From the NCBI GenBank assembly GCA_049516875.1, contig JBEKSS010000002.1, forward strand, positions 32,001 to 96,000: a DNA stretch of 64,000 nt, in the 5' to 3' direction. Below, piece after piece: positions 1 through 64,000 of this stretch. Source of the stretch: Candidatus Bathyarchaeia archaeon (lineage in GTDB: Archaea; Thermoproteota; Bathyarchaeia; Bathyarchaeales; Bathycorpusculaceae). A program made the translations under genes and the position numbers. Numbering within the stretch: the stretch's first letter is position 1; each line of letters starts with the position of its first letter. The notes below the pieces were generated by a model that did not search any database, was not told where the DNA came from, and was given only the letters and a program-made list of their open reading frames with translations.

Positions 1-352
1 ATTTTTTTGTGCACTCCATCGGCAGTTCCACATTTTCCCCGGCGTTTAGGTATGGCAAAAGGTTAAAAGTCTGGAAGATGAACCCAATCTTGTTCCTTCT
101 TATCTTGTAGAGCTCCTTTTCGGGCAATCTTGAAACGTCAAGCCCGTCCAGAATCACTTTTCCACCAGTCGGTTTGTCAAGACAGCCCAGGACATTCAGT
201 AGAGTTGTCTTGCCAGAACCAGAAGGACCCATAATTGCGACAAACTCGCCCTTGTTCACCTGAAGATTCAGATCGGATAGGGCTCGGACCTGGCGTTTGC
301 CCATAGCATACGTCTTGGAAACGTTCTCTGCTTTCAGAACAACCTCACTCAT
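1..352 (-). CDS. ABC transporter ATP-binding protein (LolD/MacB family), truncated by the window edge
   Basis: Manual translation from ATG at 352: MSEVVLKAENVSKTYAMGK...GEFVAIMGPSGSGKTTLLN (Walker A)...IGFIFQTFNLL; overlaps the permease stop. Confidence 0.93.
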   Translation of the reverse strand, partial: MSEVVLKAENVSKTYAMGKRQVRALSDLNLQVNKGEFVAIMGPSGSGKTTLLNVLGCLDKPTGGKVILDGLDVSRLPEKELYKIRRNKIGFIFQTFNLLPYLNAGENVELPMECTKK

Positions 353-1790
353 ACCTCATTGCCTCCGCAGGCCTCGTTCTTGAAGCTCTCCAAGCCGGGT
401 ACAGACTGCCCACGGCCCCAAGCAACGCAGCCGCACCAATCCCAAGCAGCATGATCTGCGGGCTTATGGAAGCTGAAGCACTTATTGATCCAGAAATCCC
501 TGCATTCGTGCCGGTGGTTGGGAAGCTTCCTCCGAAAGCACCTCCCTGGGTACTTGAGCCAAACAGGTTTATATGAGGGAGTAGGAGGCCAGATAGGATG
601 GGTGCTCCCACGGTTCCTATTGCAATGCCAACCACGCCTGCCACCAAGCTCAGCAGTACTCCTTCGAGCATAAACTGACTCATAACGTTCCAGCTGCTGA
701 AGCCTATCGCTTTGAGTGTTCCTATCTCCTTCGTCCTTTCTCGCACTGTGTACAGCATCACGAACAGGACGATGAGACTTGTTGCAGCGAGTGCCACGAT
801 GATCTCTTGGGTTGCAACCGATTGGGTCTGGGCCACGGTTGATTCGGCGTTGTTCAGAAGCTCGGTGTATCTTGTTTGTTGGCTCTGAAGGTTTGCCAAG
901 CGATCCGCGTATGTTTGGACAGAAATCTCACGTGTATTGATCTCAGTTGAATACATTGTCTGTATCTGCGTGTTTATTGTGTCCACACTGGAGACATCCT
1001 CTGCATACACGTCAAGCCTGCTCACGTTTCCTATTTCATTCGTAATCGTTTGAGCATCAGTCAGATTCATGTACACTCCCCTCGTCTCCATAGAGTTTTG
1101 ACCCGTCTGGTCATAGATTCCTATCACCGTGAAGGATGTGCCATTAACCTCCACTTCGCTGCCCACTCCAACTCCGTAGTACTCTGTGAGGTTAAGACTC
1201 ATGAGAAGAACGCCACTATCCCCTTCGCGCAGATTTCTGCCTGCTGTTATGTTTGTGGGCAGTACAGAGTATTCGTTGATGAACGAGGAATTCAGACAGA
1301 CACCCGTAATCGTGTAGAGCGGTCTGGACATGGGAAAATCTCCCATCGGTGTAGTTATGGTCTCCTGGGTGGTCTCCGAGGATGATTTCACCAGGAACGG
1401 AACAACGTCCTTGACACCAACAATGGAACTAATGTTGCCAACAACGGATTCATTCATATAGAATTCTTCTCGTCTAAACGAGAAGCTGGATCGGTCCATG
1501 CCTGATGGAGGACTAGACATATTTGACGGCGGACCGGAAAACATGCCTCCACTCGACGTTGAGCATTCTATCAGCGTAGTAGACTGGTTGATTTGCGCTT
1601 CGGTCTCGGTGATGGTGCTATTGAAATTCTGTGTCATGCTCTGCGTGGATTCTTGGTTTGCAACCAGACCGGCTGGAATAGATATCATTATTGCGAAGGA
1701 AAAACTCAAGGCAACGATTACTAACAATGCCCTTATCTTCCTTCTTGAAATGTTCCTTATTGCTCTTGTCAAGGCACCCAAACTTATCAC
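345..1790 (-). CDS. ABC transporter permease (MacB/FtsX family)
   Basis: N-terminal TM, large extracellular domain, ERTKEIGTLKAIG motif, C-terminal YPAWRASRTRPAEAMRYE; likely start GTG 1790 (ORF track starts at 1826). Confidence 0.9.
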   Translation of the reverse strand: MISLGALTRAIRNISRRKIRALLVIVALSFSFAIMISIPAGLVANQESTQSMTQNFNSTITETEAQINQSTTLIECSTSSGGMFSGPPSNMSSPPSGMDRSSFSFRREEFYMNESVVGNISSIVGVKDVVPFLVKSSSETTQETITTPMGDFPMSRPLYTITGVCLNSSFINEYSVLPTNITAGRNLREGDSGVLLMSLNLTEYYGVGVGSEVEVNGTSFTVIGIYDQTGQNSMETRGVYMNLTDAQTITNEIGNVSRLDVYAEDVSSVDTINTQIQTMYSTEINTREISVQTYADRLANLQSQQTRYTELLNNAESTVAQTQSVATQEIIVALAATSLIVLFVMLYTVRERTKEIGTLKAIGFSSWNVMSQFMLEGVLLSLVAGVVGIAIGTVGAPILSGLLLPHINLFGSSTQGGAFGGSFPTTGTNAGISGSISASASISPQIMLLGIGAAALLGAVGSLYPAWRASRTRPAEAMRYE

Positions 1791-1943
1791 TGTTCCAACT
1801 GTTCCATGTTTAATTCGATGAAGCAAGGAGGGTCAGCAATGAACCCAGATATTCTGTTATGTCGTCCGTGGCCCAGGTCCTTCACGTCTTTCACTGCTGC
1901 CATCTCCATGTCTAGTGACAATTCATCTTGAAAGAGCAGAGTG

Positions 1944-1987
1944 TTATTAAACTGTTTTTCAGAATTACACCAGATTCTTTTCCTAAT
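1944..1987 (-). promoter_or_regulatory. Promoter (BRE/TATA TTTAATAA) with upstream palindromic operator AGAAT-N8-ATTCT, copy 1
   Basis: Near-identical ~44 bp segment recurs at 3586-3629; palindrome at 1961-1978 lies just upstream of GAAAAACAG-TTTAATAA on the minus strand. Confidence 0.6.
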
Positions 1988-2121
1988 TCAACGTCCTGCC
2001 TCATCGTCGACGAATGGATACACGCGCCGTTCTGTTCGTGAAAAGACTCATGTACACGGTCTGGCCTGCGGATGTGAGGCGCACAAACTCATTCCAAGGC
2101 GACTGCCAACCTTAGAAGCAT

Positions 2122-2934
2122 CTAGGGCTTTCCTAGTCCATTATTAAGCTTTGATTTGTTGCGCAGTCGGATGATGATAGGAACAAGCTTTTCCGCCAGA
2201 AGGAAGGCGCACGTGCCGTAGATGATTCCGCCTATTATGTCTACGACGTAGTGCTCTCCGAGATAGACGGCACTGAACCAGACGCCTGCAGGAAACAAGA
2301 GTATCGGCAACGCGCGTGTTTTCTTGATTTTCAGTGCGTAGAGTGAAATCAGCCATGGATACATCGCGTGAAGACTCGGAAACGCTGCAAACGGATTGGA
2401 TTGAATGAAATCGAAAATGGTGCGATAGAAGGGCACGCCTAGATCTTTGTCCACTTGAAACAGGATTCGTGTGGCACCTACTCCAAACCATGGAGGCGCA
2501 ACCGGATAAACAAGAAACGTTATCAAGGCGCTGTAGGTGCCGATTGCGAAGGCGAGAACGTATCCCCGATAGTTTTTCGGGCTATACTTCCACAATACGA
2601 AGGCAAAAACCGTTGGAGCTATAAAATGCAGAGAATAAAAAAAGGCTCCAAGATAGTCCAAAAACGGGGTTCTGTAAAGCTGTTGAAGCACAAGGGTCGG
2701 GATCGAACCGAACAGCTGCAACTCCGCAGTCATAGGCTGTTCAACATGCACAAGCCTTGGCAAGCTTCCAACTATCCCGAACATGGCTTCAAAAGACAAG
2801 AAAGTCGAAATGAGCGGAGCCCAATCCTTTACGAAACGGTGGCTTCCTTTGTTGTACGCAGCATATATGAAGAAAACCAAAACTATGAATTCAGGTCCTG
2901 GAAGCACGCCGTATACCAAGCAGAAGACACCCAA
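2122..2934 (-). CDS. PAP2-family (Aur1/IPC synthase-like) membrane phosphatase/phosphotransferase
   Basis: YPVAPPW, AAFPSLH and LGEHYVVD motifs; several TM segments. Confidence 0.85.
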   Translation of the reverse strand: MGVFCLVYGVLPGPEFIVLVFFIYAAYNKGSHRFVKDWAPLISTFLSFEAMFGIVGSLPRLVHVEQPMTAELQLFGSIPTLVLQQLYRTPFLDYLGAFFYSLHFIAPTVFAFVLWKYSPKNYRGYVLAFAIGTYSALITFLVYPVAPPWFGVGATRILFQVDKDLGVPFYRTIFDFIQSNPFAAFPSLHAMYPWLISLYALKIKKTRALPILLFPAGVWFSAVYLGEHYVVDIIGGIIYGTCAFLLAEKLVPIIIRLRNKSKLNNGLGKP

Positions 2935-3128
2935 TATCGCTACATAGATACCGGGGAAGGCAACCCCTAAAAGGCGTGAATAACGGTAATCAAGCTTCGG
3001 GCTTGGTATTAACGCTTTTTTGTCTTCCGTAGCATTCCCCGTTCTCAGTCAGCGCTAGTTGATAATATAGATTGCGATTGGAATTTTTTCTTCCCGCATC
3101 CACGTGTACGCCTTACAATTCGAATGCC

Positions 3129-3557
3129 CTAGAAACACATTTCGTCTGGACTCTGACGCGAGTTAGAGTCTTCTATTGCGTAGAGTCTAAGGATTGATGG
3201 GAAATCCTTGGCAGAGTGTAGGAAAATGATGATTTTGAATATGCGGACCGTGCCTTGCACAGCCCTTGCAACTTCTGTGCAGGCCGTTTGGACAGCACGT
3301 TTTGCGCAGTCCCCAGGGTGGGGATGATAGGTTGTGACTTTGTTCATTATCGTCGCCGCTGACAACGACGTTGAAATCCTGTCCTTATCCATTTTCACCA
3401 TTTCCTCGGCTGCTTTGTCTATTCTCTTTTGGTGCTCGGTTAAGGTCCAGAAAAGCTGAATGGAGAAAGGAGAGAGGCAAGAAAGATATTCTTCAGCTTT
3501 TCTGGGCCTTTGCGAGCCCCTTTTTTGAGGAATAGGGCCTTGCAGACTTTTTCTCAA
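3129..3557 (-). other. Possible hypothetical or degraded ORF downstream of the duplicated promoter
   Basis: Open frame with no recognisable motif; GGTGA SD-like signal before an internal ATG near 3392. Confidence 0.25.
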
Positions 3558-3585
3558 CCTCCGACTGGCAAAGGAGATGCCCTCA

Positions 3586-3629
3586 TTATTAAACTGTTTT
3601 TCAGAATTGGACCATATTCTATTCCTAAT
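3586..3629 (-). promoter_or_regulatory. Promoter with AGAAT-N8-ATTCT operator, copy 2
   Basis: ttattaaactgtttttcagaatt..acca.attct.ttcctaat shared with 1944-1987; palindrome at 3603-3620; divergent from the ArsR gene. Confidence 0.6.
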
Positions 3630-3739
3630 CCAGTTCTAGGCTGCCGTCAGATCTTGGGGTGAAAGATTGAACGACATGTTTATTATTCTAGTTCAAATAG
3701 GTCTAACGAAAGACTCTTCAAGCTTGCGGAGCGGTACGA

Positions 3740-4042
3740 ATGTCCACTAATGTGCGCCCTTTCAAGTATCTGCTCGGGTGGCTAATTGCAGGCACGAGAG
3801 GTGGTGTGAGCCGCGCCAAAATAATCCAAGCCCTAAATGCAACTCCGCAGAATGCAAATCAGTTAGCGACCCTGCTTGGAATGGATTATAGGACAATAAG
3901 GCACCATCTTGACGTGCTTATGAAAAACAGAATAATCACGTCTGCAGGAGAAGGGTACGGTATAACATATTTCTTGTCTCCGGCAATGGAAGAGAACTAT
4001 GCTCTATTCGAGGAGATTCTGAATAAAATCTGGAAAAAGTAG
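3740..4042 (+). CDS. ArsR-like winged-helix transcriptional regulator
   Basis: GTRGGVSRAKII...NANQLATLLGMDYRTIRHHLDVL HTH pattern. Confidence 0.88.
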   Translation: MSTNVRPFKYLLGWLIAGTRGGVSRAKIIQALNATPQNANQLATLLGMDYRTIRHHLDVLMKNRIITSAGEGYGITYFLSPAMEENYALFEEILNKIWKK

Positions 4043-4059
4043 AAAAGGGAGGAATGTAG

Positions 4060-4518
4060 ATGAAGAATCGTATGAATACGAACCTGAGAAATCTGTTAAT
4101 ACTGGCAACGGTGATAGCGGTGGCTATCATAGCAACACTTTGGGCTACATCCACCTCCTGGTTTCCACCATATCCATTTCGGCCTCGCTTTGAGGAGCCG
4201 CGACCTCCCCTTGAGAACATTCGTGGAGACATAGAGCTTTTCTATACGGTAGAAACAGTTGTTTCTACGATCAATGTGACGCTTTCGACCATCCTGTTGC
4301 TCATGTATGTCAGCATATACCGAAAGACGCGATCGGAGTTCACAATAGGGTTGATAATATTTTCGGCAGTCCTTCTTCTGCATGCTTTTGTCTCCATTCC
4401 TTTATTACACCTAGCTTTTGGTTTCTATCCGATCGGTCTCGGCCCGTTTGCAATGTTGCCAGACCTGTTCACATGCCTTGCACTGGGAGTTCTGCTGTAT
4501 CTCACCTTCAAATACTAG
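4060..4518 (+). CDS. Membrane protein (about 4 TM), coupled to the ArsR gene
   Basis: Hydrophobic helices; GGAGG SD upstream; 17 bp after the regulator. Confidence 0.75.
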   Translation: MKNRMNTNLRNLLILATVIAVAIIATLWATSTSWFPPYPFRPRFEEPRPPLENIRGDIELFYTVETVVSTINVTLSTILLLMYVSIYRKTRSEFTIGLIIFSAVLLLHAFVSIPLLHLAFGFYPIGLGPFAMLPDLFTCLALGVLLYLTFKY

Positions 4519-4692
4519 AATACGCCAGAAAGAACATGCGGCCGCGATCAACACCTCTTCTAATAGCAAAAGACATCTAGTGTGCATTTCTTGCGCTAAT
4601 GATCCATGCATTCTTTTCTTCGTTGGGATCATGGGACGCGAGAGTGATTATCAAGACACACTACTCGGGAGAGAATTAGCATCCACAGTTTT

Positions 4693-5280
4693 TTAAGAAA
4701 GATGTTGGTTGATGAGTTTGGCCAAATCTATGACTTCGAGACTGTGTCCACAGTTAGGGCAGATTTTGAACACTTCCTCCGATTCTGCTCCAACTTTCAA
4801 GGGAGTTCCGCAATGGCAGCAGTGGTAAGTCAGTGTTTGTCCTCTGTCAGCTAGCTGTCTGATGAGACTGTTTACATCAACATGTAAGACAGTTATCTCT
4901 TTTTCTTTTCGTCTGAGCTGCCCTGCTTTTTCAAGCATCCCGAGTTTTTCGCACTCTTGAGCAGCTTCCTCATAGCGTCCGGCTTTTTCGAGATTCTCAA
5001 CAGTTTTTTCTTTGCTCTCAATCTCTTCGTCTGTGTAGTGAGAGCATTTTTCTGCTTGGACAAAATAGTCTCCATATCCAATTGAGATTGGTTTCAGTTT
5101 GCTTCCAGTTAGCTCGCACGATTCCTTATCAAAGTGCCTGCAGTCAACGCAGTTTTTCTTTTTGTCGTATTCCTCTCTAATTCTCCCGTAGCAATCTGCA
5201 CATAATATCTTCTGCTTCCCTTCTAGCGTCAAGCTCAATCCAGAGCCTGAAAACCGCTTTCCGCATTCATCGCACTGCAT
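4693..5280 (-). CDS. Multi zinc-finger hypothetical protein
   Basis: CxxC pairs CDEC/CADC, CVDC, CCHC/CPNC plus a TPR-like helical segment (AGRYEEAAQECEKLG). Confidence 0.75.
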   Translation of the reverse strand: MQCDECGKRFSGSGLSLTLEGKQKILCADCYGRIREEYDKKKNCVDCRHFDKESCELTGSKLKPISIGYGDYFVQAEKCSHYTDEEIESKEKTVENLEKAGRYEEAAQECEKLGMLEKAGQLRRKEKEITVLHVDVNSLIRQLADRGQTLTYHCCHCGTPLKVGAESEEVFKICPNCGHSLEVIDLAKLINQHLS

Positions 5281-5451
5281 GTTATGTCTTTGTTACTCTA
5301 GCATGGTCTTCTTTATTTGTCTTACATTGGTTCACGCCGATTTGTTGCTTGTAAGCTGGTCCACTGTTAAATGCTTGTGTCCATGAGCGAGTGTACGCTT
5401 AAATATCTGTCAAATGATAGAAGAAACCAAGGACGTTTCTAGGTAGGTCTT

Positions 5452-5502
5452 GTGCCCTACTGTCCAAAGTGCGGCGAAGAAGTATTTGTTTTGAGACGAT
5501 AA
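5452..5502 (+). pseudogene. 16-codon remnant of a zinc-ribbon protein N-terminus (MPYCPKCGEEVFVLRR)
   Basis: GTG start after AGGTAGGT SD-like signal and CTTAAATA TATA-like box near 5398; typical MPYCPKCG start but no second CxxC. Confidence 0.45.
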
Positions 5503-5515
5503 CCTTTTCAGCACA

Positions 5516-8500
5516 CTATTCGTGGTTGTTGAAGTAGTGGATGGCTACGGCTATGTCTTTCATGTTGCAGACGCCGTCGTTGTTCACGTCAGCATTGGGC
5601 TTCCAGTTCGGCGAGTTCGGCTTAGTGTTAAACAGTGCAATCATGTAGGCGACGTCCTTCATGTTGGCCACGCCATCATAAACGCCTGGCACTGTGCTGG
5701 AAACGTCGCCTGGAACACCCACGTGAACTGGGATCGTGCAAGTGCGATTATTGTTTGCCGTGTTTGTTTCGCCTGAAACTGGGGGTACGTAGGCACTCAG
5801 AGTGTGGTTGCCATAGGCAAAGCCGGTGGTATCCCACAGGAAGATTATCACTACTGCATTTGCAGCTGTGAGGGATGTTGCCGTTTGCGCTATAAGGGTT
5901 GAGTCTGCAAAGACTGATAGGTTGAAGTTTTCGTCAAATGTTCCGTAGTTTGCGATGGCTACGCTTACGTTCATGCAGTAGCCCTGTCCAGCGACAGTTT
6001 TGAGAGGCGTGATATCCGTGACTGCCACGTCGTGACCGGGTGTGTAGAAGCTCATAAGCGGGTAATTGTCTATGTTATTCATGTCAATTTGATAGGACGT
6101 GTCTCCTATTCCGTCGCTTCCCGTAACGTTTTGGCAGGGTCCCTTGTAGTGATCAGTTCCGGTGTAGTCGTCCCAGTAGTTACCGCCTGAGGGATAGCCT
6201 TTGTCCCACGTGTTGATCGATGGAAAAATCAGGCCAGGATCGGCGCAGTCCCACACGGCGTCGAAGACATGGACTAATTCGTTAGCAAATATGTTATCAT
6301 AGATAAGGTTGTTTGAAGACATGTAGAGGTAGATGCCGCTTCCAAGGGGACCGTTGTTCCCGGTTATTCTGCATCCCGTTACACTGTTATTGTCTGAGAA
6401 GGACAGTAGGCTTATGCCGTCATAATTGTTTGTAACGTTTGTTTCTACAACGTTGTTGTTTGAAGATTCTAAAAGAAATATGCCATGGATGTTGTTTGAC
6501 GTGTCGGTTCCCAGAATCGTGTTGTTTGAGCACTGTTGTAGATAGATGCCGTACAAGTGCGTTTCAACTGCTACATTCTTGATTGTTACGTTGCTTCTTC
6601 CAAGCAAGTATATTCCAGCTGCGCCTCCTCCGCTGCCTTGAACAGTATAGCCTGCCCCATCTAACATGATGTTGTTTCTTTCGATTACAATTCCTTCACT
6701 GTCACTGTAGATGTTGCCGCTTAATGTGTAGACATCTCCATTATGCTGTATTGGTGCTGTCGGCGGGTCAACACTTCCATCAGCTCTAATGTGAACAGGA
6801 AGCGCGTTCGTGCTGACGACAACTATTTGCCTGTCTTCTCCAACCAGACCGTTCACATCAAACACAGTCAGCTTAAGCGTGTAAGTGCCCTGCGCAACTC
6901 CAGTCGTGTTCCAAGTTGCTAGGGTTCCGTTGACAACCTCGCTCTTGCCGTTGTTCGCTAGGCTGATTCCAGTTGTCATCCAAGACGTTGGAGCTGTTCC
7001 CGAACCGAATGCTAAGGTGTAATTGCTGAAAGTCGCGCTAGGTGTCGTGCCCCGTTTTGCTATGCCCTGAAGGCCGACAAGTCCACCGAAGCGGGGTGGG
7101 GTCAGCAAGTCTGTCCTTGTTTTAAAATGGGCCGTCGGTGCGCTGATCGCTGTGACTATTTCAGTTTCGGGGTCTCCAAGCAAATTGAGGTCGAAGTAGG
7201 TCCACCTGTCGAGTATTGGTTCCTGTTCTTTTGAAAGTTGCAACGCCTTTCCCAAATTCCTGGTACCACTGTTCAGCACTGAGAAAAATGATCTGTCGTA
7301 TCGCTCTCCAGGCCCGTCAAGAGAGGCTGAACAGTACCAGCCGTATCTCGAGTTGCCTATATACGCGAAAGCGCCGTGCGCACTGAATAGGAAGTGCTCT
7401 GCGATGGCCTGCTGAGATCCACTTGTGGCTTCGTCAAATGCGGCCGAGTAGCAACCCATGCTGTAAACAAAAAAGTACTGCGTGTTGGTGAGGCTGTCAA
7501 CATCTGAAATTGACAGTCCCATTGCGCTCTGGTAATTCGAATGTCCATCGTGGTTTATTATATGCGTGCCGCTGTTCATTTCGTTGATTACCGCAGTGCG
7601 GCTGAATGTTCCGTCTCTTTGGTACAGTCTCGTAGTCGTGTATTGAGGTATGATGTCCGTGACGGTATCTTCTCCATTTCCGCCCTCGGTGATGTCGTCG
7701 AGTTTTGTGCCGATGACCAAGGCTTTCTTGAGATAGTCTGCTTGAGTTGATTGCTCGTAGGCGATTGTCTTGTTGACGAAGTTTGTTGCTTCCTGTGGAG
7801 TGTCAACGGGGGCTCTGCCAACGTACACTTCTGCGAAGAAGTCGGCCTCTTCGCCAGCTGTTCCGTTTTCAGGTCCAGGCCAGTGGTAGACGGCTTCTCC
7901 AAATATCGTGTCGTTATTCTTGTCCCAGCTTCCGTCCAAACTACCATAGTACATGTCGCTAGGAATGTTGTAGTCGGTCCAGCTGCCGTCATAGGCAGCA
8001 TAATCGTATATGCCTCTTGCAGGGATGATGTCGTCATCTCCGCCTAACAGCACGTATTGGGTTCCCCAGTTCAGATAGGCGTCTTTTATGAAGTTCCTGA
8101 CGTGGGCTTGGGTATCATTGAATTTCGGGCTACCGTTTCCGTCACCGAACTGGCCATCGGAATTGTATTTTGGGTTTTTCATGATGTCTTCAATTAACAC
8201 GATTGTTGCGTTCAGTCCCTTCTGGTTTTTCCAATCTACCAAGGGTTGAAATGAAGAGCGTAACGTGTTGTTAGTTATAACGACGTAATCGTAATGATTC
8301 AATGATCCCGCCAAAACCGTATACTGCATGCCTGTCGGGGTTTTGGTGTACGTTTTCGCCGCGTCAGGATTATCCACCATGCCTACAACCTGCGCTCTAT
8401 CTTGAGGCAGGTTTCTGAACAATGAGGATATCTCGCCTGTCTCTTCCAGAGCCACAGTGATGGTCATTGTTTCGAAATAGTACAGTTCACCCGTTCTTGG

Positions 8501-9049
8501 GACGTACTGAACTGGGTAGATTTTCAAAAGAAGTATCTTGTACCCCGTCAGATACTGTTCGGAAATGTCTGAATATAATGAACTTGGAAAAGGATTCGTG
8601 GAGCTGTAGATTGCTTCGTTTGGCTTGTCAACCGCAGTGACATTTGAAGAGATAGGCATGGGTGTTTTCCCGTACATCACATTGAATCTGCCCTGCAACA
8701 CTTCTCTATTGCCAGGCGTTACGTCAACGCGTTTTACGCCCTTTCCTTCCGGAATCAAAATCCTAATCTGCCTGAAGGGCAGAACAGGTTCTCCCGGAGC
8801 ACCATACTGAGGCAGCGTAGGCATCGTGACAGAACTACCAGAAACGTTTAGAGCAATCTCAGGTGCGAGAAAATCAAGTTTTAGCACGATCGAATTGGAT
8901 GATTCCGTTTGCGATCCAACGTTTGGAACCGCGGAAAAATAAACACTGGATGCGAAAACAAGCATGCTAGTCAAAAGAATCATCAGGGCCGTGCCCAGAA
9001 ATATCCTGCTTGACAGGGACGCTCCTCCATTAGAGCTACAGTGTTTCAA
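5516..9049 (-). CDS. Secreted C25 (gingipain-like) cysteine peptidase with propeptide, NosD-type beta-helix, CARDB and C-terminal dockerin
   Basis: Signal/TM; GEPVLP propeptide; YVLLGGD, VGRAP, NHDGH (His) and SMGC (Cys), NLLGDP; SNNN repeats and GGNYW; HDVAV CARDB; DVNNDGVCNMKD dockerin. Confidence 0.88.
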   Translation of the reverse strand: MKHCSSNGGASLSSRIFLGTALMILLTSMLVFASSVYFSAVPNVGSQTESSNSIVLKLDFLAPEIALNVSGSSVTMPTLPQYGAPGEPVLPFRQIRILIPEGKGVKRVDVTPGNREVLQGRFNVMYGKTPMPISSNVTAVDKPNEAIYSSTNPFPSSLYSDISEQYLTGYKILLLKIYPVQYVPRTGELYYFETMTITVALEETGEISSLFRNLPQDRAQVVGMVDNPDAAKTYTKTPTGMQYTVLAGSLNHYDYVVITNNTLRSSFQPLVDWKNQKGLNATIVLIEDIMKNPKYNSDGQFGDGNGSPKFNDTQAHVRNFIKDAYLNWGTQYVLLGGDDDIIPARGIYDYAAYDGSWTDYNIPSDMYYGSLDGSWDKNNDTIFGEAVYHWPGPENGTAGEEADFFAEVYVGRAPVDTPQEATNFVNKTIAYEQSTQADYLKKALVIGTKLDDITEGGNGEDTVTDIIPQYTTTRLYQRDGTFSRTAVINEMNSGTHIINHDGHSNYQSAMGLSISDVDSLTNTQYFFVYSMGCYSAAFDEATSGSQQAIAEHFLFSAHGAFAYIGNSRYGWYCSASLDGPGERYDRSFFSVLNSGTRNLGKALQLSKEQEPILDRWTYFDLNLLGDPETEIVTAISAPTAHFKTRTDLLTPPRFGGLVGLQGIAKRGTTPSATFSNYTLAFGSGTAPTSWMTTGISLANNGKSEVVNGTLATWNTTGVAQGTYTLKLTVFDVNGLVGEDRQIVVVSTNALPVHIRADGSVDPPTAPIQHNGDVYTLSGNIYSDSEGIVIERNNIMLDGAGYTVQGSGGGAAGIYLLGRSNVTIKNVAVETHLYGIYLQQCSNNTILGTDTSNNIHGIFLLESSNNNVVETNVTNNYDGISLLSFSDNNSVTGCRITGNNGPLGSGIYLYMSSNNLIYDNIFANELVHVFDAVWDCADPGLIFPSINTWDKGYPSGGNYWDDYTGTDHYKGPCQNVTGSDGIGDTSYQIDMNNIDNYPLMSFYTPGHDVAVTDITPLKTVAGQGYCMNVSVAIANYGTFDENFNLSVFADSTLIAQTATSLTAANAVVIIFLWDTTGFAYGNHTLSAYVPPVSGETNTANNNRTCTIPVHVGVPGDVSSTVPGVYDGVANMKDVAYMIALFNTKPNSPNWKPNADVNNDGVCNMKDIAVAIHYFNNHE

Positions 9050-9147
9050 CCCTTAAAAACAATTTGCCGCCAGGCCATTTAGGACGCGATCGCCTTCCTT
9101 GGGCAGTTTCTGCCTTGGTTCTGTTATCTTTGCATTGCTTGCCAGCT

Positions 9148-9310
9148 TCAAGTTGGGCTGAAGTGGCCGTCGTTGACGGTGGGAACTGTTGATTGCTCGG
9201 CTGAGTTCAAAAGAGTCGCGTCATACAGACGTAAGCAGCAATCTCCATCATCTTTTACGTGAAACTGTATAGTTGCTAGAATGGCGCTTCCATTGATCTC
9301 GCGCACGCGA
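9148..9310 (-). pseudogene. C-terminal fragment of a cohesin-like domain
   Basis: NGSAILATIQFHVKDDGDCCLRLYDATLLNS...VNDGHF resembles the C-terminal half of cohesin domains; no N-terminal half or signal peptide. Confidence 0.5.
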
Positions 9311-9413
9311 GGCGCTTTTCCAGTCAACAAAGCAAAGTCATTCGCGCACATCTCTATATTGGCAAGATTTTTACCGTCAGAAATCTATTGAGAGAAGGGA
9401 GAAAAGAAGCAAT

Positions 9414-11306
9414 TTGTCCGAATTGAGCAGGGAGACAAAGAGGATTTCCGATGTGCTCAAGCTTGGAGCATCGTCACAGGTGTCCGATTATGAACGGCGG
9501 TTCTCGTCGCTTGAGAACCTTTACGATGGTCTTCTTTCGAACCTGACAAGAATGGAGTTTAGCCACAAGGAGGCGTATGCGACTGCAAGAGAATTTTTTA
9601 ACGGTTCCACGGTTCGTTTTGCAGGCATAGACGGCACAATGTATTCCAGGCCGCTTTTTGATATGGTGATATTCTTCGGAGGCGCTTATGCCTCAACGGG
9701 TACTGTGACTTTCAGAGAAAACGATGAGCCAATTGTCAAGTATGACGAAAAGACGATGCTGCAAAGAGCCGGCATATCGAGCGTTGTCCCAATCTACATC
9801 AACGAAGTAGTTGACCTGGATCAGGCTTTCTACGGGGATCAACCTTCGGAGGAAGTCAACCCGAACAGACCTTTCACGGATGAATCGATAATAGACAATG
9901 CAACAATTGCAAACTGGATAATGACTTTCTCAGAATATTACCTTGCCTACAAACTTGCCTCAGATGAAAGCAAAAACATGCGTATACTCCTTATGGACAG
10001 AAGTCTCTCAATCGAACGCGCAAGCCTTCTCTACGACACGTCAAAACACGAATTCTGGAAGACCAAAAGCAACATAAGAGGATACGAAATTGACGGAGAA
10101 CCCATCGACGAAAACGATTTGACCTTAGCCAGGCAACACGTGTGCAACCAAGTTTTGGGCTTGCCGCCGGCAAGAGCGGACTACCTCCTTCACGCGATAA
10201 TCAACTTGATTCAACGAAAGGGACCATTAACCCTGAAGCAGATCCTCAGTGAATTGGGCGTAGACGACGAGAGGAGAGCGAAAAGAGCCAAACGAAGTCT
10301 GAACAGCTCGGTTAAAAGAGGAATGCTGAAAGAGGAAAAGAACGAGAGTTATGTTCTTAACCCCAAATACGCCACAACCTGGGAACGCGTTAGAAAGCTT
10401 GTGACAAGCTTGGGCGACCAGTTCTTTTTTGCAGGATCAGACAAGGCGATGAAGATTGTGAAGGGCGGTGAAGAACATTGGTTGACAACCCTTGATGTCG
10501 CTTTTCTCACCCTTTTCACGTTGCACTTGCTGATGGAAGAGTGCTGGAAAAAGCACATCTTGCTGATAGGTATGACGAAGGACACGGCGGCAAGAGACTT
10601 CAAGCGCCAGTTGATCCCACTGCTGCACAACGAGGGATTGTTGAAAACTGCGGTTTCCCAGGAAGCTTTTGCTGCTCTGCCTAACACGGATAGAATGATA
10701 CTTCAGTCAACGAGCATTTTCAACCCGGAGAAAATCAAGCCTCCTTGGAGTCTCATCGAGTACGACTCTGCAGTTAGAACCATGGTTCCAGACAGGCAAA
10801 AAAGTCCGGCCTACGTTTCAGGCGCCATAAAGAATAGAATAACCCTTGAAAAAACGTTCCTCAAGACATACGTACAGCTAAGCCAGGCTAGGACGGACCC
10901 TATGCTGCGCAGCAACGTGCTTCTCATCGACCGCCTTGTCTATCCAGAACATGACTACAAGCATGAAAACGTTGTAAAACTCTGGAACGAATTCGGCGGC
11001 GCGACAGAACCCGTGGAGATCATGATTTTTAAAGACAAGAACGTGGTCAACAAGCTTCAAAATCTTGTCATGAACGTGCTGGTTGCCATGGCTCCTTCCA
11101 GCATCCCTGAAGCCTTCGGTCACAACAAACCGCTGTTCATCGCTGACAAGATTGCGAAATGGAATTACAGCCAGTTCAAATGTGTGGTGGACACAACGGC
11201 AAGCTGGATGCTGAACAACCATAAATTGAGAAAGTTCATATTCTATATGAGCACTTTCAGGGAAAGGAGGGCTTCAATTGAGTCCACAAGAAGAGAAAGC
11301 GTTTAA
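9414..11306 (+). CDS. nurA: NurA-family nuclease with an inserted winged-helix-like segment
   Basis: FAGIDGT, LLMDRSL, IGMTKD and GHNKPLFIADKIAK correspond to NurA motifs; LTLKQILSELG...LNSSVKRGML insert; adjacent to a HerA gene. Confidence 0.7.
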   Translation: MSELSRETKRISDVLKLGASSQVSDYERRFSSLENLYDGLLSNLTRMEFSHKEAYATAREFFNGSTVRFAGIDGTMYSRPLFDMVIFFGGAYASTGTVTFRENDEPIVKYDEKTMLQRAGISSVVPIYINEVVDLDQAFYGDQPSEEVNPNRPFTDESIIDNATIANWIMTFSEYYLAYKLASDESKNMRILLMDRSLSIERASLLYDTSKHEFWKTKSNIRGYEIDGEPIDENDLTLARQHVCNQVLGLPPARADYLLHAIINLIQRKGPLTLKQILSELGVDDERRAKRAKRSLNSSVKRGMLKEEKNESYVLNPKYATTWERVRKLVTSLGDQFFFAGSDKAMKIVKGGEEHWLTTLDVAFLTLFTLHLLMEECWKKHILLIGMTKDTAARDFKRQLIPLLHNEGLLKTAVSQEAFAALPNTDRMILQSTSIFNPEKIKPPWSLIEYDSAVRTMVPDRQKSPAYVSGAIKNRITLEKTFLKTYVQLSQARTDPMLRSNVLLIDRLVYPEHDYKHENVVKLWNEFGGATEPVEIMIFKDKNVVNKLQNLVMNVLVAMAPSSIPEAFGHNKPLFIADKIAKWNYSQFKCVVDTTASWMLNNHKLRKFIFYMSTFRERRASIESTRRESV

Positions 11307-13152
11307 CACCTCGTGCTTCACCGACTTTGACGGGAAATTCAACGCGAGGCTTGCTGCCGTTATTCCAAGATTCTTCGTCGGCGGCGGTGAAGAAACGAAG
11401 GTCGCAGGCACAAGTGCACGCTATCAGTGCCGCGTCAAGGTTGAATATCAAAAGGATCTGATGGGACTTTTAGAAGAGGGCATGTTGCTGGCTGTAAAAA
11501 ATTTCAAACACGTTGAGCTTGGCTCTGAAAGGTACACGCTAATGGAGGTCAGTCGCGTTTGGCCTGAACATTTCGGTCTGCGCGGCTTGTCCGACCACAG
11601 CTACTATCCTATGCAGTTTGAAATCATAGAACAGTCGGAAGGTGACTGGCAGACGGATGACACTTCTACTATGATGATTCAGATAGATGCTGTTCCAGTG
11701 AACTATGACTTGATTCTGAACAAGAACTGCGAATTCAAGTTCGTTAAAGGCTTTTCCTATCCGGTGGCAGGAAGCTCATGCTTTGTCTTGAACGGTAAAA
11801 TGATAAATCGCATGTACAACCAGAAAATTGCTGAAGAGTATGGAATAGACACATCTAAGACTGTGGAAGATGCTGGAATCGACCAAAGACTGGGCCTAAT
11901 CAAAATGTTTGAGGCAAGCAAGACTGCCATCCCAATATACGTTGACTTTGAAAAACTCGTTCGCTACCACTTTGGCGTCTTCGCCTTCACAGGCGGCGGC
12001 AAAAGCAACTTGATGTCAAACATCCTTCGCAGACTTCTTCTTCACACGGACAATACAAAAGTGGTCATCTTTGACATAAGCTGCGAATACATGTTTCTGC
12101 TACTTGACATGCTTGCAGACCCCAGAATCAACTCAAAAGTAATTCTTGAACACAAGATAGACTCCTTGGAACAGTTCTTCAACTCCGTTGTTAAGCCTAG
12201 AGAATACGAGACAGATGAGCGCACGAAAAAGGGACTGCAACGCATAATTGACCAGGGCAAACTTGCTTATTACACGAAGCCGCGACAGCAGATTCCAACT
12301 TACAGCCAATTCATGGAAGAGCTTGATGACCAAAGAGGAGGATCGCTGGACAAACCGCATTACATCAACGCCTTAGACAGAATATACGATGCTATTCGTG
12401 AATATGTCGAAGAGCAGGGTCTAAGCGAAAACCAGCATGTCACCGAGGACTTTGTCCATTACGTAGACCAGATTGCAAGTGAAACCGTCGAACAGTTCAA
12501 AGTCCACGACAAGAGCGGTTTGTACGCTTGGGCAACAACAAGAAAATCGATAATCGACATAATAGACAAAAGCCAAGAAAAGGAAACGGAAAGCACAAGT
12601 GGACTAACCGTTGAAAAGATCCGCGAAGTACTTGAAGACAAGAAAACTAACCTTGTCTGCATTTCAATTTCGGACCCCTACACCATAAAGGAACTTGCCA
12701 TAAACCTAACGCAGGACCTGCTTGTCCGTCGAAAACGTCGATTCACGGTGAAACCCTACATCCTATTAGTCTTTGATGAAGCGCAGGAATTCATCCCCAG
12801 TAACGCTGCAGGCATGGAAGCCAAATGCTCAGCTCACGTTGAAACCCTGCTCAGACAGGGCAGAAAATACGGCCTCGGCGTGTGCATAGCGACACAGCGC
12901 ATCGCCTACCTGAACACTAACGCGCTCCAACAGATCCACACTTACTTCGTGGGCACTTTGCCCCGTCCATACGACAGGCAGCTTGTCAGCGACACATTCA
13001 TGATAGACAAAGGGATACTGGAAAAAACCCTGGAATTCGCTCCAGGCGAATGGCTCCTCTCAAGCTACATAGCCACGGGCATGGAAAACGTTCCAATATT
13101 CATAAAGGCAGACAACGCTGAAAACGAAATAGAAAAGTACCTGAAGACATAG
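11278..13152 (+). CDS. herA: HerA/FtsK-family ATPase (DUF87)
   Basis: N-terminal HAS-barrel-like region, HFGVFAFTGGGKSN Walker A, VFDEAQEF Walker B, RQGRKYG arginine finger, ATQR. Confidence 0.85.
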   Translation: MSPQEEKAFNTSCFTDFDGKFNARLAAVIPRFFVGGGEETKVAGTSARYQCRVKVEYQKDLMGLLEEGMLLAVKNFKHVELGSERYTLMEVSRVWPEHFGLRGLSDHSYYPMQFEIIEQSEGDWQTDDTSTMMIQIDAVPVNYDLILNKNCEFKFVKGFSYPVAGSSCFVLNGKMINRMYNQKIAEEYGIDTSKTVEDAGIDQRLGLIKMFEASKTAIPIYVDFEKLVRYHFGVFAFTGGGKSNLMSNILRRLLLHTDNTKVVIFDISCEYMFLLLDMLADPRINSKVILEHKIDSLEQFFNSVVKPREYETDERTKKGLQRIIDQGKLAYYTKPRQQIPTYSQFMEELDDQRGGSLDKPHYINALDRIYDAIREYVEEQGLSENQHVTEDFVHYVDQIASETVEQFKVHDKSGLYAWATTRKSIIDIIDKSQEKETESTSGLTVEKIREVLEDKKTNLVCISISDPYTIKELAINLTQDLLVRRKRRFTVKPYILLVFDEAQEFIPSNAAGMEAKCSAHVETLLRQGRKYGLGVCIATQRIAYLNTNALQQIHTYFVGTLPRPYDRQLVSDTFMIDKGILEKTLEFAPGEWLLSSYIATGMENVPIFIKADNAENEIEKYLKT

Positions 13153-13205
13153 CAGGCTGCGCGAGCTGACTTATTTACCATCTATAGCCAATACAAGCAG
13201 ATCAT

Positions 13206-14003
13206 CTAATCTATAATCCTTTTTGCTCGGACGAGGATATACTGCTTGCAGGGTTTGAACCCCACTTTGCTGTACACTTGCACAGCCGGGGCGTTGTCGC
13301 TGAGCACATGAATCAATGCCGGCGGAGACCTCTTGAGAATCTCCTCTGCCAAAGCTGAAACTATGGACGTTGCAAAACCCCTGTTCCTGTACGCTTTGTC
13401 TGTCGCTATGGCTCCAACGTTGCTGCCGATGTCCACAAACCGAGTTAACCCGACCGAAACCAACTTGTTATCCTGTCTTATACCCAGCATGTAAGCGTCT
13501 TTCCAAGCCAACTTCTGCCGTTCAACATCAAGATCCCCCCAAACCTCAGGATCAACCCCCCGCATCACGTCAACAACCTCGCCAACATCTTCGACGCCCA
13601 GTTTCACTAGCGCGTGCTTTACCTGAAGGTTCTCTTCACCCTTCTTCAGACACATGAGAACCAGCACGTGCCTAAACCAAGGCCTGTACCTTCTAAGCAC
13701 AATTTCTTCACAATCAACAGGCGCCTGCAACTCCACTCTCTCAAAATCAACAGACTCAAGCAGCTGTTCAACCGCTTTACGACTTCCCCTCAACTGAACA
13801 ACGTCGTCGCGTCCCTGCGCCGTATATATCAGCATCGCACCCACAACTCTTCCATCTTCCATCGCCAGCAGAACCCTGGTCTGCTCTCTTCGACGGGTCC
13901 AGTCGAAAATGAAGAAATAGTAATTCAAAGGATCCTTGTTGACAACGTCCCAGAAAACCCGCTCAAAACCATCCTCGACCGAAACAACCCGCATAGCAGC
14001 CAC
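13206..14003 (-). CDS. GNAT acetyltransferase (FR47-like C-terminus)
   Basis: ATDKAYRNRGFA acetyl-CoA motif; NAPAVQVYSKVGF. Confidence 0.85.
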   Translation of the reverse strand: MAAMRVVSVEDGFERVFWDVVNKDPLNYYFFIFDWTRRREQTRVLLAMEDGRVVGAMLIYTAQGRDDVVQLRGSRKAVEQLLESVDFERVELQAPVDCEEIVLRRYRPWFRHVLVLMCLKKGEENLQVKHALVKLGVEDVGEVVDVMRGVDPEVWGDLDVERQKLAWKDAYMLGIRQDNKLVSVGLTRFVDIGSNVGAIATDKAYRNRGFATSIVSALAEEILKRSPPALIHVLSDNAPAVQVYSKVGFKPCKQYILVRAKRIID

Positions 14004-14055
14004 TTCAAATCTGTGACACTGTAAGAAGCAGAGGGAAAAAAAAGATTTAAGGTTT

Positions 14056-15051
14056 TTACGCTGCTGTCTTCGCCTGCGTTAACCCGCATTTTTTGAGTAG
14101 CCGCTGCCACTTCTCGTCGGTGCGCCTTTGAATCTCGTCAATCATCTTCTCGTTCTGCGGCGTGAACAAATGCCTAAACCGTCCCTGAACCTGCAGGTAC
14201 TCTCGCACAGGCTTCTTCTTCTGAGGAGCCAAAGCCATTACCTTGCTCGGTGTTGAGAGCTGATACTCACCGTTCACGGCTTCCCACAAGGGAAAAACGC
14301 ACGTTTCAACAGCCAAACGCGAAAGCTCAATCGACTTGCTAGGATCACTGCGCCAACCTCTGGGGCAAGGAGCAAACACGTGCAGGAACGCCGGCCCGTT
14401 CACCTCTATGCCCTTCCTAGCCTTCGTTATCAAATCCTTCCAATAGTACGGCGACGCTGTTGCAACGTGGGGCATGTCATGAGCCACCATAATGTCAGCA
14501 ATAGGCTTCTTCTGCTCCAACTTGCCAGGAACAACCTTGCCAGCCTGCGAAGTAGTCGTTGAGGCACCGTAGGGCGTGCCGCCGCTCCTCTGAATGCCCG
14601 TGTTCATGTACGCCTCATTATCGTAAAGCACGAACAGGAAATCATGTCCCCTCTCAACCGCCCCGGAAAGGGCCTGAATGCCAATATCGTACGTGCCACC
14701 GTCTCCAGCAAAAGCCACCACGTCAACCTGCTCATTCTTTATCCTGCCCTTCTTCTTCAGAATCTTCAAGGCCGCCTCGATTCCAGACGCGTTAGCTCCC
14801 GCAGTTTCGAAGGCTGTGTGCAGCCACGGTGTTGCCCAGGACGTGTAAGGATAGATCGTTGAGGCCACTTCCATGCAGCCTGTGGCTTCAGTGACTATCG
14901 TCGGTCCTCTTGTGGCCTTCATTATGAGCCTCAGCACAGTAGCCGGGGCGCAGCCTGCGCAGGCTCTGTGTCCAGACAAGAACAGTTCAGGTTTCTCAGC
15001 TATGTCCTTCGCAGTGAATTTTCCTTCCGAAATAGTACTCATCTTTTTCAC
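14056..15051 (-). CDS. porB: Pyruvate/2-ketoacid:ferredoxin oxidoreductase beta subunit
   Basis: GHRACAGC, GDGG TPP motif, DNEAYMNTGIQRS, PCPRGW. Confidence 0.93.
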   Translation of the reverse strand: MKKMSTISEGKFTAKDIAEKPELFLSGHRACAGCAPATVLRLIMKATRGPTIVTEATGCMEVASTIYPYTSWATPWLHTAFETAGANASGIEAALKILKKKGRIKNEQVDVVAFAGDGGTYDIGIQALSGAVERGHDFLFVLYDNEAYMNTGIQRSGGTPYGASTTTSQAGKVVPGKLEQKKPIADIMVAHDMPHVATASPYYWKDLITKARKGIEVNGPAFLHVFAPCPRGWRSDPSKSIELSRLAVETCVFPLWEAVNGEYQLSTPSKVMALAPQKKKPVREYLQVQGRFRHLFTPQNEKMIDEIQRRTDEKWQRLLKKCGLTQAKTAA

Positions 15052-16286
15052 TCCCTCAACCCAACGAATCGTACAAGACCATCAACCCGTTTAGCATGAA
15101 TTATCTTCTGCAAATCGTCATAGACCCTCCGTATCTGGCTCGGGCTCGTGTCTCTTCCGCCCAGACCGTGAATATAGTTCACGATGAAAGGACGTGCTGC
15201 TGCGTCGTAGAGCGCGTGGCGAACTTCATGGAATACTGCCCCGCCTCTGCCACCGAAACTCATGCTTCTCTCCATCACGGCCACGGCGTTCACCTTGCTG
15301 AGCGCCTTGATTATTGCTTCAGCTGGGAACGGTCTGTAGGTCCTGATCCTGAGCAGTCCGGCCTTAACGCCTTTTGTCCTCAACTCGTCGACAACCGTCT
15401 TCACGGTTCCGGCAGTCGAACCCAAGCATACGATGGCGACTTCGGCATCTTCCAGCGCATACTGTTCAAGCAAACCGTCTCCGTAGCGTCTGCCGCTCAT
15501 CTCGGCATATTCATCGTGTACTTGAGGAATTACTGCAAGCGCGTTTCGCATGGCTTCTTCCTGTTGCCGCTTGAACTCGAAATAATAGTTAGGCATCGCC
15601 ACGGGGCCCATCGTCATTGGATTCTCAGGATCAAGCTTGTAAGGCACCGTTTTGCCTTCGTGTGTAAGAACCACTGGAAACTGTCTTGTTTTGACAAACC
15701 TTTTGACAGCATCATCTGAAAGAACTTGTACATTCTCAAGCGTATGGCTTAACGTGAACCCGTCTAAACCCACTATCACCGGCAATTGAACATCCAAGTG
15801 CTCAGCAATCCTGAAAGCTTGAATAACTGAATCATAGACTTCCTGAGCGTTTTCACAGTAAATCTGTATCCAGCCACTATCCCGTTCAGCCATGGCGTCA
15901 GAATGGTCACCGTGAATGTTCAATGGTGCCGACAACGCCCGGTTTGCGATCGCCATCACTACGGGCGCCCTACAGCCAGAAGTGACGAAAAGCATTTCAT
16001 GCATCAACGCCAAGCCTGCAGAAGCCGAAGCAGTGAATACTCGTGCTCCCGTGGCTGAAGCTGCCAGGCAAGCAGCCATGGCACTGTGCTCGGACTCTGT
16101 GCAAACATACTCCGTTTCAACTTCACCGTTAGCCACATACTCGCTGAGCTTCTCAACGATTATCGTCTGCGGAGTTATCGGGTACGCCGCAACCACGTCA
16201 ACGTCACATTGCTTCACAGCTAAAGCAACAGCCTCGTCTCCGTTCAAACCCTGAATTTCCTGCTTAGCAACACTGTTCACTCTCAA
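15048..16286 (-). CDS. porA: Pyruvate/2-ketoacid:ferredoxin oxidoreductase alpha subunit
   Basis: AAYPITPQT, ESEHSA, NRALSAPLNIHGDHSD, GLGGRD. Confidence 0.93.
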   Translation of the reverse strand: MRVNSVAKQEIQGLNGDEAVALAVKQCDVDVVAAYPITPQTIIVEKLSEYVANGEVETEYVCTESEHSAMAACLAASATGARVFTASASAGLALMHEMLFVTSGCRAPVVMAIANRALSAPLNIHGDHSDAMAERDSGWIQIYCENAQEVYDSVIQAFRIAEHLDVQLPVIVGLDGFTLSHTLENVQVLSDDAVKRFVKTRQFPVVLTHEGKTVPYKLDPENPMTMGPVAMPNYYFEFKRQQEEAMRNALAVIPQVHDEYAEMSGRRYGDGLLEQYALEDAEVAIVCLGSTAGTVKTVVDELRTKGVKAGLLRIRTYRPFPAEAIIKALSKVNAVAVMERSMSFGGRGGAVFHEVRHALYDAAARPFIVNYIHGLGGRDTSPSQIRRVYDDLQKIIHAKRVDGLVRFVGLRE

Positions 16287-16296
16287 CAGCCTCCTC

Positions 16297-16569
16297 TCAC
16301 ATCTTCATTATAATCGCTTTTGCAGGGCATTCATTCGCGCAAATACCGCATCCCTTGCAAAAGTCCATATCGAACTCGATGTCTCCCTTCTCAGGTTTCC
16401 AGTGTATCGCACCATCTGGACAATAGATGGTGCATATCAAACACTTCGTGCACTTTGCAACGTCTCTCTCGGGTCTGAAGGTTTTCCAGTCGCCTGTCAA
16501 ATACGTGGCGCTGGATTTCCAGCAGACGCCCGCGGGTGAGGCTTCTTTCCAGCCTTTTTCTTTCGTCAT
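16297..16569 (-). CDS. porD: Oxidoreductase delta subunit (2x[4Fe-4S])
   Basis: TGDWKTFRP, CTKCLICTIYCP, CKGCGICANECP. Confidence 0.93.
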   Translation of the reverse strand: MTKEKGWKEASPAGVCWKSSATYLTGDWKTFRPERDVAKCTKCLICTIYCPDGAIHWKPEKGDIEFDMDFCKGCGICANECPAKAIIMKM

Positions 16570-17144
16570 TCAGATTTCACTCCTTGATAAGCCTCTTTCA
16601 CTACAGCGAAGTTCTTCGTCGCCACGTCTGCTTTGAAACGTTCACTTATCATTTTTTCGATAGTTTCCAAACTGACAATTCCTGTTACACGCGCCACAGC
16701 ACCCAGCATGGCTGTGTTCGTTATCGACATTCCCAATATCTTCAATGAGATGTCAGAAGCCTCCACAGTCCACACCTTGCCAGCGTTTGATTTCAGCTTT
16801 TTCCTAACCTCCACCGGATTCTCCTTGGTGTTGACTATGATGTTTCCCCGTTCCTCGTCCAAACCGTCGGCCACATTAACCGCCTTAAGCAATGTTGGGT
16901 CTAGAACAGCTACGACATCGGGGCTGTAAACAGCACAATGTGTCCTGATCGGCTCAGTGCTTATTCTCGTGAAGGCTGTGACCGGCGCCCCCATCCTTTC
17001 CGGGCCGAACTCCGGAAAAGACTGGATGTACTTTCCTTCGGCGATGGCGGCTCTTGCCAGAAGCTCGCTCGCGGTCCATGCTCCCTGGCCGCCTCTGCCG
17101 TGCCACCTTACCTCCAAGATTTTCTTCAACATGTTTCTCTCCAA
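16566..17144 (-). CDS. porG: Oxidoreductase gamma subunit
   Basis: EVRWHGRGGQG, FGPERMGAPV, NTAMLGA. Confidence 0.93.
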   Translation of the reverse strand: MERNMLKKILEVRWHGRGGQGAWTASELLARAAIAEGKYIQSFPEFGPERMGAPVTAFTRISTEPIRTHCAVYSPDVVAVLDPTLLKAVNVADGLDEERGNIIVNTKENPVEVRKKLKSNAGKVWTVEASDISLKILGMSITNTAMLGAVARVTGIVSLETIEKMISERFKADVATKNFAVVKEAYQGVKSE

Positions 17145-17475
17145 AGGTCTTTCACCATAATTGCAGAACCCAAGATATACACTTTACTAGGTTTTTTTTG
17201 CTTTTTCTAGGATATTTCTCATTTTCTCTTTGGGAACAACACGATGGCGCGGTTGAAAAAGACTTTAGGTCAGCTAGATGCATCAGCTCGGAATGAAGGT
17301 GACACGTAGAAAAGAGCGTGCGCTCATGTTGAGAAGAAACAGAAAAAGGGGGAGTTACGGGAGATGTCGCCACTTTCGTTGGAAATACACTTTTCTAGGC
17401 AAATATGACGAGAGAAAGGTTGGTCAAAAGCAAATCTTTAATTAAAAACATCGTTACTAATCATTCGGAGAGTCG

Positions 17476-18960
17476 GTGTGTTTGGAAGACAAGATAATCC
17501 TAACTGCCGACAGTACCCTGATGAGTGATTATCATCATAACGAGTTTCTGGGTTTCGGAACATGCGCTCCATCAAATTTCATCCCGGACTTCCTGTATGA
17601 ACAACTCTTCTTTCCAGCAATTAAAACAAAAAGTGGTGCACCAGTTGAAGCGCCTTACGGGCTGAGAAAAATAGAGGCTCAGCTCGTGAGAGAAGGTTTC
17701 AACGTTTCGACGGTGGCGCCAGACCATCTTAAATCATGCGTAAAAGAGGCGAAGGTGCTTGGCATTCACGTGATGGACCCTTTCGGTTTAGGTCCTGCAT
17801 CAAGCACGTTAGCAGCCATCATGAAGAAAGAACCGTTCTTGGCCAGACACTTTCGCGAGCTGCTGGGTTCTTCAGAAATCAGGGAGGCAAAGAAGCGGGG
17901 CTTGAAAATCATCGTGGGCGGTCCTGGTGTTTGGCAGATGCACTACAGGCCAAACTTCGTCAAGAATTATGGGATAGACTGTATAATTGAGGGAGAAGCT
18001 GAAAACGTCGTTGGAAAAATCTTCAAAGCAGCAATCAACGGTGCAGACCTTCCTGCTAGTTATGAGACAAGCGTTCAAGAGACGCCAAGCTTAGACGAGA
18101 TACCTGAAATCGTCGGGCCTTCTGTTAACGGTTTGGTAGAAATCGGGCGTGGATGTTGCCGAGGATGCAGCTTCTGCAGCGTGACTCTGAGGCCGCTTCG
18201 ATGGTTTCCGATTGAGAAAATACTCAAGGAGATAGAAGTGAACCTCACAGCCAACGTTGGAGGAGTAATCCTTCACACTGACGACGTCATGCTCTACGGC
18301 TCAAAGAACACTCTACCAGACGACGAGAAACTCTTCAAACTCAACGAAACAGTCCTGAAGAAATGCAACAGCATATCGTGGAGTCACTGTTCAATAGCAG
18401 CTGTAGCCTCAAAACCGAAACTCTTCGCGAAAGTGGCTGAGCTAGTCCGCCAGAAACAGCCTTGGTGGGGCGCCGAAATAGGACTGGAAACAGGTTCCCC
18501 AGAACTTGCCAAAAAAATCATGCCGGCAAAAGCTCACCCGTTCAAACCAGAAGACTGGCCTGAAGTCGTGCGGACCGGCATGGGACTGATGCACGATAAC
18601 ATGCTCGTTCCAGCCTTAACGCTCATTGTAGGAGTTCCAGAAGAAACGGAGAACGACTTAATAAAAACGATAGAACTAATGGATGACTTGAAAGCCTTCA
18701 GAAGCCTAATAGTTCCTCTGTTTTTCGTTCCGATGGGCAGGCTCAAGGACGAGGACTGGTTCAGAGACACACATATGACGAGGCTACATTATGAGCTGCT
18801 GACAAAGTGTGTGGAACACGACCTCTACTGGATGGGCAATTTGATAAGCATGGGCTTTTCCAGCAACTGGAGAGAACGCGTCATAAGCCCCTTCTACAGG
18901 CTCTTCGTGAGCATAACCAAGTACAAATTGAGACAGGCCGGCATCAACGTAAAGCTGTAA
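17476..18960 (+). CDS. B12-binding-domain radical SAM protein
   Basis: CCRGCSFC CxxxCxxC motif; APYGLRKIEA, IIVGGPG, GEAE, GLETGS. Confidence 0.87.
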   Translation: MCLEDKIILTADSTLMSDYHHNEFLGFGTCAPSNFIPDFLYEQLFFPAIKTKSGAPVEAPYGLRKIEAQLVREGFNVSTVAPDHLKSCVKEAKVLGIHVMDPFGLGPASSTLAAIMKKEPFLARHFRELLGSSEIREAKKRGLKIIVGGPGVWQMHYRPNFVKNYGIDCIIEGEAENVVGKIFKAAINGADLPASYETSVQETPSLDEIPEIVGPSVNGLVEIGRGCCRGCSFCSVTLRPLRWFPIEKILKEIEVNLTANVGGVILHTDDVMLYGSKNTLPDDEKLFKLNETVLKKCNSISWSHCSIAAVASKPKLFAKVAELVRQKQPWWGAEIGLETGSPELAKKIMPAKAHPFKPEDWPEVVRTGMGLMHDNMLVPALTLIVGVPEETENDLIKTIELMDDLKAFRSLIVPLFFVPMGRLKDEDWFRDTHMTRLHYELLTKCVEHDLYWMGNLISMGFSSNWRERVISPFYRLFVSITKYKLRQAGINVKL

Positions 18961-19013
18961 ATGACTAAACTTAAATACAGCCACAAAATTCAAAGCTTGT
19001 AAGTCTGAAAAGA

Positions 19014-19090
19014 GCCGCCGTAGCTCAGCTAGGTAGAGCGGCTGGCTGTTAACCAGTCGGTCATAGGTTCAAGTCCTATCGGCGGCGCCA
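19014..19090 (+). tRNA. tRNA-Asn(GTT), CCA encoded
   Basis: Acceptor GCCGCCG/CGGCGGC, anticodon loop CT-GTT-AA, T arm ATAGG-TTCAAGT-CCTAT, ends GCCA. Confidence 0.97.
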
Positions 19091-19639
19091 CACACAAACC
19101 GAGGACTACCGACCTTTTCGCCTTCCAACCCAACTTTTTCCTATCTTTTTCTAGCTCTGCAGAGAGGTTTATTTGAGGTTCCAACTAAACAAAACATCAT
19201 ACGACTCTGCCCCGTTTTCGCCTAGACCCCCTAGTTTTTTGCTTGCATGAAGCCTCCGACGTATCATAGTTTGTGGTATCAGAACCCTTAGACTATGCCG
19301 CGCGTCGGGTTTGTGCCTACGACGAAAGGTGATGTCACCCCAACCCCCTTTTTCCACCCAGAAAGGAATGGTCTGTGCATAGGTTGCTAAACATCAACCT
19401 ATTGAACTGTGGAGACCGCTGGGCGCGCGCTTCAATCGTCCTCATTCATTCTAGTCTACGATATTGTTTCATAATGGGACTACACGAGAATATCGGTCTG
19501 CCTAACGCTACGTAGACATAGCACAGCACTGAACGACAAGTAAATATCATAGATGTCGATTCGTGGTTAGTATACCTTATTATCAACTGGAACAAACACT
19601 TTAAATCTCAGCCGTTTGGAAAAGGGAAAGAGGGTCAAT

Positions 19640-20008
19640 ATGGACCAAGAAGGAAAGGAAGAATATACCGAATTCCTCAACCTCATAAAGATATTCATTT
19701 CCATGCTTAGCGAGAACGGTAAGTTGATTACGAAGATGGGAGAAATAGAGAAGAGATTTCCGAACGAATTCAAGATGATGAAAGAGTTCTCTCCGGAGAG
19801 ACTTGATGCTTTTGTGGAAAAAGCACCACCTGAGATTGCAGGCCTGTTCCTGAAAATAATGCTCAGGGCGGCGGCTATGGGGCCAAAGACTAGTAGAGCC
19901 ATGGAACTGCCGGCTGAAGAAAAACTCGAACTTGGGAAGCAGATAAACGAGCTCGTCAAAGATCTAGAAATCCTCTTGAAAAAAGTTGAAGAGGAGAGTA
20001 AGAAATGA
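19640..20008 (+). CDS. Hypothetical helical protein, first gene of the island operon
   Basis: ATG 19640 after TTTAAAT near 19600; E/K-rich helical sequence; ATGA overlap with the next gene. Confidence 0.75.
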   Translation: MDQEGKEEYTEFLNLIKIFISMLSENGKLITKMGEIEKRFPNEFKMMKEFSPERLDAFVEKAPPEIAGLFLKIMLRAAAMGPKTSRAMELPAEEKLELGKQINELVKDLEILLKKVEEESKK

Positions 20009-20376
20009 GCCTAGAACCACAACAACTGTTTTCAGGGTTATGGTCATCAATCAGAGAAGGACTAATCTCGATGTTTTTCCCGTCTGATTTGTTGCACCCG
20101 ATAGAAAAGGCGGCACAGTACATTTCCACAAAGTTCGAACAGAATGTTGTTCTGGAAACAGATATGATTCTCAAACAAACAACGCTGAAAACCATCATAG
20201 GACCAGAAGATCACTATCAGAGACTATGCCTCAGATCTCTTGCAGGTCTTCCCGCGATTCCTAGGACCATTAACGAAAACCCTGTAAGCGTGACAGACCT
20301 CAAAGGTTGCTTATCTTGGGTCTCAAAAGGCAAGATCGATGTAACTGAACTTATCCGAGAAATCCGGGATAGCTAA
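20005..20376 (+). CDS. Putative antitoxin with VapB-like C-terminus
   Basis: Ends DLKGCL...KIDVTELIREIRDS, resembling archaeal antitoxin tails; TAATG coupling to the PIN gene. Confidence 0.55.
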   Translation: MSLEPQQLFSGLWSSIREGLISMFFPSDLLHPIEKAAQYISTKFEQNVVLETDMILKQTTLKTIIGPEDHYQRLCLRSLAGLPAIPRTINENPVSVTDLKGCLSWVSKGKIDVTELIREIRDS

Positions 20377-21026
20377 TGACCGATTCTGCACCAGTGAGAA
20401 TCTATCCGGATACCAACATTCTTGTCTCGTATTCATTAGGGGATTCAGATGAGAACTTTGAACTTGCTGAAAAGCTGTTCGAAGAAGTCCAGAATAACAA
20501 ATACATGATGGTGGTCTCCAATTTCACCCTAATGGAGACTCTGCATGCGCTTCGGACAATAGTCACGAAAATGAAATATCAAGAACTTGACAACAGCCCA
20601 TCTCAAGGCGATTTGATACAAATCGCAAACTCAAAACCTTTCGAAGAAACTGTACACAAAGAGAGCATGAAGGCCTTCAGCACGATCATCGACAAGATAA
20701 CGAAAGACACACAACACTTCAGTTTCGAACCAGACGGCTTAACATACCCAAACGAAACATTTGCGGCAGGTCTCCCCTTGCTGTTGGCAACCAAAGGATC
20801 TTTTCGCGTATACAGGTTTCGCTGCCAGAAATGCAACAGCTATCTGAAATGCTCTTCCTGCAGAGTTGATAGCGAGATTGTCTATAAGGAAGCAAATGCT
20901 CCAGATCTAGTTCACCTATTGATATCAGAGCGGCTCGGATGCAAACTGTTTTTCACCATGGACAAATCCTTCGCAAACATACCCATTAAAGATGGGCGAG
21001 TGAAGATAGAAGTATTAGCAAAGTGA
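20376..21026 (+). CDS. PIN-domain (VapC-like) nuclease with Zn-ribbon insertion
   Basis: IYPDTNILVS, SNFTLMETL, DLVHL, FFTMDKSF acidic PIN motifs; CQKC...CSSC insertion. Confidence 0.85.
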   Translation: MTDSAPVRIYPDTNILVSYSLGDSDENFELAEKLFEEVQNNKYMMVVSNFTLMETLHALRTIVTKMKYQELDNSPSQGDLIQIANSKPFEETVHKESMKAFSTIIDKITKDTQHFSFEPDGLTYPNETFAAGLPLLLATKGSFRVYRFRCQKCNSYLKCSSCRVDSEIVYKEANAPDLVHLLISERLGCKLFFTMDKSFANIPIKDGRVKIEVLAK

Positions 21027-21389
21027 ACGCACGACAGATGAACCTGTCATAAGGAAACGCTTTGCCGACAACAAATAGAAAAAAGAGGATATGCAGGAGA
21101 CTTCACCACTTTTCTTGAGTTCAAGTCCTATCGGCGGCGCCACGCCTCTGTTCTTTGGTGTTCCAGAAGGACATTTAGCACACACCAGCTCCGCGCGAGC
21201 GAACTTGCACGGGGGCCAACAGGATTGCCTCCACGACATAACACGCGCATCTACAAAGTCTCCCGTCTGTTCCTAATGACCATCCACGGTCAGTGCTAGC
21301 CCTCGTTCAAACACGCGCTCTAGGTCAACATGAAAGCCGATTAGCAACCAACTCTGTGTGCATCATGCCATACGGCAAAGTGTTGATGG

Positions 21390-21450
21390 TTTTGACACTC
21401 AAAGAAATCACGGATTGAGTACTCAAACACAAGGGCTCGAAACCCAACAT
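21390..21450 (+). repeat. Dispersed ~55 bp double-palindrome repeat, copy 1
   Basis: ttttgacactcaaagaaatcacggattgagtactcaaacacaagggctc; 3' of pyrB. Confidence 0.85.
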
Positions 21451-21491
21451 TAAACCCCACGAGAAGTATGTTGACGCGCCATAATCATGGG

Positions 21492-22439
<948 letters not shown>

Positions 22440-22546
22440 CTACTAGATAACCCTTGTCAACAACGCAAAACCGCGCGGCCAGGGCAAGGGTTAAAGTCTT
22501 TTATTCGTGTTCCGATCATAAGCCTTCTCTCAGAGGGAAATCTGGC

Positions 22547-23011
22547 TTGAGCGAAACAGAGCTGCGGGTTTCCAAAATCAGAGACGGCACGGTAATCGAT
22601 CACATCACCGGCGGCCACGCCCTAGACGTTGCCAAAATCCTGGGAATAACGGGCCGCGAGAAAGGACCCATAACCATAGCCATCAACGTTCCAAGCAAAC
22701 GGTTCAGAACAAAGGACATCCTCAAAATCGAGGGCAGAGAACTCAACCCTCAGGAAGTGCACAAAATCGCCCTCATAGCGCCACACGCGACCATCAACAT
22801 CGTCCGCAACTACAAGGTGATAAAAAAACAAGAAGTCAAGCTGCCGAAGACCATAGAGAACATCATCAAGTGCGCGAACCCCGCTTGCATAAGCAACAGC
22901 AACGAGCCTGTTAAACCCAAATTCTACGTTGAATCCGAGGATCCCCTGTTGCTGAAGTGTCATTACTGCGGCAACATCATCGAGAAAAAGGATTTACTCC
23001 AACAGTTCTAG
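22547..23011 (+). CDS. pyrI: Aspartate carbamoyltransferase regulatory subunit
   Basis: LRVSKIRDGTVIDHI, CANPACIS, CHYC; likely start TTG 22547 rather than 22454. Confidence 0.95.
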   Translation: MSETELRVSKIRDGTVIDHITGGHALDVAKILGITGREKGPITIAINVPSKRFRTKDILKIEGRELNPQEVHKIALIAPHATINIVRNYKVIKKQEVKLPKTIENIIKCANPACISNSNEPVKPKFYVESEDPLLLKCHYCGNIIEKKDLLQQF

Positions 23012-23133
23012 CCTCCAACGAGAATCCAACTCGACGAAACGTTTATATCGTAAGATAGCATATTGTATAAGTGGATAGGTCTGGAAACAGACATATTGTA
23101 TCCGTGGAGAACACAAATACAGATGGTGAAAAC

Positions 23134-23472
23134 ATGTATGAACTGTTTACCTCCAATCTGTGGATCCTCACGCCCACGACGTGGGTGTGTTTCACAATGT
23201 ACCTAGGATGGTACTTCACGAGGGCAAAACGTTTTTCCCCAGTAACCCCGGCAGAAGCAAGACAGCTATGGACCATTCACAAACAGACTGCGCACTGTGA
23301 AGGCAAGAAGTGGCGGCGGGTGAAGAACGGAAACCAAACCGTGGGTTTCCAGTGCGAATGCGGATACAGACACGTGCAGAAAAAGCCGCTAATTACTCAC
23401 GCGCCTGCCACTCTGAACACCCCCGAAATCTCCGCTTTCGACAGGCTACACACCTCACACAAATCAGCATAA
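23134..23472 (+). CDS. Small membrane-anchored Zn-finger hypothetical protein
   Basis: GGTGA SD before ATG 23134; N-terminal hydrophobic segment; H..HC and CECG. Confidence 0.65.
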   Translation: MYELFTSNLWILTPTTWVCFTMYLGWYFTRAKRFSPVTPAEARQLWTIHKQTAHCEGKKWRRVKNGNQTVGFQCECGYRHVQKKPLITHAPATLNTPEISAFDRLHTSHKSA

Positions 23473-23639
23473 GCCTTCACCCGAGCAAGAACGGGCAACC
23501 ATGATGACACAGCGAGAGCAGCGCGCTTAATGACCAAAAACCAGGCTTTGTTCTAACTTCAGCTACGAAACAGCCGCTGCGACGTCTATGGAACACGGCC
23601 GGTTCGGCAACGGTGACTCGCCGTAACTCCCCTTGCCAT

Positions 23640-24110
23640 CTAGGCACCGAGTTGCCGGCAGGCTCGCCTAAACAGTCCTTCAAAGTAGTCTTTTTCCAGC
23701 TTCTTGCCCTCACCTATTCCGGGGCATTCCTGTGTGCAGAAGAATCCGTGTTTTCCGTCCTTCATTCCTCTCAGCTCGAACGGGTAGAAAACGCACACCA
23801 AAGGCCTAAGCTCGTAAACACTGCAGTTTCTTCCCTCAAGAAAAAAACATTTTCCCTCTTCACCAGTTTTTCTCATCTCGTAAACGTAAGGCTCTTGGCC
23901 CTCGATCTCCACCGCAAACGTCTCAACCGGCTTCAGAACGGCCTTCGAGATTGCCTGAGCCTCTCCCCACAAGAGCAGAACATGCCTCCTTCGACTCTTC
24001 GTGTCTCCACAACAAAGCGCACACCTCGTGCATTGAAAACACACATCTCTGGGATAGCTAAAACCCGCTCTCCCCCGCGATGTCACGCACTCACGACTCA
24101 AGGCTCTCAC
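23640..24110 (-). CDS. YkgJ-family (CxxCxxCC) cysteine-cluster protein
   Basis: FQCTRCALCC, CFFL...CSVYELRPLVCVFYPF, CPGIG. Confidence 0.9.
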   Translation of the reverse strand: MRALSRECVTSRGRAGFSYPRDVCFQCTRCALCCGDTKSRRRHVLLLWGEAQAISKAVLKPVETFAVEIEGQEPYVYEMRKTGEEGKCFFLEGRNCSVYELRPLVCVFYPFELRGMKDGKHGFFCTQECPGIGEGKKLEKDYFEGLFRRACRQLGA

Positions 24111-24292
24111 AACTCAAGTTCAAGTTTCCGGTCTTGCGCAGCCGACAGCGTTCTATTGAAAACCGCAGATATATACCTTCAACCCAAAGCAAAACACCCG
24201 TAGCAGCGCAAGAGCAGTCCACGCTTCACATCAACATCAAAGCCAATCAGCAACAATCCTGCTCGCGCCTCAAGCGCAGAAGGCCGTTCACG

Positions 24293-24353
24293 TTTTGAGA
24301 CTCAAAGAAATCACGGATTGAGTACTCAAACACAAGGACTCAAAACACAACAT
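24293..24353 (+). repeat. Double-palindrome repeat, copy 2
   Basis: ttttgagactcaaagaaatcacggattgagtactcaaacacaaggactc; 3' of tRNA-Pro. Confidence 0.85.
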
Positions 24354-24391
24354 ACCCACAACCAAAAAACAACATCGCACAAACAGCAGAA

Positions 24392-24469
24392 TGGTGGGGC
24401 TGCCCGGATTTGAACCGGGGTCACGAACGCCCGAGGCTCATAGCCTAGACCAAACTAGCCGACAGCCCC
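24392..24469 (-). tRNA. tRNA-Pro(CGG), CCA encoded
   Basis: Reverse complement GGGGCTG...TGAGC-CTCGGGC-GTTCG...CCCGG-TTCAAAT-CCGGG-CAGCCCC-ACCA. Confidence 0.93.
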
Positions 24470-24578
24470 AAACCCTTCACCCATTCCTATTTCCAAAACC
24501 ACAAAATAAGCCTATCCCAACACCTTTAAACCCCACACACCCAAAATAGTACACCCCCACCACCACAGAGGCCAAACC

Positions 24579-26771
24579 TTGTCCGCCAGCCACCGCACCC
24601 ACGGAATCAAAATCCTCAAAGCCATAGGCTCACCCCTAAGACTGCAAATCCTGAACCTCCTTTTCGACAAAGGCTCCCTCAGCTACACGGAACTCATGAG
24701 CAACTTGAAAATGAACCCAAGCAGAGACGCAGGAAGATTCGCCTACCACCTCAAATTCCTCCTCAAAGCAGACCTCATCGAAGCCATCGTCGACCAAAAA
24801 AAATACGGCCTAACCGACCTCGGCAAAATGGTCATCGACGTCGCCGACAGAATAGACAAAAAAGCCTACAAAACAAAAAACACACTCATCCGCGCCAGTA
24901 GATCAGCCATAGAAGAATTCGACGCCAACAAAATCGCAAACGCACTAATAAAAGAAGCCAAAATGCCCCCCGAACAAGCACAAAAAATAGCCAAAGAAGC
25001 CGAAACCCAACTCCTCAAATCCAAAACCAAATACCTAACCACCCCACTCGTGAGAGAACTCGTAAACGCCATCCTCATCGAAAAAGGCCTCGAAGAATAC
25101 CGAAACAAACTCACACGCCTCGGAATACCCGTCCACGACGTCACCAACCTCCTACACACACAGCAACAACCAACAAGCCCGCTGGAAGCAGCAGGACAAA
25201 CAGTCTTCAAAGAATACACACTCCTGAACACGTTGCCAAGAGACATCGCAGACGCCCACCTCTCAGGCGCCCTACACATCAACAACCTCAGCACATGGAT
25301 ACTCAAACCCACAGAAACCGTACACGACATCAGATTCTTCCTACAAAACGGCCTAAACCTAGAAACAATCAACCCCACCCAAACCAACCAACCCCCACCC
25401 CACAACCTGGACACAGCCCTAACAACACTCTTCAACGTCCTCCTCCACTCACAAAAAGAAACAGAAACAACCCAAACACTCGAATACTTCAACACCCTCC
25501 TCGGCCCATACACAAAAAACCAGGAACCAGCAAAAACAAAAGAAGCACTGCACCAGTTCATAACAAACCTAAGCCAACACACAGACACCGCCATAAGCCT
25601 AGAACTCACGACACCAGGCTTTTTAGCCGAAAAAACCGCCATCGCACCAGACGGCAAACAAGCCGGCAAGTACGCGGACTACACGGAAGAAACCCAGCAG
25701 CTAGCATCACTGCTCCTGGACACATTCACCGAAGAAAGCGCTCAAAAACCGTTGGTCAACCCCAAACTCATCATCAAAATACGCCCAGAAACACTCAAAG
25801 ACGAAACAGCAAAAGCCACACTCCTCAAAGCCCACGCACTTGTAGCACACAACGGCACACCATACTTCGCCAGCTTAACAGAGCATAAACAAACAGTCCA
25901 CACCCCTTCAGGGTTCAAACTGGACGCCGAAGCAGACGACGACTGGGAAATCGACACTCTCCGCACCGGACTCCTGGGCACTGTAACAGTAAACGTGCCA
26001 CGTGTAGCCTACGAATCTGGAAACGACAAGACAAAGTTCCTCGAAACGCTCAAGGAAAGACTTGAAATGGCAAACCGCGCCCTGGAAATCAAACACCAAG
26101 CCCTAAGACAACACGGCAAGAACCTGCTCCCATTCCTCATGCAGAACACCGACGGCGACCAGTACTTCAGACTCGAAAAAAGCATACACACGATAAACCT
26201 GGCAGGACTGACAGAAGCCGCAGAAGCCTTCACGGGCAAGAGCATCGAAGACGAGAAAACCGTAGCCTTCGTCCAAGAAACCGCACAGAACATCACAACG
26301 TTCATAAACAAAATCGGAAGAAAACGCGGAAAACACCTGTACGCAGCAACGATGCCAAACCCCGAAGCCTCAGCAAGACTGGCACAACTGGACATCGAAA
26401 GATACGGAATCGCAAGAGTCCACTTCTCAGGCACAAGAGACAAACCCTACTACTCCACAACAGACACAGTCACACTCAAGAACGGCAACATCCCCCAACA
26501 ACCCCAAACGACGAGGAGCAGAACAAGCCAAACACGCACGGGCGGAAACCTAACGCTGATCGAACTCGACGAGACACAACACGAACCAGAACAGCTTCTT
26601 TCGGTAACTAGGCAACTCGTAGAAAACCGCAACATGGAATTCTTCACCTACAACCGCAAAACAACCTACTGCACAAACTGCAAAAAAACTTGGCCCGGCC
26701 AGGCACACAAGTGCCCCCAATGCAACGCCGTGAGCACACTCACGTACTACGACAGATCCGACCAAACCTAG
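24579..26771 (+). CDS. ArsR-HTH + ATP-cone + class III ribonucleotide reductase (NrdD)-like fusion, probably catalytically inactive
   Basis: SPLRLQILNLL...FAYHLKFL HTH; EEFDANKIANAL...LTTPLVRELVNAIL ATP-cone; DAHLSGALHIN, VTVNVPRVA, TYCTNC...CPQC NrdD features; no C-terminal RxxGY. Confidence 0.82.
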   Translation: MSASHRTHGIKILKAIGSPLRLQILNLLFDKGSLSYTELMSNLKMNPSRDAGRFAYHLKFLLKADLIEAIVDQKKYGLTDLGKMVIDVADRIDKKAYKTKNTLIRASRSAIEEFDANKIANALIKEAKMPPEQAQKIAKEAETQLLKSKTKYLTTPLVRELVNAILIEKGLEEYRNKLTRLGIPVHDVTNLLHTQQQPTSPLEAAGQTVFKEYTLLNTLPRDIADAHLSGALHINNLSTWILKPTETVHDIRFFLQNGLNLETINPTQTNQPPPHNLDTALTTLFNVLLHSQKETETTQTLEYFNTLLGPYTKNQEPAKTKEALHQFITNLSQHTDTAISLELTTPGFLAEKTAIAPDGKQAGKYADYTEETQQLASLLLDTFTEESAQKPLVNPKLIIKIRPETLKDETAKATLLKAHALVAHNGTPYFASLTEHKQTVHTPSGFKLDAEADDDWEIDTLRTGLLGTVTVNVPRVAYESGNDKTKFLETLKERLEMANRALEIKHQALRQHGKNLLPFLMQNTDGDQYFRLEKSIHTINLAGLTEAAEAFTGKSIEDEKTVAFVQETAQNITTFINKIGRKRGKHLYAATMPNPEASARLAQLDIERYGIARVHFSGTRDKPYYSTTDTVTLKNGNIPQQPQTTRSRTSQTRTGGNLTLIELDETQHEPEQLLSVTRQLVENRNMEFFTYNRKTTYCTNCKKTWPGQAHKCPQCNAVSTLTYYDRSDQT

Positions 26772-26805
26772 ATAGTAGTGTTCTGCATTGTAACCTTCTG
26801 CTGGT

Positions 26806-26867
26806 ATGTTGGCTTGTGAGCCCTTTTGTTTGAGTGCTCAATCCGTGATTTCTTTGAGACTCAAAAC
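26806..26867 (-). repeat. Double-palindrome repeat, copy 3 (inverted)
   Basis: Reverse complement gttttgagtctcaaagaaatcacggattgagcactcaaacaaaagggctc. Confidence 0.85.
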
Positions 26868-26954
26868 ATTGTTGAAGCATGTTGGTTTGAAGCTTTTTTT
26901 ACTCAATTCTGCCTGGTTTTTGAGTGTCAAAAGTTTCGGCATGCTGAGTTTCTC

Positions 26955-27015
26955 ATGTTAGAGTCGGAGGCCTTGCGTTTGAGTACTCGATGCGTGATTT
27001 TTTTGGGTGTCAAAA
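26955..27015 (-). repeat. Double-palindrome repeat, copy 4 (inverted, diverged)
   Basis: gccttgcgtttgagtactcgatgcgtgatttttttgggtgtcaaaa. Confidence 0.75.
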
Positions 27016-27144
27016 GTGGGTTTCGATGTTTGCTCGTGCGTGTTGCATGTTGGGTTTTAGGCTTCTGGCTTTGAGGTTCAATTCGTGGTTTCTTTGGGTG
27101 TTAAAGGCGGGTGGTTTTCTGTTTGTTGGTGTTTTGGGTGTGGG

Positions 27145-28062
27145 TTATCTTGTTTTTGCGGGTGGTTTGGATTTTTTTATGGCGAGGTAGATGGTTGTGG
27201 CTGCTAGGATGATGGTTGATGTTATGAGGGTGTAGTTGATGTTTGTGCTGAGGGCTTGTTGGCCGCGAGCGGCGTCGTAGTTTGCTGTGAGGCTTGTGTA
27301 GCTTGAGTTTAGTGCGTTGTAGTATTGTGTTAGGTTGTTGTAGTTGGAGTTGAGGGATTGGAGGCTGTTTTGTAGGCTGGTGTAGTTTGCCAGTAGTGCG
27401 TTGAATGTTGTGTGGAGGCTGTTGTAGTTTGTTTCTTGTGAGTTGTAGTTGGCTGCTAGTGAATTGTAGTTTGCGGTTAGGCTGTTGTAGTTGGCGAGTA
27501 GTGTGTTGTAGCTCAGGTTGAGTTGGTTGGTCTGGCTGAGAAGGTTGGCGTAGGCTGTTGAGGTTTCGTTGAAGTTGGTGAGTAGCTGGGTGTAGTTGGC
27601 GAGTAGGTTGGTGTAGTCGGTGAGCAGGGAGTTGTAGGTGGCGTTCAGGGTCGTGTATTCTGGGGATGGGACGAATTCTGTTATTGTGAAGGTGAAGTTG
27701 AAGCTTACTGGGCCGTAGTTGAAGATGGATGAGTCTACTCGGATGGTGTGGTTTCCCACGTTGGACAGCGGAGGCTCGGTAGGGACTGTCAGGTTGTAGT
27801 TGTAGGAGCCGTCTGCTCCTAGCGCGCCCTGCTGGTTGAGGGCTACGGTGGTGTCGTCCCAGAAGATGTCGGCTGTCTGGACGTTGCCCACGCTTGCGTT
27901 TGTCGTGGTGAATCTGAGGAGGATGATCGTGGTGGCTGTCCCTTGTGAAGGAAGTATTTCTGCCTCTATCGGGCTGCCCTGGGCTCTCACTTGCATCGCC
28001 GTTAAGCCTATCAGAGATATGAGAACGAAAATTGCCATCAATGTCTTGTAAGGTTTGTTCAT
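27145..28062 (-). CDS. Secreted, C-terminally anchored coiled-coil protein
   Basis: Signal peptide, Ig-like segment, YNSLxAN heptads, C-terminal TM and basic tail. Confidence 0.8.
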   Translation of the reverse strand: MNKPYKTLMAIFVLISLIGLTAMQVRAQGSPIEAEILPSQGTATTIILLRFTTTNASVGNVQTADIFWDDTTVALNQQGALGADGSYNYNLTVPTEPPLSNVGNHTIRVDSSIFNYGPVSFNFTFTITEFVPSPEYTTLNATYNSLLTDYTNLLANYTQLLTNFNETSTAYANLLSQTNQLNLSYNTLLANYNSLTANYNSLAANYNSQETNYNSLHTTFNALLANYTSLQNSLQSLNSNYNNLTQYYNALNSSYTSLTANYDAARGQQALSTNINYTLITSTIILAATTIYLAIKKSKPPAKTR

Positions 28063-28434
28063 GGTCCTTGGCTCCGTATTCTAAGCGTATGAACTCATGT
28101 TATAGTTAAGGGTTCTATTTTGTTTTCGGTTCATGTTCGACCATCCTAAGTCTCATGTGACCTTGCTTTTGCCAAGTAGAGTAGCCTTTGCTTGATTGTC
28201 AGGCGGTTTTGTCGCGCCTTGTCGGGAGAAGCTCGTTATTCTCGTGGAGGTTGAGCTGCAACCTATCTTCCGTTTTGATGTATCGGAGGGTTGTTCTTGG
28301 CTACCATGCTTCGGAGCGCGCGCTATCCATCGATCGTTATTGGTCCTTGAAGTCGGAGGAAGATTATTAAGCGCGCTAGATCTTTGAAAACTGGGAAAAA
28401 CTAGGTTATTTGTAAAACGATTCGGGTTTGAAGG

Positions 28435-29136
28435 ATGGCAGTCGACCAAGAAAACGTGTCAAAAATTCTGTCCGTAATATCTCATAGCCTGAGAAGAGAG
28501 ATTCTCCTAAACCTCAGTGAAAAGAATGAATGCTCCTTCACAGAATTGATGAATGATCTCAATGTGGACACAGGAAAACTTAGTTTTCACATTCGAAGTC
28601 TCGATGTTTTTCTGGAACGGACACCAACTGGGAAATACAGATTAAGCAAAGTAGGCGAAAATGCGGTAAGACTGGTCAAAGACTTAGAAGGGTGGGCAGC
28701 AGAAGCAGAGGTTGCAAGAAAAACATCCAGTCTGCCAATTGCCACCTTCAAGAAAAGAACTCTCGCTTTTCTCATAGACTTTTCTCTGACCCTTGCAATA
28801 TCAATTCTGATAACGCTGCCGAATGCTGTTTCTCTGCTGGCGGGAGGCGCATTCGCTTTGGATACAACCCTCGTTGTTTTTCTCGTTCTTCTGTGGGGAT
28901 ATTCGACCCTTTTGGAGGGATTTGCTGGTCAGAGTTTAGGAAAACGTATTATGGGCCTGAAAGTTGTGAAAATCGACGGCAAAAAACTGTTCTACGACGC
29001 TGCAGCTGTGAGGAATTTTGGCAAAGCTTTTCTACTACCGTTTGACCTGCTCATTGGCCTGAGATTAGAGGACGAGAGGTTTATCAGGTACTTCGACAAG
29101 TTCGCTGGCACAACTGTAATAGACTTGAAACCCTGA
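28435..29136 (+). CDS. ArsR-HTH / RDD-family membrane fusion protein
   Basis: HSLRREILL...TGKLSFHI HTH; KRTLAFLID and GQSLGKRIMGLKVV RDD motifs. Confidence 0.85.
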   Translation: MAVDQENVSKILSVISHSLRREILLNLSEKNECSFTELMNDLNVDTGKLSFHIRSLDVFLERTPTGKYRLSKVGENAVRLVKDLEGWAAEAEVARKTSSLPIATFKKRTLAFLIDFSLTLAISILITLPNAVSLLAGGAFALDTTLVVFLVLLWGYSTLLEGFAGQSLGKRIMGLKVVKIDGKKLFYDAAAVRNFGKAFLLPFDLLIGLRLEDERFIRYFDKFAGTTVIDLKP

Positions 29137-29305
29137 GTCTTCCGTCCTATTTGTCAGCTCCTCTTTGAAAAATGTGCGAAGTCGCATTCGCATTCTTTCC
29201 AAGCAATGTTGACTATTTGCGGAAGTGCGCTTCTTAAAAAGTCTTAAAATCGCCCTCTGTGTTGTCAAAATGGAAAATGAAAGCAAAAAAAGAGGTGAAT
29301 GAAAC

Positions 29306-30652
29306 ATGAAATTGAGTAAACTTCAAATCATAGTGTTGTTCTGTGGTGTTACGGTGGTGTTCTTCGGGTTAAGCCCAAAAAGCCTAGCCTTGACTTCCTC
29401 AAACATATTATTCAAAGAGAACTTTGATTCTGGTTCAACTAGCATGTGGATACCCAAACAATCACATGGCACAGGTACAGTCGTGGCTGAAGCTGCTTTA
29501 CATGGAAGTTATGGACTGAAGCTTTCGACGGATGGAACGGTAGCAGCAGAAACCAAAGCATTGGCAAACCTAGGTTCCAGCTATACTGACGTGTACGCAA
29601 GATGTTACATGAAGTTCCTAGGTCTGCCAACGGGATATGATTTCTGGAATATAATCAGCATGCTTCGTCCTGATTGGATCCCGGACGTGGGCATAAGGCT
29701 TTACGGTCCGAGTCGCAGCAGTGCAAATCAAGTGGAGTTCGGGGTAGGATACCTCAAGAATGGTGCTCTTGCCTGGCTCACTTATGGTCCTGTTGGAGCG
29801 AACAGAATGTACTGCATCGAACTTCATCTAAAAGAGGACGTGACAAACGGAGCAGTTGACCTTTACATCGACAACAATCATGTGCTGGGAGACAGCGGCT
29901 TCGGCAATGGCCATTCTATCCAGCAAGTCCAGTATAACCTCTACGTTGGCAACGCTGGTTCTCCACACACGATTTATGTTGACGATATAGTTGTTGCCAA
30001 CACGTACATAGGAGCTATTCCTCCAGCGAGTACTCCGTCAGTAACTTCGCCACCATCAACCAATCAAACCACTCCACCATATGTTAAAACCAATTTGGCT
30101 GCTATTCCTAACGATTGGTATTTGACTTATGGCAATGGCAAACAAATCATCTTCTTAGACTCCACTGTCGTGCGAACATCGGGAAAACCAAGCATCCGCC
30201 TTGAACCTCATACCGCGAATGACATGAATCGTGCCAGAGAAGTCGACGGCATATGGTATCCCATTAAGCCTGGCGATCACATTGTTGCTAAGTGCTGGAT
30301 GAGAGTCTTAACTGGACCATCAACCTATGGTTACCCTTATTGCGGAGCGCGAATCGGAATAGATTTCGACGGTTATGACGGTGACGGCAAATACGTCATT
30401 TTAGATGCAGCCCAATTCTGGAAGGCGTACTACCAGGGAGATTTCTCTCGGAGCTATGTTCGGGATAGCAATGGCGGCGCGTGGCAGCAGAGGACAATAG
30501 ATATTATCGTTCCTGCAACTGTAGGCGACACTCTAAATCGTCCGTGTGTACCTGATACAATGGTTCTGTGGATGCAAGGAGCACCCTGGATTATCAACCC
30601 TACTGCCAGCAATGTATGGTTTGCCGATGCAGAATTATACATTAACCCATGA
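29306..30652 (+). CDS. Secreted protein: lectin-like beta domain, S/T/P linker, conserved C-terminal domain (paralog A)
   Basis: Signal peptide; FKENFDSG...IYVDDIVV; C-terminal domain shared with 46261-47625 and 49208-49954. Confidence 0.78.
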   Translation: MKLSKLQIIVLFCGVTVVFFGLSPKSLALTSSNILFKENFDSGSTSMWIPKQSHGTGTVVAEAALHGSYGLKLSTDGTVAAETKALANLGSSYTDVYARCYMKFLGLPTGYDFWNIISMLRPDWIPDVGIRLYGPSRSSANQVEFGVGYLKNGALAWLTYGPVGANRMYCIELHLKEDVTNGAVDLYIDNNHVLGDSGFGNGHSIQQVQYNLYVGNAGSPHTIYVDDIVVANTYIGAIPPASTPSVTSPPSTNQTTPPYVKTNLAAIPNDWYLTYGNGKQIIFLDSTVVRTSGKPSIRLEPHTANDMNRAREVDGIWYPIKPGDHIVAKCWMRVLTGPSTYGYPYCGARIGIDFDGYDGDGKYVILDAAQFWKAYYQGDFSRSYVRDSNGGAWQQRTIDIIVPATVGDTLNRPCVPDTMVLWMQGAPWIINPTASNVWFADAELYINP

Positions 30653-30883
30653 GTTGCAACTTACAACGTTCACTTAGAGCATGCGCTAGCGTCAATCTGA
30701 AAGAAAAAGAGGATTTGCAGGACGTGAATAAGGCGGGCTGATTCATTACTTTATTTTTTCTTTTGTCTTTTCTGCGGCTTTTTTGGTCTCTTCGACTCCC
30801 TTTTCCCCAGCCCGCGCATTAGATATTAGCGCGCGCCAGTTAGGGGAAAATGTTGTATTCGCGCGCGCGGGGACGGTGTTTCT

Positions 30884-31762
30884 CTATTCGGTTTCTTTTT
30901 TCATTTTTTCGAGTGCTTCACGTATTCTTAGTGGTTTGTTTGTGAGTGTTTGTTCTGCTTTTTCTACGTTTAGTGAGGAGTCTTTGGGTCTTTTTGCCAA
31001 CCATTTGATGTTTTTCGCTTGTGCGGGTGTTATGTATTTTGTGTCGAGGTTGAAGGTTTTGGCGATGTGTTCGGCGAATTCGTGCCTGCTGAGGCGGGTT
31101 GCTCCGGCCGTGTGTAGGATTCCCTTGACTCTTCTTTCTAATGCTTCTATTATCATCTCAGCCATGTTGACGTTAAGTGTTGGTGAATTCCACTGGTCGG
31201 TTGCTATTTTGACGTCTTCTCTCTTCTGGAGTTTGTCAAGTAGCCATAATGCGAAGTTGGTTTTTTCTGTTGCGGGTGTTGAGCCGTAGATGACGCTGCC
31301 TCGGGCGATGCAGTAGTTGTCCAGGGCTTGGACGGCTTCTTCACCTTTCAGTTTTGTGAGGCCGTAATGGTTGACCGGCGCGGGTTTGTCTGTTTCTTCG
31401 TACATTCCCTTTTCTCCGTCAAAAACGTAGTCTGTGGACACGTATGTGAGAAAGACATCGTGTTCTTTGCAGAGTTGTGCGAGGTGGGCTGTTGCTTGAA
31501 AGTTTGTTCTCCAAGCGAGTTCTTTTTCCAGTTCGCATTTGTCTACGTCGGTCAGTGCGGCGGAGTGTATCACGGCTTCTGGTTTTATTTTTTCAAGGGC
31601 ACGCTGCTGGCCTTTGAGGTTGAGGATGTTGAGTTCGACGAGGTTTCCGTACGCTGGCTTGTGTTGGCTGTAGGCAGAGTAGACTTCGTGCTTGTTTCTC
31701 AGGGCCGTCTCGCACAGTTTCGTGCCCAGTAAGCCGCTTGCACCAGTGATTAAGAGCTTCAC
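30884..31762 (-). CDS. rfbD: dTDP-4-dehydrorhamnose reductase
   Basis: GASGLLG, TDVDKCE, STDYVFDG, YGLTK. Confidence 0.93.
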   Translation of the reverse strand: MKLLITGASGLLGTKLCETALRNKHEVYSAYSQHKPAYGNLVELNILNLKGQQRALEKIKPEAVIHSAALTDVDKCELEKELAWRTNFQATAHLAQLCKEHDVFLTYVSTDYVFDGEKGMYEETDKPAPVNHYGLTKLKGEEAVQALDNYCIARGSVIYGSTPATEKTNFALWLLDKLQKREDVKIATDQWNSPTLNVNMAEMIIEALERRVKGILHTAGATRLSRHEFAEHIAKTFNLDTKYITPAQAKNIKWLAKRPKDSSLNVEKAEQTLTNKPLRIREALEKMKKETE

Positions 31763-32766
31763 AGGGGCTCACTTTTCTTCCAGGGTGTCGGACTCAAGAC
31801 CTGTTCTGTCGCTAGCTGTTTCCACCATGACTCGTTGTGGATGTACCAGTCAACGGTGTCCTTCAGAGCCTTTTCGAAAGAATGTTTGGGTTTCCAGCCT
31901 AACTCTGAGCGTATTCGTGAAGAGTCTAGGCTGTATCTTGCATCGTGTCCCGGTCTGTCTTCCACGAAGGCTATTAGATCCTGATGTTTGCCCAGTTGTT
32001 TGAGGATTTTCTTAACAATTTCAATGTTGGACGTTTCGTTGCCTGCTGCGATGTTGTAGATTCGGCCTGCCTGTCCCTTGGTTAGGACGAGGTGTACGGC
32101 TTCGCAGTGGTCGAGCACGTAAATCCAGTCTCTGATGTTCTTGCCAGTTCCGTACAATGGGATCTTGAGGTTTTTGAGGGCTCTGATTATTGTTTTGGGT
32201 ATCAGTTTCTCAGGAAACTGGTAGGGGCCGTAGTTGTTTGTGCACCTTGTTATGGCCGCATTGAGCTTGTAGGTTTTGAAGTATGCGTTGACTAGCATGT
32301 CGGCGGCTGCTTTTGATGCGGAGTAGGGGTTTGAGGGTCTGGGAGGATCGTCTTCCGTGAATGGGTCTTCGGCCGTTTCCCCGTAGACTTCGTCTGTCGA
32401 AACTTGTACGAATCTTGCCCTTCTGTTGTGTTCTCTTACAGCCTCTAGAAGGGTGAAGGTTCCAAGTGTGTTGTTGTGCAGAAACTCGCTTGGGTCGGTT
32501 ATGCTTCTGTCCACGTGGGTTTCAGCTGCGAAGTTTACGATGGCCTCTGCTTCTACTACTAGGCGTTTCATGAGTTTTGGGTTTCGGATGTCGCCCTTTA
32601 CGAACCTGTATCGTTTTTCTTTGTCGATGTCTTTAAGGCTCGTTGGGTTGGCGCTTAGGCCTATTTTGTCTACGTTTGTGACTTCTGCGTCTGGATGCGA
32701 TCTAATTGTTGAGCGGCAGAAGTTGCTTCCTATGAAACCGAGTCCGCCTGTGACAAGAATTTTCAT
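31759..32766 (-). CDS. rfbB: dTDP-glucose 4,6-dehydratase
   Basis: GGLGFIGSNF, FAAETHVDRSI, STDEVYG, YSASK, DRPGHD. Confidence 0.96.
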   Translation of the reverse strand: MKILVTGGLGFIGSNFCRSTIRSHPDAEVTNVDKIGLSANPTSLKDIDKEKRYRFVKGDIRNPKLMKRLVVEAEAIVNFAAETHVDRSITDPSEFLHNNTLGTFTLLEAVREHNRRARFVQVSTDEVYGETAEDPFTEDDPPRPSNPYSASKAAADMLVNAYFKTYKLNAAITRCTNNYGPYQFPEKLIPKTIIRALKNLKIPLYGTGKNIRDWIYVLDHCEAVHLVLTKGQAGRIYNIAAGNETSNIEIVKKILKQLGKHQDLIAFVEDRPGHDARYSLDSSRIRSELGWKPKHSFEKALKDTVDWYIHNESWWKQLATEQVLSPTPWKKSEPL

Positions 32767-32772
32767 GGTGTT

Positions 32773-33285
32773 TCACTTGTAGGGTGGGAGGTTCCAGTCC
32801 CACGGTTTGCCCGTTCTCGGGTCGTCTTTCTTGCCGTTTATGATTTTCGGGACTATTTTCGGGTCGTTCCAGGGTCTCCTTTCTTCGTCCGGGCTTGCGT
32901 AGTCATAGAGCTTGGTGGTGAAGTAGACGAGAAGGGCGTTTTCGTTTCCCACGGCTTTGTATCCGTGCCAGTAGTGGCCTGGCATCCTAAGCACTTGCAG
33001 ATCCAGTCCTGTTGAGATTAGTTCGTCGAGTTCTTTTGTCTCTTCATCGTACGCGCATATTTTCAGGGCTCCCTTGAGGACTATGAAGTAGTCGACTTGC
33101 CCACGCTTATGTCGGTGCCAGGCGCGAATTATGCCCGGGTAGGTTGTGGAGAAGTTTGTTTGGACAGGTTGATCCTGACCTAGGAGTTCTTTCCAGTCTT
33201 GTCGCATGATTTCGGTGAAACACCCTCTTTCGTCGCAGGCGCGTTTTAGGGGTTTAGGTGTTATTCCTTTGAGCATGTCTTTCAC
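32773..33285 (-). CDS. rfbC: dTDP-4-dehydrorhamnose 3,5-epimerase family
   Basis: DERGCFTE, IRAWHRH, YWHGY cupin motifs; operon context. Confidence 0.9.
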   Translation of the reverse strand: MKDMLKGITPKPLKRACDERGCFTEIMRQDWKELLGQDQPVQTNFSTTYPGIIRAWHRHKRGQVDYFIVLKGALKICAYDEETKELDELISTGLDLQVLRMPGHYWHGYKAVGNENALLVYFTTKLYDYASPDEERRPWNDPKIVPKIINGKKDDPRTGKPWDWNLPPYK

Positions 33286-33286
33286 T

Positions 33287-34363
33287 TCACAGTTCTATGC
33301 ATGTTCTTTCTCCGAGGATGAATTTCTTTCCATGCGGTTTGGATTTGTTGGTGGTCAGTTCTGAGTAGGGACCGATTATGCTGTCTGTCATTCTTTCTTT
33401 CATGTCTATTGTGCAGTTGTCCATTATTATGCTGTTTTCTATTTCGCCTTTTTTGATGGTGCAGTTGTTTCCTATGCTTGTGTAGGGGCCGATGTATACG
33501 TTCGGTTCGATAACGGTGTTTTGCCCTATCACGACTGGGCCTCTGACGAGGGCGCCTTCTTTTATGGTTGAGCCATTGGCTGTGGCGACTCGGCCTTGGA
33601 CGGAGGCGTCGTTTTCGATTTTGCCTTGGGTTTCTGGTTTGAGTTCGTCGAGGACTAGGCGGTTGGCTTCGAGGATGTCTTCGGGCGTGCCGGTGTCTTT
33701 CCACCAGCCTTGGACGATTTGGTAGCCCACGTTGTGGCTGGTTTCGAGTAGTAGTTGGATGGCGTCTGTTATTTCGAGTTCTCCTCTCGCTGATGGTTTG
33801 AGTCTGTTTATCATCTTGAAGATTGCGGGTTTGAAGAAGTAGATGCCGGTCAGAGCGTAGTTGCTTGGTGGTTTCTTGGGTTTTTCTATCAGCTTTGCCA
33901 GTCTTCCTTTTTCATCGATTTTGGCAACTCCAAACCGTTGGGGATTCTTTACTTGGCATAAGAGTATCATCGCGTCGTAGTTTGAGCCTTTGAACTTGCT
34001 GACGAAACTGGTGATTCCGCCTTTCAGTAGGTTGTCTCCGAGGTAGACGATGAAGGGTTGGTCTTTAATGTAGTCTTTGCAGAGGCTTACGGCCTGGGCT
34101 ATTCCCTTCGGTTCGTCCTGTTGGATGTACTGAATATCTACGCCGAATCTTTTCCCGTTGCCGTAGTATTCTTTGACTTTTTCTGGGAATACGTTTCCAA
34201 GGACTATTGCAATTTGGGTTATGCCAGAGGCTTTCAGGTCTTCAAGCACGTACTGTGAGTTGGGTTTGTTTGCGATTGGAATCAGCTGTTTTGGGCCCGT
34301 GTGGGTTAATGGCCTGAGTTTGCTTCCGAAACCGCCGTGAAGAATAACACCTTTCATTCTCAC
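33287..34363 (-). CDS. rfbA: Glucose-1-phosphate thymidylyltransferase (long form)
   Basis: GGFGSKLRPLT...KQLIPIANKP, YLGDN, RGELEITD, WKDTG, hexapeptide C-terminus. Confidence 0.95.
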   Translation of the reverse strand: MRMKGVILHGGFGSKLRPLTHTGPKQLIPIANKPNSQYVLEDLKASGITQIAIVLGNVFPEKVKEYYGNGKRFGVDIQYIQQDEPKGIAQAVSLCKDYIKDQPFIVYLGDNLLKGGITSFVSKFKGSNYDAMILLCQVKNPQRFGVAKIDEKGRLAKLIEKPKKPPSNYALTGIYFFKPAIFKMINRLKPSARGELEITDAIQLLLETSHNVGYQIVQGWWKDTGTPEDILEANRLVLDELKPETQGKIENDASVQGRVATANGSTIKEGALVRGPVVIGQNTVIEPNVYIGPYTSIGNNCTIKKGEIENSIIMDNCTIDMKERMTDSIIGPYSELTTNKSKPHGKKFILGERTCIEL

Positions 34364-34470
34364 CGTGCTTCCTAGGCTTTCCTGTTATGGGAAAGATTGA
34401 TGCAATTCGTATTTAAACACGACTATCTGCGCGCGGAGTGGTTTGTGATGTGATGGCATTGTGGTGAGAA

Positions 34471-34518
34471 AGCCCTTGCTTTTGAGTACTCAATTCGTGT
34501 TTTTTTTGGGCTCAAAAC
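34471..34518 (-). repeat. Double-palindrome repeat, copy 5 (diverged)
   Basis: agcccttgcttttgagtactcaattcgtgt-t run-gggctcaaaac. Confidence 0.7.
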
Positions 34519-34679
34519 GGGTGGTTTGTTGAGGTTTTTGTTGTGCGTGTGTGTAGCGCGCGTGCGTTGTTTGGTGGCTTGGGCTTCTGGTTTTTGTAAT
34601 AAAGGTGTGTTTGATGTTCTGGAGTACATGAATCGGCGGTTCTGATGCGTCCCTGCGAAGTTCTGGTGGCAGGCGTGGG

Positions 34680-34883
34680 TCAGGTGTTGTATTCTTCGTT
34701 TTCTAGGAGTATGGTTGTGGTGATTGTTGTGTTTGTTTGTGGGGTAGGTTTGGGTTTTTGGGGTTTGGTTCTGGAGCCTGTCCAATAGAGGGTCCATCCG
34801 ATTAGCCAGAGGAGGGTTGTGACGGGAAGAAGTATCAGTATAACTGCTCTGTTGCGTACGCGTATGTTTCTAGGCAGTTTCAA
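34680..34883 (-). CDS. Small membrane protein
   Basis: One hydrophobic helix (AVILILLPVTTLLWLIGWTLYW). Confidence 0.55.
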   Translation of the reverse strand: MKLPRNIRVRNRAVILILLPVTTLLWLIGWTLYWTGSRTKPQKPKPTPQTNTTITTTILLENEEYNT

Positions 34884-35303
34884 GATTATGCCTGAATGGA
34901 ACTTTGCGGGATGTGGAAATAAGTGTTTTTGACATGTAGGTGTATCTTTGCATGTTATGGTGGGTCTGGTTCGGTTTGGCAGGATGGAGTTTAGGTCGGA
35001 AGCAAAGCATTTGCAGCGTTTGGCGGGGGCTGGAATTGAAGCGTTTGTTGCAATTCTCTGGGTTGAAGTTTTCCGGTTGTTTCGTTATGATGCTTTTGGT
35101 GTTGCGTTTGGGTGTGAATGATATTTTTCGTCGTGGAAGATATGGGACATTGTTCTAGAACATTTGCATAGATGTTACATAGAATATCGTTTAAATAGTA
35201 GGTTTTCAATTTGAAGGGTTTAGGAGAAAGAGATCGCGGACGAATGTGTGAACATGGGTGAAAATGTGTTCGGTTCCGCTCCTGTCAGGGAGGGATTGGT
35301 TTA

Positions 35304-35696
35304 GTGGAGTCTAGGAGCCGGGTTGAGCGGGATGTGTTTCGGGGTAGGGTTAAGGAGGAGTGGGGGCTATTGTGGGCGGAGCGGTTTGATGACAGGGTTA
35401 GGGCTGAAGGGGTTTCTGTTCGGGATTATCCGTTAGTTTTTGCGAGTCGCGGACACGTTATTTTTGCGACCAGGAACGCGAAGGCTCTGAGTTTTTCGCA
35501 GATAATGGCGGTTCACGCGTCTCAGGGTCTGGTTTATTCTCCTGATCCTGACGTTGGGGGGTGGGGCAAGTTTGCCCGGACGTACGTGGGCAGGGTTGCT
35601 CACTTGAGGGCCAGAGCCTTCGTTAACGGGCAGTCCACGCGTGAGAAAGATGGGCAGCATCGGAAGAAGGGCGGCAGGGGCTGGCTTCACAAGTAA
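35304..35696 (+). CDS. Conserved-looking hypothetical protein
   Basis: GGAGG SD; first gene of a co-oriented cluster; WAERFDD, GGWGKF, GGRGWLH. Confidence 0.65.
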   Translation: MESRSRVERDVFRGRVKEEWGLLWAERFDDRVRAEGVSVRDYPLVFASRGHVIFATRNAKALSFSQIMAVHASQGLVYSPDPDVGGWGKFARTYVGRVAHLRARAFVNGQSTREKDGQHRKKGGRGWLHK

Positions 35697-35774
35697 TGTT
35701 TCATAAGTAGCGCGTGTGTCTTGTCTTAGATAATCTGTTTTCCGCTGTTCTGTTTGTGTTTGGTTGTGTTTTCA

Positions 35775-36128
35775 ATGGGTAAGTACAGGGATGGGCTTAG
35801 GATCATAGCGGATATTCTGCATGCTGCCGGCAGCGGTTCGAAGAAGACTCGGATTATGGGTGTTGCAAACTTGAGTTACAGGCTTTTCGAGAAGTACTTG
35901 GGGAGGACGGTTCAGGTTGGTTTCTTGCGGTTGAACGATGAGGGCTACGAAGTCACAGAGAAAGGTCAGGATTTTCTCGAAAAATACCATGATTTATCTG
36001 GTAGATACTCGAAGTTGGACACCGAGCTTCAGAGCGTCCTGTATGAGAAGGAGATTTTGAAGAGGATGAGTCAGCCTTTGAGGAATGGCAAGCTTAAGGC
36101 GGTGTGTGGGAGGAAACGTCGAAGGTGA
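35775..36128 (+). CDS. Winged-helix DNA-binding protein (HTH_45-like)
   Basis: YRDGLRIIADIL...KKTRIMGVANLSY...YEVTEKG. Confidence 0.85.
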   Translation: MGKYRDGLRIIADILHAAGSGSKKTRIMGVANLSYRLFEKYLGRTVQVGFLRLNDEGYEVTEKGQDFLEKYHDLSGRYSKLDTELQSVLYEKEILKRMSQPLRNGKLKAVCGRKRRR

Positions 36129-36646
36129 AGGGTCTGCTCAGGCAGCGGGCTAAGAGTCTTGCTTGGCTGTTGTTGGTTCTGATTGTTGCGGGCTTGCTCT
36201 CGTACGGGTCGCCGTGTGCCAAGGGAGCTGACGATGCTTCGGGGAGTGTTGGAAACGCGGATGCTGCGGTTCGTCAGGCTTTTAACGCTGCTTTGGATGC
36301 TGAGAGGGCTGGGGCGAACGTTTCCGGTTTGATTGTGAGGCTGAATGAAGCTGGGGCTGTTTTGGTGGAGGCTGAAGTTGCGCTTGGAGACGGGAATTCA
36401 AGCGAGGCTGCTAGCAAGGCTGGCCAGTGTGTTGGAATTGCTGAAAGTGTCAGAAGCGAGGCTGATGCTTTGAAGACGTCGGCCTTGGATGGGGCACAGA
36501 CGGTTTTTTGGATGTATCTCACTTTTTCGGTGGTCGGCATTGCTGTGTTTGTTGCTGTTTTGGCGCTCGTTTGGCGACGGTTCAAGCGCGACCATGTTGA
36601 GAAGACGTTGAGTATGAAGCCTGAGGTGGCGCATAATGAAGCTTGA
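36104..36646 (+). CDS. Membrane-anchored helical hypothetical protein
   Basis: Signal peptide, AERAGANVSGL helical region, C-terminal TM. Confidence 0.7.
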   Translation: MWEETSKVKGLLRQRAKSLAWLLLVLIVAGLLSYGSPCAKGADDASGSVGNADAAVRQAFNAALDAERAGANVSGLIVRLNEAGAVLVEAEVALGDGNSSEAASKAGQCVGIAESVRSEADALKTSALDGAQTVFWMYLTFSVVGIAVFVAVLALVWRRFKRDHVEKTLSMKPEVAHNEA

Positions 36647-37232
36647 GGACTACAAGCAAGTTTTTGCCGCTGTGGGCTTGGTTGGCGTTTTGCTTTTCGC
36701 TACTCCAGCTTTGGGTTTAGTAGTGCATCTTCCAAGTGGAGAGAAGTTTTCGGAGCTTTATGTTTTAGGCTCAGGGCATATGGCTGAAGACTATCCGTTT
36801 AACGTTAGAGAGAATGAGAGTTACCTGGTTTATCTGGGGGTTGACAATCATTTGAGCAGTTCGGCTTATTATGAAGTCATCGTGAAGTTTGCGAATCAAT
36901 CTGAGTCTTTGCCTGATACAACGGCCGGCGTGCCCAGTTCGTTGCCGGGGCTGTACGAGTACCGTGTGTTTCTACAGGATGGACAGAGTTGGGAGCAGCC
37001 GTTGACTTTTTCGTTTTCCCAGGTGTCAGCTGCGCAAAATCGGTCGGTGGTTGGTGGTTTGCGGGTGAATGGTGTCACGCTTAGCGTGGAGAAGCCTGAG
37101 GTGTGGGACGACGGGAACGGTGGGTATTTTTATGAGGTGTTTATGGAGTTGTGGATTTACAACGTTGCCTCTGATGCATTTCAGTTTCACAACCGTTTCG
37201 TGGGCCTATGGTTGAACGTGACGGCCTCTTAA
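36636..37232 (+). CDS. DUF1616-like protein
   Basis: EKFSELYVLG...AEDYPFN...LWLNVT pattern typical of archaeal glycosylation loci. Confidence 0.75.
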   Translation: MKLEDYKQVFAAVGLVGVLLFATPALGLVVHLPSGEKFSELYVLGSGHMAEDYPFNVRENESYLVYLGVDNHLSSSAYYEVIVKFANQSESLPDTTAGVPSSLPGLYEYRVFLQDGQSWEQPLTFSFSQVSAAQNRSVVGGLRVNGVTLSVEKPEVWDDGNGGYFYEVFMELWIYNVASDAFQFHNRFVGLWLNVTAS

Positions 37233-37352
37233 GTCAAGTTTTTAAGGGCGACTGTAAGATACTTATAGAACTTTCTTCCTCTATCACTTAAATGTATGGA
37301 GGACGAAGGTAAATCATACCGTCGCAGATTAGCGGCTTTGGTGGTGCTCTGA

Positions 37353-38045
37353 ATGATGGGAGAAGGCTATCGGAACAGTGTGCTAGCTATTATTGCCGCT
37401 CTCAACGAGGAGGAGGGAGTTGGGCTGACGATAGCGGAGCTCCGGCAGTATTTGGAGAAGCCCTGGGTTCTCGTAGTAGACGGCAAGAGCAGTGACAGAA
37501 CGGTTGAGATTGCGAAGAATCTTGATGTGGACGTGATTTTTCAGGAGGGCAAGGGCAAGGGCGACGCGATAGCATGCGCGATCAGACAGGCTAATGCTGA
37601 TGTTGATTATGTTGCTTTCACGGATGCAGACTACACATACCCAGCTGAGTATGTTCCAAGAATGATTAGGATTTTGGAAGAGAATCCAAAGCTGGGAATG
37701 GTTTGCGGAAACAGGTTCAACTCACATTTTGACTTGAAAGAAATGCACAACATGTTCTATTTTGGAAACAGACTTTTGGCATTCACCCATAACATGCTGA
37801 ACGGCGTGGCCATGCGCGACCCGCTTACCGGCCTGAGAGTGGTGCGATGGAAAATACTGAAGAACTGGACGCCGAAGTCTAAGGGTTTCGACGTTGAGGT
37901 TGAGTTGAACCATCATGTTGAGAGACAAGGTTACGGCATAGTGGAGATTCCGATACCGTATAGGCCTAGGCTTGGAGAAAAAAAACTCAAGCTACAGCAT
38001 GGTGCCACGATTCTGAAAAGAATCTTGCTTGAGACTCTCTACTAG
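37353..38045 (+). CDS. GT2 glycosyltransferase (dolichol-phosphate sugar synthase-like)
   Basis: AALNEEEG, VVDGKSSD, DADYTYP, YRPRLGEKKL. Confidence 0.9.
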   Translation: MMGEGYRNSVLAIIAALNEEEGVGLTIAELRQYLEKPWVLVVDGKSSDRTVEIAKNLDVDVIFQEGKGKGDAIACAIRQANADVDYVAFTDADYTYPAEYVPRMIRILEENPKLGMVCGNRFNSHFDLKEMHNMFYFGNRLLAFTHNMLNGVAMRDPLTGLRVVRWKILKNWTPKSKGFDVEVELNHHVERQGYGIVEIPIPYRPRLGEKKLKLQHGATILKRILLETLY

Positions 38046-38094
38046 TTCGCCTCACAGTTCTGCAACGGCCGCTAATGGAGCTGAAAAAGGGGAA

Positions 38095-39072
38095 ATGGGG
38101 AATTCTTCTCACAAGGTTCTTGTGACAGGTGGGGCTGGCTTCATAGGCAGCCATCTTGTGGATAGGCTGCTCGCTGAAGGGTTTGAAGTTACGGTTCTGG
38201 ATGATTTCTCGAGTGGCAAAATGCAGAATATTTCTCATCACAAGAACGCGAAAGAGTTGCATGTTGTTCACGGCGACGTTAGAGATACAGGATTAGTCAA
38301 GAACGTTGTTGAAGATGTTGATTCGATTTTTCATGAGGCTGCATTGGTGGATGTGGCGTTGTCGGTTGAGGAGCCGTTTTTGTTCAACGACGTTAATGTT
38401 GTTGGTACTCTTAATCTTCTGAGGGTCTGTGCAGATTCGGGCATTAAGCGTTTTGTTTTCGCATCTTCGGCTGCTGTGTATGGCATTTCTGGGCCTGCGA
38501 AGAAAAGGGAGGGTATGCTTCCAAGGCCGATTTCGCCATATGGAGTCACAAAATTGGCATCTGAGAATTATGTTCGAGTCTTCAGCGAACTGTGTGGTTT
38601 GGAGACTGTATGCTTAAGATACTTTAATGTTTATGGTCCCAGACAGGGTGTTGGCTCTAGCTATAGTGGCGTGATAACCGCCTTTTTAAGTCGCTTGCTG
38701 AACAGTCAAGCACCTGTTATTCATGGGGACGGGAGGCAGACTAGAGACTTCGTGAATGTGGATGACGTTGTAGCTGCAAATATGCTTGCATTAAAGAGTA
38801 AGAATGCTGTTGGCGAGGTTTTTAACATTGCGAGCGGCAGGGCAACTACCATTAGTGATTTGGCAAAAGTTATGCAAAGAATCACAGAAAAGGAATGCTT
38901 GAAACCTGTTTATGCTGAGCCACGGCCAGGCGATATTAAACATTGTTGGGCAGACATCACTAAGGCTGAACGCCTTCTCGGTTTCCATCCGAAAGTCAAG
39001 ATTGATGGCGGCTTATTGAAGCTAGTCCGTGGGCATCGCGATGCAAAGTATTCTATGCGGTTATCTGATTGA
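38095..39072 (+). CDS. NAD-dependent nucleotide-sugar epimerase (UDP-glucose 4-epimerase-like)
   Basis: VTGGAGFIGSH, SSAAVYG, YGVTK, RYFNVYGPRQ; likely ATG 38095. Confidence 0.92.
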   Translation: MGNSSHKVLVTGGAGFIGSHLVDRLLAEGFEVTVLDDFSSGKMQNISHHKNAKELHVVHGDVRDTGLVKNVVEDVDSIFHEAALVDVALSVEEPFLFNDVNVVGTLNLLRVCADSGIKRFVFASSAAVYGISGPAKKREGMLPRPISPYGVTKLASENYVRVFSELCGLETVCLRYFNVYGPRQGVGSSYSGVITAFLSRLLNSQAPVIHGDGRQTRDFVNVDDVVAANMLALKSKNAVGEVFNIASGRATTISDLAKVMQRITEKECLKPVYAEPRPGDIKHCWADITKAERLLGFHPKVKIDGGLLKLVRGHRDAKYSMRLSD

Positions 39073-39185
39073 TACCTGCGGGAAACTGCTTTTCAGCCTT
39101 GAAGGCAGGAATTGTAGTTTTTGTTCTGTAATTCTTAACCACAGTGCGCGTGCGTTGGCAACAGATTGATTGGAGGCGCGAATGA

Positions 39186-40193
39186 TTGGATGACGAAGGC
39201 TTGAAGGTTGCCGTTGTTGGATTGGGCAAGATGGGGCTGCTTCATGCCGGTATTCTGAACACTTTGGAAGGTGTCAAACTTGCTGCGGTGTGTGACAAGA
39301 GTGGTTTGATTCGGAGATTTCTTAGGAAGCTACTTGGCGAAGTTAAAATTGTAGGTGATTTGGAGAAGCTATCTGACTTGGGCCTTGACGTAGTTTATGT
39401 GACCACGCCTATACCTTCTCATTTCCCTGTTACGAGGAGCATTTATTCAAGGCGAATAGCACGGAATGTGTTTGTGGAAAAGACGCTTGCGTCAAGTTAT
39501 GACGAAGCTAAGGGCATGTGTCGCTTGGCTCAAGACTCTGGAGGTGTTAACATGGTTGGTTACATGAAAAGATTTGCGGTTACCTTTAGGAAGGCTAAGG
39601 AGTTGCTGGATCATGGGGATCTAGGAGATGTAACTTCTTTTGATGCATATGGTTACTCATCGGATTTTCTGGGTGTTGAAAGAGATTCAGGGACCTCTGG
39701 ATCTCGAGGAGGGGTTCTTGCAGATCTAGGCTCTCATGTGATCGATTTGGCTCTCTGGTTTTTCGGCGACCTAGAGGTTGATACAGCGAGGCTAGAACCA
39801 ACAAAGAAAGCAGGTCTTGAGGATTCTGTATCCTTCACGGTGAGGAATTCCAAGGATCTAAAGGGTAGCTTTGACATATCGTGGTGCAAGGAGGGTTATC
39901 GCATGCCTGAGTCTGGGATACTTGTGATAGGTTCGGAGGGGATCATTAAAATGGATGATGATAAAGTAGAGTTGATACCTGCTCATGGCAAGCCAATCAG
40001 ATGGCATAAGCATGATCTTGATGACAGTGTGGGTTTCCTGCTAGGAGGGTCGGAATATTTCCGTGAAGATGAATATTTCATTAAATCGGTTTCAAATGGC
40101 AAAATGGCGGAGCCCAGTTTCAGCACGGCTTCAAGAGTTGATTGCATTATCACTCAGGTGAAAACCAAAGCTGACCAGGACGGACAAAGATGA
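39186..40193 (+). CDS. Gfo/Idh/MocA oxidoreductase
   Basis: VGLGKMG, VEKT, DLGSHVID. Confidence 0.9.
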   Translation: MDDEGLKVAVVGLGKMGLLHAGILNTLEGVKLAAVCDKSGLIRRFLRKLLGEVKIVGDLEKLSDLGLDVVYVTTPIPSHFPVTRSIYSRRIARNVFVEKTLASSYDEAKGMCRLAQDSGGVNMVGYMKRFAVTFRKAKELLDHGDLGDVTSFDAYGYSSDFLGVERDSGTSGSRGGVLADLGSHVIDLALWFFGDLEVDTARLEPTKKAGLEDSVSFTVRNSKDLKGSFDISWCKEGYRMPESGILVIGSEGIIKMDDDKVELIPAHGKPIRWHKHDLDDSVGFLLGGSEYFREDEYFIKSVSNGKMAEPSFSTASRVDCIITQVKTKADQDGQR

Positions 40194-41089
40194 TATTCCT
40201 CGTTGGCGACAACCCGTTTCATGGCATCAGTCATCTTTCACAAGAGCGTGTCAGAGTCAGAGGTGACGCCGCTACTTCTCCAGACTATGCTGCTGGACTA
40301 GTTATGACTTCAGTGGAGAATGGAGCGAACGGCTTCATGTTCTCAGTCAGTGATACAACGCTTTCAATACTGAGAATAATCCGTCAACGAGGAAATGAGC
40401 CTCTGAGCCTTTATGCTCTTGTTCCCTACGCGTATGAATACGTTAGGCTGGCTACTCAGGTTGGAGGAATTTCTGGTCTCGCCAAGAAGCTTGCTGGGCA
40501 GCTAGTGCTTTCCGCGAACTTGAAAGCAGTCGCAATGGGTTTGAAAGGAGTCATAGGGGCAGATTCTGTGGCTCTTTTGAAAGCCTACGTGTCTTATGAA
40601 GTTTCTAGAATAAGGTCGGCAGCAGGCAAATCTGGAAAACTGGAATCAGTGTTGCTGCATGAAATAATAACCGACTTGGCATTAGGTCTCAATCTGAATC
40701 ATCTTTTTGAATCGTACGTGGATTTCATGCTGAAGCTCGGCATAAAACCGGGCTTTGAAACCAGAAACTTTTCTTATTTTGTGAGCAGATTGAAAGAATT
40801 GGGTATTGATTTGCACGATGTTATGATTGCTACACCTTTCAACAAAGTCGGGTTTCAAATGAATCCTTCTAGAAGTGAATGCGAGAAAGTGCTAGCACAA
40901 GTTCCAGAATCCGATGTAATAGCTATGAGCATATTAGCAGCTGGGTACCTCAATCTTCCTGAAGCAATAGAGTATATAGAAGGTTTACCGAACCTAAAGG
41001 GAATTGTTGTAGGTGTGTCAAAGGAACGGCATGCATGTGAAACATTCCGACTCCTCCAGAAGGAATCAGACAATCGCGTTAGGCCGTAG
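40190..41089 (+). CDS. Hypothetical protein (possibly TIM-barrel) of the glycosylation cluster
   Basis: GDNPFHGISHLS, PFNKVGFQM, AMSILAAG; ATGA overlap with the upstream gene. Confidence 0.7.
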   Translation: MIFLVGDNPFHGISHLSQERVRVRGDAATSPDYAAGLVMTSVENGANGFMFSVSDTTLSILRIIRQRGNEPLSLYALVPYAYEYVRLATQVGGISGLAKKLAGQLVLSANLKAVAMGLKGVIGADSVALLKAYVSYEVSRIRSAAGKSGKLESVLLHEIITDLALGLNLNHLFESYVDFMLKLGIKPGFETRNFSYFVSRLKELGIDLHDVMIATPFNKVGFQMNPSRSECEKVLAQVPESDVIAMSILAAGYLNLPEAIEYIEGLPNLKGIVVGVSKERHACETFRLLQKESDNRVRP

Positions 41090-41101
41090 AAGAAGCGCGT
41101 T

Positions 41102-42316
41102 GTGGGCGAAGTAATGACCGTTCAAAAAAGAAAGAATTCCCAAAAGATATCACCTCTTTGGGTGAGCTTTACAATTTTGGATGTTTTCCTTCATAAAACA
41201 GCTCTTTTAGACATCTTGAGAAAGTTTGCAGAATTCGGACATAAACCTTGTCTCATAGCGGTTCGATCAAGGAATGCGTATCGAAATGAAGATCCACCAG
41301 TGCGCATAATCTCTGTTCCCTTAAGATATGTGCCGCTTGTTTCGCGGGTTATGTTTACTATCATGCTGGTCTTATTTTTACCTCTCTTTATTGTCGTTTC
41401 AAGGCCAGACTTCATCATTTTTGAGCCTGAAATTCATATTCTTGCCTGTTTTCCGGGTCTTTTTGTTTCCAAGTTTAGAAAGGTAAAGGCTGTTTTGGAT
41501 ATTAGAACCGTACCAGTTGAGACTGTGGGATTTCGAGGTTTTCTGCAAAAATTCTGGTTCTCTGTGTCCATTCTTGTAGCTAAGAAATTGTTTGACGGCA
41601 TAACAATTATTACTCCCTCAATGAAGAAAAAAATCTGCAATGACTTCGACTTAAATCCAGACAACGTAGGAGTATGGACATCTGGAGTTTCCGATAGTCT
41701 ATTCAACCCTAAAAATTCCATTCCAGAGAACGCAGAATTGAAAAGAAGGCTGGGATTGACCGGGAAATTTGTTGTTTTCTATCATGGAGTTTTTACTCCT
41801 ACCCGTGGATTGACAGAAACCATTGACGCCATTAAAATATTAATACCCAAATATCCTGACATTGTGTTCTTTCTTCTGGGAGCTGGGCCTTCAGCTTCTA
41901 CGCTGAGCGCCTTGATTCAGAAGGAGGGTCTTCAAGGAAAGGTTATTATCGCCAATCCAGTGGATCACTCGGAAGTTCCGAAGTTTATCGGCATGTGTGA
42001 CGTAGGAATCGTTCCATTGCCTGATCATCCTTATTGGAGGTTTCAGAGCCCACTAAAACTTTTAGAATACTTGGCCATGGAAAAAGTTGTTATTTTGACA
42101 GACATTCCAGCTCATCGGGCCGTAATAGGTGAAGCAAAATGCGGTGTCTATATCTCGTCAGTCAACCAGATGGAAATAGCAAAAGCAATAGAATGTGCTT
42201 ACCTCAACAAGGATTCTCTTAAGGAATGGGGAAAAATCGGTCGGGAAATCGTCAAAAGAGAATATACGTGGGAAAAAGTGGCAGAGAATCTGGAAAATTA
42301 TCTTCTATCGATTTAA
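41102..42316 (+). CDS. GT4 glycosyltransferase
   Basis: YHGVFTPTRG, SPLKLLEYLAM, YTWEKVAE. Confidence 0.9.
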   Translation: MGEVMTVQKRKNSQKISPLWVSFTILDVFLHKTALLDILRKFAEFGHKPCLIAVRSRNAYRNEDPPVRIISVPLRYVPLVSRVMFTIMLVLFLPLFIVVSRPDFIIFEPEIHILACFPGLFVSKFRKVKAVLDIRTVPVETVGFRGFLQKFWFSVSILVAKKLFDGITIITPSMKKKICNDFDLNPDNVGVWTSGVSDSLFNPKNSIPENAELKRRLGLTGKFVVFYHGVFTPTRGLTETIDAIKILIPKYPDIVFFLLGAGPSASTLSALIQKEGLQGKVIIANPVDHSEVPKFIGMCDVGIVPLPDHPYWRFQSPLKLLEYLAMEKVVILTDIPAHRAVIGEAKCGVYISSVNQMEIAKAIECAYLNKDSLKEWGKIGREIVKREYTWEKVAENLENYLLSI

Positions 42317-42507
42317 GAACTGCGCGCCCTAATAGAAGCAATTTCTGCCACAAAGGCTTACGATCGCGCGCGCTCAGAATCATGAAACAAATGGCCTCAA
42401 CGAAAGTAAGGCGAGCTACTGCGCGCGCTAGGATAGCCTCAAAGGTGGCAGTATATATGTGATTATATCATCTTGGGTCATTCCGTCAATCGATTAGTGT
42501 TCTTAGG

Positions 42508-43698
42508 GTGGTATATTTGACTGGAGATGTTAGGAAAACTAGAAAACCTAGAATTGCGGTCATTGGTTCGCGTGGGATTCCAGCAACTTACGGCGGGTTT
42601 GAGACCATAGCTCAAGAGCTAAGTTCGGGATTAGTCAAGAAAGGATTTGAGGTATATGTAAGCTGCGAATCAAAAGGGTTCAAGATCAAGCCTTACGGGA
42701 ATTATCAGGGTGTAAGGCTTGTTTATTTCCCGGTAGTCAACAGTTTGCGAAGTCTTTCAGAAGTGTTCGTATATGATTCATTGTCGGTTTTGTGGACAAC
42801 GCTACGGGTCGATATCATATACATGTTAGGCTATTCCAGTGTTCTAACTTTAATTTTCCCAAAGCTTTTGGGGAGGGTAGTGCTGGTTAATGTTGATGGC
42901 TTGGAGGCTGCAAGACCAAAATTTAATCCATTGCTACGGTTCTTTTATCGCTCTTTTGAGAAATTCGTGACGAAGATAGCCGGGCATATAATTGTAGATT
43001 CCAAGACTATGGGTTTTTATTATCGGCGAAACTATGGAGTGGCACCTATTTATATCCCAAATGGTGGTGGATGCACACTCACTATTAAACCTCTTGATTC
43101 TACGATATTGAAAGCTTATGGCCTTGAAAAAAGGAAGTATTATTTGTTTATTGCAAGACTCACGCCTGATAATAGTATTGACTTGATAATTGATGCATTC
43201 AAGAGGACTAATTCACGAAAGAAATTAATCGTTGTTGGCCCCCTTGTAAAAAACAGTTTCGTCAAAAGATTATTGGCAAACAGAGACGAAAGGGTAGTTT
43301 TTCTTGGAGGCATATATGAGCCCAGACTCCAAAGAACGCTACGTTACAACTGCTACGCTTATATACATGGTCACCAAATGGGCGGTACAAGTGTCTCGTT
43401 GGTTGAAGCAATGAGTTGCAGCAATACTATTCTGGCTTTGGATACTTACAGCAATAGGGAAGTTGCCGAAACTTCAGCAATATACTTCAAAAAGGATGCT
43501 GAAGATTTAAAAGAGAAAATTGAAGCTTTGGAAGAAACCCAGTCCTGCGTTCAAGTTAATGAGACTGCGTATCTTCTTTACCAAAAGAAGTATTCATTGG
43601 ACAACACGGTGGGTAAATTTATTGATGTAATTGAAAATATCGCAGAAGCAAAGAGTCTGGCTCACAAGTATTGTCCATTGGCTTCCAACTTTCGCTAA
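42508..43698 (+). CDS. GT4 glycosyltransferase, DUF1972 (rhamnosyltransferase-like)
   Basis: IGSRGIPATYGGFET, NVDGLE, HGHQMGGTSVSLVEAM. Confidence 0.9.
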   Translation: MVYLTGDVRKTRKPRIAVIGSRGIPATYGGFETIAQELSSGLVKKGFEVYVSCESKGFKIKPYGNYQGVRLVYFPVVNSLRSLSEVFVYDSLSVLWTTLRVDIIYMLGYSSVLTLIFPKLLGRVVLVNVDGLEAARPKFNPLLRFFYRSFEKFVTKIAGHIIVDSKTMGFYYRRNYGVAPIYIPNGGGCTLTIKPLDSTILKAYGLEKRKYYLFIARLTPDNSIDLIIDAFKRTNSRKKLIVVGPLVKNSFVKRLLANRDERVVFLGGIYEPRLQRTLRYNCYAYIHGHQMGGTSVSLVEAMSCSNTILALDTYSNREVAETSAIYFKKDAEDLKEKIEALEETQSCVQVNETAYLLYQKKYSLDNTVGKFIDVIENIAEAKSLAHKYCPLASNFR

Positions 43699-43751
43699 AG
43701 AAGTTAATACTGTGTTTATGGAAGATGATGTAACCTAGGCGGAGACAAAAA

Positions 43752-44627
43752 ATGAAGATACTTGTAACAGGAGCAGCAGGAATGCTCGGCAGTGCTCTAT
43801 GTCCCACGCTAACGCGAAGAGGACACACTGTGTTCTCGACGGATTTAGCCCCAGATGAAGGAATTGAATACTTGGACGTTAGAGATTATAAGCAAATAGA
43901 AACGTCCGTCAGGAAGGTTAAGCCCGATATGGTTATGCATCTAGCAGCTGAGACAGATGTGGATAAGTGTGAACTTGAACCTGATCATGCATTTCTGACA
44001 AATACTATAGGCACTCAGAATGTAGCTCTAGTGTGTCAAAAACGGGGCATTGTGATGGTTTACATTAGTACTATAGGTGTCTTTTATGGGGATAAGCCTG
44101 AACCCTACACGGAGTTTGATAACCCCAATCCGATTAATGTTTATGGTCGAAGTAAGCTTGAAGGCGAGAAGATTGTTCAGAGTCTATTGGAAAGGTACTA
44201 CATAGTTCGAGCGGGTTGGATGGTTGGTGGCGGTCCTGAAAAGGATAAGAAATTTATCGGTAAAATTATGAAACGAATGAATGAAACAACTGTACTGAAG
44301 GCTGTCAATGATAAAATAGGAAGCCCCACATATACTGTTGACTTTTCCAGCTGCTTGGCCGATCTTGTTGAAACCGGATATTATGGCCTTTATCACTGTA
44401 CTAACAAAGGTTATGGTTCAAGATTTGATGTCGCCCAAAAAATTGTCGATTTCTTGGGAAGATCTGGTGTGACCGTTGAGCCTGTTGGTTCTGCGCATTT
44501 TCCTTTGCCTGCAGCACGGGCAAGATCAGAAATGTCCAGAAACTATAAGCTTGAACTGCTCGGCAAGGATACGATGAGGAATTGGGAAGACGCTCTCAAA
44601 GAATACATAAATTCGTGTTGGAAATAA
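43752..44627 (+). CDS. rfbD: Second dTDP-4-dehydrorhamnose reductase-family protein
   Basis: GAAGMLG, TDVDKCE, YGRSK, GSPTYT. Confidence 0.85.
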   Translation: MKILVTGAAGMLGSALCPTLTRRGHTVFSTDLAPDEGIEYLDVRDYKQIETSVRKVKPDMVMHLAAETDVDKCELEPDHAFLTNTIGTQNVALVCQKRGIVMVYISTIGVFYGDKPEPYTEFDNPNPINVYGRSKLEGEKIVQSLLERYYIVRAGWMVGGGPEKDKKFIGKIMKRMNETTVLKAVNDKIGSPTYTVDFSSCLADLVETGYYGLYHCTNKGYGSRFDVAQKIVDFLGRSGVTVEPVGSAHFPLPAARARSEMSRNYKLELLGKDTMRNWEDALKEYINSCWK

Positions 44628-44779
44628 GCTTGCGTTCAATTGAAGTTCTGCTGAGTTTTCCTTTTTCCATCTTTTCATTTCTTTCCTTCTTCCAGCTTAA
44701 GCTTAGATGTAAGTCCTAGTTCGACCATCAAAAAGAGTTACCTACGCTAAATCAAGCGGCACTTATCGGGACTTACGCC

Positions 44780-46024
44780 TTGTTCCCTATCATAATCCTT
44801 GATGATTTTCAAAAAAGCACCAAGATGTATGTTATGGAAGTAGTACTATTAAATCATGACTATCCTCCGTTTATTTTCGGCGGAGTTGGGACTTTTGTGC
44901 ATGAACTGGCAAAGGGTCTTTCGCGCAATGGTGTAAAGGTTCATGTGATAACTGGATATAATGAAGACATTAGTTCAATGGGCAGTTTTGGGTTCCAGCG
45001 AAGTACAGAAGATGATATAGACGTTCTGAGATTCTCCTATCCGAATATTCCTCCTAGACACACGGTTTTTCAAGTGTGGAACATAAAGAAAATACTGAAA
45101 GTCATCCGAGATCTTGATGTAGACGTCATCCATGGTCAATGCAGCGCCACTTATCCAGCACTACCTCTTCTAAGAAGAGAGGCACCAGTCCTTGTCACTT
45201 TTCATACGAGTCCGATGATGCAGAAAATAGCGAGTACGCAATCGATTTTTCGTGGAGGAAGCTTTAGGGATTTCTGGACAAATTTGGTCGGTTATCACGC
45301 ATATCATTTTGCATTTCTCAAAGAGCTTCAAGGCTCAGATGCAGCAGTTACTGTTTCAAGAGCTCTAAAATCTGAGATTTTAGCAGAAATGGGCGAAAAA
45401 TATGCGGACAAAATACAGTACATACACAATGGTGTTGACCTTCAATCTCTTGACAAAGAATATGAAGAGGCTGAAACAGGGGCCACAGAATCTGAAAAAA
45501 CAATACTCTTTGCGGGTCGTCTATTCTGGCTAAAAGGCGCGTTGAGCATTATTGAAATGGCTTACTTACTGCAAAAGAACAAGACAAAATTCAAGATAAT
45601 TGTCCACGGAACCGGCCCGCTTTTCAATAAAATGCGGGAATACATAAGTTCACTAGGGTTGAGAAATATAGACCTTAAGGGCTTTGCCACAAAGCCACAA
45701 CTCATGAATAGCATGAAACAATGCGCATTTGTCGCAATTCCAAGCATGTATGAAGCGTGTCCAATGATACTTCTTGAGAGTATGTGTTTGGGGAAGATTC
45801 CTCTAATGCTAAAACTCCCGTTCTCCTCCGAACTTACTGAGGACGGAAAATATGGAATACTTGGCGACGGAGTAAAAAGTCTGACAGATCGGCTAATAAC
45901 ACTGGAGAATACTCATTCCCTGAGCCAATTAAGTAACAAAATTCGAATATTTGCTAGGAATCTCTACAACATGGACAAGGTAACCCAAAAATATATCGCG
46001 ATGTATCGCGATATATTTTCATAA
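44780..46024 (+). CDS. GT4 glycosyltransferase
   Basis: DYPPFIFGGVG, IHNGVD, FAGRL, PSMYEACPMILLESM; true start probably near 44830. Confidence 0.9.
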   Translation: MFPIIILDDFQKSTKMYVMEVVLLNHDYPPFIFGGVGTFVHELAKGLSRNGVKVHVITGYNEDISSMGSFGFQRSTEDDIDVLRFSYPNIPPRHTVFQVWNIKKILKVIRDLDVDVIHGQCSATYPALPLLRREAPVLVTFHTSPMMQKIASTQSIFRGGSFRDFWTNLVGYHAYHFAFLKELQGSDAAVTVSRALKSEILAEMGEKYADKIQYIHNGVDLQSLDKEYEEAETGATESEKTILFAGRLFWLKGALSIIEMAYLLQKNKTKFKIIVHGTGPLFNKMREYISSLGLRNIDLKGFATKPQLMNSMKQCAFVAIPSMYEACPMILLESMCLGKIPLMLKLPFSSELTEDGKYGILGDGVKSLTDRLITLENTHSLSQLSNKIRIFARNLYNMDKVTQKYIAMYRDIFS

Positions 46025-46260
46025 TGGGTTCAAGTGAACAATTGGCGCGCACCGGCTTATTGCTAAATCGATCGATCTTTGTGTCAACCAGTTTGTCCAG
46101 AATTCAAGAAACGGAATTGAAACCATTCTTGACCATTTTTTACCCTTTTCGGAACAGCCATGCGCCCCATGGGCATGGTTAAATATTCTCTCCCAGTTAA
46201 CAATGGGCATGTTTAAATATTCTTCTCGATTTCTTATGGATTGGGAGAAGGTTAGGCTAT

Positions 46261-47625
46261 ATGCGGATTCACACAGCGTGCTTGTCCCGTGTTTTTCTAG
46301 TTCTCTTGCTTCTTTCTCTGCTTGAGGTAGGGTTCAAGGTTTCTGTGGCTTTTGCAGCCGAAGTAGGTTCTGGTCCACGTCTTCCTGACCTTAACGGTGA
46401 TGGCGTTGTTGATATGCGTGATATAGCTATAGCTATACGCGCTTGTGGTTCCCAGGCGGGGGATCCTAATTGGAACAGTGCAGCTGACCTTAATTATGAT
46501 GGCGTGGTGAATATGGACGATGTTGCCGCCATAGTAAAAGATTTTGCGAAGAAGTGCAGAACGTATGACTTTAACGATATGTCGGACTGGATTGTGAGTG
46601 GTGGAAACTGGAGTGTACAGAATGGTACTCTTGAGGGATCCAGCAGCTATGACGGTTTGATTTACGTTGGGGACGCTGCGTGGAAAGATTCCGCGTTCAC
46701 TGCGAGGCTGAAGTTTGCAGGGGACAGCGAGTATACGGAGGCCGCTGTTGCGTTTTTAGCGCGCGCGCGTGACCCGAACAATTTCTATTATGCGGGACTC
46801 GGCTGCTGGGGTCATAGAGTCTCGATTTCAACTAGGGTAGGTGGTGTCTGGCGGGAGTTGGCGTTCAGCGGTGACGTAGCAGACGTTGAGAAAGATGTTT
46901 GGTACGTTTTAGCGGTAAAAGTTTCTGGTGGTGCGATTATGCTGTACTTGGACGGCTCCTTGGAATTGTCGGTGAATGATTCGACTTTTGTATCAGGCTC
47001 TGTTGGGATAAGCATCTGGGATTCACATGTGATCGTCGACTATGTGACTGCCATCGGGACAATCGATCGATCGAATGCAAATTTGGCCGTTATTCCGGAC
47101 GATTGGTATTATACGCAATATCCAAACATCCATTTAGACTATGACGTTGTACGTACGCCAGGAGATCCAAGCATCCGCCTTGAACCTCATACCGCGAATG
47201 ACACGAATAGCGCCCGAGAGGTTGATGGCAAATGGTATGACATTAAGCCTGGCGATCACGTTGTTGCTAAATGCTGGATGAGAGTCTTAACAGGGCCTTC
47301 AACCTATGGTTATCCCTATTGCGGAGCGCGAATCGGAATAGACTTCTATGGAGGTTCACCATACCGACTTTTAGACGCAGCCCAATTCTGGAGTGACTAT
47401 TATGGTGGTGATTTCAGTAAAGGATATGTGCAGGATTCTAATGGAGGTGCTTGGCAACAGAGGATGATCGACATTGTCGTTCCTGCAACTGTAGGCGACT
47501 CTGCTGGCAATCCTCAAGTGCCCACTCAATTTGTTTTGTGGCTGCAAGGTGCGCCTTGGATTGTAGATTCAACCTCCACTTCAGTTTGGTTCGCCGACGC
47601 TGAACTGTACATTAATCCAACATGA
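46261..47625 (+). CDS. Secreted protein: dockerin, lectin/DUF1080-like domain, conserved C-terminal domain (paralog B)
   Basis: DLNGDGVVDMRD and DLNYDGVVNMDD dockerin; GNWSVQNG...GSVGI beta-sandwich; shared C-terminal domain. Confidence 0.8.
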   Translation: MRIHTACLSRVFLVLLLLSLLEVGFKVSVAFAAEVGSGPRLPDLNGDGVVDMRDIAIAIRACGSQAGDPNWNSAADLNYDGVVNMDDVAAIVKDFAKKCRTYDFNDMSDWIVSGGNWSVQNGTLEGSSSYDGLIYVGDAAWKDSAFTARLKFAGDSEYTEAAVAFLARARDPNNFYYAGLGCWGHRVSISTRVGGVWRELAFSGDVADVEKDVWYVLAVKVSGGAIMLYLDGSLELSVNDSTFVSGSVGISIWDSHVIVDYVTAIGTIDRSNANLAVIPDDWYYTQYPNIHLDYDVVRTPGDPSIRLEPHTANDTNSAREVDGKWYDIKPGDHVVAKCWMRVLTGPSTYGYPYCGARIGIDFYGGSPYRLLDAAQFWSDYYGGDFSKGYVQDSNGGAWQQRMIDIVVPATVGDSAGNPQVPTQFVLWLQGAPWIVDSTSTSVWFADAELYINPT

Positions 47626-47772
47626 GGTGTAGGTATAAGTAACCGAAAAGTTCATACGTAGACGGTTTCGTTTCATCCTGTCTTTGGCTATCCAAATGGT
47701 GGTCTAAGTCAACCTTTCGCTGGTCCATGTATTAGCGCGCGCGCTTAGCGAATAACGATCGATCTTCATGGA

Positions 47773-48564
47773 TTGGTGGAGAATAATATGGATGACGATA
47801 CTTACTTACCTACAAGACGCGAATTAGAAGATTATTATGAGGTAAAAGAGGTTGATCGAAGACTTTCGTATTTCCTTGTCACCTCTTCTTCGATAACGTG
47901 TGACGTTGGCGGAAGTATAGGAATTGATGCTTTGCCCCTGGCAAGGCTCGGGTCTCTGTGCATTTGCGTAGACATTAACAAGGGTCATGTCAAAGCAGGG
48001 AAAACTCTGTCCAAGAAAAAAGTTTTCATGAACAAGCTGGAGTTCGTCGTAGCTAGCGCGACTCATTTACCCTTCAAAGATTCTTCACTTGATCTGGTTA
48101 CTTGTTTTTCTGTTCTGGATCATCTCCCAAGTAAAGAGGATGCCTGTTTGGCAGTAAATGAGTTTTCAAGAGTGGTTAGGGATTTCAAGTACGTCGTTGT
48201 CACAGTTCCGAATAGACTTTTTCTCATAGGAACTGTATTCATGAGATTGAAACAGCTTCTCGACTCTGATGCTTACTTTGAGCAAAGATTCACTCCGCAA
48301 GAAATGCAGAAAATGATGGTTATGTCGGGGCTTACGCCACTAGCTCTGGATTCAAAATACCCAACCAGCGCGCGCGGGGTTTTGAAAGAAAGCAATTTGC
48401 CAAGGATCATGAGTAAAATTCCACCGAAAATATTCGATCCTGTGCTTCTGATAGCAGAGAGTGTGTCCCGAAAACTGGAGAAAAGAATTTGGTTAAGGCT
48501 ATTTGGCGCAAGGTTTGGATACCTGTCTCAAAAAAGAGTTGATAACTATGATCGATCGATTTAA
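47773..48564 (+). CDS. Class I SAM-dependent methyltransferase
   Basis: CDVGGSIG, ATHLPFKDSSLDLV, SVLDHL, VTVPN. Confidence 0.88.
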   Translation: MVENNMDDDTYLPTRRELEDYYEVKEVDRRLSYFLVTSSSITCDVGGSIGIDALPLARLGSLCICVDINKGHVKAGKTLSKKKVFMNKLEFVVASATHLPFKDSSLDLVTCFSVLDHLPSKEDACLAVNEFSRVVRDFKYVVVTVPNRLFLIGTVFMRLKQLLDSDAYFEQRFTPQEMQKMMVMSGLTPLALDSKYPTSARGVLKESNLPRIMSKIPPKIFDPVLLIAESVSRKLEKRIWLRLFGARFGYLSQKRVDNYDRSI

Positions 48565-49015
48565 CCATTTTGGCACGCAGTTGGAATTCCCACCCTGGGG
48601 ATCCCAGCGCGCGCAGCCGACCTTAATTGTGATGACGTGGTGAATGTTTGCGATGCTGTCATCCTACTCAGAGATCGATCGGTCAGACGAAGGAGCAGAT
48701 TCCAAGAGAAAAGGATAAATAACTACCTCACATAGGCGCGCTATCGCTCGCTCTTTTGAGAAATTGATAAAGAAAATAGCTGATTATATAATTGTAGATT
48801 CAAAGACTATGGATTTCTATTATCGGCGAGACTATTGGGTGGCACCAATCTATATCCCAAATGGTAGCGCGATCGATCGATCGCATACAGTCTGGAAAAT
48901 TATCTTCTATCGATTAGCGAACTGAGGAAGAAATAGAAGCAGTTCTTATCACAAGGGGTTACGACTTCGTTTTCCAGAATCATCAAACAAATGATCTTCA
49001 ATGAAAGCAAGGCGC
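48558..49015 (+). pseudogene. Mosaic of three gene remnants (dockerin; GT4 DUF1972 internal piece; GT4 3' end plus flank)
   Basis: 48558-48676 resembles 46420-46545; 48749-48865 resembles 42949-43065; 48891-49015 resembles 42289-42415. Confidence 0.85.
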
Positions 49016-49207
49016 GTTAGAAAAATGAAATTGTTGAGTCTTGTAACGTGGTTATCGAGATTGAACTGATGCAAAGTCCATTATTTCAAATAGGAGTCGA
49101 TACTGTGTTTATGTTGAACACTTCGACAGAATCATTTATATCAAGAGTTCCGATATCTGAAACAGAAAGAACTTCAGAAAATTGCATTGCGTGCGGATGT
49201 GTAACTA

Positions 49208-49954
49208 GTGGGAAAGAAAGAATGTCTTGCGTTTCTTTTTTGCCTGATACTATGTTATTCTCTTTTCCAAAATATCGTGAGGGCACAGAGTTCATCACAT
49301 TTCAATATATCCTCTCAAGGAAGCATCAATTACACGCCTTCAAATGTAAACTTGGCTGTGATTCCTTATGACCCGAGCTTGCCATATGACAACGGTTGGG
49401 GTGACTATAAAGGGAACATAGTCTGGATGAGTGGAAAACCACAGCTTTGTTTCCTAGACAACAATATTGTTCGAACGGCTGGCAAACCAAGTATACGCCT
49501 TGAGCCAAATTTCAACGGTTGTCCGAATTCTGCACGAGAATGCGATGGCGCATGGTTTTCCATTAAGCCAGGAGACCACATTGTTGCTAAATGCTGGATG
49601 AGAGTCTTAACTGGACCATCAACCTATGGTTATCCTTACTGCGGAGCGCGAATCGGAATAGATTTCGACGGTTATGACGGTGACGGCAAATACGTCATTT
49701 TAGATGCAGCCCAATTCTGGAGTGACTATTATGGTGGTGATTTCAGTAAAGGCTACGTGCAGGATTCTAATGGCGGCGCTTGGCAACAGAGGATAATAGA
49801 CATTGTCGTTCCTGCAACTGTAGGCGACACTCTAAATCGTCCGTGTGTACCTGATACGATGGTTCTGTGGGTACAAGGAGCACCCTGGATTATCAACCCT
49901 ACTGCCAGCAATGTATGGTTTGCTGACGCTGAGTTGTATATTAATCCTGTTTAA
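49208..49954 (+). CDS. Secreted protein consisting only of the conserved C-terminal domain (paralog C)
   Basis: Signal peptide, then NLAVIP...WFADAELYINP domain. Confidence 0.8.
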   Translation: MGKKECLAFLFCLILCYSLFQNIVRAQSSSHFNISSQGSINYTPSNVNLAVIPYDPSLPYDNGWGDYKGNIVWMSGKPQLCFLDNNIVRTAGKPSIRLEPNFNGCPNSARECDGAWFSIKPGDHIVAKCWMRVLTGPSTYGYPYCGARIGIDFDGYDGDGKYVILDAAQFWSDYYGGDFSKGYVQDSNGGAWQQRIIDIVVPATVGDTLNRPCVPDTMVLWVQGAPWIINPTASNVWFADAELYINPV

Positions 49955-49959
49955 GTAAC

Positions 49960-51681
49960 ATGCAAAATGGAAGCGCTCTCTGTCACCTACAAGAATATGC
50001 TGTGGGAAAAATCAGGAGTTCTTTGGGGAGTTATCGATTTTTTATTAAGACTATATCTGATAAGGTGAAAAACTTGGAAAGGAGTAAACTAGCACTTTTG
50101 CCATTTTTCGTTGGCTTAGCACTTTTATCTTACTCATGGTACACAAGCTATCCACTATCGATTGAATTCCCTGGCGATTTTGTTTTCAATCATATGTCAA
50201 TTTTTTATTGGCTCAGTCTTCCATTGGTATTAGGTTCTCTTTACGTATTAGGCGTATTTTCGAAAAGTCGTTCTTTGAAATGTGCTGTATCCGTGGCAAT
50301 CATTGTAGCCATTTATTCATTATCCTTCTTCTACTACTCAATGCCTACCGTCGATTCACAGTTTTTTAGGGGACTAACGGAGTATTTCATAAAAACGGGT
50401 AACTTGGACGCTTCTCAACCTGGTCACTTCTATTTTCAATGGCCATCTTATTTCTTTTTAGCTGACATTGTAACCTCTGTAAGCGGGTTAGAACTGATTT
50501 ATTTCGAATTTTTGTTTTATGCAATAATTGGCGTTTTGCTGACTGCAACATTGTATGTTTATGCTTCAAGACTCTTCAAAGATGGAGCTTTGTTGGGGGT
50601 AATTTCTTTTTTTATTTCAATGTATTATTTCTTGAATTTTCAAAGCTGTCCTTTTTCATTTGCTCTTGCGCTCACTTTCGTCTTGTTTATGTTGGAAACA
50701 CGAAAAAAGAGTGCCCCTTTGATTGTGTCGATGCTTGCAATATTTTTCTGCGTTTCATTGACCCACTATTTTGTCGCTATATTTTTTGTTCTTTATCTAA
50801 TTTTCCGGAGTCTCATAAACAGAAGCAAACAATACGCAACGCTCTCCTTGCTGGCATTAACCGTTTACCTAGTGACTCAAACCACGCTTGCTTCATGGAA
50901 CTGGATACAACTTACCATTGGAGAGTTGTTAACTTTGTCTCCAGAGTATGGATCAATCTCTCAAGCAACGTTGAATACTCCGGTTTCAATGCCGATTGAC
51001 GTAATAGCCCAGACAGTATCGAGGACCGTGACAATTGCGGTTGTTTTGGTGTGCATCATTGGTTGCGCTTTTATGTTGAAAAGGCGAAAGTTGAGGGCCA
51101 TTGATTGGGCCATTTTTCTTTCTAGCTTAGCTTATTTGGCTTTCGGTGCTGTTTTCCACACTCTGGGCTTAAGGGCTATCCAAGTGCTTTTCATTCCTGT
51201 CTCTTTGGGAGCTGCGTGTTTATTCGAAACCAGATTCAGATCGTATTTAAAAGGTCTATTTTTGGTTTTATTGATCCTTTTTGTTTTTGTGCCCATTCAC
51301 AACTCGTACAATTCCTTTTCTGGTAGTTTTGTCCCTTTCCAAACGAAAGAAGCTTCTAACGCTGAACACTTCCTTATGGATCACTATGACTGGACGAACC
51401 CAAGCCTAATACTTGCCCACTCTCCTGTAGGAGTATATTTGCTATCAAGTTTGGACGCAAAACAGATTAAAGCAGCATTTGAAGACGAGTTTTCGCACCT
51501 TTTTCCTAGGCTAAAAGAATATGACTGCATACTTTACACGGTGGGTCTTGGCAACAACTTCTTAGGGTATAATTACACAACAGAAGGGATTGCTTACGAA
51601 GAGAAGCTAAATGTTGTGTACAATAATGGTTTCTCCCAGATAGCAATAAAAGGTTCGCACTTTGCATCGGTGACCCCATGA
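49960..51681 (+). CDS. Polytopic membrane protein (GT-C/polymerase-like)
   Basis: About 13 hydrophobic segments, YFQWP loop, C-terminal VVYNNG; glycosylation context. Confidence 0.65.
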   Translation: MQNGSALCHLQEYAVGKIRSSLGSYRFFIKTISDKVKNLERSKLALLPFFVGLALLSYSWYTSYPLSIEFPGDFVFNHMSIFYWLSLPLVLGSLYVLGVFSKSRSLKCAVSVAIIVAIYSLSFFYYSMPTVDSQFFRGLTEYFIKTGNLDASQPGHFYFQWPSYFFLADIVTSVSGLELIYFEFLFYAIIGVLLTATLYVYASRLFKDGALLGVISFFISMYYFLNFQSCPFSFALALTFVLFMLETRKKSAPLIVSMLAIFFCVSLTHYFVAIFFVLYLIFRSLINRSKQYATLSLLALTVYLVTQTTLASWNWIQLTIGELLTLSPEYGSISQATLNTPVSMPIDVIAQTVSRTVTIAVVLVCIIGCAFMLKRRKLRAIDWAIFLSSLAYLAFGAVFHTLGLRAIQVLFIPVSLGAACLFETRFRSYLKGLFLVLLILFVFVPIHNSYNSFSGSFVPFQTKEASNAEHFLMDHYDWTNPSLILAHSPVGVYLLSSLDAKQIKAAFEDEFSHLFPRLKEYDCILYTVGLGNNFLGYNYTTEGIAYEEKLNVVYNNGFSQIAIKGSHFASVTP

Positions 51682-52022
51682 TTGCAAGTTTTGCCACAAT
51701 GATTCATGGGCCGCAAATGTATTACAACTTCGTTAGACCACACCAGGTCTTAGATGAAAAACCCCGCGATTGTGGGCTGCTTTCCCCGTCCCAGCAATCC
51801 TCTTTTTGTCACCAAGTGATTACATAATAGTTACAAAAATGACGTTTTGCTCGTTTTGTTCAAGTTAATTAACGAATTTTATACAGATCGATCGAAGTAA
51901 GATGTGCCCAATTGAAGTTCTGCTAGTCTCCTTTTAAGTGTATATGTCGGGAGAAGATTCCTGTAATAATGAGAAGTGTGAAGAGCTGGATACAATTCAT
52001 TTCAGATTGAGTTCTAAATGAG

Positions 52023-53051
52023 GTGTTGAAGTTGTCTCGATTTGATGTTTCCGTTATTGTGGTCAACTACAATTGCCATAATACGCTGAAAGATTGCATC
52101 AAAAGCATTCTCCTTTCCGAAGCAGTTGGAGAATTACTATTAGTCGATAATGCTTCTACTGACAAAAGTATGGATCTGATAGAGGAATACATTGCTGATG
52201 TACGTTTAAAGATTATCCGCTTAAACCGAAATATTGGTTTAGCCAAGGCAAGAAATCTGGCAGCTGCTAAAACAAGCAGTGATTACCTTGCCTTCACTGA
52301 TGCCGATACCATAGTTGACCCGGAATGGTTGCAGGAGCCATGTTTCCTTCTTGAGACGCACAAAGAGATCGGGGCAGTTCAGTGCGAGATCTTGAGCTGG
52401 AAGCATTTACACAAGATTACATTTGGGGAAGAGAGGTCGAGGGGGATCGACTGGAAGACTATGCCCGAAGAAATGCTCAATTCTTCTCGTCGAATCCTAT
52501 TTCCAAACGGTGTGGCTTTCATAATTAGGCGAGATGTATGGGATCTTGTGAAAGGTTTTGACGCTGCCCTTTTTGTAGGAAATGATGATGTAGATTTGGG
52601 AATCAGGCTTTGGCTGAGTGGTTATGAGGTAATATGTAGCTCTGAAGGAATAGTCTACCATGATGGTGGACACCTTAGACGTCGCAAAGATATTGCCCCG
52701 ATTTTTAAGTTCCACGGATACAAAAACATGCTCATTATTTGGACTAAGGATTTGCAGGCAGGGACGCTGGTGAAACAAGTGCTACCATTTTCATTACTTT
52801 ATCCGTTGGTGACTTTTTTGGATGCAGGGGTTTGGGGTGTCACGGGGCTGATTTCTTTCTTAGAAAGCTTACCCTCAATCCTAGTCAGGCGACATGACGT
52901 TCAACAGCTTAGAAAAATATCGGACAATAAGATAATACCGATGATGCATCGCGCGGGGACGTTGCCCATACAGCTCTTTACGAATGATTTTCGAATATTC
53001 TATAAGTATATTCTTCGAAGAATTAAAGCTATGGTAGCGCGCGCTAGATAG
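52023..53051 (+). CDS. GT2 glycosyltransferase
   Basis: VIVVNYN, VDNASTD, FTDADT, GFD...DDVDLGIR. Confidence 0.9.
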   Translation: MLKLSRFDVSVIVVNYNCHNTLKDCIKSILLSEAVGELLLVDNASTDKSMDLIEEYIADVRLKIIRLNRNIGLAKARNLAAAKTSSDYLAFTDADTIVDPEWLQEPCFLLETHKEIGAVQCEILSWKHLHKITFGEERSRGIDWKTMPEEMLNSSRRILFPNGVAFIIRRDVWDLVKGFDAALFVGNDDVDLGIRLWLSGYEVICSSEGIVYHDGGHLRRRKDIAPIFKFHGYKNMLIIWTKDLQAGTLVKQVLPFSLLYPLVTFLDAGVWGVTGLISFLESLPSILVRRHDVQQLRKISDNKIIPMMHRAGTLPIQLFTNDFRIFYKYILRRIKAMVARAR

Positions 53052-53082
53052 GATGTCCTGAACAAAAAAGAGCGTAGATTAT

Positions 53083-54504
53083 ATGATTCTCATTGTTGCT
53101 ACAATCTCTTTTGTATTTTCATTCATTGTCCTATTCTTGATCATGAGGTACCTAGCAAAAGGCAAATTGTGTACGGGGGATACTTTTTTCCATTTGCTCA
53201 TAATCGAGTCCATAAGAAAGCACCGATGGAAATATCCTTCATCGCTAGAGAATGTCGTTTTTGACTTGGATATTAAACCCTACAATTACCTAGCATATCC
53301 CCCCCTTCTTCACTATATCGTCGCGCTTCTTCCTAGAAGATTCCACATCGCGGCGGCTAAGATGCTCAATCTCGTCATACTTTCATTTGTGAGTAGTCTG
53401 GCTTCTATTTTTGTGTATACCATCACGTCAAGTTTTCCTCTTGCAGTAGTTTCAGCTTTTATCACGACTTTCAACCTGTCAACCTTTGAGAACACTGTCA
53501 TGTTTACACCCAGACCCCTTGGACTGCTCTTTTACTCCCTTCTTGTGTACGTTACGCTTCTTTTTCCGTCAGGTCTCCTTTCAACTCTCGCGATCACGAT
53601 TCTAGTCATGTTGGTAAACCTCTCTCACAAATTCGCAACTCAAGCGATGATCTTTGGTCTTCTGCCCTATGTCTTCATTTTTAGTAGGTTCGACTTATTT
53701 CTCTCAATCGCTCTAGGGTTCTTATTATCTATACTGGTGAGCAAAGGGTTCTATCTCAAAATTCTAAGAGAGCACTACAACTGGCTCTACTTCTATATTG
53801 GCGTTTTTCGTGGCGCGCGCGCGCGTGGCATACCTAACAGATCCATCCATAAGTTGGGTGCAGTGCTGAGCAGAAATTTATGGTATCTATTGATCGTAGT
53901 ATTAATGGCGGTTTATTCCATCTCAAAAAATGGAAGTCTATTCAGCAACGATTTGACTGCAAAAGCATCTTTTTGGGCTTTCATGCCTGTCATTACAGCC
54001 CTAATTATGTCCACTCCTGCGTTGTCATTTCTGGGAGAAGGATACAGGTATGTTCAATACGGTGTAGTTCCAGTTGGAATTGTGAGTTCACTTCTATTCG
54101 AAAGTTCGAATCTTTACATCTGGCTCGCTTTTTTTGCGTGTTTCTTTATGACTTTTCTGGAATTGTACATATATAAGAGACGTCTTCACGAGTCAAGACT
54201 TCTAGTCAATCCTAGCGATACTTCGGCGTACAGCTGTTTGGGAAACCACGAATCAGGCAACGTGCTCGTTTTTCCTCGTATTCGAACTCTAGAAGTCAAC
54301 TATTTAGCGAAGTTGCAGGTTGTCCATCTTGTGCGGCCTCGGCCAGGGACCGATCAGGAAACAGCGTACAAGTATGGGGTCAAACATGTCTTGATATTCA
54401 AGGGAGAGGACAAAGCATTGGCAAAGCTGAAGAATGCCTTCGATATGAGCAGAATTCTGACTTCTCCCTTTTTTGAATTGTACGAAGTGGTACCAAGAAG
54501 CTAG
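53083..54504 (+). CDS. Polytopic membrane protein (GT-C-like)
   Basis: GDTFFHL and YPPLLH loop motifs, many TM segments. Confidence 0.65.
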   Translation: MILIVATISFVFSFIVLFLIMRYLAKGKLCTGDTFFHLLIIESIRKHRWKYPSSLENVVFDLDIKPYNYLAYPPLLHYIVALLPRRFHIAAAKMLNLVILSFVSSLASIFVYTITSSFPLAVVSAFITTFNLSTFENTVMFTPRPLGLLFYSLLVYVTLLFPSGLLSTLAITILVMLVNLSHKFATQAMIFGLLPYVFIFSRFDLFLSIALGFLLSILVSKGFYLKILREHYNWLYFYIGVFRGARARGIPNRSIHKLGAVLSRNLWYLLIVVLMAVYSISKNGSLFSNDLTAKASFWAFMPVITALIMSTPALSFLGEGYRYVQYGVVPVGIVSSLLFESSNLYIWLAFFACFFMTFLELYIYKRRLHESRLLVNPSDTSAYSCLGNHESGNVLVFPRIRTLEVNYLAKLQVVHLVRPRPGTDQETAYKYGVKHVLIFKGEDKALAKLKNAFDMSRILTSPFFELYEVVPRS

Positions 54505-54766
54505 TCTAGCATTGAATGAAACACAGTGTACGCGCGCTGATGATGCGTAATGAACATCGAGTTGAAGTTACTGAACCGCGAAAAGCATGCAATACCAGGT
54601 GGAACACCAAAATACTTGAAACGAAAGATAGTGGTCTTGGTCATCGCTGTCTAAAGACGCACCTATTTGATAGATTTTTCAAGAAATATCAGGCTGTTTG
54701 GAGGCTCGGTTTCTGTTGACAAAAAGTACAAAAAAGCCCTTATAACGAAAAAATCGTTGAACAATC

Positions 54767-55804
54767 ATGATTGCGGAGAGAGCGGGCTTCATGAAGAACA
54801 CTGGGAACGTCATGAGTGGCAAACCTCGCGTGAGTATCGGTTTGCCAGTGTTCAACGGTGAGAAATACCTCAAAGAAGCATTGGACTCTATTCTGGCTCA
54901 GACATATTCAGATTTCGAGTTAGTGATCTCTGATAATGCATCCACTGACCGAACTGAACAGATTTGCCGAGAGTACGCGGCCAAAGACAGACGAATCTGC
55001 TATTATCATAACGAAAAGAATATTGGGGCTCCTAAGAATTTTAACCGCGTCTTTGAGTTGTCCTCGGGTGAATATTTCAAATGGATCGCATATGATGATG
55101 TATACGCTCCGGAGTTTTTACAGAAGTGTGTAGCTGTACTTGACAAGGACCCATCCGCCGTCTTGTGTCACTCTAAGACCAGCCGCATCGATGAAAATGG
55201 CACCTTGGTAGGAAACTACGATCACAGGACGCTGAGGAGAATTAGTTCGTGGAAGCCGCATGAACGTTTTGGCGACTTGATCAGCATACGCAATCCATGT
55301 TGGGCGGTTTTCGGGGTGGTACGTGCGAGTTCATTTAAAAAGACGCCGCTTCATGGAAGTTACATTGGAGCAGACAGAAATCTGTTGGCAGAAATTGGTC
55401 TTATGGGTCGAATAATTGAAATTCCAGAACACCTGTTTTTCAGACGAGATCACCCCGAAGCTTATACTAGAAAGTTTTGCGAAAACAAGTTCGCAATAAG
55501 TGTAGATAATTACGCCGAACAATTGGCTTGGTGGTCAAAAGACGATTGGACTAACTTCCCCAACTGGAAGGACTGCGCTGAATTTTTCAGGTCTGTAAAC
55601 CGTGTCCCACTTAAGTGGTCTGAGCGACTGGCATGCTACAACCAAATATTCAGATGGTTTATCAAGGAAGGCTGGTTTTTTATGGGGGGCGACATAGAAA
55701 ATCTATTATTGCGCCGTTCACGCCTTGGACGCAAGTTGATTCCATTCGTCAAGTTGAACCTGAGGCACACAGTTATTCCAATCATCAAAAAATTCAGACG
55801 GTAA
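54767..55804 (+). CDS. GT2 glycosyltransferase
   Basis: PRVSIGLPVFNGE, ISDNASTD, YFKWIAYDD. Confidence 0.92.
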   Translation: MIAERAGFMKNTGNVMSGKPRVSIGLPVFNGEKYLKEALDSILAQTYSDFELVISDNASTDRTEQICREYAAKDRRICYYHNEKNIGAPKNFNRVFELSSGEYFKWIAYDDVYAPEFLQKCVAVLDKDPSAVLCHSKTSRIDENGTLVGNYDHRTLRRISSWKPHERFGDLISIRNPCWAVFGVVRASSFKKTPLHGSYIGADRNLLAEIGLMGRIIEIPEHLFFRRDHPEAYTRKFCENKFAISVDNYAEQLAWWSKDDWTNFPNWKDCAEFFRSVNRVPLKWSERLACYNQIFRWFIKEGWFFMGGDIENLLLRRSRLGRKLIPFVKLNLRHTVIPIIKKFRR

Positions 55805-55943
55805 AATGGAAGTACCATTCTCGCTGAAGCTTTGAGCACCTGATCGATCGCGCTCTAACTATTGGCAAACCACAAGGAAAAATAGGAGCCGCCTCATCTA
55901 ACTACATCACAATAAGACGGAATACGAAAGGAAGGTAAAGGGT

Positions 55944-56993
55944 ATGCGTGTTTTAGTTACGGGTCATAGAGGATACATAGGTTCGATTATGGTGCCTATG
56001 CTTGAAGGGGCCGGGTACGAAGTTGTGGGGCTTGATAATGACCTTTTCGACGGGTGCATATTTGGTGATCCGTCGATTGCTGGAGACATCCCTGCCATTC
56101 CATACGTGAAAAAAGATATCCGTGACATTGAACGATCAGACTTACAAAACTGTGATGCTGTCGTCCATCTGGCTGCGCTGTCAAACGACCCACTTGGCTA
56201 TTTCAACCCGCAAATAACGGATGAAATCAATCATAAGGCTTCGGTTAAGTTGGCCAAGCTGGCTAAGAAGGCCGGAGTCCGACGCTATATCTTCTCATCG
56301 ACGTGCAGTGTCTACGGTGCCTCCACAGCTGACACTGTGAATGAGGAATCCAAACCGCGACCCATCACACCGTATGCCGTTTCAAAGATACGTTCGGAAA
56401 AAGATATCTCCAAGCTGGCGGACTCGAGTTTCAGTCCAACCTTCTTACGCTCTGCAACAGCCTATGGCGTATCTCCTCTACTTCGGTTCGATCTGGTTCT
56501 CAACAATCTGGTTGCTTGGGCTCACACTACTGGAACTGTATTGTTAAAGAGTGACGGCATGGCGTGGCGTCCAATCGTACACATTGAGGACATATCGCGA
56601 GCTTTTGTGGCTGTCCTAGATGCATCTCACGACTTGATTCACAACGAGATTTTCAATGTGGGCATCAACGAGGAGAACTATCGGGTGCGGGAACTTGCTG
56701 AGATTGTGAAAGACACGGTTCCCGATTCACGGATTGAGTATGCAAAGGATGCTGAACCAGACAAACGTTCTTATCGGGTCAACTTTAACAAGATTTCCCA
56801 GACACTGCCCGAGTTCAAGCCTCAATGGAACGCGCGTCGAGGAGCCAAGCAGCTTTACGAGGTCTACAAGAAGGTTGGTTTCACTTTGGAGGAGTTTGAA
56901 GGACCTAGGTATAGACGCATTTCGCATATTGAGGAAGGCATTAAGACGGACCGTTTGGACAAAACGCTGCGTAGAAGAAATGTCAAGATATAA
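55944..56993 (+). CDS. NAD-dependent epimerase/dehydratase
   Basis: VTGHRGYIG, HLAALSNDP, YAVSK, RFDLVLNN. Confidence 0.9.
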   Translation: MRVLVTGHRGYIGSIMVPMLEGAGYEVVGLDNDLFDGCIFGDPSIAGDIPAIPYVKKDIRDIERSDLQNCDAVVHLAALSNDPLGYFNPQITDEINHKASVKLAKLAKKAGVRRYIFSSTCSVYGASTADTVNEESKPRPITPYAVSKIRSEKDISKLADSSFSPTFLRSATAYGVSPLLRFDLVLNNLVAWAHTTGTVLLKSDGMAWRPIVHIEDISRAFVAVLDASHDLIHNEIFNVGINEENYRVRELAEIVKDTVPDSRIEYAKDAEPDKRSYRVNFNKISQTLPEFKPQWNARRGAKQLYEVYKKVGFTLEEFEGPRYRRISHIEEGIKTDRLDKTLRRRNVKI

Positions 56994-57066
56994 ATAGCGC
57001 AGGCCAAGCGTTCCATTGTAGAAAATCTATTCTCTGAGGGCGCGCAAACTGGCGGAGCATTCTAAT

Positions 57067-58299
57067 ATGACTGAGGCAATGGGAAATGAACAATCAGGTA
57101 TTCATTGTTCATTATGTGGTTCGTCGGGATTGTGGGTTTTCTATGAAGTGACGGATGTTCCTGCGAGCTGCAATCTCCTATGGAGAAGCAAGGATGAAGC
57201 CATCAACTGTCCCAAAGGGAACATCAAACTAGCGTTCTGTCCGTTTTGTACCTTTGTGACAAACATTGCAGTGGAGCCAGAGAAAAACCAATACGGTCAT
57301 CGCTATGACGACTCCCTGTTTTACTCCCCTCACTTTCAAGATTTCGCGAGAAAACTGGCGATCAACCTGATCCAACGTTACGATCTGCATAACAAGAGCA
57401 TTATTGAAATAGGAGGCGGGAAGGTTGACTTTCTCTCCTTGCTGATCGAATTGGGGAACAACCATGGACTAAGGTTTGATCCTTTCTTAATGAAGGTTGA
57501 AGACAAAAGTCGAGAGTCAGTCGAATCAATTCCAAGCTTCTATCCACAGCTAGATAGGAGTAACAAAGCCGATTTTGTTTTCTCCTACTGCGAACTTGAG
57601 CACATGAATTATCCCAAAAACTTCCTGAGTAATTTGCGAAAAATATTCGGTTGCAGTTCAAAGACTCATGTTTTCTTTGCAGTACCAAATGCACTGAAGG
57701 CCTTTGAGGAAGGAGATTTCACGAACATTATCTACGAGCATGTTTCATATTTCACCATCCCCTCCTTGTTTCATCTTTTTTCTTCCTGCGGATTTAACAT
57801 CTCCGAGGTTACGGAGTCCAAAAATGGAGTCTTCGACTCAATTTACATTGATGCCACCCCCAAGACCCGAATGAAGTCAAGCTTCAAGCCGCATTTAAAA
57901 CCGGAAGCAGGCGAAATCAAAGACGGCATCACCTCATTTGCTGCCAAGTCGACCAACACGATCGAAAAATACAGCAGCAGACTCAAGCAGTTACTTAACA
58001 AAGGAAAACGAGTAGTCATATGGGGAGCCGGTTCAAGAGGCGTTACTTTATTGAATATCCTCAAGGATCCACGGATAGAATATGCTGTAGACATAAATCC
58101 CCGCAAGCAAGGTAAGTATGTGCCAGGAACAGGACAAAAAATTGTGGAACCGAAATTCTTGCTCACGCACCAGCCAGACTACATAATTTTAGCAAATGCA
58201 GCGTATGAAAATGAGATCAGGCATATCATAAGCAATCTTGAAATAAAGACCGAATTCATTCAGATCCAACATTCAGGATTAACTAATTGCTATTCCTAA
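57067..58299 (+). CDS. NDP-sugar C-methyltransferase family
   Basis: CSLC/CPFC Zn site, EIGGG, IYEHVSYF, WGAGSRG, VDINPRKQGKYVPGT. Confidence 0.85.
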   Translation: MTEAMGNEQSGIHCSLCGSSGLWVFYEVTDVPASCNLLWRSKDEAINCPKGNIKLAFCPFCTFVTNIAVEPEKNQYGHRYDDSLFYSPHFQDFARKLAINLIQRYDLHNKSIIEIGGGKVDFLSLLIELGNNHGLRFDPFLMKVEDKSRESVESIPSFYPQLDRSNKADFVFSYCELEHMNYPKNFLSNLRKIFGCSSKTHVFFAVPNALKAFEEGDFTNIIYEHVSYFTIPSLFHLFSSCGFNISEVTESKNGVFDSIYIDATPKTRMKSSFKPHLKPEAGEIKDGITSFAAKSTNTIEKYSSRLKQLLNKGKRVVIWGAGSRGVTLLNILKDPRIEYAVDINPRKQGKYVPGTGQKIVEPKFLLTHQPDYIILANAAYENEIRHIISNLEIKTEFIQIQHSGLTNCYS

Positions 58300-58450
58300 G
58301 AAGAGACGAAAAAAGCGACTGCAATTAGCGTTAGTCATCCGAAAGAATCCGAATTACCGAACTGTCGACCCAGACGCCCTTGACCGATTTCAACGCAAAT
58401 GGTTAAATTCTTGTCCAAACCTCAAACCTAGTTGACGCGGAGACACTGTT

Positions 58451-59512
58451 TTGAATCGATACTCAAGTCTGAGTGAGTCACAGTGGGTCGATCGATCGAT
58501 CGATCGTCGTGAATTTGGGTGGACAGGAGTCAAGGTCTCCGATATCGGCATGGGGACGTATTATGGCCACTCGTACGAAATCATGGCGCCACTCTTCCGT
58601 CTCCAAGGAGGGTGGGATAAAAAGATAGCCGCTTTAAAGGAGGGTTTGAGTCTCCTCCGTCAGCAAGGAGGGTGGCATAAGAAGATAGCCGCTTTGAACA
58701 AGGCTTTGACTCTCCTCCGTCAGCAAGGAAGTATGAGTGAGAAGATAGAGGCTTTGAAGAAGGGTTTGGAGCTTGGGATAAACCTCATAGACACTGCAGA
58801 AATTTATCAAACAGAGGATATAGTCGCAGAGGCGATCAAAGGCCACGAGAGGGGTGATTTATTCATTGCGACGAAGGTTCCTGGGAATAATCTCAGATAT
58901 GACGATGTTTTGAAGGCTGCTGAAAATAGTCTGAATAGGCTTGAGTGCTCTTACATCGATCTCTATCAGATTCATTGGCCGAACTCGAGAGTTCCTATTG
59001 AGGAGACTATGAAGGCGATGGAGAAGCTCGTGGACGATGGGAAGGTCAGATACCTAGGCGTGAGCAACTTCTCCTTAGAACAGATGAGGAGGGCCGAGGA
59101 AGCCCTCTCGAAGAACAAGCTTGCCTCCAACCAAGTTGAATACAATTTAATGGTTAGAGGAATAGAGAAGGATCTCCTCCCCTATTGTGAGCAGAAGGGT
59201 ATCGTTATCTTGCCCTACAGGCCAATCGCCCAAGGTACCCTAGCCAATCCCAACGAGAGACTCAAGGCAGTTATGGACGAGATTTCGCAGAAACACGGCG
59301 GCAAAACTCCGGCGCAGATAGCCCTCAACTGGTTGATGACCAAGAGCAACGTGATCTTTCCGATCCCGAGGGCTTCCAGACCGGAGCGAGTAATCGAGAA
59401 CGTCGGCTCAGTAGGCTGGAGCCTTGGCATTGAAGACATGAGAAAGCTAGAGGAGTGTGCGCATCTATCGATGCAAGTAGCACAAAACAGAAAAAAAGGG
59501 AATCACCGGTGA
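58451..59512 (+). CDS. Aldo/keto reductase with an internal 3x20 aa repeat
   Basis: TGVKVSDIGMGT, IDTAEIY, IATK, DLYQIHWP, LGVSNF. Confidence 0.92.
   Translation: MNRYSSLSESQWVDRSIDRREFGWTGVKVSDIGMGTYYGHSYEIMAPLFRLQGGWDKKIAALKEGLSLLRQQGGWHKKIAALNKALTLLRQQGSMSEKIEALKKGLELGINLIDTAEIYQTEDIVAEAIKGHERGDLFIATKVPGNNLRYDDVLKAAENSLNRLECSYIDLYQIHWPNSRVPIEETMKAMEKLVDDGKVRYLGVSNFSLEQMRRAEEALSKNKLASNQVEYNLMVRGIEKDLLPYCEQKGIVILPYRPIAQGTLANPNERLKAVMDEISQKHGGKTPAQIALNWLMTKSNVIFPIPRASRPERVIENVGSVGWSLGIEDMRKLEECAHLSMQVAQNRKKGNHR
58591..58770 (+). repeat. Three in-frame tandem 60 bp repeats inside the AKR gene
   Basis: Units start at 58591, 58651 and 58711 (ct.ctccgt...caagga...aagatag...gcttt). Confidence 0.9.
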
Positions 59513-59527
59513 TGTCTCCACTGGAGT

Positions 59528-60472
59528 GTGGTTCAAATCATTCATTTAGCGCGTTTAAGTCTGAACTGGCGCATGCCAGGTGATCCTATGATGGATCCTG
59601 AACCAATTGACGTTATCATGTGCACTTGGAATAGCAATAAGCTGCATTTCCGAAAATGCCTACTGTCTATTAAAAGAGAGGTTGACGTTCACCACTTTAT
59701 CGTCATCGACAGATATTCATCGGACGGAACCTTAAGAGTCGTACGAAGCGTGTTTCCAGATGCAAAGGTTTTTCAAACCACTGCCAACCTAGCTACGGCA
59801 CAAAGGATTGGCATAAAATACGCCGATACAACATATCTTGTTCTCATCGACGACGACATAGAGGTTTCTGTGGGGTGGTTCAGAAAGATGATTTCCTTCA
59901 TCAAAGGCGGAAAACAAGTCGCGGCTGTGCAAGGTTTCACGAGGTATTATCCAAGCTACATGGACAAGCCACGCCTGCTTGATCTTGGTCGTCGAAAAGG
60001 ACAAGTCAAGGAAATCACAGATGGTGCGTGGACGCACGACGCTGTTCTCATGGCAGAAGCGGTGAAAGATTTCAATCCTAGGCAGATAACTCATTCGCGG
60101 GGAGATTTCCTAATGGTACAACACGTTATCAAAAAAGGGTACAAGTGGTTCGAGATGAATCAGGTTCAAGCAACCCACTACAGAGGTTCTGACAGAGGTT
60201 TCTTGGGCGATCTTCACAAGAATTTTCTGAAGGAAAAGTGGAATGGAGCTAATGATAGATTCGTTCGCATGCATTCCTCTTCATGCAGTCGAGCAATTGC
60301 CCCCCTTCTACTGAACTTCCTCAAAACCACTCTATACTTTTCGAAAATATCGATTGCCACATCAGATCCAAGAATATCGTTACTCTACCTTTCGGGACAT
60401 TTCGGATACTTGAAGGGGTTTCTCTCCGCGAACGATAACATCGTGCCATACGAACTTCACACGCCAAGCTAG
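59528..60472 (+). CDS. GT2 glycosyltransferase
   Basis: DVIMCTWNS, IDRYSSDGT, LIDDDI. Confidence 0.85.
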   Translation: MVQIIHLARLSLNWRMPGDPMMDPEPIDVIMCTWNSNKLHFRKCLLSIKREVDVHHFIVIDRYSSDGTLRVVRSVFPDAKVFQTTANLATAQRIGIKYADTTYLVLIDDDIEVSVGWFRKMISFIKGGKQVAAVQGFTRYYPSYMDKPRLLDLGRRKGQVKEITDGAWTHDAVLMAEAVKDFNPRQITHSRGDFLMVQHVIKKGYKWFEMNQVQATHYRGSDRGFLGDLHKNFLKEKWNGANDRFVRMHSSSCSRAIAPLLLNFLKTTLYFSKISIATSDPRISLLYLSGHFGYLKGFLSANDNIVPYELHTPS

Positions 60473-60700
60473 CACGATGGTATGGGAAGTGTTAAAGGTG
60501 GTGGGCGCTCAGGCCATGTTATGATCGAGATCGATCGATCATCGATCTGACGTTTTGAGAAAAAGATATACTCCCTGATGCGCTAAGGTGATTAAGGATG
60601 CTTAAAGTGAATGAACTGACCAGTTTCAGCGAGTTTGGGAATCAAAAAGATGTTTGGAACAAAACTCAAATTGCTTTAGGCTCGAGAAGAGGCGAATTTT

Positions 60701-61735
60701 TTGTCTGGATACGCTGTTGTTGAAAACCCGTCGGCTGAATTATGGAATTCCTTCTTGAAGATGTTTCCTGAAATGAATTTTGAACAGTGTTTTGAGTATG
60801 GCGAAATATCAAAAATGGCATATCCACGAACAAAAGTTGCTAGACTATCCATCACGTACAACGGAGAACCGGTCGGAATAGTTCAAGGAACATATTCGAG
60901 CTATTTCGGCTTCGGTATGACATTGAGAGTAATGCGGGGTCCAATCGTAAACACAGGAACAAAGGAGAATTTTCGGCTAGTTGGGAGTCTTCTGAAAGAA
61001 CTCGAAGACTATAGCAAGAGAAGACGGATAATACACGCACAAATATCGGTTCCTGACTCTTGGCAACTCCAGGAAGTATTCCGCAAAATGAGCTACACGT
61101 CAGCTGATGAAACTAATGAGTACGTTGTGAACCTTCAAGAAGGAATGCAAAAGCTTTGGAAAAGCATTGACCATAATAAGAGGAGAAACATAAAAAAGGC
61201 CGTGAAAGAAGGAGTGGAAATCGTTCAATCACGCAGCCACGAAGATCTAAAAGCCTTCTACTCAATGGTCGAAGCCTCGGTAGAAAGGAGAGGGTACTCA
61301 CCATACCCTCGCTCATGGTTTGAGGCAATATGGAAAATATACAAGCCTGAGTTATCAAAGGTCTTTTTAGCATACTGGAAAGGGAAAAGCGTTTCAGGAG
61401 TCTTCATCGTAGTCCGGGGAAAAACCGTTTACGCATTGGGTGCTGGCTCACTCACCAAAGGATGGGAAGTTAGACCTAACGATATAATGCACTGGAAGGT
61501 CATGGAATGGGCCTACGAAAATGGTTATTCAAAGTATCATATGGGATTGGTTGATGAACCTCCTCCAACCGAAGAATCTTGTGCTTGGGGGATTTGGAGA
61601 TGGAAAAGAGAGTGGAACGGGAGCCTAATAAGAATCCAAAAATTTGACAAGATTCTCCTACCAAAATACAAGCTCATACTTCAAGCTGAAAAATTCGCTG
61701 TACGTGGTTATAAGGGCATCAGACGATTAAAATAG
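60701..61735 (+). CDS. FemAB/FemX-like (GNAT-fold) aminoacyl/acyl-transferase
   Basis: RGPI, LWKSIDHNKRRNIKKAVKEGVEI, PNDIMHWKVMEWA, WKREWNG. Confidence 0.82.
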   Translation: MSGYAVVENPSAELWNSFLKMFPEMNFEQCFEYGEISKMAYPRTKVARLSITYNGEPVGIVQGTYSSYFGFGMTLRVMRGPIVNTGTKENFRLVGSLLKELEDYSKRRRIIHAQISVPDSWQLQEVFRKMSYTSADETNEYVVNLQEGMQKLWKSIDHNKRRNIKKAVKEGVEIVQSRSHEDLKAFYSMVEASVERRGYSPYPRSWFEAIWKIYKPELSKVFLAYWKGKSVSGVFIVVRGKTVYALGAGSLTKGWEVRPNDIMHWKVMEWAYENGYSKYHMGLVDEPPPTEESCAWGIWRWKREWNGSLIRIQKFDKILLPKYKLILQAEKFAVRGYKGIRRLK

Positions 61736-62119
61736 TCAATTCACACGCGCTTCCAATTGGTTAACCAAATCAGCATTGCTAGTGAAAAGTCCAACGATGT
61801 TTGGTATCAAAAGGTCTGAGCGCGCGCGTGTTCCAAATGTTCAGATGTTCGTATACTGTTCGTATGTAAATGAATGGAAACAGAGCAAAGTTCGCTTTCG
61901 TTTTGTATCTATTGCGAAAAAAGCTTCCGAATGTCAAAGGTGGAAAAAACATCGTTATAAGATTTAGCGGAAAAAGAATTCTCCAAATCAAGAAATGTTT
62001 GTCTCCAGATTTTTTGTATAGCAAGACCCTATTTCTCATGCTCATTTCTTTCTTTCCTTTTTCTCTATTTCGTTGACGATAGTGCCCTAGAGGAGCTTTC
62101 CACAAGTATTATCTTCGGA

Positions 62120-63787
62120 ATGCAACCAATTGGGCTTAGGAGAACGGACTTGGTCAGAAGAACCGTTTCTGGGATAACGCTCACGTTATTGTTAACCAGC
62201 GTCCTAGCGTTGACGTTTATCATTCAACCGGTGGGGGCGAGTGATACTATTTACATACGGGCTGACGGATACATAGACCCACCAACTGCACGAATCTCGA
62301 CGCTTGACAACGTCACTTATACATTCACTGGCAACATCAATGATTCTGTTGTGGTGGAGAGAGACAACCTGGTGATTGATGGAGCAGGATACACGCTTCA
62401 GGCAAGTGGAGGCGGCATTGGGATAGACGTTTCGGGTAGGAACAACGTGACAATTAAAAACACAACCATCCAAGGACTCTACTCTGGCATCTATCTCGAT
62501 AAGTCTTCTAACAACAACAGTATAGCTGGAAACAACATAACAAGCAACATCTTTGGCATCTGGTTCGATTCTTCTTCAATCAACAGCGTAAGCGGGAACA
62601 ACATAACAAGCAACGACGTTGGCATCTGGTTCAATTCTTCTTCAATCAACAGCGTAAGCGGGAACAACATAACAAGCAACGACGTTGGCATCTGGTTCAA
62701 TTCTTCTTCAAACAACAGCGTAAGCGGAAACATGTTTTTCAATGACGGTTTGGTTGTTTGGGATTCTCATGATAATGTTGTGGAGGATAATTTGGTGAAT
62801 GGTAGAACCCTCGTGTATCTTGAGGGTGTTTCAGACTACGCTGTTGGCGACGCTGGACAAGTTATACTCGTGAACTGCAACCACATAAAAGTGGAAAACC
62901 TCAACCTGTCCAAAGCAACCATGGGCGTACAACTGTGGAGAACGAGCTACACGACAATAGTTGGAAACGACATAACAGGCAACAGCAACGTTGGCATCAG
63001 GTTCGATTCTTCTTCAATCAACAGCGTAAGCGGGAACAACATAACAAGCAACGACGTTGGCATCTGGTTCAATTCTTCTTCAAACAACAGCATAAGTGGG
63101 AACAACATAACAGAAAACAGCATTGGCATCGCTTTCGATTCTTCTTCAAACGACAGCGTTTACCATAACGACTTTGTTAATAACACACTTCAAGTCTACA
63201 GCAGTCTGTCTATGAATGTTTGGGATGATGGTTATTCTTCTGGCGGCAACTACTGGAGTGACTATGCTGGAATAGACTTGCACAATGGTGTCTATCAGAA
63301 TGAAACAGGTTCTGACTGGATTGGCGATTCGCCTTACATCATAAATCAGAACAACACCGACAGATATCCGTTGATGCATCCTTTTGCTCTGGAAATGCAG
63401 AAATACGAAGTAGCGTTCAGAGATCTTTTAGACCGATATGATGAGATGTATTCAGAACTTGTGGCTTTGAACTCAACTTGCAGAAGCCTCCAAGAATCGA
63501 TTAGCAATTTAACAATAACCTGTGACCTGACACGTGCCAATCTCCAGGGGCATATCAACTCACTGAACAGTACATGCGTCGGTTTGAGTCAGTCACTTAC
63601 AGACCTACAAGGACAATTGAACGGCCTGAACTCAACAATACAAGCATCCATCAATGGATTACAAGAGAAATACAACTCACTGAGCAATCAAGTCAACAAT
63701 CTCCTGAACCTTGTGTATGTCCTCGTAGGTCTGTCAGTCGTTCTCATAATAGTGACGATCTATATTGCAACAAGAAACCGAAGATGA
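62120..63787 (+). CDS. Cell-surface NosD/PbH1 beta-helix protein with coiled-coil stalk and C-terminal TM anchor
   Basis: IYIRADG.IDPPTA, 22-aa GNNITSNDVGIWFNSSSINSVS repeats, GGNYWSDY, heptad region, TM. Confidence 0.87.
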   Translation: MQPIGLRRTDLVRRTVSGITLTLLLTSVLALTFIIQPVGASDTIYIRADGYIDPPTARISTLDNVTYTFTGNINDSVVVERDNLVIDGAGYTLQASGGGIGIDVSGRNNVTIKNTTIQGLYSGIYLDKSSNNNSIAGNNITSNIFGIWFDSSSINSVSGNNITSNDVGIWFNSSSINSVSGNNITSNDVGIWFNSSSNNSVSGNMFFNDGLVVWDSHDNVVEDNLVNGRTLVYLEGVSDYAVGDAGQVILVNCNHIKVENLNLSKATMGVQLWRTSYTTIVGNDITGNSNVGIRFDSSSINSVSGNNITSNDVGIWFNSSSNNSISGNNITENSIGIAFDSSSNDSVYHNDFVNNTLQVYSSLSMNVWDDGYSSGGNYWSDYAGIDLHNGVYQNETGSDWIGDSPYIINQNNTDRYPLMHPFALEMQKYEVAFRDLLDRYDEMYSELVALNSTCRSLQESISNLTITCDLTRANLQGHINSLNSTCVGLSQSLTDLQGQLNGLNSTIQASINGLQEKYNSLSNQVNNLLNLVYVLVGLSVVLIIVTIYIATRNRR

Positions 63788-63874
63788 TACCTCAGACAGA
63801 AATGGAAACTAGCAAAGAACCTGGTAAGAAGCGCGCGCTGTTTTAGTGAAGAAGATGGTAAGACGAAAGATTGA

Positions 63875-64000
63875 ATCACTGAAAGCAATTCTGGTCGCCA
63901 CATCACTGAAAGCAATTCTGGTCGCCACATTTGAAGAAGCAGTATTCTTGTGTACAAAAGCCAGAAGAGCAGGAGTCAGAAGAGCAGGAGTCAGAAAAGC
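63875..64000 (+). repeat. Tandem duplications (2x27 bp; more than 2x15 bp) in a possible ORF starting at 63855
   Basis: atcactgaaagcaattctggtcgccac x2 (63875-63928); cagaagagcaggagt x2 plus partial (63962-64000); both lengths are multiples of 3. Confidence 0.8.

Follow-up and report, generated by a model that had tools for sequence, protein, structure and literature searches.

The highly iterated palindrome HIP1 is common inside genes. By contrast, GCGCGCGC, a tract word described here, is almost missing from conserved genes. According to excerpts of PMC5869714, scars of prokaryotic non-homologous end joining (NHEJ) bear 1-4 filled-in nt, untemplated additions and captured DNA fragments, and an excerpt of PMC8656161 describes gap-filling and terminal-transferase activities for the LigD POL domain. 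Excision of Stowaway/mariner elements leaves the duplication together with element-end bases (PMC4561436, in excerpt). We analysed self-complementary (GC)n and (GATC)n tracts in a stretch of 64,000 nucleotides (the window) and in the 2.43-Mb Bathyarchaeia genome that contains it. The tracts are real and far commoner than chance. They are hyper-abundant, excluded from conserved alignable DNA, and largely at positions not common to sister species. They look like repair or transposon scars, and as such would mark the changeable part of the genome.

The window holds 14 (GC)n and 11 (GATC)n runs of at least 8 bp, each starting where the first-pass annotation had placed it, and the three hybrid tracts (42361, 48867 and 55842) are all present. 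The por, pyr and rfbA-C genes had been described as spared; indeed, no tract of at least 8 bp lies within 1-19422 or 30870-42364. The tracts up to 46050 are given below (features without a strand are unstranded; G000 is the genome under study, G002 a sister genome, other G numbers further genomes, and C numbers contigs).

19423-19430: GCGCGCGC, intergenic, at the left boundary of a PIN-domain segment of 1.7 kb (19423-21143); identity to G004:C17 is 95.5% in the segment, against 81-87% for the core on its flanks; in its place G004 has GCGTGCGT, of equal length with two C/T differences
28316-28323: GCGCGCGC, upstream of gene 28435-29136 in DNA that is not conserved, with 5 bp separating it from the next tract; G002 homology restarts ~20-30 bp downstream
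28329-28336: ATCGATCG, forming a pair with the preceding GC tract (28316)
30829-30836: GCGCGCGC, intergenic, in the gap that separates ORF 29306-30652 from a convergent rmlD-like gene (30884-31762)
30860-30869: CGCGCGCGCG, same gap, 23 bp past the previous tract
42365-42373: CGCGCGCGC, intergenic, hybrid (cgat+CGCGCGCGC); its counterpart in the paralogous copy 48883-49014 is TTCGTTTTC, of equal length
42421-42428: GCGCGCGC flanked by ct and ta, intergenic; homology to the paralogous copy stops just short of it
46045-46050: the 6-mer GCGCGC, a few bp past the stop codon of a GT4 gene, where G002 synteny ends (about 46043)

GCGCGCGC ranks first among the 8-mers of the genome, with 447 occurrences against 23.3 expected from base composition. 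The same count gave no genome-wide enrichment of GATCGATC (46 against 36.6 expected). In total, 416 (GC)n runs of at least 8 bp were counted in 2.43 Mb. At this density ~11 are expected in the window against the 14 seen, so the excess of (GC)n belongs to the whole genome rather than to the window in particular. Most runs (330/416) lie outside long ORFs, a proxy that covers 81% of the genome and leaves only 19% as non-ORF DNA, and tract density is the same for tandem, divergent and convergent spacers. The five genomes of the genus contain 447, 168, 460, 253 and 646 copies of GCGCGCGC. The (GC)n tract is a genus-wide trait of all non-conserved DNA and not peculiar to the glycan locus.

The (GATC)n runs are distributed differently: 25/68 lie in one low-GC glycan island of 38 kb (C2:78067-116097, window 46067 onwards), as do 20/37 of those of at least 9 bp. 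GATC, the most under-represented 4-mer palindrome of the genome, has an observed/expected ratio of 1.01 in the island and 0.64 elsewhere. A search of 30 relatives gave no DNA match to the island other than scattered paralogous domains. Of the two tract types, (GATC)n alone is local, and its island is compositionally foreign DNA. The clustering claimed for gaps between genes, for gene ends and for the variable glycan region holds, except that (GC)n is not glycan-specific.

46044-64000: left part of the variable low-GC glycan island (whole island G000:C2:78043-115171)
46067-46077: ATCGATCGATC, first (GATC)n of the island, 24 bp past the synteny end
46100-46167: truncated MITE, right-hand part with a degenerate terminal repeat, GGAACAGCCATGCGCCC (C2:78151-78167, 2 mismatches); its flanks match MITE copies on C2, C3 and C7
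46759-46769, plus strand: GCGCGCGCGCG, inside dockerin/lectin ORF 46261-47625
47062-47074, plus strand: ATCGATCGATCGA, same ORF, encoding IDRS
47735-47744: GCGCGCGCGC flanked by tta and tta, intergenic
47756-47764: CGATCGATC, 11 bp past the previous tract and 9 bp ahead of ORF 47773
48368-48376, plus strand: GCGCGCGCG, inside methyltransferase ORF 47773-48564
48550-48560, plus strand: GATCGATCGAT, last codons (YDRSI-stop) of the same ORF
48607-48614: GCGCGCGC, intergenic
48673-48681: GATCGATCG, intergenic
51886-51895: GATCGATCGA, intergenic
53037-53044, plus strand: GCGCGCGC flanked by ta and ta, last codons (MVARAR-stop) of GT2 ORF 52023-53051
53813-53825, plus strand: GCGCGCGCGCGCG, inside ORF 53083-54504 (no Pfam family)
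55842-55850: GATCGATCG then cgc (hybrid), intergenic
58488-58506: TCGATCGATCGATCGATCG, the longest tract (19 bp), 37 nt into the longest ORF 58451-59512
60529-60540: GATCGATCGATC, in a longer near-palindrome, intergenic
61820-61828: GCGCGCGCG, downstream of ORF 60701-61735, in a doubtful 108-aa minus-strand ORF
63831-63838: GCGCGCGC, intergenic, between ORF 62120-63787 and the next gene

Some in-frame tracts read as insertions or new C-termini, as had been proposed. The tract at 46759 translates as LARAR. At this place six homologues carry 2-4 residues, and relative to four of them LARAR is a net gain of 3, inserted into a lectin domain that is conserved. IDRS falls where the lectin module meets a C-terminal domain that ORFs 29306-30652 and 49208-49954 also have; DNA homology to C2:62092-62649 begins 6 bp past this tract, and homologues P0003 and P0005 have IDRS at the equivalent spot too. 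The sequence and ORF ends give the same MVARAR-stop (53031-53051) and YDRSI-stop (48547-48564) as previously read. Tract 58488 may lie upstream of the true start of its ORF, since the aldo/keto-reductase match starts only at residue 92. Nothing in the analysis supports the proposal that the tracts diversify the glycan adaptively.

A coincidence of tracts with breakpoints had been predicted, and was found both within the genome and against G002. Within the genome, homology blocks stop no more than 12 bp from 32 tracts and cross 6, compared with 483 stops and 1660 crossings at 20000 random sites matched for intergenic share (odds ratio 18, p = 2.6e-15). Against G002:C1 (245 kb, 42% of the contig aligned), a tract adjoins 16 of 162 alignment ends, whereas shifted controls gave 2.0 +/- 1.4 (maximum 6 in 300 trials). 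None of the 66 G002 tracts of this contig falls inside aligned DNA, and a separate pass over 96 kb of aligned DNA detected 1 and 0 tracts. Conservation in relatives without adjacent breakpoints had been named as counter-evidence; tract positions are mostly not common to sister species. Within ~90-100 kb of syntenic DNA, no more than one position coincides between the 3 tracts of G000 and the 14 of G002 (seemingly C2:179872 and G002:204630). In some alignments the sequence opposite a tract is of equal length without being a tract (GCACGCAT, GCGTGCGT or CGCGGGAG opposite GCGCGCGC; GGTCGC opposite GCGCGC). Such variants fit later decay as well as origin by substitution.

At several exact joints the tract is pure filler between the joined segments, and the parental copies lack it. 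One such joint lies in the island.

48734-48740: GGCGCGC flanked by TA and TA, adjoining the left end of the GT4 fragment
48748-48865, plus strand: 118-bp fragment of a GT4 glycosyltransferase gene, duplicating 42948-43065 at 86% identity
48866-48882: 17-bp filler, AGCGCGATCGATCGATC, exactly between the GT4 fragment and the next copied segment
48883-49014, plus strand: copied segment, 75% identical to 42281-42413, i.e. the 3' end of gene 41102-42316 and the following spacer

The GT4 fragment is a pseudogene piece bracketed by tracts. Its filler encloses the hybrid tract 48867-48884, which is missing at the corresponding place in both parental sequences. Elsewhere, 2203 bp of G000:C12 are replaced in G002 by GCGCGCGC+T between flanks that are 98% and 92% identical, and GCGCGCGCG marks a break in G002 within a gene that is unbroken in G000. 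A 281-bp copy at C7:14349-14624 has a tract at either end. In G002, a truncated MITE is joined straight to GCGCGCGC, and the validated joint 'gctgGCGCGCGCGagaa' lacks TA. Because the parental or sister sequences of exact joints contain no tract at the matching place, recombination between pre-existing tracts is not the explanation.

The (GC)n runs have a preferred length. Their genomic counts are 503, 204, 240, 112, 56 and 5 for 6, 7, 8, 9, 10 and 11 bp and 3 for 12 bp or more, with a peak at 8 bp and a steep drop past 10 bp, unlike the smooth decay of (AT)n, (AC)n and (AG)n. The phase is also preferred (GCGCGCGC 212, CGCGCGCG 28). Sequence conservation was not found beyond 2 bp on either side. 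Flanks are paralogous at only 6/416 tracts, so no longer repeat contains the tract. Among the 212 (GC)4 tracts, A stands at -1 in 152, T at +1 in 136 and both in 98 (A(GC)4T), while T at -2 and A at +2 are enriched. TA adjoins 33% and 31% of sides (background 5%), giving the consensus TA(GC)4TA, which occurs 23 times where simple arithmetic predicts ~0.1.

This consensus fits the ends of a transposon family, TA|GCGCGCATGC...GCATGCGCGC|TA in its MITEs. The latter (~184 bp) insert at TA and end in GCGCGC on both sides, as does a 1102-bp IS (C7:36805-37906) whose protein carries DDE_Tnp_1 and DUF772; TA flanks both sides of 11/22 terminal-repeat pairs. Matches to the terminal repeat number 55, 14, 54, 9 and 87 in the five congeners and 0-6 in 26 other genomes, so that the repeat, like the tract, is genus-specific. 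A complete Ku-LigD end-joining operon is also encoded, on C9: LigD_Prim-Pol (277 bits), Ku (139 bits) and a ligase fused to a 3'-phosphoesterase (LigD_N). The search suggested for LigD- or PrimPol-like genes was thus productive. Ku was also found in G002 and G004, and not in G003 (253 tracts, 93% complete) or G001 (77% complete); G010 has Ku-LigD and only 7 tracts.

We tentatively favour, at somewhat less than an even chance, transposon-end and end-joining scars, i.e. short self-complementary filler at DNA joints in the flexible genome. The GC letters would come mainly from the ends of the genus-specific IS5-family IS and its MITEs. Excision, aborted transposition or IS-mediated rearrangement, followed by joining by the genome's own Ku and LigD-type operon, would produce TA-GCGC-GCGC-TA, with a varying register giving 6, 8 or 10 bp. 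Selection would purge scars from conserved genes, and in-frame or gene-end scars would survive. The (GATC)n runs may be the same filler, sometimes nested in a GC scar as TA-GCGC-(GATC)3-GC-A-TA, and would be confined to one glycan island, probably acquired horizontally. The idea that palindromes are written at breaks thus keeps its link to breakpoints and loses the need for an undescribed pathway, since canonical Ku-LigD and genus-specific ends of the form TA|GCGCGC offer a known route.

Several results fit these scars poorly. TA flanks both sides of only 23/212 (GC)4 tracts, and some validated joints lack it; Ku tracks the trait imperfectly, and equal-length non-tract sequence lies opposite several tracts. 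Tracts outnumber terminal-repeat matches 7- to 28-fold and are only ~1.4-1.5 times closer to them than random intergenic sites. By analogy with mariner, 4-nt GCGC 3' overhangs, being self-complementary, would be expected to pair directly and yield TAGCGCTA, yet this word occurs 13 times and is not enriched; a scar of 8 bp thus requires either fill-in at both ends or a longer stagger. The search for an element ending in GATC was negative, which leaves the (GATC)n letters without explanation. Among the G004 MITE loci compared with G000, 17/20 lack collinear flanks in G000, and no occupied, empty and scar series was obtained at one orthologous site.

Alternatively, GCGCGCGC could be a HIP-like, lineage-specific iterated palindrome kept frequent in non-coding DNA by biased repair or by selection (because it binds a protein or forms Z-DNA), secondarily fragile or recombination-prone and merely mimicked by the transposon ends. 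Its rank, lineage specificity, sharp length, indifference to spacer orientation, equal-length substitution variants and the one seemingly common tract agree with this. However, the tract-free parents of exact joints, the poor sharing of positions, the negative search for a C5 methylase in all 5 congeners and the contrast with HIP1 make it unlikely.

Similarly unlikely is an undescribed polymerase/ligase that extends broken ends of any sequence with self-complementary (GC)n or (GATC)n tails, which then pair and are sealed. Pure-tract filler between tract-free parents, in some cases without TA, the hybrid tracts, the truncated MITE joined directly to GCGCGCGC, the LigD-type primase-polymerase and an excess of (CTAG)3 in another Bathyarchaeia family would suit such a writer. 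We know of no such activity, and none surfaced in literature searches aimed at the GCGCGC word and highly iterated palindromes. Moreover, it leaves over the strong TA signal and the identity with transposon ends, G010 combines Ku-LigD with almost no tracts, and (GATC)n is restricted to a single island in a single genome.

Restriction followed by fill-in, which the first-pass annotation had cited as established, appears improbable. Here staggered host cuts in incoming or unprotected DNA (5'-GATC, or 5'-GCGC at A^GCGCT-like sites) would be filled by LigD polymerase and ligated blunt, converting GATC to GATCGATC and AGCGCT to AGCGCGCGCT with the overhang doubled (A-GCGCGCGC-T). Since the duplication would abolish the site, the stable 8-bp product would be explained. 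The A and T next to (GC)4, the genomic depletion of GATC outside the island, an AGCGCT observed/expected ratio of 0.85 and the concentration of tracts in foreign or variable DNA agree, as do the Ku-LigD operon and the recessed-end fill-in known from NHEJ scars (excerpts of PMC5869714). However, the suggested search for restriction-modification systems identified no GATC- or GCGC-specific endonuclease, and no Dam-type methylase was found. Many (GATC)n runs contain partial units (ATC+(GATC)2+GA) and reach 19 bp, which is not a simple 4-bp duplication. The 118-bp fragment has neither GATC nor GCGC at its ends in the paralogous source, no comparison aligned a tract with a lone AGCGCT or GATC site, and the enrichment at -2 and +2 and the MITE-end match are left over.

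Finally, although the genome is metagenome-assembled, assembly or amplification errors or ordinary composition effects are extremely improbable, given the 19-fold excess over composition, the trait in five separately assembled congeners, two other metagenome contigs (L150 over 40261-52266 and L151 over 40261-53622, with 0 and 1 mismatches) that match the window at every tract of at least 8 bp they cover (13 and 14) and over the 2 bp on either side, and the presence of 80-99% of sampled words of window 46001-56000 in seven sequencing runs from seven studies, two of them possibly the source.

A script run over the window retrieved 14 (GC)n and 11 (GATC)n runs of at least 8 bp, at every coordinate listed in the first-pass annotation, together with the three hybrids mixing GC and GATC units (42361, 48867 and 55842). 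In the studied assembly (G000; 2.43 Mb in 20 contigs, 47% GC), of which the window is C2:32001-96000, the top 8-mer is GCGCGCGC, with 447 copies for 23.3 expected from base composition. The counts of (GC)n runs by length are 503 (6 bp), 204 (7), 240 (8), 112 (9), 56 (10), 5 (11) and 3 (longer), unlike those of other dinucleotide repeats in this genome, which decay smoothly with length. Exact 8-bp runs are mostly in the GCGCGCGC phase (212, vs 28 in the CGCGCGCG phase). Since the 14 (GC)n runs of the window correspond approximately to the genome density, the excess is a genome-wide property, and the link to diversification of the surface-glycan locus that the annotation had drawn is incidental to it. 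The k-mer enrichment that it proposed to look for was found genome-wide for GCGCGCGC and not for GATCGATC, which is at expectation (46 copies vs 36.6). The (GATC)n runs are instead concentrated in C2:78-116 kb (25 of 68 runs, and 20 of the 37 of at least 9 bp), with a heavy tail shown by no other tetranucleotide class in the genome.

In two further metagenome contigs, every covered tract (13 and 14, respectively) was identical, with zero length differences. Of the words sampled from window 46001-56000, 80-99% are present in each of seven sequencing runs, which come from seven studies; two of these runs may be the source. Tracts comprise just 2 to 4.75 repeat units. Identical lengths across these assemblies argue against phase-variable repeats of the kind found in simple-sequence contingency loci.

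If long ORFs, which cover 81% of the genome, are taken to stand for genes, 330 of the 416 (GC) tracts lie outside them. Tract density is the same in tandem, divergent and convergent spacers, with a mild excess 0-60 bp after stop codons, and a promoter or terminator role was rejected on this ground. Tract-bearing spacers are longer (median 395 bp vs 127 bp). Tracts per 10 kb are over-dispersed (mean 1.7, variance 4.3), and no fixed spacing was found between tract pairs. The densest 10-kb bins (C7:10-20 kb and C12:60-70 kb) held no candidate enzyme; they contain PolB, CDC48, TFE, GNATs, methyltransferases and long spacers. The (GC)n flanks are weakly palindromic (T-A-tract-T-A). Conservation is absent more than 2 bp out on either side and paralogous flanks were seen for only 6 of 416 tracts, so that a tract is not part of a longer repeat or MITE.

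All five genomes of the genus contain 168 to 646 copies of GCGCGCGC. Among the 26 other genomes examined from the family and order, 24 have 0 to 30, whereas G018 has 227 (with the reversed control near-equal) and G024 has 53. The GATCGATC excess is peculiar to the studied genome (46 copies vs 7 for the control; 4 to 16 in its congeners). The literature searched gave no account of archaeal tracts of GCGCGCGC or of a similar kind.

Among the closest known systems is HIP1 (GCGATCGC) of cyanobacteria, also a lineage-specific octamer palindrome and the most over-represented word of its genome. HIP1 occurs at high frequency within genes and has associated cognate methyltransferases. HIP1 and alternate highly iterated palindromes were reportedly described in cyanobacteria by Robinson in 1995 and Elhai in 2015, and the latter work is said to have associated highly iterated palindromes with a cognate DNA methyltransferase. 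Here too one palindrome is dominant and lineage-specific. Unlike HIP1, GCGCGCGC is infrequent inside coding regions, almost absent from conserved genes, and marks DNA joints; a C5 cytosine methylase as driver was rejected, PF00145 being above cut-off in none of the five congeners. Like REP/BIME and integron attC sites, the tracts are palindromes between genes, often bordering variable gene cassettes. They differ from these in their length (8-10 bp), in having neither conserved flanks nor a stem-loop of useful length, and in that some lie within genes or at the termini of pseudogene fragments.

The central prediction of the annotation, that tracts lie at breakpoints, holds both within the studied genome and against the sister genome G002. 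Of the tracts, 32 have a paralogous homology block ending at most 12 bp away and 6 are crossed by one, vs 483 stops and 1660 crossings at 20000 random sites chosen to have an equal intergenic share (odds ratio 18, p = 2.6e-15); a cruder within-genome test gave 48 of 2580 block ends at tracts vs 21 +/- 4.6. These tests and the sister comparison that follows are to be read knowing that alignment ends are fuzzy at 75-90% identity and that ends and repeats are non-independent. In the sister comparison, which covers a single contig (G002:C1, 245 kb of ~2.3 Mb), a tract in either genome lies just past 16 of 162 alignment ends, vs 2.0 +/- 1.4 (maximum 6 in 300 trials) for shifted controls that ignore gene-end position. 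None of the 66 tracts of G002:C1 falls inside the aligned 42% of the contig. In all, ~100 kb of conserved aligned DNA contains 0 of 66 tracts in one comparison and 1 tract in the other.

Several joints could be read to the base:

Window 48748-48865: GT4 gene fragment of 118 bp, a copy of 42948-43065 (86% identical).
G002:C1:1-743 and 753-1257: joint in the sister genome; the two segments match C12 of the studied genome at 98% and 92%.

The GT4 fragment is followed, in the wrong order, by a copy of 42281-42413, and the 17-base filler between them is AGCGCGATCGATCGATC. The left end of the GT4 fragment adjoins TA-GGCGCGC-TA, and both parental sequences are without a tract at the corresponding places. 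At the joint on G002:C1, G002 has GCGCGCGC plus T where C12 has 2203 bp. Elsewhere, GCGCGCGCG in G002 stands exactly at the start of homology to a coding sequence that is uninterrupted and tract-free in the studied genome. On C7, a 281-bp copy of C14:35866-36146 has CGCGCGCGCG on one side and GCGCGCGCG on the other.

Within the dockerin-lectin ORF (window 46261-47625), LARAR is encoded by an 11-bp GC tract; the corresponding stretch is 2-4 residues long in six homologues, and relative to four of the six the ORF has a net three extra residues. IDRS, encoded by a 13-bp GATC tract, lies where the lectin module, which occurs elsewhere fused to GH5 cellulases, meets the C-terminal domain. When proteins were compared, IDRS was found at the same spot in two of four aligned GH5-fused N-terminal homologues, one with a duplicated flank; the DNA encoding the IDRS-bearing homologues P0003 and P0005 was not found in the nine genomes searched. 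In two further genes the last codons and stop context come from tracts (MVARAR-stop and YDRSI-stop). The dockerin-lectin ORF is itself a chimera of a dockerin-lectin N-terminus and a ~180-residue C-terminal domain, matching no Pfam family, that it shares with ORFs 29306-30652 and 49208-49954.

Variants of the same length were also seen: GCGCGCGC vs GCGTGCGT (in G004), vs GCACGCAT and vs CGCGGGAG, and GCGCGC vs GGTCGC. We take them to be older tracts that have decayed, chiefly through CpG transitions, an origin by substitution being the alternative.

Altogether, the identification of the tracts as filler at DNA joints is well supported, and we regard it as probable. Their origin is more tentative. 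The best reading, in which our confidence stays a little short of even, is that they are scars of transposon ends and end joining. Four bases of each element end would be left between the duplicated TA, giving TA-GCGC-GCGC-TA, and such scars could come to lie at joints if an IS mediated a rearrangement and was afterwards lost. This reading would explain the TA signal, the word itself, its genus specificity and the bias towards non-coding DNA.

Elements with matching ends exist and are specific to the genus. The studied genome contains ~25 copies of a ~184-bp MITE (e.g. C9:103893-104080) with TA followed by GCGCGCATGC(N)TGTTCC at its ends, and a second MITE family ending in GCGCGCTG(G/C)CTTGTCC. 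An IS of 1102 bp with GCGCGC ends (C7:36805-37906) encodes a 307-residue product with DDE_Tnp_1 and DUF772, which we take as an IS5-type transposase. One trace lies within the window:

Window 46100-46167: MITE remnant.

MITE copies occur in G001-G004 too, and terminal-repeat matches number 55, 14, 54, 9 and 87 in the five congeners vs 0 to 6 in the other 26 genomes. TA is present on both sides of 11 of 22 terminal-repeat pairs, so that an element with both matching termini and target duplication, as an excision footprint calls for, is present in the studied genome. Among its 212 (GC)4 tracts, TA stands on the left of 70 (33%), on the right of 65 (31%) and on both sides of 23 (the 23 copies of TA(GC)4TA), for a background of 5% per side; 98 of the 212 read A(GC)4T. 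Compared with the studied genome, 17 of 20 MITE loci of G004 were without collinear flanks and the other 3 were uninformative for occupied, empty or footprint alleles, while one G002 MITE site had no scar at its counterpart.

In the part of PMC4561436 that deals with excision, Stowaway and Tc1-mariner elements leave the TA duplication and a few end bases, forming a short palindrome. The tracts resemble these footprints (as that part describes them) in combining TA with end bases, in lying mostly outside genes and in the presence of matching MITEs in the same genomes. They differ in that the transposase is IS5-type (DDE_Tnp_1 and DUF772) and not mariner, and in that tracts also mark large indel and rearrangement joints. 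Other points weigh against the transposon reading as well: TA is found on only about a third of tract sides, tracts are 7- to 28-fold more numerous than elements and only weakly close to them, self-complementary overhangs of 4 nt do not simply yield 8 bp, and the (GATC)n tracts are without a matching element, none ending in (GATC)n having been found. We know of no genome-wide footprint load this heavy in prokaryotes. An IS630/mariner-type transposase was rejected as a source: PF13358 is absent from the studied genome, and its sole match in the genus, on G004:C58, is without GCGCGC ends. That contig (locus L116) is GC-rich, ~1.8-1.9 kb long and circular-looking, with its first 127 bases repeated at its end; it carries a DDE_3 transposase of the IS630 type and probably does not belong to the MAG.

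For the joining step, the annotation had proposed to look for LigD-like genes, and a complete operon was found:

C9:90981-94517 (locus L146): Ku-LigD operon, with a LigD primase-polymerase of 285 aa, Ku of 269 aa and a ligase fused to a 3'-phosphoesterase.

The studied genome is thus predicted to encode Ku and the POL, LIG and PE activities of NHEJ, as in the Ku-LigD systems of Mycobacterium and Streptomyces (in the sections of PMC5869714 and PMC8656161 that bear on them). Scars of NHEJ elsewhere show fill-in, non-templated addition and captured DNA fragments, according to the pertinent section of PMC5869714. The joints described here resemble them, as these sections of PMC5869714 and PMC8656161 present them, having extra bases or captured fragments exactly where unrelated DNA meets. 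Unlike the NHEJ scars in those sections, which have no fixed sequence, the filler here is a constant self-complementary word. Nor is the match between Ku and tracts one-to-one among relatives: Ku was found in three of five congeners (G000, G002 and G004) and in 1 of 26 other relatives, and not in G001 (77% complete) or G003 (93% complete, 253 tracts), and it is present in G010 although that genome has 7 tracts. Ku presence thus does not track the tract trait across genomes.

Given this operon and the TA-GCGCGC transposon family, the undescribed pathway of the annotation is not needed. A dedicated writer, that is, an end-joining route of the genus that puts a fixed self-complementary repeat on broken ends before sealing, is possible and in our view unlikely. 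Such an activity may belong to a LigD-type primase-polymerase or to a transposase-derived enzyme, and lineages outside the genus would perhaps have it too, using different words ((CTAG)n, for instance); the palm domain of PolX, which the annotation also suggested, was not found in the studied genome. Restriction cutting with fill-in, which would duplicate overhangs into tracts, accounts for the A...T flanks, the bias to foreign DNA and site avoidance (observed/expected 0.64 for GATC and 0.85 for AGCGCT), but is quite improbable, as the endonuclease search proposed in the annotation identified no enzyme of matching specificity and as partial units and the TA signal are left unexplained. Putative methyltransferases were recorded at five PF01555 loci above cut-off, one with internal stop codons, and a Dam-type methylase (PF02086) was not found in the studied genome.

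As joint scars, the tracts would let the sites and frequency of past DNA breakage and rejoining be read from sequence in an archaeal lineage that has not been cultured, as they mark the borders of glycan gene cassettes, of pseudogene debris and of domain swaps such as the dockerin-lectin chimera. They would also be rare genomic evidence of Ku-LigD and a transposon family jointly shaping an archaeal genome. If a repeat-writing route were real, each insertion, deletion and domain swap of the flexible genome would bear a legible (GC)n or (GATC)n stamp, and letters written de novo would mean new DNA repair chemistry. In practice, the tract word can serve to map flexible-genome boundaries in these MAGs.

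The region rich in (GATC)n runs is a distinct island. Synteny with G002 stops at window ~46043, directly past the stop codon of a GT4 gene; GCGCGC lies only a few bases beyond, and the first (GATC)n run comes 24 bp on. From there to C2:115171, the 37 kb of the island (39-46% GC) encode glycosyltransferases, sugar-modifying enzymes and unknowns, and its DNA had no match in 30 relatives except paralogous domains. Elsewhere in the genome no 4-mer palindrome is as under-represented as GATC, which reaches an observed/expected ratio of 1.01 in the island; the island is therefore compositionally foreign. Judging from composition, the avoidance of GATC outside the island may reflect a GATC-directed constraint on the host lineage. 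The counterpart island of G002 contains 19 (GC)4 tracts in ~23 kb and few GATC runs. No donor lineage rich in (GATC)3 was found among 401 Bathyarchaeia genomes, the studied genome itself ranking first with 7. In the same survey the reversed control word, CTAGCTAGCTAG, reached 22, 17 and 8 copies in G142, G107 and G089 (Bathyarchaeia family f31), with 0-1 copies in nearly all of the other 398 genomes; it too is a self-complementary tetranucleotide tract, with its enrichment in another lineage.

The relatives of the PyrB protein of the window all carry Bathyarchaeia or Bathyarchaeota MAG labels, and the peptidase C25/dockerin proteins and archaeal HTH fusions that the window also encodes are consistent with this assignment. 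A dispersed repeat of ~205 bp (window 26802-27005), unrelated to the GCGCGC-ended MITEs, has at least 6-8 copies on C1, C2, C3, C11 and C14. A 1.7-kb PIN-domain segment (window 19423-21143) is 95.5% identical to a different locus on G004:C17, compared with 81-87% for neighbouring core genes, which suggests a recently exchanged mobile module. Finally, across window 17392-26778 the radical-SAM, pyrB and nrdD blocks are ordered A-B-C in the studied genome and C-B-A, with orientation kept, in G002 and G004.

Follow-up and report, generated by a model that had tools for sequence, protein, structure and literature searches.

A probable regulator of nucleotide supply built on a non-catalytic class III ribonucleotide reductase in Bathyarchaeia

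Does a gene that resembles an anaerobic ribonucleotide reductase over most of its length, and carries a DNA-binding domain at its start, encode an enzyme or a regulator? The gene lies in a 64,000-nt stretch of contig JBEKSS010000002.1 from a Candidatus Bathyarchaeia archaeon (assembly GCA_049516875.1), hereafter the window. The initial annotation proposed a catalytically dead class III reductase (NrdD) fused to an ArsR-type helix-turn-helix (HTH), an intact pseudo-enzyme that uses retained allosteric (d)NTP sites to control DNA binding in the manner of bacterial NrdR. The features of the locus are as follows.

21492..22430, minus strand: pyrB, aspartate carbamoyltransferase (Pfam)
22454..23011, plus strand: pyrI, the regulatory chain (Pfam)
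24392..24469, minus strand: tRNA-Pro (CGG), divergent from the fusion gene
24523..24571, plus strand: likely promoter and ribosome site, with a CCTTTAAAC box at 24523-24531 (TTTAAA at 24525-24530) and GAGG at 24568-24571
24579..26771, plus strand: whole fusion gene (winged HTH, ATP-cone and dead NrdD), 730 aa, TTG start (open reading frame, Pfam, NCBIfam, AlphaFold2, Foldseek)
24579..24863, plus strand: ArsR-type winged helix-turn-helix, aa 1-95 (Pfam DUF7347 and HTH_5, family-profile matches, alignment)
24885..25112, plus strand: variant ATP-cone, aa 103-178 (Pfam 35.9 bits, family conservation)
25113..25178, plus strand: cone-to-core connector, aa 179-200, motif TRLGIPVHDVT, with R180, G182 and P184 invariant in the family
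25179..26648, plus strand: NrdD-type ten-stranded barrel, aa 201-690, structurally intact in fold, catalytic and substrate-binding residues lost
25905..25922, plus strand: finger-loop remnant PSGFKL, aa 443-448 (alignment to active NrdDs)
26649..26768, plus strand: Zn ribbon (C698, C701, C712, C715) and truncated tail (alignment, cysteine positions)

The domain order that the initial annotation had read from the translation was borne out throughout. The winged helix that it had placed at aa 1-95 was matched by DUF7347 (aa 13-87, 30.5 bits) and HTH_5 (aa 18-68, 28.9 bits), and the family profile matched structures of HlyU and ArsR (E about 2e-4). The ATP-cone claimed at about aa 100-180 was found at aa 107-174 (PF03477, 35.9 bits against a cut-off of 25.8), and the NrdD-like region at aa 203-726 (NRDD, PF13597, 240 bits). 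The AlphaFold2 model of the protein (pLDDT 87.8, pTM 0.78) had class III ribonucleotide reductases as all of its best Foldseek matches in the PDB, with E values from 3e-27 to 6e-18 and target-normalised TM scores of 0.59-0.76. The 730-aa translation contains exactly four cysteines (698, 701, 712 and 715), the Zn ligands CTNC...CPQC, and ends in TYYDRSDQT, both as the annotation had stated. The TTG start is preceded at 8 nt by GAGG, and the CCTTTAAAC box is kept across 19 sister-genus loci. The divergent arrangement of tRNA-Pro and the fusion gene, judged by eye, recurs in several relatives.

We then asked what remains of the reductase active site. Residue equivalences were taken from alignment to the active NrdD of the same genome and to sister active NrdDs, and from family-profile alignments to solved NrdDs; the residue roles are those given in passages of PMC4493059 and PMC11226230, the latter also describing the NxN substrate flap. 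The finger loop SMCCRL of the active NrdD aligned with PSGFKL, so that F446 occupies the position of the thiyl-radical cysteine (MGCR/MCCR), and the glycyl-radical motif RVVGY aligned with TLTYY (aa 720-724), which places Y723 at the radical glycine. The first-barrel-strand cysteine (Tm C125) is replaced by E246, in a family column of E, S, T, N and D. The HxHD triphosphate motif has become H233-I-N-N, with Tm Y112, H114, D115 and R116 corresponding to H233, N235, N236 and L237, and the phosphate-binding lysine (Tm K501) is E596. Compared with the sister active NrdDs, the NxN flap that follows the connector is deleted or replaced, and loop 2, which varies in the family, falls short of that in the NrdD of the same genome by about 7 aa. 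Judged from these alignments, the fusion protein has lost every residue class that serves radical chemistry or the binding of the NTP substrate.

The same losses extended to the relatives. Among 212 HTH-bearing relatives, none had RxxGY in the last 90 aa, none had HxHD in residues 100-400, and four retained the cysteine in an SGCRL finger; local decay in this one genome, which would have undercut the proposal, is thus not what the relatives record. Against the NrdD equivalog model TIGR02487, the fusion protein scored 246.7 bits, below the cut-off of 326.35, whereas the active NrdD encoded next to the fusion in Bathyarchaeial relatives passed at 520.5. A single NrdG of the genome exceeded its cut-off; its gene is on contig C5, adjacent to the true nrdD, and the window contains none. 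The missing thiyl cysteine motif, the missing C-terminal RxxGY and the absence of an adjacent activase, all claimed in the initial annotation, therefore hold.

Both pyrB and pyrI, which the annotation had reported nearby, were confirmed in the window by Pfam; the true start of pyrI is probably after 22454, since its Pfam match begins at aa 37 of the listed reading frame. In counts that are not independent of one another, because genomes within a family are kin, the fusion gene lay directly upstream of a true class III nrdD, and in the same orientation, in 26 of the 33 Bathyarchaeia possessing both, directly upstream of the class II gene nrdJ in 22 of 23 ammonia-oxidiser loci, and tail-to-tail with pyrB in 19/19 sister-genus loci; in other families of the phylum, pyrB and/or pyrI were adjacent in 7 of 19 loci, and 10 of 19 had no reference gene nearby. 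Apart from reductase genes, pyrB is the most persistent neighbour of the family. The nrdJ assignment in the ammonia oxidisers is supported by TIGR02504 at 707.6 bits. The search for the real reductase, suggested in the annotation, located a true nrdR-nrdD-nrdG operon and nrdJ elsewhere in the source genome, away from the fusion gene, which here adjoins no reductase gene, nrdD being on another contig. The true NrdR of this genome (TIGR00244, 161 bits) has counterparts in all 10 genomes sampled from the same family.

Because this neighbourhood ties the family to ribonucleotide reductase genes and pyrB/pyrI, an NrdR-like role is the best reading. We consider it reasonably probable that the fusion descends from an archaeal class III ribonucleotide reductase, has no catalytic function and acts as a transcription regulator of nucleotide supply, and it is best read as a cone-based, differently built functional counterpart of bacterial NrdR. 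The winged helix would bind promoter DNA, and the ATP-cone, joined to it by a short linker, would read ATP versus dATP. The dead barrel may form a dimeric platform for docking or pairing of the cones, like the ATP/dATP effect in active NrdD, and such movement would shift the two DNA-binding heads towards or away from each other. In the source genome, the ancestral neighbouring nrdD is gone, and the candidate targets are the gene's own promoter, pyrBI and nrdJ.

Several observations weigh against the regulator reading. The source genome has no reductase gene next to the fusion and already possesses a true NrdR, more than half of the other-family loci are without reference genes nearby, and the contact with pyrB is mostly tail-to-tail, an unusual layout for a regulator and its target. 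Promoter comparisons also produced no operator. No inverted repeat was found at 24100-24600 of the window; 20 fusion-gene promoters of family f1 shared only the BRE/TATA element and an initiator-like AATA, with no operator-like repeat; the upstream regions of nrdJ, nrdR and pyrB/pyrI of the same genome had nothing obvious in common with the fusion promoter; and the 13 upstream regions extracted from 18 nrdJ loci searched in f1 contained nothing beyond a TATA box and GAGTTGA, which resembles a Shine-Dalgarno sequence. Two candidates were set aside. The exact palindrome TGTATATACA was present as a single copy in each of the four genomes of one genus, where it lies at the fusion-nrdD promoter, but these are close kin and, with one mismatch allowed, the reversed control was as frequent or more so. 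GATC was enriched in ammonia-oxidiser spacers, but all loci except one came from a single family and other 250-nt flank windows reached similar counts.

Whether the protein senses nucleotides, and with which domain, was approached through family conservation, taken as the mean top-residue frequency over 43 diverse members. This was 0.71 in the cone, 0.58 in the connector, 0.51 in the HTH and 0.39-0.48 in the barrel, and the positions conserved at 0.9 or above numbered 26 of 76 in the cone and 11 in the HTH. The recognition-helix motif RDAGRFAYHLKFL is kept from Bathyarchaeia through the ammonia oxidisers, and the HTH-cone linker is short and poorly conserved. Between the fusion protein and an ammonia-oxidiser orthologue, cone and connector were 48% identical and the barrel 22%. 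Within the cone, alignment maps E112 to Ec E15 and K118 to Ec K21, residues whose roles are given in a passage of PMC12662201; the former is kept in 40/43 members, and the latter is K or R in 43/43.

The cone is also where doubt enters. Its hairpin reads R105-A106-S107-R108 (in the family, R in 43/43, T in 36/43 and S in 41/43), with A-S here and T-S in the family in place of the canonical K-R that, according to a passage of PMC12662201, contacts the phosphates. Searched alone against solved structures, the cone of the fusion protein matched no ATP-cone by sequence at E up to 10. These two features count against the favored reading and, together with the NrdR already present in the source genome, fit a DNA-binding protein without nucleotide sensing, whose cone and barrel serve only oligomerisation or another ligand or partner. 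To that possibility we give a modest chance: the cone is the most conserved domain, the same VRTS hairpin is present in the cones of sister active NrdDs, and the neighbouring genes belong to nucleotide metabolism.

Alternatively, the protein could regulate by sensing through the nucleotide sites of the barrel itself, at the dimer-interface specificity site or the old active site, with a merely structural cone. The barrel is a complete and confidently modelled fold, and N305, N472, P474, R475, R600 and D605 are nearly invariant. At the position of the specificity-site glutamine, the fusion protein has an asparagine, as does the active NrdD of the same genome; the Gln/Glu pair of the T4 and S. 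thermophilus NrdDs is missing even from that active enzyme, so the pair is not diagnostic of effector binding. However, HxHD is reduced to one histidine, and in the 43 members the positions of H114, D115 and R116 vary (N9/P7/C6/E6..., N17/D9... and L18/A12..., respectively). E (13 of 43) and D (8 of 43) prevail at the phosphate-binding lysine position, the column of the specificity-site glutamine reads K12/N9/L6/R5, loop 2 is shortened and variable, and the NxN flap is gone. The ammonia-oxidiser members, moreover, carry large barrel deletions and retain the cone. Sensing by the barrel thus has a rather small chance, and the proposal that the protein keeps its allosteric (d)NTP sites is not supported for the barrel: what is strongly conserved is the cone and connector, with a non-canonical hairpin.

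Pseudoenzymes often act on their active paralogues. The fusion gene stands beside the true nrdD in many relatives, in some cases (loci L033, L034 and L036) in an operon whose genes overlap or almost abut, and one could picture a dead subunit that pairs with the true NrdD or docks on the reductase, its helix being secondary. In the complete genomes tested, however, all five carry archaeal amoA and the sole PF13597 match in each is the HTH fusion, while the neighbour in ammonia oxidisers is the class II nrdJ. Given also the 11 highly conserved HTH positions and the location of nrdD on another contig in the source genome, a protein-level modulator is quite improbable.

The family to which the fusion belongs is old and under purifying selection, and the fusion is conserved across the whole phylum. 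Of the 401 genomes of the phylum that were sampled, 274 had a match to the N-terminal 220 aa (216 of the 334 of good quality), and Bathyarchaeota, Nitrososphaerales, Nitrososphaeraceae and Odinarchaeia are among the source names of family matches. One branch with an SH-aLRT of 100 separated 35 dead from 14 active proteins in a 49-row tree; the fusion protein and active archaeal class III NrdD have a common origin. The dN/dS ratios were 0.18, 0.088 and 0.148 in three unsaturated pairs (dS up to about 1), and among the full-length matches listed in the class and phylum surveys none had an internal stop except G124 (one TAG). The checks proposed in the annotation, alignment with active NrdDs and conservation and dN/dS across relatives, thus agree with its description of an intact pseudo-enzyme. 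A 1,668-aa frame at locus L035 was considered as a possible intein and rejected, an upstream P-type ATPase reading frame running in frame into the fusion gene. That the protein remains catalytic, as a reductase of unusual chemistry, or is instead a decaying pseudogene is hardly tenable, for although public sources name family members "anaerobic ribonucleoside-triphosphate reductase" and four of 212 members keep the finger cysteine, the glycyl site is absent from all 212, the first-strand cysteine, HxHD and flap are missing, the tested genomes with amoA possess the gene, and the frames are intact under dN/dS of 0.09-0.18.

To place the favored reading, a regulator of nucleotide supply, among known systems, we compared the protein with its nearest counterparts. 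Like NrdR, the cone-bearing repressor of bacterial ribonucleotide reductase operons, it combines an ATP-cone with a domain for DNA binding. Genes for both typically lie at or next to reductase genes (for the fusion, in relatives and not in this window), and the expected logic, ATP versus dATP controlling DNA binding (for NrdR, to boxes at reductase promoters), would be the same. Unlike NrdR, which has a Zn-ribbon DNA-binding domain, the fusion protein has an N-terminal winged helix, a complete dead NrdD barrel plus a Zn ribbon after the cone, and a cone hairpin of R-T/A-S rather than K-R; TIGR00244 was absent from its NCBIfam matches. With class III NrdDs (PF13597, TIGR02487; 4COI, 8P23, 9D3X, 1H78) it shares the fold and Zn ribbon, and with the archaeal VRTS-cone NrdD subclass, adjacent in Bathyarchaeia, the cone type and the connector TRLGxPVxDV. 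It differs from class III NrdDs in the lost glycyl site, thiyl and first-strand cysteines, HxHD and NxN flap, and in the shorter loop 2, the truncated C terminus, the added HTH and the equivalog score below cut-off. The likeness to ArsR/SmtB is in the winged helix-turn-helix fold; the NF033788 score of 28.9 is below the cut-off of 55 and, since aa 1-697 contain no cysteine, there is no Cys-based metal site as in the metalloregulators of that family.

Regulators that fuse an HTH to an enzyme fold include the aminotransferase-like regulators of the MocR/PdxR type, the ROK repressors and NrtR, in which an enzyme scaffold with lost or reduced catalysis is kept as a sensor or dimerisation module, as may be the case here. 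To our knowledge, none of them goes back to a glycyl radical enzyme or to any ribonucleotide reductase, and the likely sensor of the fusion protein is the accessory cone rather than the old active site. A literature search turned up no account of a dead or HTH-fused NrdD, although such sequences may be listed in supplementary files. Databases present the product as an enzyme; most likely it is a regulator of nucleotide supply that has yet to be described.

NrdR, the sole known dedicated reductase regulator, is rare in archaea according to a passage of PMC9110341. It is possible, if somewhat doubtful, that the present family fills the place of a missing master regulator of archaeal DNA-precursor supply, in Thermoproteota (Bathyarchaeia and ammonia oxidisers) as well as in Asgard archaea. 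ATP/dATP-driven repositioning of the cone on the dead barrel would then open and close the paired DNA-binding heads, coupling the expression of the reductase (class II or III) and of pyrBI to the dATP/ATP ratio. For gene-level control of dNTP synthesis in archaea, the family is a concrete and widespread candidate that is testable in cultured ammonia oxidisers. In metabolic reconstructions, the reductase label would lead to an anaerobic reductase being wrongly assigned to aerobes and uncultured archaea. If the regulator reading is true, the family would clearly illustrate how a large radical enzyme can be taken over as scaffolding for regulation.

The gene under study encodes a fusion protein with the following features:

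24579-26771, + strand: fusion ORF, intact, 730 aa, TTG start
aa 13-87 (DUF7347) and aa 18-68 (HTH_5): ArsR-type winged helix, Pfam, both above cut-offs
aa 107-174: ATP-cone, Pfam, 35.9 bits (cut-off 25.8)
aa 203-726: NRDD domain, Pfam, 240 bits

The start codon is preceded by GAGG 8 nt upstream and by a CCTTTAAAC box about 50 nt upstream. The protein contains exactly four cysteines (698, 701, 712 and 715), which are the ligands of the Zn ribbon, and ends in TYYDRSDQT. Structure prediction by AlphaFold2 from a family alignment of 61 sequences gave a model (pLDDT 87.8, pTM 0.78) whose top PDB matches are all class III reductases, with other glycyl radical enzymes ranking far lower. Pfam, the cysteine count and the model thus bore out the domain build, zinc ligands and C-terminal end described in the initial annotation. 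Against the NCBI NrdD equivalog model, the fusion scored 246.7 bits, below the cut-off of 326.35.

The fusion was aligned to the NrdD of the same genome and to the active NrdDs that adjoin fusion orthologues in other Bathyarchaeia.

Table. Elements of active NrdD and their counterparts in the fusion
Finger loop: active NrdD, SMCCRL or SQCCRI; fusion, PSGFKL
Radical glycine site: active NrdD, RVVGY or RITGY; fusion, TLTYY, then a truncated tail
First-strand cysteine: active NrdD, present; fusion, E246
HIHD: active NrdD, HIHD; fusion, HINN
NxN flap: active NrdD, ENANLQHNP; fusion, deleted or replaced
Loop 2: fusion, shortened by about 7 aa relative to the NrdD of this genome

The alignment confirmed that both the thiyl cysteine and the radical glycine are replaced, as had been claimed. 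Family-profile alignments to solved NrdDs, with residue roles from PMC4493059 and PMC11226230, further showed that Tm H114, D115 and R116 correspond to N235, N236 and L237 of the fusion, and that the phosphate-binding K501 corresponds to E596. Judged from its sequence, the fusion is catalytically dead at every level, and it is very probably a non-catalytic protein selected for another function.

We searched for relatives in two ways. A word-indexed search with the fusion scored 8000 candidates and returned 1601 matches (E up to 1e-3); the 120 listed were 59-95% identical to the query and all carried the helix by HMM. An exhaustive search of 50%-identity representatives returned 1824 matches at E up to 1e-3 (338 at E up to 1e-30), with the helix in 92 of the 150 listed. 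Among the matches listed from both searches, 212 proteins bear the helix; RxxGY is absent from the last 90 residues of all of them, as is HxHD from residues 100-400, and a loose xGCR/xCCR pattern occurs in seven (four as finger-loop SGCRL in P0027, P0029, P0101 and P0131, one in the Zn ribbon and two elsewhere). RxxGY was present in 24 of the 39 listed full-length proteins without the helix. A quick maximum-likelihood tree was built from 49 rows, hand-picked from those available; it is unrooted and has several long branches. In it, one branch (SH-aLRT 100) separated 35 dead from 14 active proteins, which fits a single old origin. Nei-Gojobori dN/dS was computed among 20 orthologues from the taxonomic family to which the window belongs, and came to 0.18, 0.088 and 0.148 in the three closest pairs without saturation; synonymous sites were saturated in 7 of the 14 most similar pairs, and also against the nearest relative of the window protein (61% identity). 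The conserved helix, the missing radical site and the low dN/dS across relatives indicate that the fusion is a family, not an accident.

A match to residues 1-220 (helix, cone and the connector between cone and barrel) was found in 274 of the 401 sampled genomes of the phylum and in 216 of the 334 of good quality. Coverage was full or nearly so in some families (56/56, 30/32, 24/24 and 17/17), and in other families of the sample these residues were not found (0/23, 0/16, 0/15 and 0/12). The source names of cluster members include Bathyarchaeota, Nitrososphaerales, Nitrososphaeraceae, Thaumarchaeota and Odinarchaeia. Archaeal amoA is present in all five complete genomes tested, which come from two of the covered families, and in these five the fusion is the only NRDD-family match. 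Oxygen sensitivity is described for both the glycyl radical and the activase (PMC9669993). That a dead copy is the only NrdD-like gene kept in the tested ammonia oxidizers argues for a non-catalytic job. One ammonia-oxidizer lineage has a 653-aa version without the Zn ribbon that does not adjoin nrdJ (L047 of genome G507, 8152-10113). At locus L035 (6059-11065, - strand), a P-type ATPase ORF reads through into the dead-NrdD gene, in the same frame and with no stop codon between; the resulting 1668-aa open frame probably represents two separate genes rather than a fusion.

The working reductases of this genome are encoded by a canonical nrdR-nrdD-nrdG operon on contig C5 (L001, 776-4082, - strand) and a class II nrdJ on contig C10. 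The first gene of the operon encodes a bona fide NrdR (161 bits, above the cut-off). All 10 genomes sampled from the window's family have NrdR, which is otherwise sporadic in the order, and the NrdD of this genome forms a long branch apart from Bathyarchaeia-type NrdD. Together, the distribution and the tree suggest that an imported operon took the place of the ancestral nrdD.

We then compared gene neighborhoods. In 26 of the 33 Bathyarchaeia genomes with both the fusion and a Bathyarchaeia-type active NrdD, the fusion lies directly upstream of nrdD on the same strand, with gaps from overlap to about 660 bp; in six of the other seven, the two genes are on different contigs. pyrB and pyrI often come after these two genes. 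In ammonia oxidizers, the fusion lies 141-345 bp upstream of a cone-bearing class II reductase gene (TIGR02504, 707.6 bits) in 22 of 23 loci, all but one from one family and picked since their coordinates were listed. In the window's family, Bathyarchaeia-type nrdD was not found (0/27), and at all 19 loci compared the fusion and pyrB lie tail-to-tail, pyrB being called by likeness to the Pfam-checked window protein. In this genome, the linkage to a reductase gene is broken. The window has the order pyrB(-), pyrI(+), two small ORFs, tRNA-Pro(-), fusion(+), in agreement with the noted nearness to pyrB/pyrI. Among 19 loci of other families of the phylum, pyrB and/or pyrI adjoins the fusion in seven (one as nrdD-nrdG-pyrB), and a weak carbamoyltransferase-like gene in two; the other 10 have no reference gene nearby. 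Although kinship inflates these counts, the neighbors across lineages show that the fusion family is tied to nucleotide-metabolism genes.

Other features near the fusion were as follows:

24392-24469, - strand: tRNA-Pro (CGG), ARAGORN call, divergent from the fusion, and by eye apparently also so in several sister-genus loci and in distant Bathyarchaeia (L033, L034 and L036)
28435-29136, + strand: second DUF7347/ArsR-type winged helix, fused to an RDD membrane domain
19616-21026, + strand: PIN-domain protein (20376-21026) after two small overlapping ORFs without family match, a cassette that may be toxin-antitoxin-like

No operator was found in the upstream regions searched in the window's lineage. 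Other lineages provided weak leads. The exact palindrome TGTATATACA is present in one copy per genome in four members of a single genus, G009, G027, G033 and G051; in each it immediately precedes the TATA-like box of the operon formed by the fusion and nrdD (L033, L034, L036). In ammonia-oxidizer loci L044-L066, GATC reaches 17.0 per kb upstream of the fusion, and the spacer between the fusion and nrdJ has 13.2 per kb; the flanks (72 kb) have 4.3 per kb, and seven control palindromic tetramers range over 0.7-5.5 per kb. By eye, many of these loci also carry the palindrome TATGAANTTCATA about 100 nt before nrdJ. GATC and TATGAANTTCATA are possible operator elements in these loci, which are close kin.

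The coding strand of the fusion is 71% A+C (third codon positions, T 2.2% and G 10.8%), and an mRNA of this composition would have very little capacity for self-pairing. A+C-rich coding strands are also listed for 27145-28062 (-) and 30884-34384 (-). Orthologues in sister genera have 52-55% A+C, and ORFs of at least 300 aa in this genome average 0.517 (sd 0.046). Values of 0.62 or more occur in 20 of 937 listed frames, a few overlapping, scattered over 10 contigs, and the bias tracks the coding strand, not the replication strand.

To locate a candidate sensor, we analyzed conservation in 43 members of less than 62% pairwise identity. The mean top-residue frequency was 0.71 in the cone (at least 0.9 at 26 of its 76 positions), 0.58 in the connector, 0.51 in the helix and 0.39-0.48 in barrel segments, where positions once used for catalysis, substrate or specificity are variable. 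Between the window protein and an ammonia-oxidizer orthologue, identity is 48% in cone plus connector and 22% in the barrel. The cone hairpin of the family reads R-T/A-S where canonical cones have K-R, and the family retains the Glu and the Lys that match E15 and K21 of the E. coli protein (roles from PMC12662201). Since the VRTS hairpin and the TRLGxPVxDV connector are common to sister active NrdDs, this cone type is inherited from working enzymes rather than degraded. A sequence search with the window's cone alone matched no solved cone.

The fusion descends from NrdD, from which it differs in every catalytic test of membership, and its helix shares the ArsR fold without the metal ligands. 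In its working it would be most like NrdR, with a putative DNA-binding domain and an ATP-cone and, in relatives, a place at reductase genes. The proposed NrdR analogy is in keeping with the nucleotide-gene neighborhood and the best-conserved cone; however, the fusion lies outside the NrdR family, and a bona fide NrdR is also present in the genome. NrdR is described as rare in archaea (PMC9110341). In the literature searched, with supplements outside its scope, we found no description of such a helix-fused dead NrdD. Cones dock or pair on active NrdD (PMC12662201). In the fusion, the cone would read ATP against dATP, and the dead barrel would be a platform for cone docking or pairing, which would move the two helices. 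The fusion may well be a cone-based regulator of nucleotide-supply genes.

Follow-up and report, generated by a model that had tools for sequence, protein, structure and literature searches.

What are the short runs of CGCGCG and GATCGATC that have recently replaced, or entered, unique sequence in a variable island of surface-sugar genes? We addressed this question in the window, i.e., the whole 64-kb stretch of DNA that was analysed, whose positions are used throughout. An earlier interpretation made from the letters alone (hereafter the sequence-only reading) had proposed that short gaps or resected ends were refilled with palindromic DNA. The tracts of both kinds, (CG)n and (GATC)n, form one phenomenon together with fillers that combine CG and GATC, pure insertions that keep the reading frame (+9 and +15 nt) and a single 6-nt duplication of a flank; the sequence-only reading had noticed the CG tracts alone.

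Enrichment of (CG)n and (GATC)n tracts

With minimum lengths of 6 nt for (CG)n and 8 nt for (GATC)n, the window contains 30 and 11 tracts, respectively; they are 6-19 nt long and their consensus is the repeat unit alone. Runs of 8 nt or more with alternating G and C occurred 14 times, compared to 0.78 expected under an order-1 and 1.43 under an order-3 Markov model; the maxima in 40 simulations each were 4 and 5, respectively. When repeat units were compared across the window, (CG)n was again found 14 times (0.63 expected), and (GATC)n of at least 9 nt was found 10 times against 0.57 expected in 30 order-2 simulations. The remaining units stayed close to chance: (AT)n was absent (~1.4 expected), self-complementary tetranucleotides other than the GATC class amounted to 2 when pooled (~1.9 expected, five classes at chance), non-self-complementary tetranucleotides to 52 (48.2 expected), and AC, AG and AT dinucleotides as well as 3-nt and 4-nt units were near expectation. 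The enrichment is limited to CG and GATC units; every other unit is unenriched, self-complementary or not. A generic palindrome-making process fails to account for this (CG)n/(GATC)n-only enrichment. As controls, a locus from a Bathyarchaeia metagenome-assembled genome (G+C 45.5%, similar to the window) and a Clostridia locus lacked alternating G/C runs of 6 nt or longer throughout their 21,197 and 19,057 nt, respectively.

Replacement of unique sequence in duplicated segments

A blastn comparison of the window with itself aligned 48883-49014 (copy B) with 42281-42413 (copy A) at 75.4% identity over 134 nt (E = 6e-16), and a local alignment gave 104 identical positions out of 139. The paralogy that the sequence-only reading had assumed for these segments is therefore significant, and all strings that it quoted for them and for the dockerin pair below are in place. 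Copy A reads gaactg (42317-42322), cgcgccct (42323-42330) and then aatagaagca, and further on tacga (42359-42363), tcgcgcgcgct (42364-42374) and then cagaatcat. The matching stretches of copy B are gaactg (48919-48924) followed by aggaaga (48925-48931), and tacga (48960-48964) followed by cttcgttttc (48965-48974). At patch 1, about 7-9 nt were lost and 8 nt gained. Mismatches between the copies accounted for 13 of the 19 columns in the two patches vs 23 of 121 elsewhere (Fisher P = 2.8e-5, with patch limits set by the tract coordinates and hence independent of the alignment), and identity without the patches was 81%. This clustering bears out the earlier proposal that tracts replace patches of unique sequence of similar length. 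The similarity stops at 42413/49014, 7 nt short of the third tract, as had been noticed before.

A second pair points in the same direction. A fragment of a dockerin region matched its other copy with 82.6% identity over 46 nt (blastn, E = 1.3e-5), and a local alignment extended the match to 74 identical positions out of 106. The fragment reads ggggatcc-cagcgcgc-gcagc (48597-48617) where the other copy has ggggatcc-taattggaacagt-gcagc (46459-46484), i.e., 8 nt stand where 13 nt were lost. In each of the three replacement events (patch 1, patch 2 and the dockerin patch), 7-13 nt of unique sequence are gone. Together with the in-frame insertions described below, these alignments show that tracts replace or add sequence.

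Table 1 Positions of tracts, duplicated segments and mosaic fragments in the window
Feature	Position	Strand	Basis or context
Copy A: last 36 nt of glycosyltransferase ORF 41102-42316 plus ~97 nt downstream	42281-42413	+	blastn vs 48883-49014
Copy B = mosaic fragment F3; no tract at either patch; ends GGCGCG (49011-49016)	48883-49014	+	blastn, alignment
Patch 1, GCGCGCCCT: 8 nt in place of ancestral AGGAAGA(A)	42322-42330	.	alignment, homologue tails, tree
Patch 2, TCGCGCGCGCT: 11 nt in place of ancestral 10-nt pyrimidine-rich YTTCGTTYTC	42364-42374	.	alignment, protein tails
Third tract, GCGCGCGC	42421-42428	.	7 nt past end of A/B homology
GATCGATCGAT, coding last residues DRSI* of methyltransferase ORF 47773-48564	48550-48560	.	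left edge of mosaic; common only to 92% homologue P0229
Fragment F1: piece of dockerin region of ORF 46261-47625	48575-48672	+	blastn, alignment
Internal patch of F1, CAGCGCGC, replacing 13 nt	48605-48612	.	alignment
GATCGATCG at right end of F1, between TCAGA and TCAGA	48673-48681	.	flanks read from sequence
GCGCGC, 6 nt before left end of F2	48736-48741	.	source 42918-42947 without tract
Fragment F2: from inside glycosyltransferase ORF 42508-43698 (42948-43065)	48748-48865	+	85.6% over 118 nt, E = 3e-32
Composite filler AGCGCG-ATCGATCGATCG-C at F2/F3 joint	48866-48884	.	absent at matching edge of either source
ATCGATCGATCGA at domain-fusion point (unrelated N-terminal part/shared C-terminal domain)	47062-47074	.	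ORF 46261-47625
GCGCGCGCG, in-frame +9 nt, SARG vs K in closest homologue	48368-48376	.	methyltransferase ORF 47773-48564 vs 92% homologue P0229
CGTGGC-GCGCGCGCG-CGTGGC, in-frame +15 nt	53809-53829	.	membrane-protein ORF 53083-54504
GCGCGCGC, ATCGATCG, GCGCGC	28316-28376	.	divergent gap 28063-28434
GCGCGCGC + CGCGCGCGCG	30829-30869	.	convergent gap 30653-30883
GCGCGC, then ATCGATCGATC	46045-46077	.	gap after glycosyltransferase ORF 44780-46024
TTAGCG-CGCGCGC-TTAGCG, 11 nt later CGATCGATC	47732-47764	.	gap between ORFs 46261-47625 and 47773-48564
GCGCGCGC, coding C-terminal ARAR*	53037-53044	.	GT2 ORF 52023-53051
(TCGA)4.75, longest tract	58488-58506	.	5' coding part of aldo/keto reductase ORF 58451-59512
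Other intergenic tracts	51886-51895, 54531-54537, 55842-55850, 57040-57045, 60529-60540, 61820-61828, 63831-63838	.	

Polarity of the replacements

Homologous glycosyltransferases of other lineages read through the stop codon and thereby translate the same downstream DNA. A tail at patch 1 like that of copy B (x-E/K-L/P-R/K/G-x-K/N) was present in 18 of the 120 homologues listed. Six tails extend as far as patch 2, and four of them have the ancestral, pyrimidine-rich version there; the frames of copy B at this patch were matched by the tails of P0005, P0006, P0038 (LRFRSPES) and P0061 (YDFALQNHETN). Moreover, a tree of 33 of the 120 listed homologues placed the window's gene among lineages with ancestral tails. 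The outgroup proteins agree with the tract-free copy, which answers the earlier call for an outgroup and indicates that the tracts are derived rather than ancestral. The outgroup evidence consists of protein translations throughout: a search for orthologous DNA with the glycosyltransferase as query gave two distant loci only (53% and 39% identity), with an unconserved downstream region and zero tracts, so that the polarisation is based on protein tails. For the dockerin patch, the sole basis of polarity is that an intact gene is compared with a fragment.

Residues that tract-like codons would encode were found at variable sites in relatives as well, namely SARG at patch 1 in P0006, a three-residue RAR insertion in P0122, and ASAHAC at patch 2 in P0057. 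P0006 and P0057 thus suggest that both patch sites were hit anew in other lineages. Searching the 120 glycosyltransferase homologues listed for tripeptides of the tract type told little, since naturally conserved motifs prevailed.

Considering that the tracts are tandem repeats of 2- and 4-nt units, they could be ordinary microsatellites, grown by slippage from chance CG or GATC seeds, with the differences nearby being point mutations and deletions of separate origin. Copy B has GGCGCG at the place matching the third tract, and one CG lies within ancestral patch 2. However, patch 1, patch 2, the dockerin patch and the site of the +15-nt insertion ancestrally lacked even a two-unit repeat, unique flank sequence was lost at the same place, and only two of all possible units are enriched. 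Short-tandem-repeat enrichment is further reported to be absent from archaeal genomes on average (PMC12699852). Ordinary slippage is thus a very unlikely source of the tracts, and the argument of the sequence-only reading that the other copy offers no usable repeat seed stands. Restriction cutting followed by fill-in requires a GATC or GCGC seed and was rejected as the sole origin, because the ancestral patches have no such seed.

Tracts at the seams of a pseudogene mosaic

The region 48550-49016 is a pseudogene mosaic of three fragments (F1-F3) that derive from 46437-46525, 42948-43065 and 42281-42413 and stand in non-native order. For most fragment ends, the nearest tract lies within 6 nt (0-6 nt). 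The looser ends are the left end of F1, ~14 nt from a tract, and the right end of F3, which adjoins only a 5-nt GCGCG. Within the filler between F2 and F3, positions 48869-48884 form a perfect 16-nt palindrome. The mosaic ends are few and some tracts are common to two of them, so these observations are non-independent. A collinear extension of F2 through the tract at 48736, hinted at by tblastx, was rejected by eye because the 15 added residues hardly match.

A further seam lies inside ORF 46261-47625, where homology to paralogues begins at 47080 and a GATC tract is located 6 nt before. The linkers of three paralogues are too divergent in alignment to define a replacement at 47062, and GTACGTACG at 47149 is accounted for by two synonymous substitutions. 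By position, the tracts coincide with rearrangement seams. A repeat element at 34471-34550 bounded by two GCGCGCG tracts was unsupported, as the homology stops 25-35 nt inside the tracts.

The same coincidence would be expected if the tracts were the cause of the rearrangements, with breaks and joins arising at pre-existing (CG)n (Z-DNA-prone) and (GATC)n palindromes through fragility and microhomology. In other systems, CG repeats that adopt the Z-DNA form cause breaks and deletions; in the window, several tracts are clustered in the same gaps, and the same sites were apparently hit repeatedly in other lineages. We nevertheless regard this order of events as rather unlikely. The source sequences of F2 and F3 (42918-42947, 43066-43100 and 42251-42280), which are present-day copies and not the true parents, contain no tracts where the fragments end. 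Patches 1 and 2 and the +9 and +15 sites were tract-free in their ancestral state as well, so the first tract would need a separate origin.

In-frame insertions in coding DNA

Two tracts were detected as insertions within open reading frames (Table 1). The +15-nt insertion in ORF 53083-54504 equals a 9-nt tract plus a 6-nt flank duplication. The encoded ARARG segment was found in 0 of 44 homologues of this ORF, and the three closest homologues are exactly 5 residues shorter.

The window appears to come from an uncultured archaeon, probably of the Bathyarchaeia (one named homologue, of 48% identity, points that way), and its proteins were seen on metagenome-type contigs only, which raises the concern of an assembly or sequencing artefact. 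Several observations make this extremely improbable. Tract-encoded residues recur, since P0228 (with SARG and the DRSI* end) is a stored protein on 6 contigs and P0121 (with GARARG) on 2, and the DRSI* end is common to a 92% relative from another source. The in-frame lengths in coding DNA suggest selection on real sequence. In addition, assembler k-mers are longer than tracts of 6-19 nt.

Flanks of the tracts

Direct repeats of at least 6 nt flanked 2 of the 41 tracts, compared to 0.21 expected (P = 0.02); these are CGTGGC (53809-53829) and TTAGCG (47732-47750). Flank copies also stand on both sides of the tract at 48605-48617 and, on visual inspection, at 48668-48691. In 36/41 tracts, flank repeats of 3 nt or more were absent. 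With a duplication of at least 6 nt at 2/41 tracts only, the structure of the ends is non-uniform, and a constant-length target-site duplication was rejected as a rule, the two tracts being exceptions among 41.

The two duplications would suit tracts that are tiny mobile palindromic elements, comparable to mitochondrial GC clusters and palindromic microsatellites, or that are footprints left when a transposon whose inverted ends are tipped with CG or GATC was excised. Under this unlikely alternative, the 15 nt at 53813 would be the 9-nt tract and its 6-nt duplication. The tracts are optional between close relatives, footprints of inverted-repeat elements should be palindromic by construction, and fungal mitochondrial palindromic repeats with adjoining indels and SNPs are regarded as mobile and recombinogenic (PMC7218506). 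However, besides the general lack of flank repeats, the three replacement events lose flank sequence rather than duplicate it, and the tracts are only 6-19 nt long with a consensus limited to the unit. Comparison of the window with itself did not reveal a complete element that has ends of this kind. The 48 ORFs scanned in the 64-kb window included no transposase, repair enzyme, polymerase, reverse transcriptase or restriction system, nor any end-joining machinery such as Ku/LigD, PolX or PrimPol.

The palindromy ends at the tract edge. An extension of at least 1 bp per side was observed for 10/41 tracts vs 10.4 in the null model, and the summed extension was 22 vs 37. The adjacent flank is hence not part of the palindrome, and an origin by hairpin opening, as for P nucleotides, was rejected.

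Distribution across genes and gaps

In the glycan-gene island (42317-64000), 12 of 15 intergenic gaps bear tracts (3,244 nt of gap), and between positions 1 and 28100 it is 3 of 14 gaps (6,137 nt of gap); the gap 28063-28434, with three tracts, lies across the boundary and was excluded from the count. Many tracts are located 6-110 nt downstream of a stop codon.

Such positions would also suit selected functional motifs, for instance binding sites, Z-DNA or cruciform regulators, transcript-end structures, or phase-variation (contingency) repeats. Repeated hits at the same sites in relatives, if real, would agree with selection. Furthermore, a one-unit change in the (TCGA)4.75 tract in the 5' coding part of ORF 58451-59512 would cause a frameshift, and phase variation of Campylobacter glycan genes is reportedly driven by simple repeats (PMC8437040). 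However, the tracts are unconserved in homologues of 85-92% identity, vary in length and flanks, and occur in pseudogene debris and protein loops too, which makes a selected function quite unlikely. Six regions with tracts folded as RNA no better than their shuffled sequences did (z -0.14 to +1.62) and Rfam gave 0 matches in 42200-49300, which argues against a structured RNA or REP-like element. As for contingency repeats, most tracts other than that at 58488-58506 lie after stop codons or in debris, and most (8-10 nt) are too short for efficient slippage.

Break repair as a reading of the tracts

The question remained how filler made of only two units could come to lie at replaced patches, seams and insertions. 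We see about an even chance that DNA-break repair and illegitimate recombination left the (CG)n and (GATC)n tracts behind as scars; the tracts look like the signature of an undescribed way to patch broken DNA. The above results do not support four other origins, namely seed slippage, palindromes from hairpin opening, RNA structure and a mobile element that makes duplications.

In the proposed sequence of events, a break would be the initiating lesion and would be rejoined with the loss of a few unique nucleotides or, occasionally, with fill-in of staggered ends. A short CG and/or GATC filler, synthesised or captured at the break and presumably made by an enzyme or from a template, would be placed between the ends ahead of sealing. 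Since CG and GATC units are self-complementary, filler tails on both ends could pair with each other. The scars would persist where they are tolerated, i.e., in intergenic gaps and pseudogene debris and, as multiples of 3 nt only, in protein loops, linkers and C-termini; they would consequently accumulate in the rapidly reshuffled surface-glycan gene island. Of the refilling first proposed by the sequence-only reading, the healing of gaps or resected ends fits tracts at, or up to ~15 nt from, rearranged ends whose sources are tract-free, while self-templating from a hairpin of the flank found no support (10/41 vs 10.4).

Besides the lack of a repair enzyme among the 48 ORFs and the non-uniform ends, other observations sit uneasily with break-repair scars. 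The exclusivity of CG and GATC is not predicted by ordinary end joining, and repeated hits at the patch sites (P0006, P0057) should be rare under random breaks, so that a hot spot or selection would be needed. A bolder version, which we hold to be doubtful, is that the lineage possesses an activity devoted to healing breaks, which extends broken 3' ends by repeats of one fixed self-complementary unit, CG or GATC. Such an activity might copy an internal template, as telomerase and repeat-synthesising defence reverse transcriptases do, or might make the unit over and over in concert with a nuclease specific for GATC or CGCG, after which any two healed ends could anneal and be sealed. If this were true, every rearrangement would be tagged, and all cassette shuffling, domain fusions and indels of the genome could be read from the tracts.

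Comparison with known systems

To our knowledge, archaeal DNA end joining is poorly known, and nothing is known of it for uncultured groups such as Bathyarchaeia. Known end-joining filler DNA is random or copied from nearby. Filler from NHEJ, MMEJ and synthesis-dependent MMEJ resembles the tracts in that short extra sequence lies at non-contiguous joins or small deletions, with a few flanking nucleotides lost or duplicated, but differs in that the tracts are always (CG)n and/or (GATC)n and that for most of them a local template was not detected. MMEJ in archaea has reportedly been demonstrated by experiment (PMC12281630). A sequence-specific filler would indicate an undescribed repair or recombination activity. 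A literature search that covered few subscription journals found no description of CG/GATC tracts at junctions in archaea or bacteria.

Template-switch mutation reportedly copies nearby inverted sequence (Ripley; Lovett; Loytynoja & Goldman). The resulting quasi-palindrome clusters, like the patches, replace several adjacent bases in one step with the length roughly kept; they are, however, complementary to the flank, whereas the palindromy in the window ends at the tract edge. P nucleotides and the hairpin-opening footprints of transposons are palindromic additions at repaired ends too, but P nucleotides mirror the adjacent flank and the tracts do not.

Mitochondrial GC clusters form families of roughly 30-60 bp with conserved structure. 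The tracts are pure repeats of 6-19 nt without such a sequence family, and membership of this class was rejected. Fungal mitochondrial palindromes (yeast GC clusters, Fusarium (A)n-TA-(T)n; PMC7218506) are, like the tracts, short, intergenic, optional among close relatives and adjoined by indels and SNPs; in contrast, they are organellar, longer and belong to structured families, while those of the window are 2- and 4-nt repeats of 6-19 nt on an archaeal chromosome-like contig.

A further likeness is to palindromic tandem-repeat synthesis in vitro. Thermophilic polymerases are said to make such repeats by hairpin elongation or with the help of a restriction enzyme (Ogata & Miura 2000; Liang et al. 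2004), and we know of this synthesis only from the test tube, not from cells or chromosomal junctions. Both cases share tandem short self-complementary units; if a restriction enzyme takes part in the reaction, its site lies within the unit, and GATC and CGCG/GCGC are typical 4-bp sites. The difference is that the test-tube reaction yields long polymers, whereas the tracts are short and lie at chromosomal junctions, and that the ORFs scanned in the window revealed no enzyme specific for GATC or CGCG. If the break-repair reading is true, the tracts would be a natural counterpart to this reaction. It would account for the one-step rewriting of unique patches, protein loops and C-termini in the surface-glycan island, and the tracts would directly mark recombination seams, gene-cassette borders, domain fusions and recent indels in metagenome-assembled genomes.

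Repeat classes enriched in the window

The enriched repeat classes in the window are CG and GATC, and no others. Alternating G/C runs of at least 8 nt occurred 14 times against 0.78 or 1.43 expected (0.63 in another calculation), and GATC-class runs of at least 9 nt ten times against 0.57 (at least 10 nt: 7 vs 0.13). By comparison, (AT)n was absent (~1.4 expected), AC and AG runs were found 3 and 2 times (2.77 and 3.5 expected), the remaining self-complementary tetranucleotide classes amounted to 2 when pooled (~1.9 expected), and non-self-complementary tetranucleotides to 52 (48.2 expected). Among 8-mers, GCGCGCGC was counted 18 times (0.49 expected) and GATCGATC 14 times (0.94 expected), every copy of the latter lying past 28 kb. 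Alternating G/C runs of at least 6 nt numbered 30 per 64,000 nt in the window, compared with 0 in 21,197 nt of a control locus from a Bathyarchaeia MAG (45.5% G+C) and 0 in 19,057 nt from a Clostridia MAG. Archaea on average have no short-tandem-repeat enrichment according to a survey of 117,861 genomes (PMC12699852), so that the ~20-fold tract excess in the window is unusual.

Runs of both classes clustered in gaps and often adjoined or lay within 20 nt of each other (table), which their shared clustering may suffice to produce. Tract-bearing intergenic gaps made up 12 of 15 in 42317-64000 (3,244 nt) but 3 of 14 in 1-28100 (6,137 nt); gap 28063-28434, which carries three tracts, straddles the region boundary and was left out of this count.

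The window (46% G+C) looks archaeal by gene content. A weak placement makes Bathyarchaeia the probable taxon: the one archaeal genome matched is a Bathyarchaeia MAG (53% identity), a 48% homologue bears the name 'Candidatus Bathyarchaeota archaeon', and most Atlas neighbours belong to Thermoproteota. The window encodes pyruvate:ferredoxin oxidoreductase subunits, an anaerobic ribonucleotide reductase with an N-terminal archaeal HTH, and a HerA-like ATPase, and from ~28 kb to its end a long series of glycosyltransferases, sugar-nucleotide enzymes, methyltransferases and dockerin or beta-helix surface proteins. The reading frame of the HerA-like ATPase (DUF87) shares 29 nt with an ORF of 630 residues without Pfam match, and together the two genes might form a module for repair or defence. 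Around nrdD, strand composition is extreme (GC skew -0.38, AT skew +0.45), with long, overlapping spurious ORFs on both strands. Five copies of a ~60-nt intergenic repeat adjoin pyrB, nrdD and rmlA. At its core, a palindrome around GAGTACTC precedes TTTGAG..CTCAAAA; the repeat could have a regulatory role or be a small repetitive element. The palindromic hexamers AGCGCT, TGATCA, GAGCTC, CCCGGG, GGGCCC and CCGCGG reach 0.14-0.26 of order-1 expectation in the whole window and GATC 0.72, possibly through restriction avoidance.

Coordinates of tracts, mosaic fragments and other repeats
Feature	Position or source	Detail
Copy A	42281-42413	last 36 nt of glycosyltransferase ORF 41102-42316 and ~97 nt downstream
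Patch 1	42322-42330	CG tract in copy A
Patch 2	42364-42374	CG tract in copy A
Third tract	42421-42428
Adjoining or nearby CG and GATC runs	42361-42373, 48866-48884, 55842-55854, 28316/28329, 46045/46067, 47735/47756
Fragment F1	source 46437-46525	dockerin piece
Fragment F2	source 42948-43065	internal piece of glycosyltransferase 42508-43698; 85.6% over 118 nt
Fragment F3	48883-49014	copy B
F1 left	~14 nt ahead of F1	GATCGATCGAT
F1 right end		GATCGATCG
F2 left	6 nt ahead of F2	GCGCGC
F2/F3 junction	exactly between fragments	AGCGCG-ATCGATCGATCG-C
F3 right end		GGCGCG
HerA-like ATPase and 630-residue ORF	9414-13152
nrdD gene, extreme composition	24001-26000
~60-nt intergenic repeat	21389-21450(-), 24291-24356(-), 26803-26867(+), 26968-27043(+), 34471-34550(+)
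Exact 25-nt direct repeat, intergenic	19067-19091, 21119-21143	2 kb separation
Tandem ~70-135-nt units	62482-63159	several, 80-92% identical, in NosD/beta-helix protein ORF 62120-63787
Inverted repeat, 32 nt	45988-46019	near-perfect (94%), 3' end of glycosyltransferase ORF 44780-46024; ends 25 nt ahead of CG tract at 46045
(TCGA)4.75	58488-58506	in ORF 58451-59512
Direct repeat, 60-nt offset	58592-58768	82% over 117 nt, aldo/keto reductase ORF 58451-59512

Replacement patches and their polarity

The sequence-only reading held that palindromic tracts replace patches of copy A relative to its tract-free paralogue, copy B. The palindromic-tract observation is real and significant. All quoted strings are present at their positions, and the pairwise alignment that the reading called for gave 75.4% identity over 134 nt (E = 6e-16, window-vs-itself search), or 104/139 identical positions in a local alignment. 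Mismatches pile up in the two patches (13 of 19 columns inside vs 23 of 121 outside; Fisher P = 2.8e-5), without which identity is 81%. Similarity, said to end shortly before the third tract, ends 7 nt ahead of it, and the second pair reported, between dockerin sequences at 48597-48617 and 46459-46484, is likewise real (74/106 identical).

A genome scan for outgroups matched two loci, both distant, and polarity was therefore judged from proteins; the evidence base is one 64-kb window and the protein translations of relatives. More than 900 glycosyltransferase homologues were found, and some lineages lack the stop codon, so that the predicted protein continues into the downstream DNA. At patch 1, copy B reads S-E-L-R-K-K-stop and copy A E-L-R-A-L; a D-E-L-R-K-K-type tail ends 18 of 120 homologues among the matches listed. 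Six homologue tails reach patch 2. L-R-F-R-S-P-E-S (P0005, P0006, P0038) and, in a different frame, Y-D-F-A-L-Q-N-H-E-T-N (P0061) match the corresponding copy B frames across the patch; P0057 reads L-R-A-S-A-H-A-C-S, and the P0067 tail is shorter and ambiguous. Agreement of copy A with the homologue tails stops at the patch 2 tract and returns beyond it in a shifted frame.

In a tree of 33 of the 120 listed homologues (the closest and those with informative tails, tails cut off beforehand), the window's glycosyltransferase grouped with P0008 (DELRRK) and P0010, next with P0005 (ancestral tail) and then P0006, with 81-86% support at near nodes; ancestral-type tails occurred on either side of the midpoint root. 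Because the outgroup tails match tract-free copy B, rather than showing the tracts to be ancestral, and given the tree placement, both CG patches of copy A are derived.

Tracts inside coding sequence

ORF 53083-54504 reads V-F-R-G-A-R-A-R-G-I-P-N-R-S; the A-R-A-R-G segment is absent from all 44 homologues compared, the three closest (83%, 77%, 66%) being shorter by exactly five residues. The DNA at this +15 site is CGTGGC-GCGCGCGCG-CGTGGC, i.e., a 9-nt tract plus a 6-nt flank duplication. In methyltransferase ORF 47773-48564, Y-P-T-S-A-R-G-V-L-K-E stands against Y-P-T-K-V-L-K-E in the 92% homologue P0229, a three-residue difference that equals the 9-nt tract 48368-48376 plus one presumed substitution. 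Both sites are further polarised events. Tracts also encode ORF ends, namely ...V-A-R-A-R-stop at 53037 and ...Y-D-R-S-I-stop at 48550, the latter common to P0229 alone among homologues.

Residues of the tract-encoded kind also occur at variable sites of relatives and may likewise stem from tracts: S-A-R-G at patch 1 in P0006, which the tree shows to have arisen separately from the event in the window, A-S-A-H-A-C at patch 2 in P0057, and an R-A-R insertion (+3 residues) in P0122. Against an artefact, tract-encoded residues reappear in proteins from 2-6 contigs and in the 92% relative.

The (TCGA)4.75 run lies just upstream of the aldo/keto reductase's conserved N-terminus; gain or loss of one unit would change the reading frame, making it a candidate on/off switch.

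Mosaic and fusion seams

Three gene fragments, out of their native order, make up the mosaic at 48550-49016, and all fragment ends have a tract or short CG run close by (table). No tract was found at any of the points checked in present-day source sequences that match fragment ends. ORF 46261-47625 carries a GATC-class tract of 13 nt, 6 nt ahead of where homology to paralogues 29306-30652 and 49208-49954 starts, a point that is a domain-fusion seam. The three proteins have in common a highly conserved C-terminal domain of ~170 residues without Pfam match (...NLAVIP...ELYINP); their N-terminal parts are unrelated, one with a dockerin.

Origin of the tracts

As an origin, growth by slippage from seeds lacks support, although slippage may alter tract length afterwards. 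A seed of two units is missing from the ancestral sequence at both copy A patches, at the dockerin patch and at the +15 site, in keeping with the argument of the sequence-only reading, and three events lost 7-13 nt of unique sequence. As to a mobile element with target duplication, flank repeats of at least 6 nt were found at 2 of the 41 tracts (minimum length 6 nt for CG runs and 8 nt for GATC runs; 0.21 expected, P = 0.02), but 36 of 41 have no flank repeat, and duplication is not a general feature. RNA folds of six regions were no better than shuffles, and an Rfam search of 42200-49300 gave no match.

There is perhaps an even chance that the tracts are scars left where breaks were repaired and DNA recombined illegitimately, with a filler of (CG)n/(GATC)n put in. 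Replacement patches would then reflect resection followed by filler, pure insertions the addition of filler, and the flank duplication the filling-in of a staggered end, while the mosaic and domain-fusion seams would be joins bearing filler. Tract concentration in the glycan island would follow from its reshuffling, and in-frame tract lengths in coding DNA would also be covered. Refilling of breaks, as proposed earlier, is the best available reading; its "self-templated" form is not supported, as palindromy stops at the tract edge. An origin of the P-nucleotide type, by opening of a hairpin formed from the flank, was rejected, with palindromy past the tract in 10/41 vs 10.4 by chance and a summed extension of 22 vs 37, i.e., no excess.

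Break repair with filler does not explain the exclusive use of CG and GATC, nor what seem to be events at both patch sites in other lineages. If two ends carried self-complementary tails, these could pair with one another, which may favour such units. Ancestrally, patch 1 is polypurine AGGAAGAAA and patch 2 pyrimidine-rich TTTCGTTCTC; speculatively, both could be fragile. The unit specificity suggests an enzyme or template with a sequence preference, a putative GATC- and CGCG/GCGC-recognising nuclease coupled to a polymerase, or a repeat-synthesising polymerase or reverse transcriptase. Test-tube reactions with a nuclease coupled to a polymerase were reportedly described by Liang et al. in 2004 and Ogata & Miura in 2000. 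Repeat-synthesising defence enzymes are mentioned in PMC13174585. No candidate gene for filler synthesis was found within the 64-kb window.

Comparison with known systems

The dominant limit on these findings is their base in one 64-kb window and relatives' protein translations. We found no description of CG/GATC tracts at junctions in prokaryotes in a literature search that mostly covered journals outside subscription. Among known systems, filler DNA at end-joining junctions comes nearest, and MMEJ is active in archaea (PMC12281630). Fungal mitochondria contain palindromic repeats that are present in some relatives and absent from others, with indels alongside (PMC7218506).
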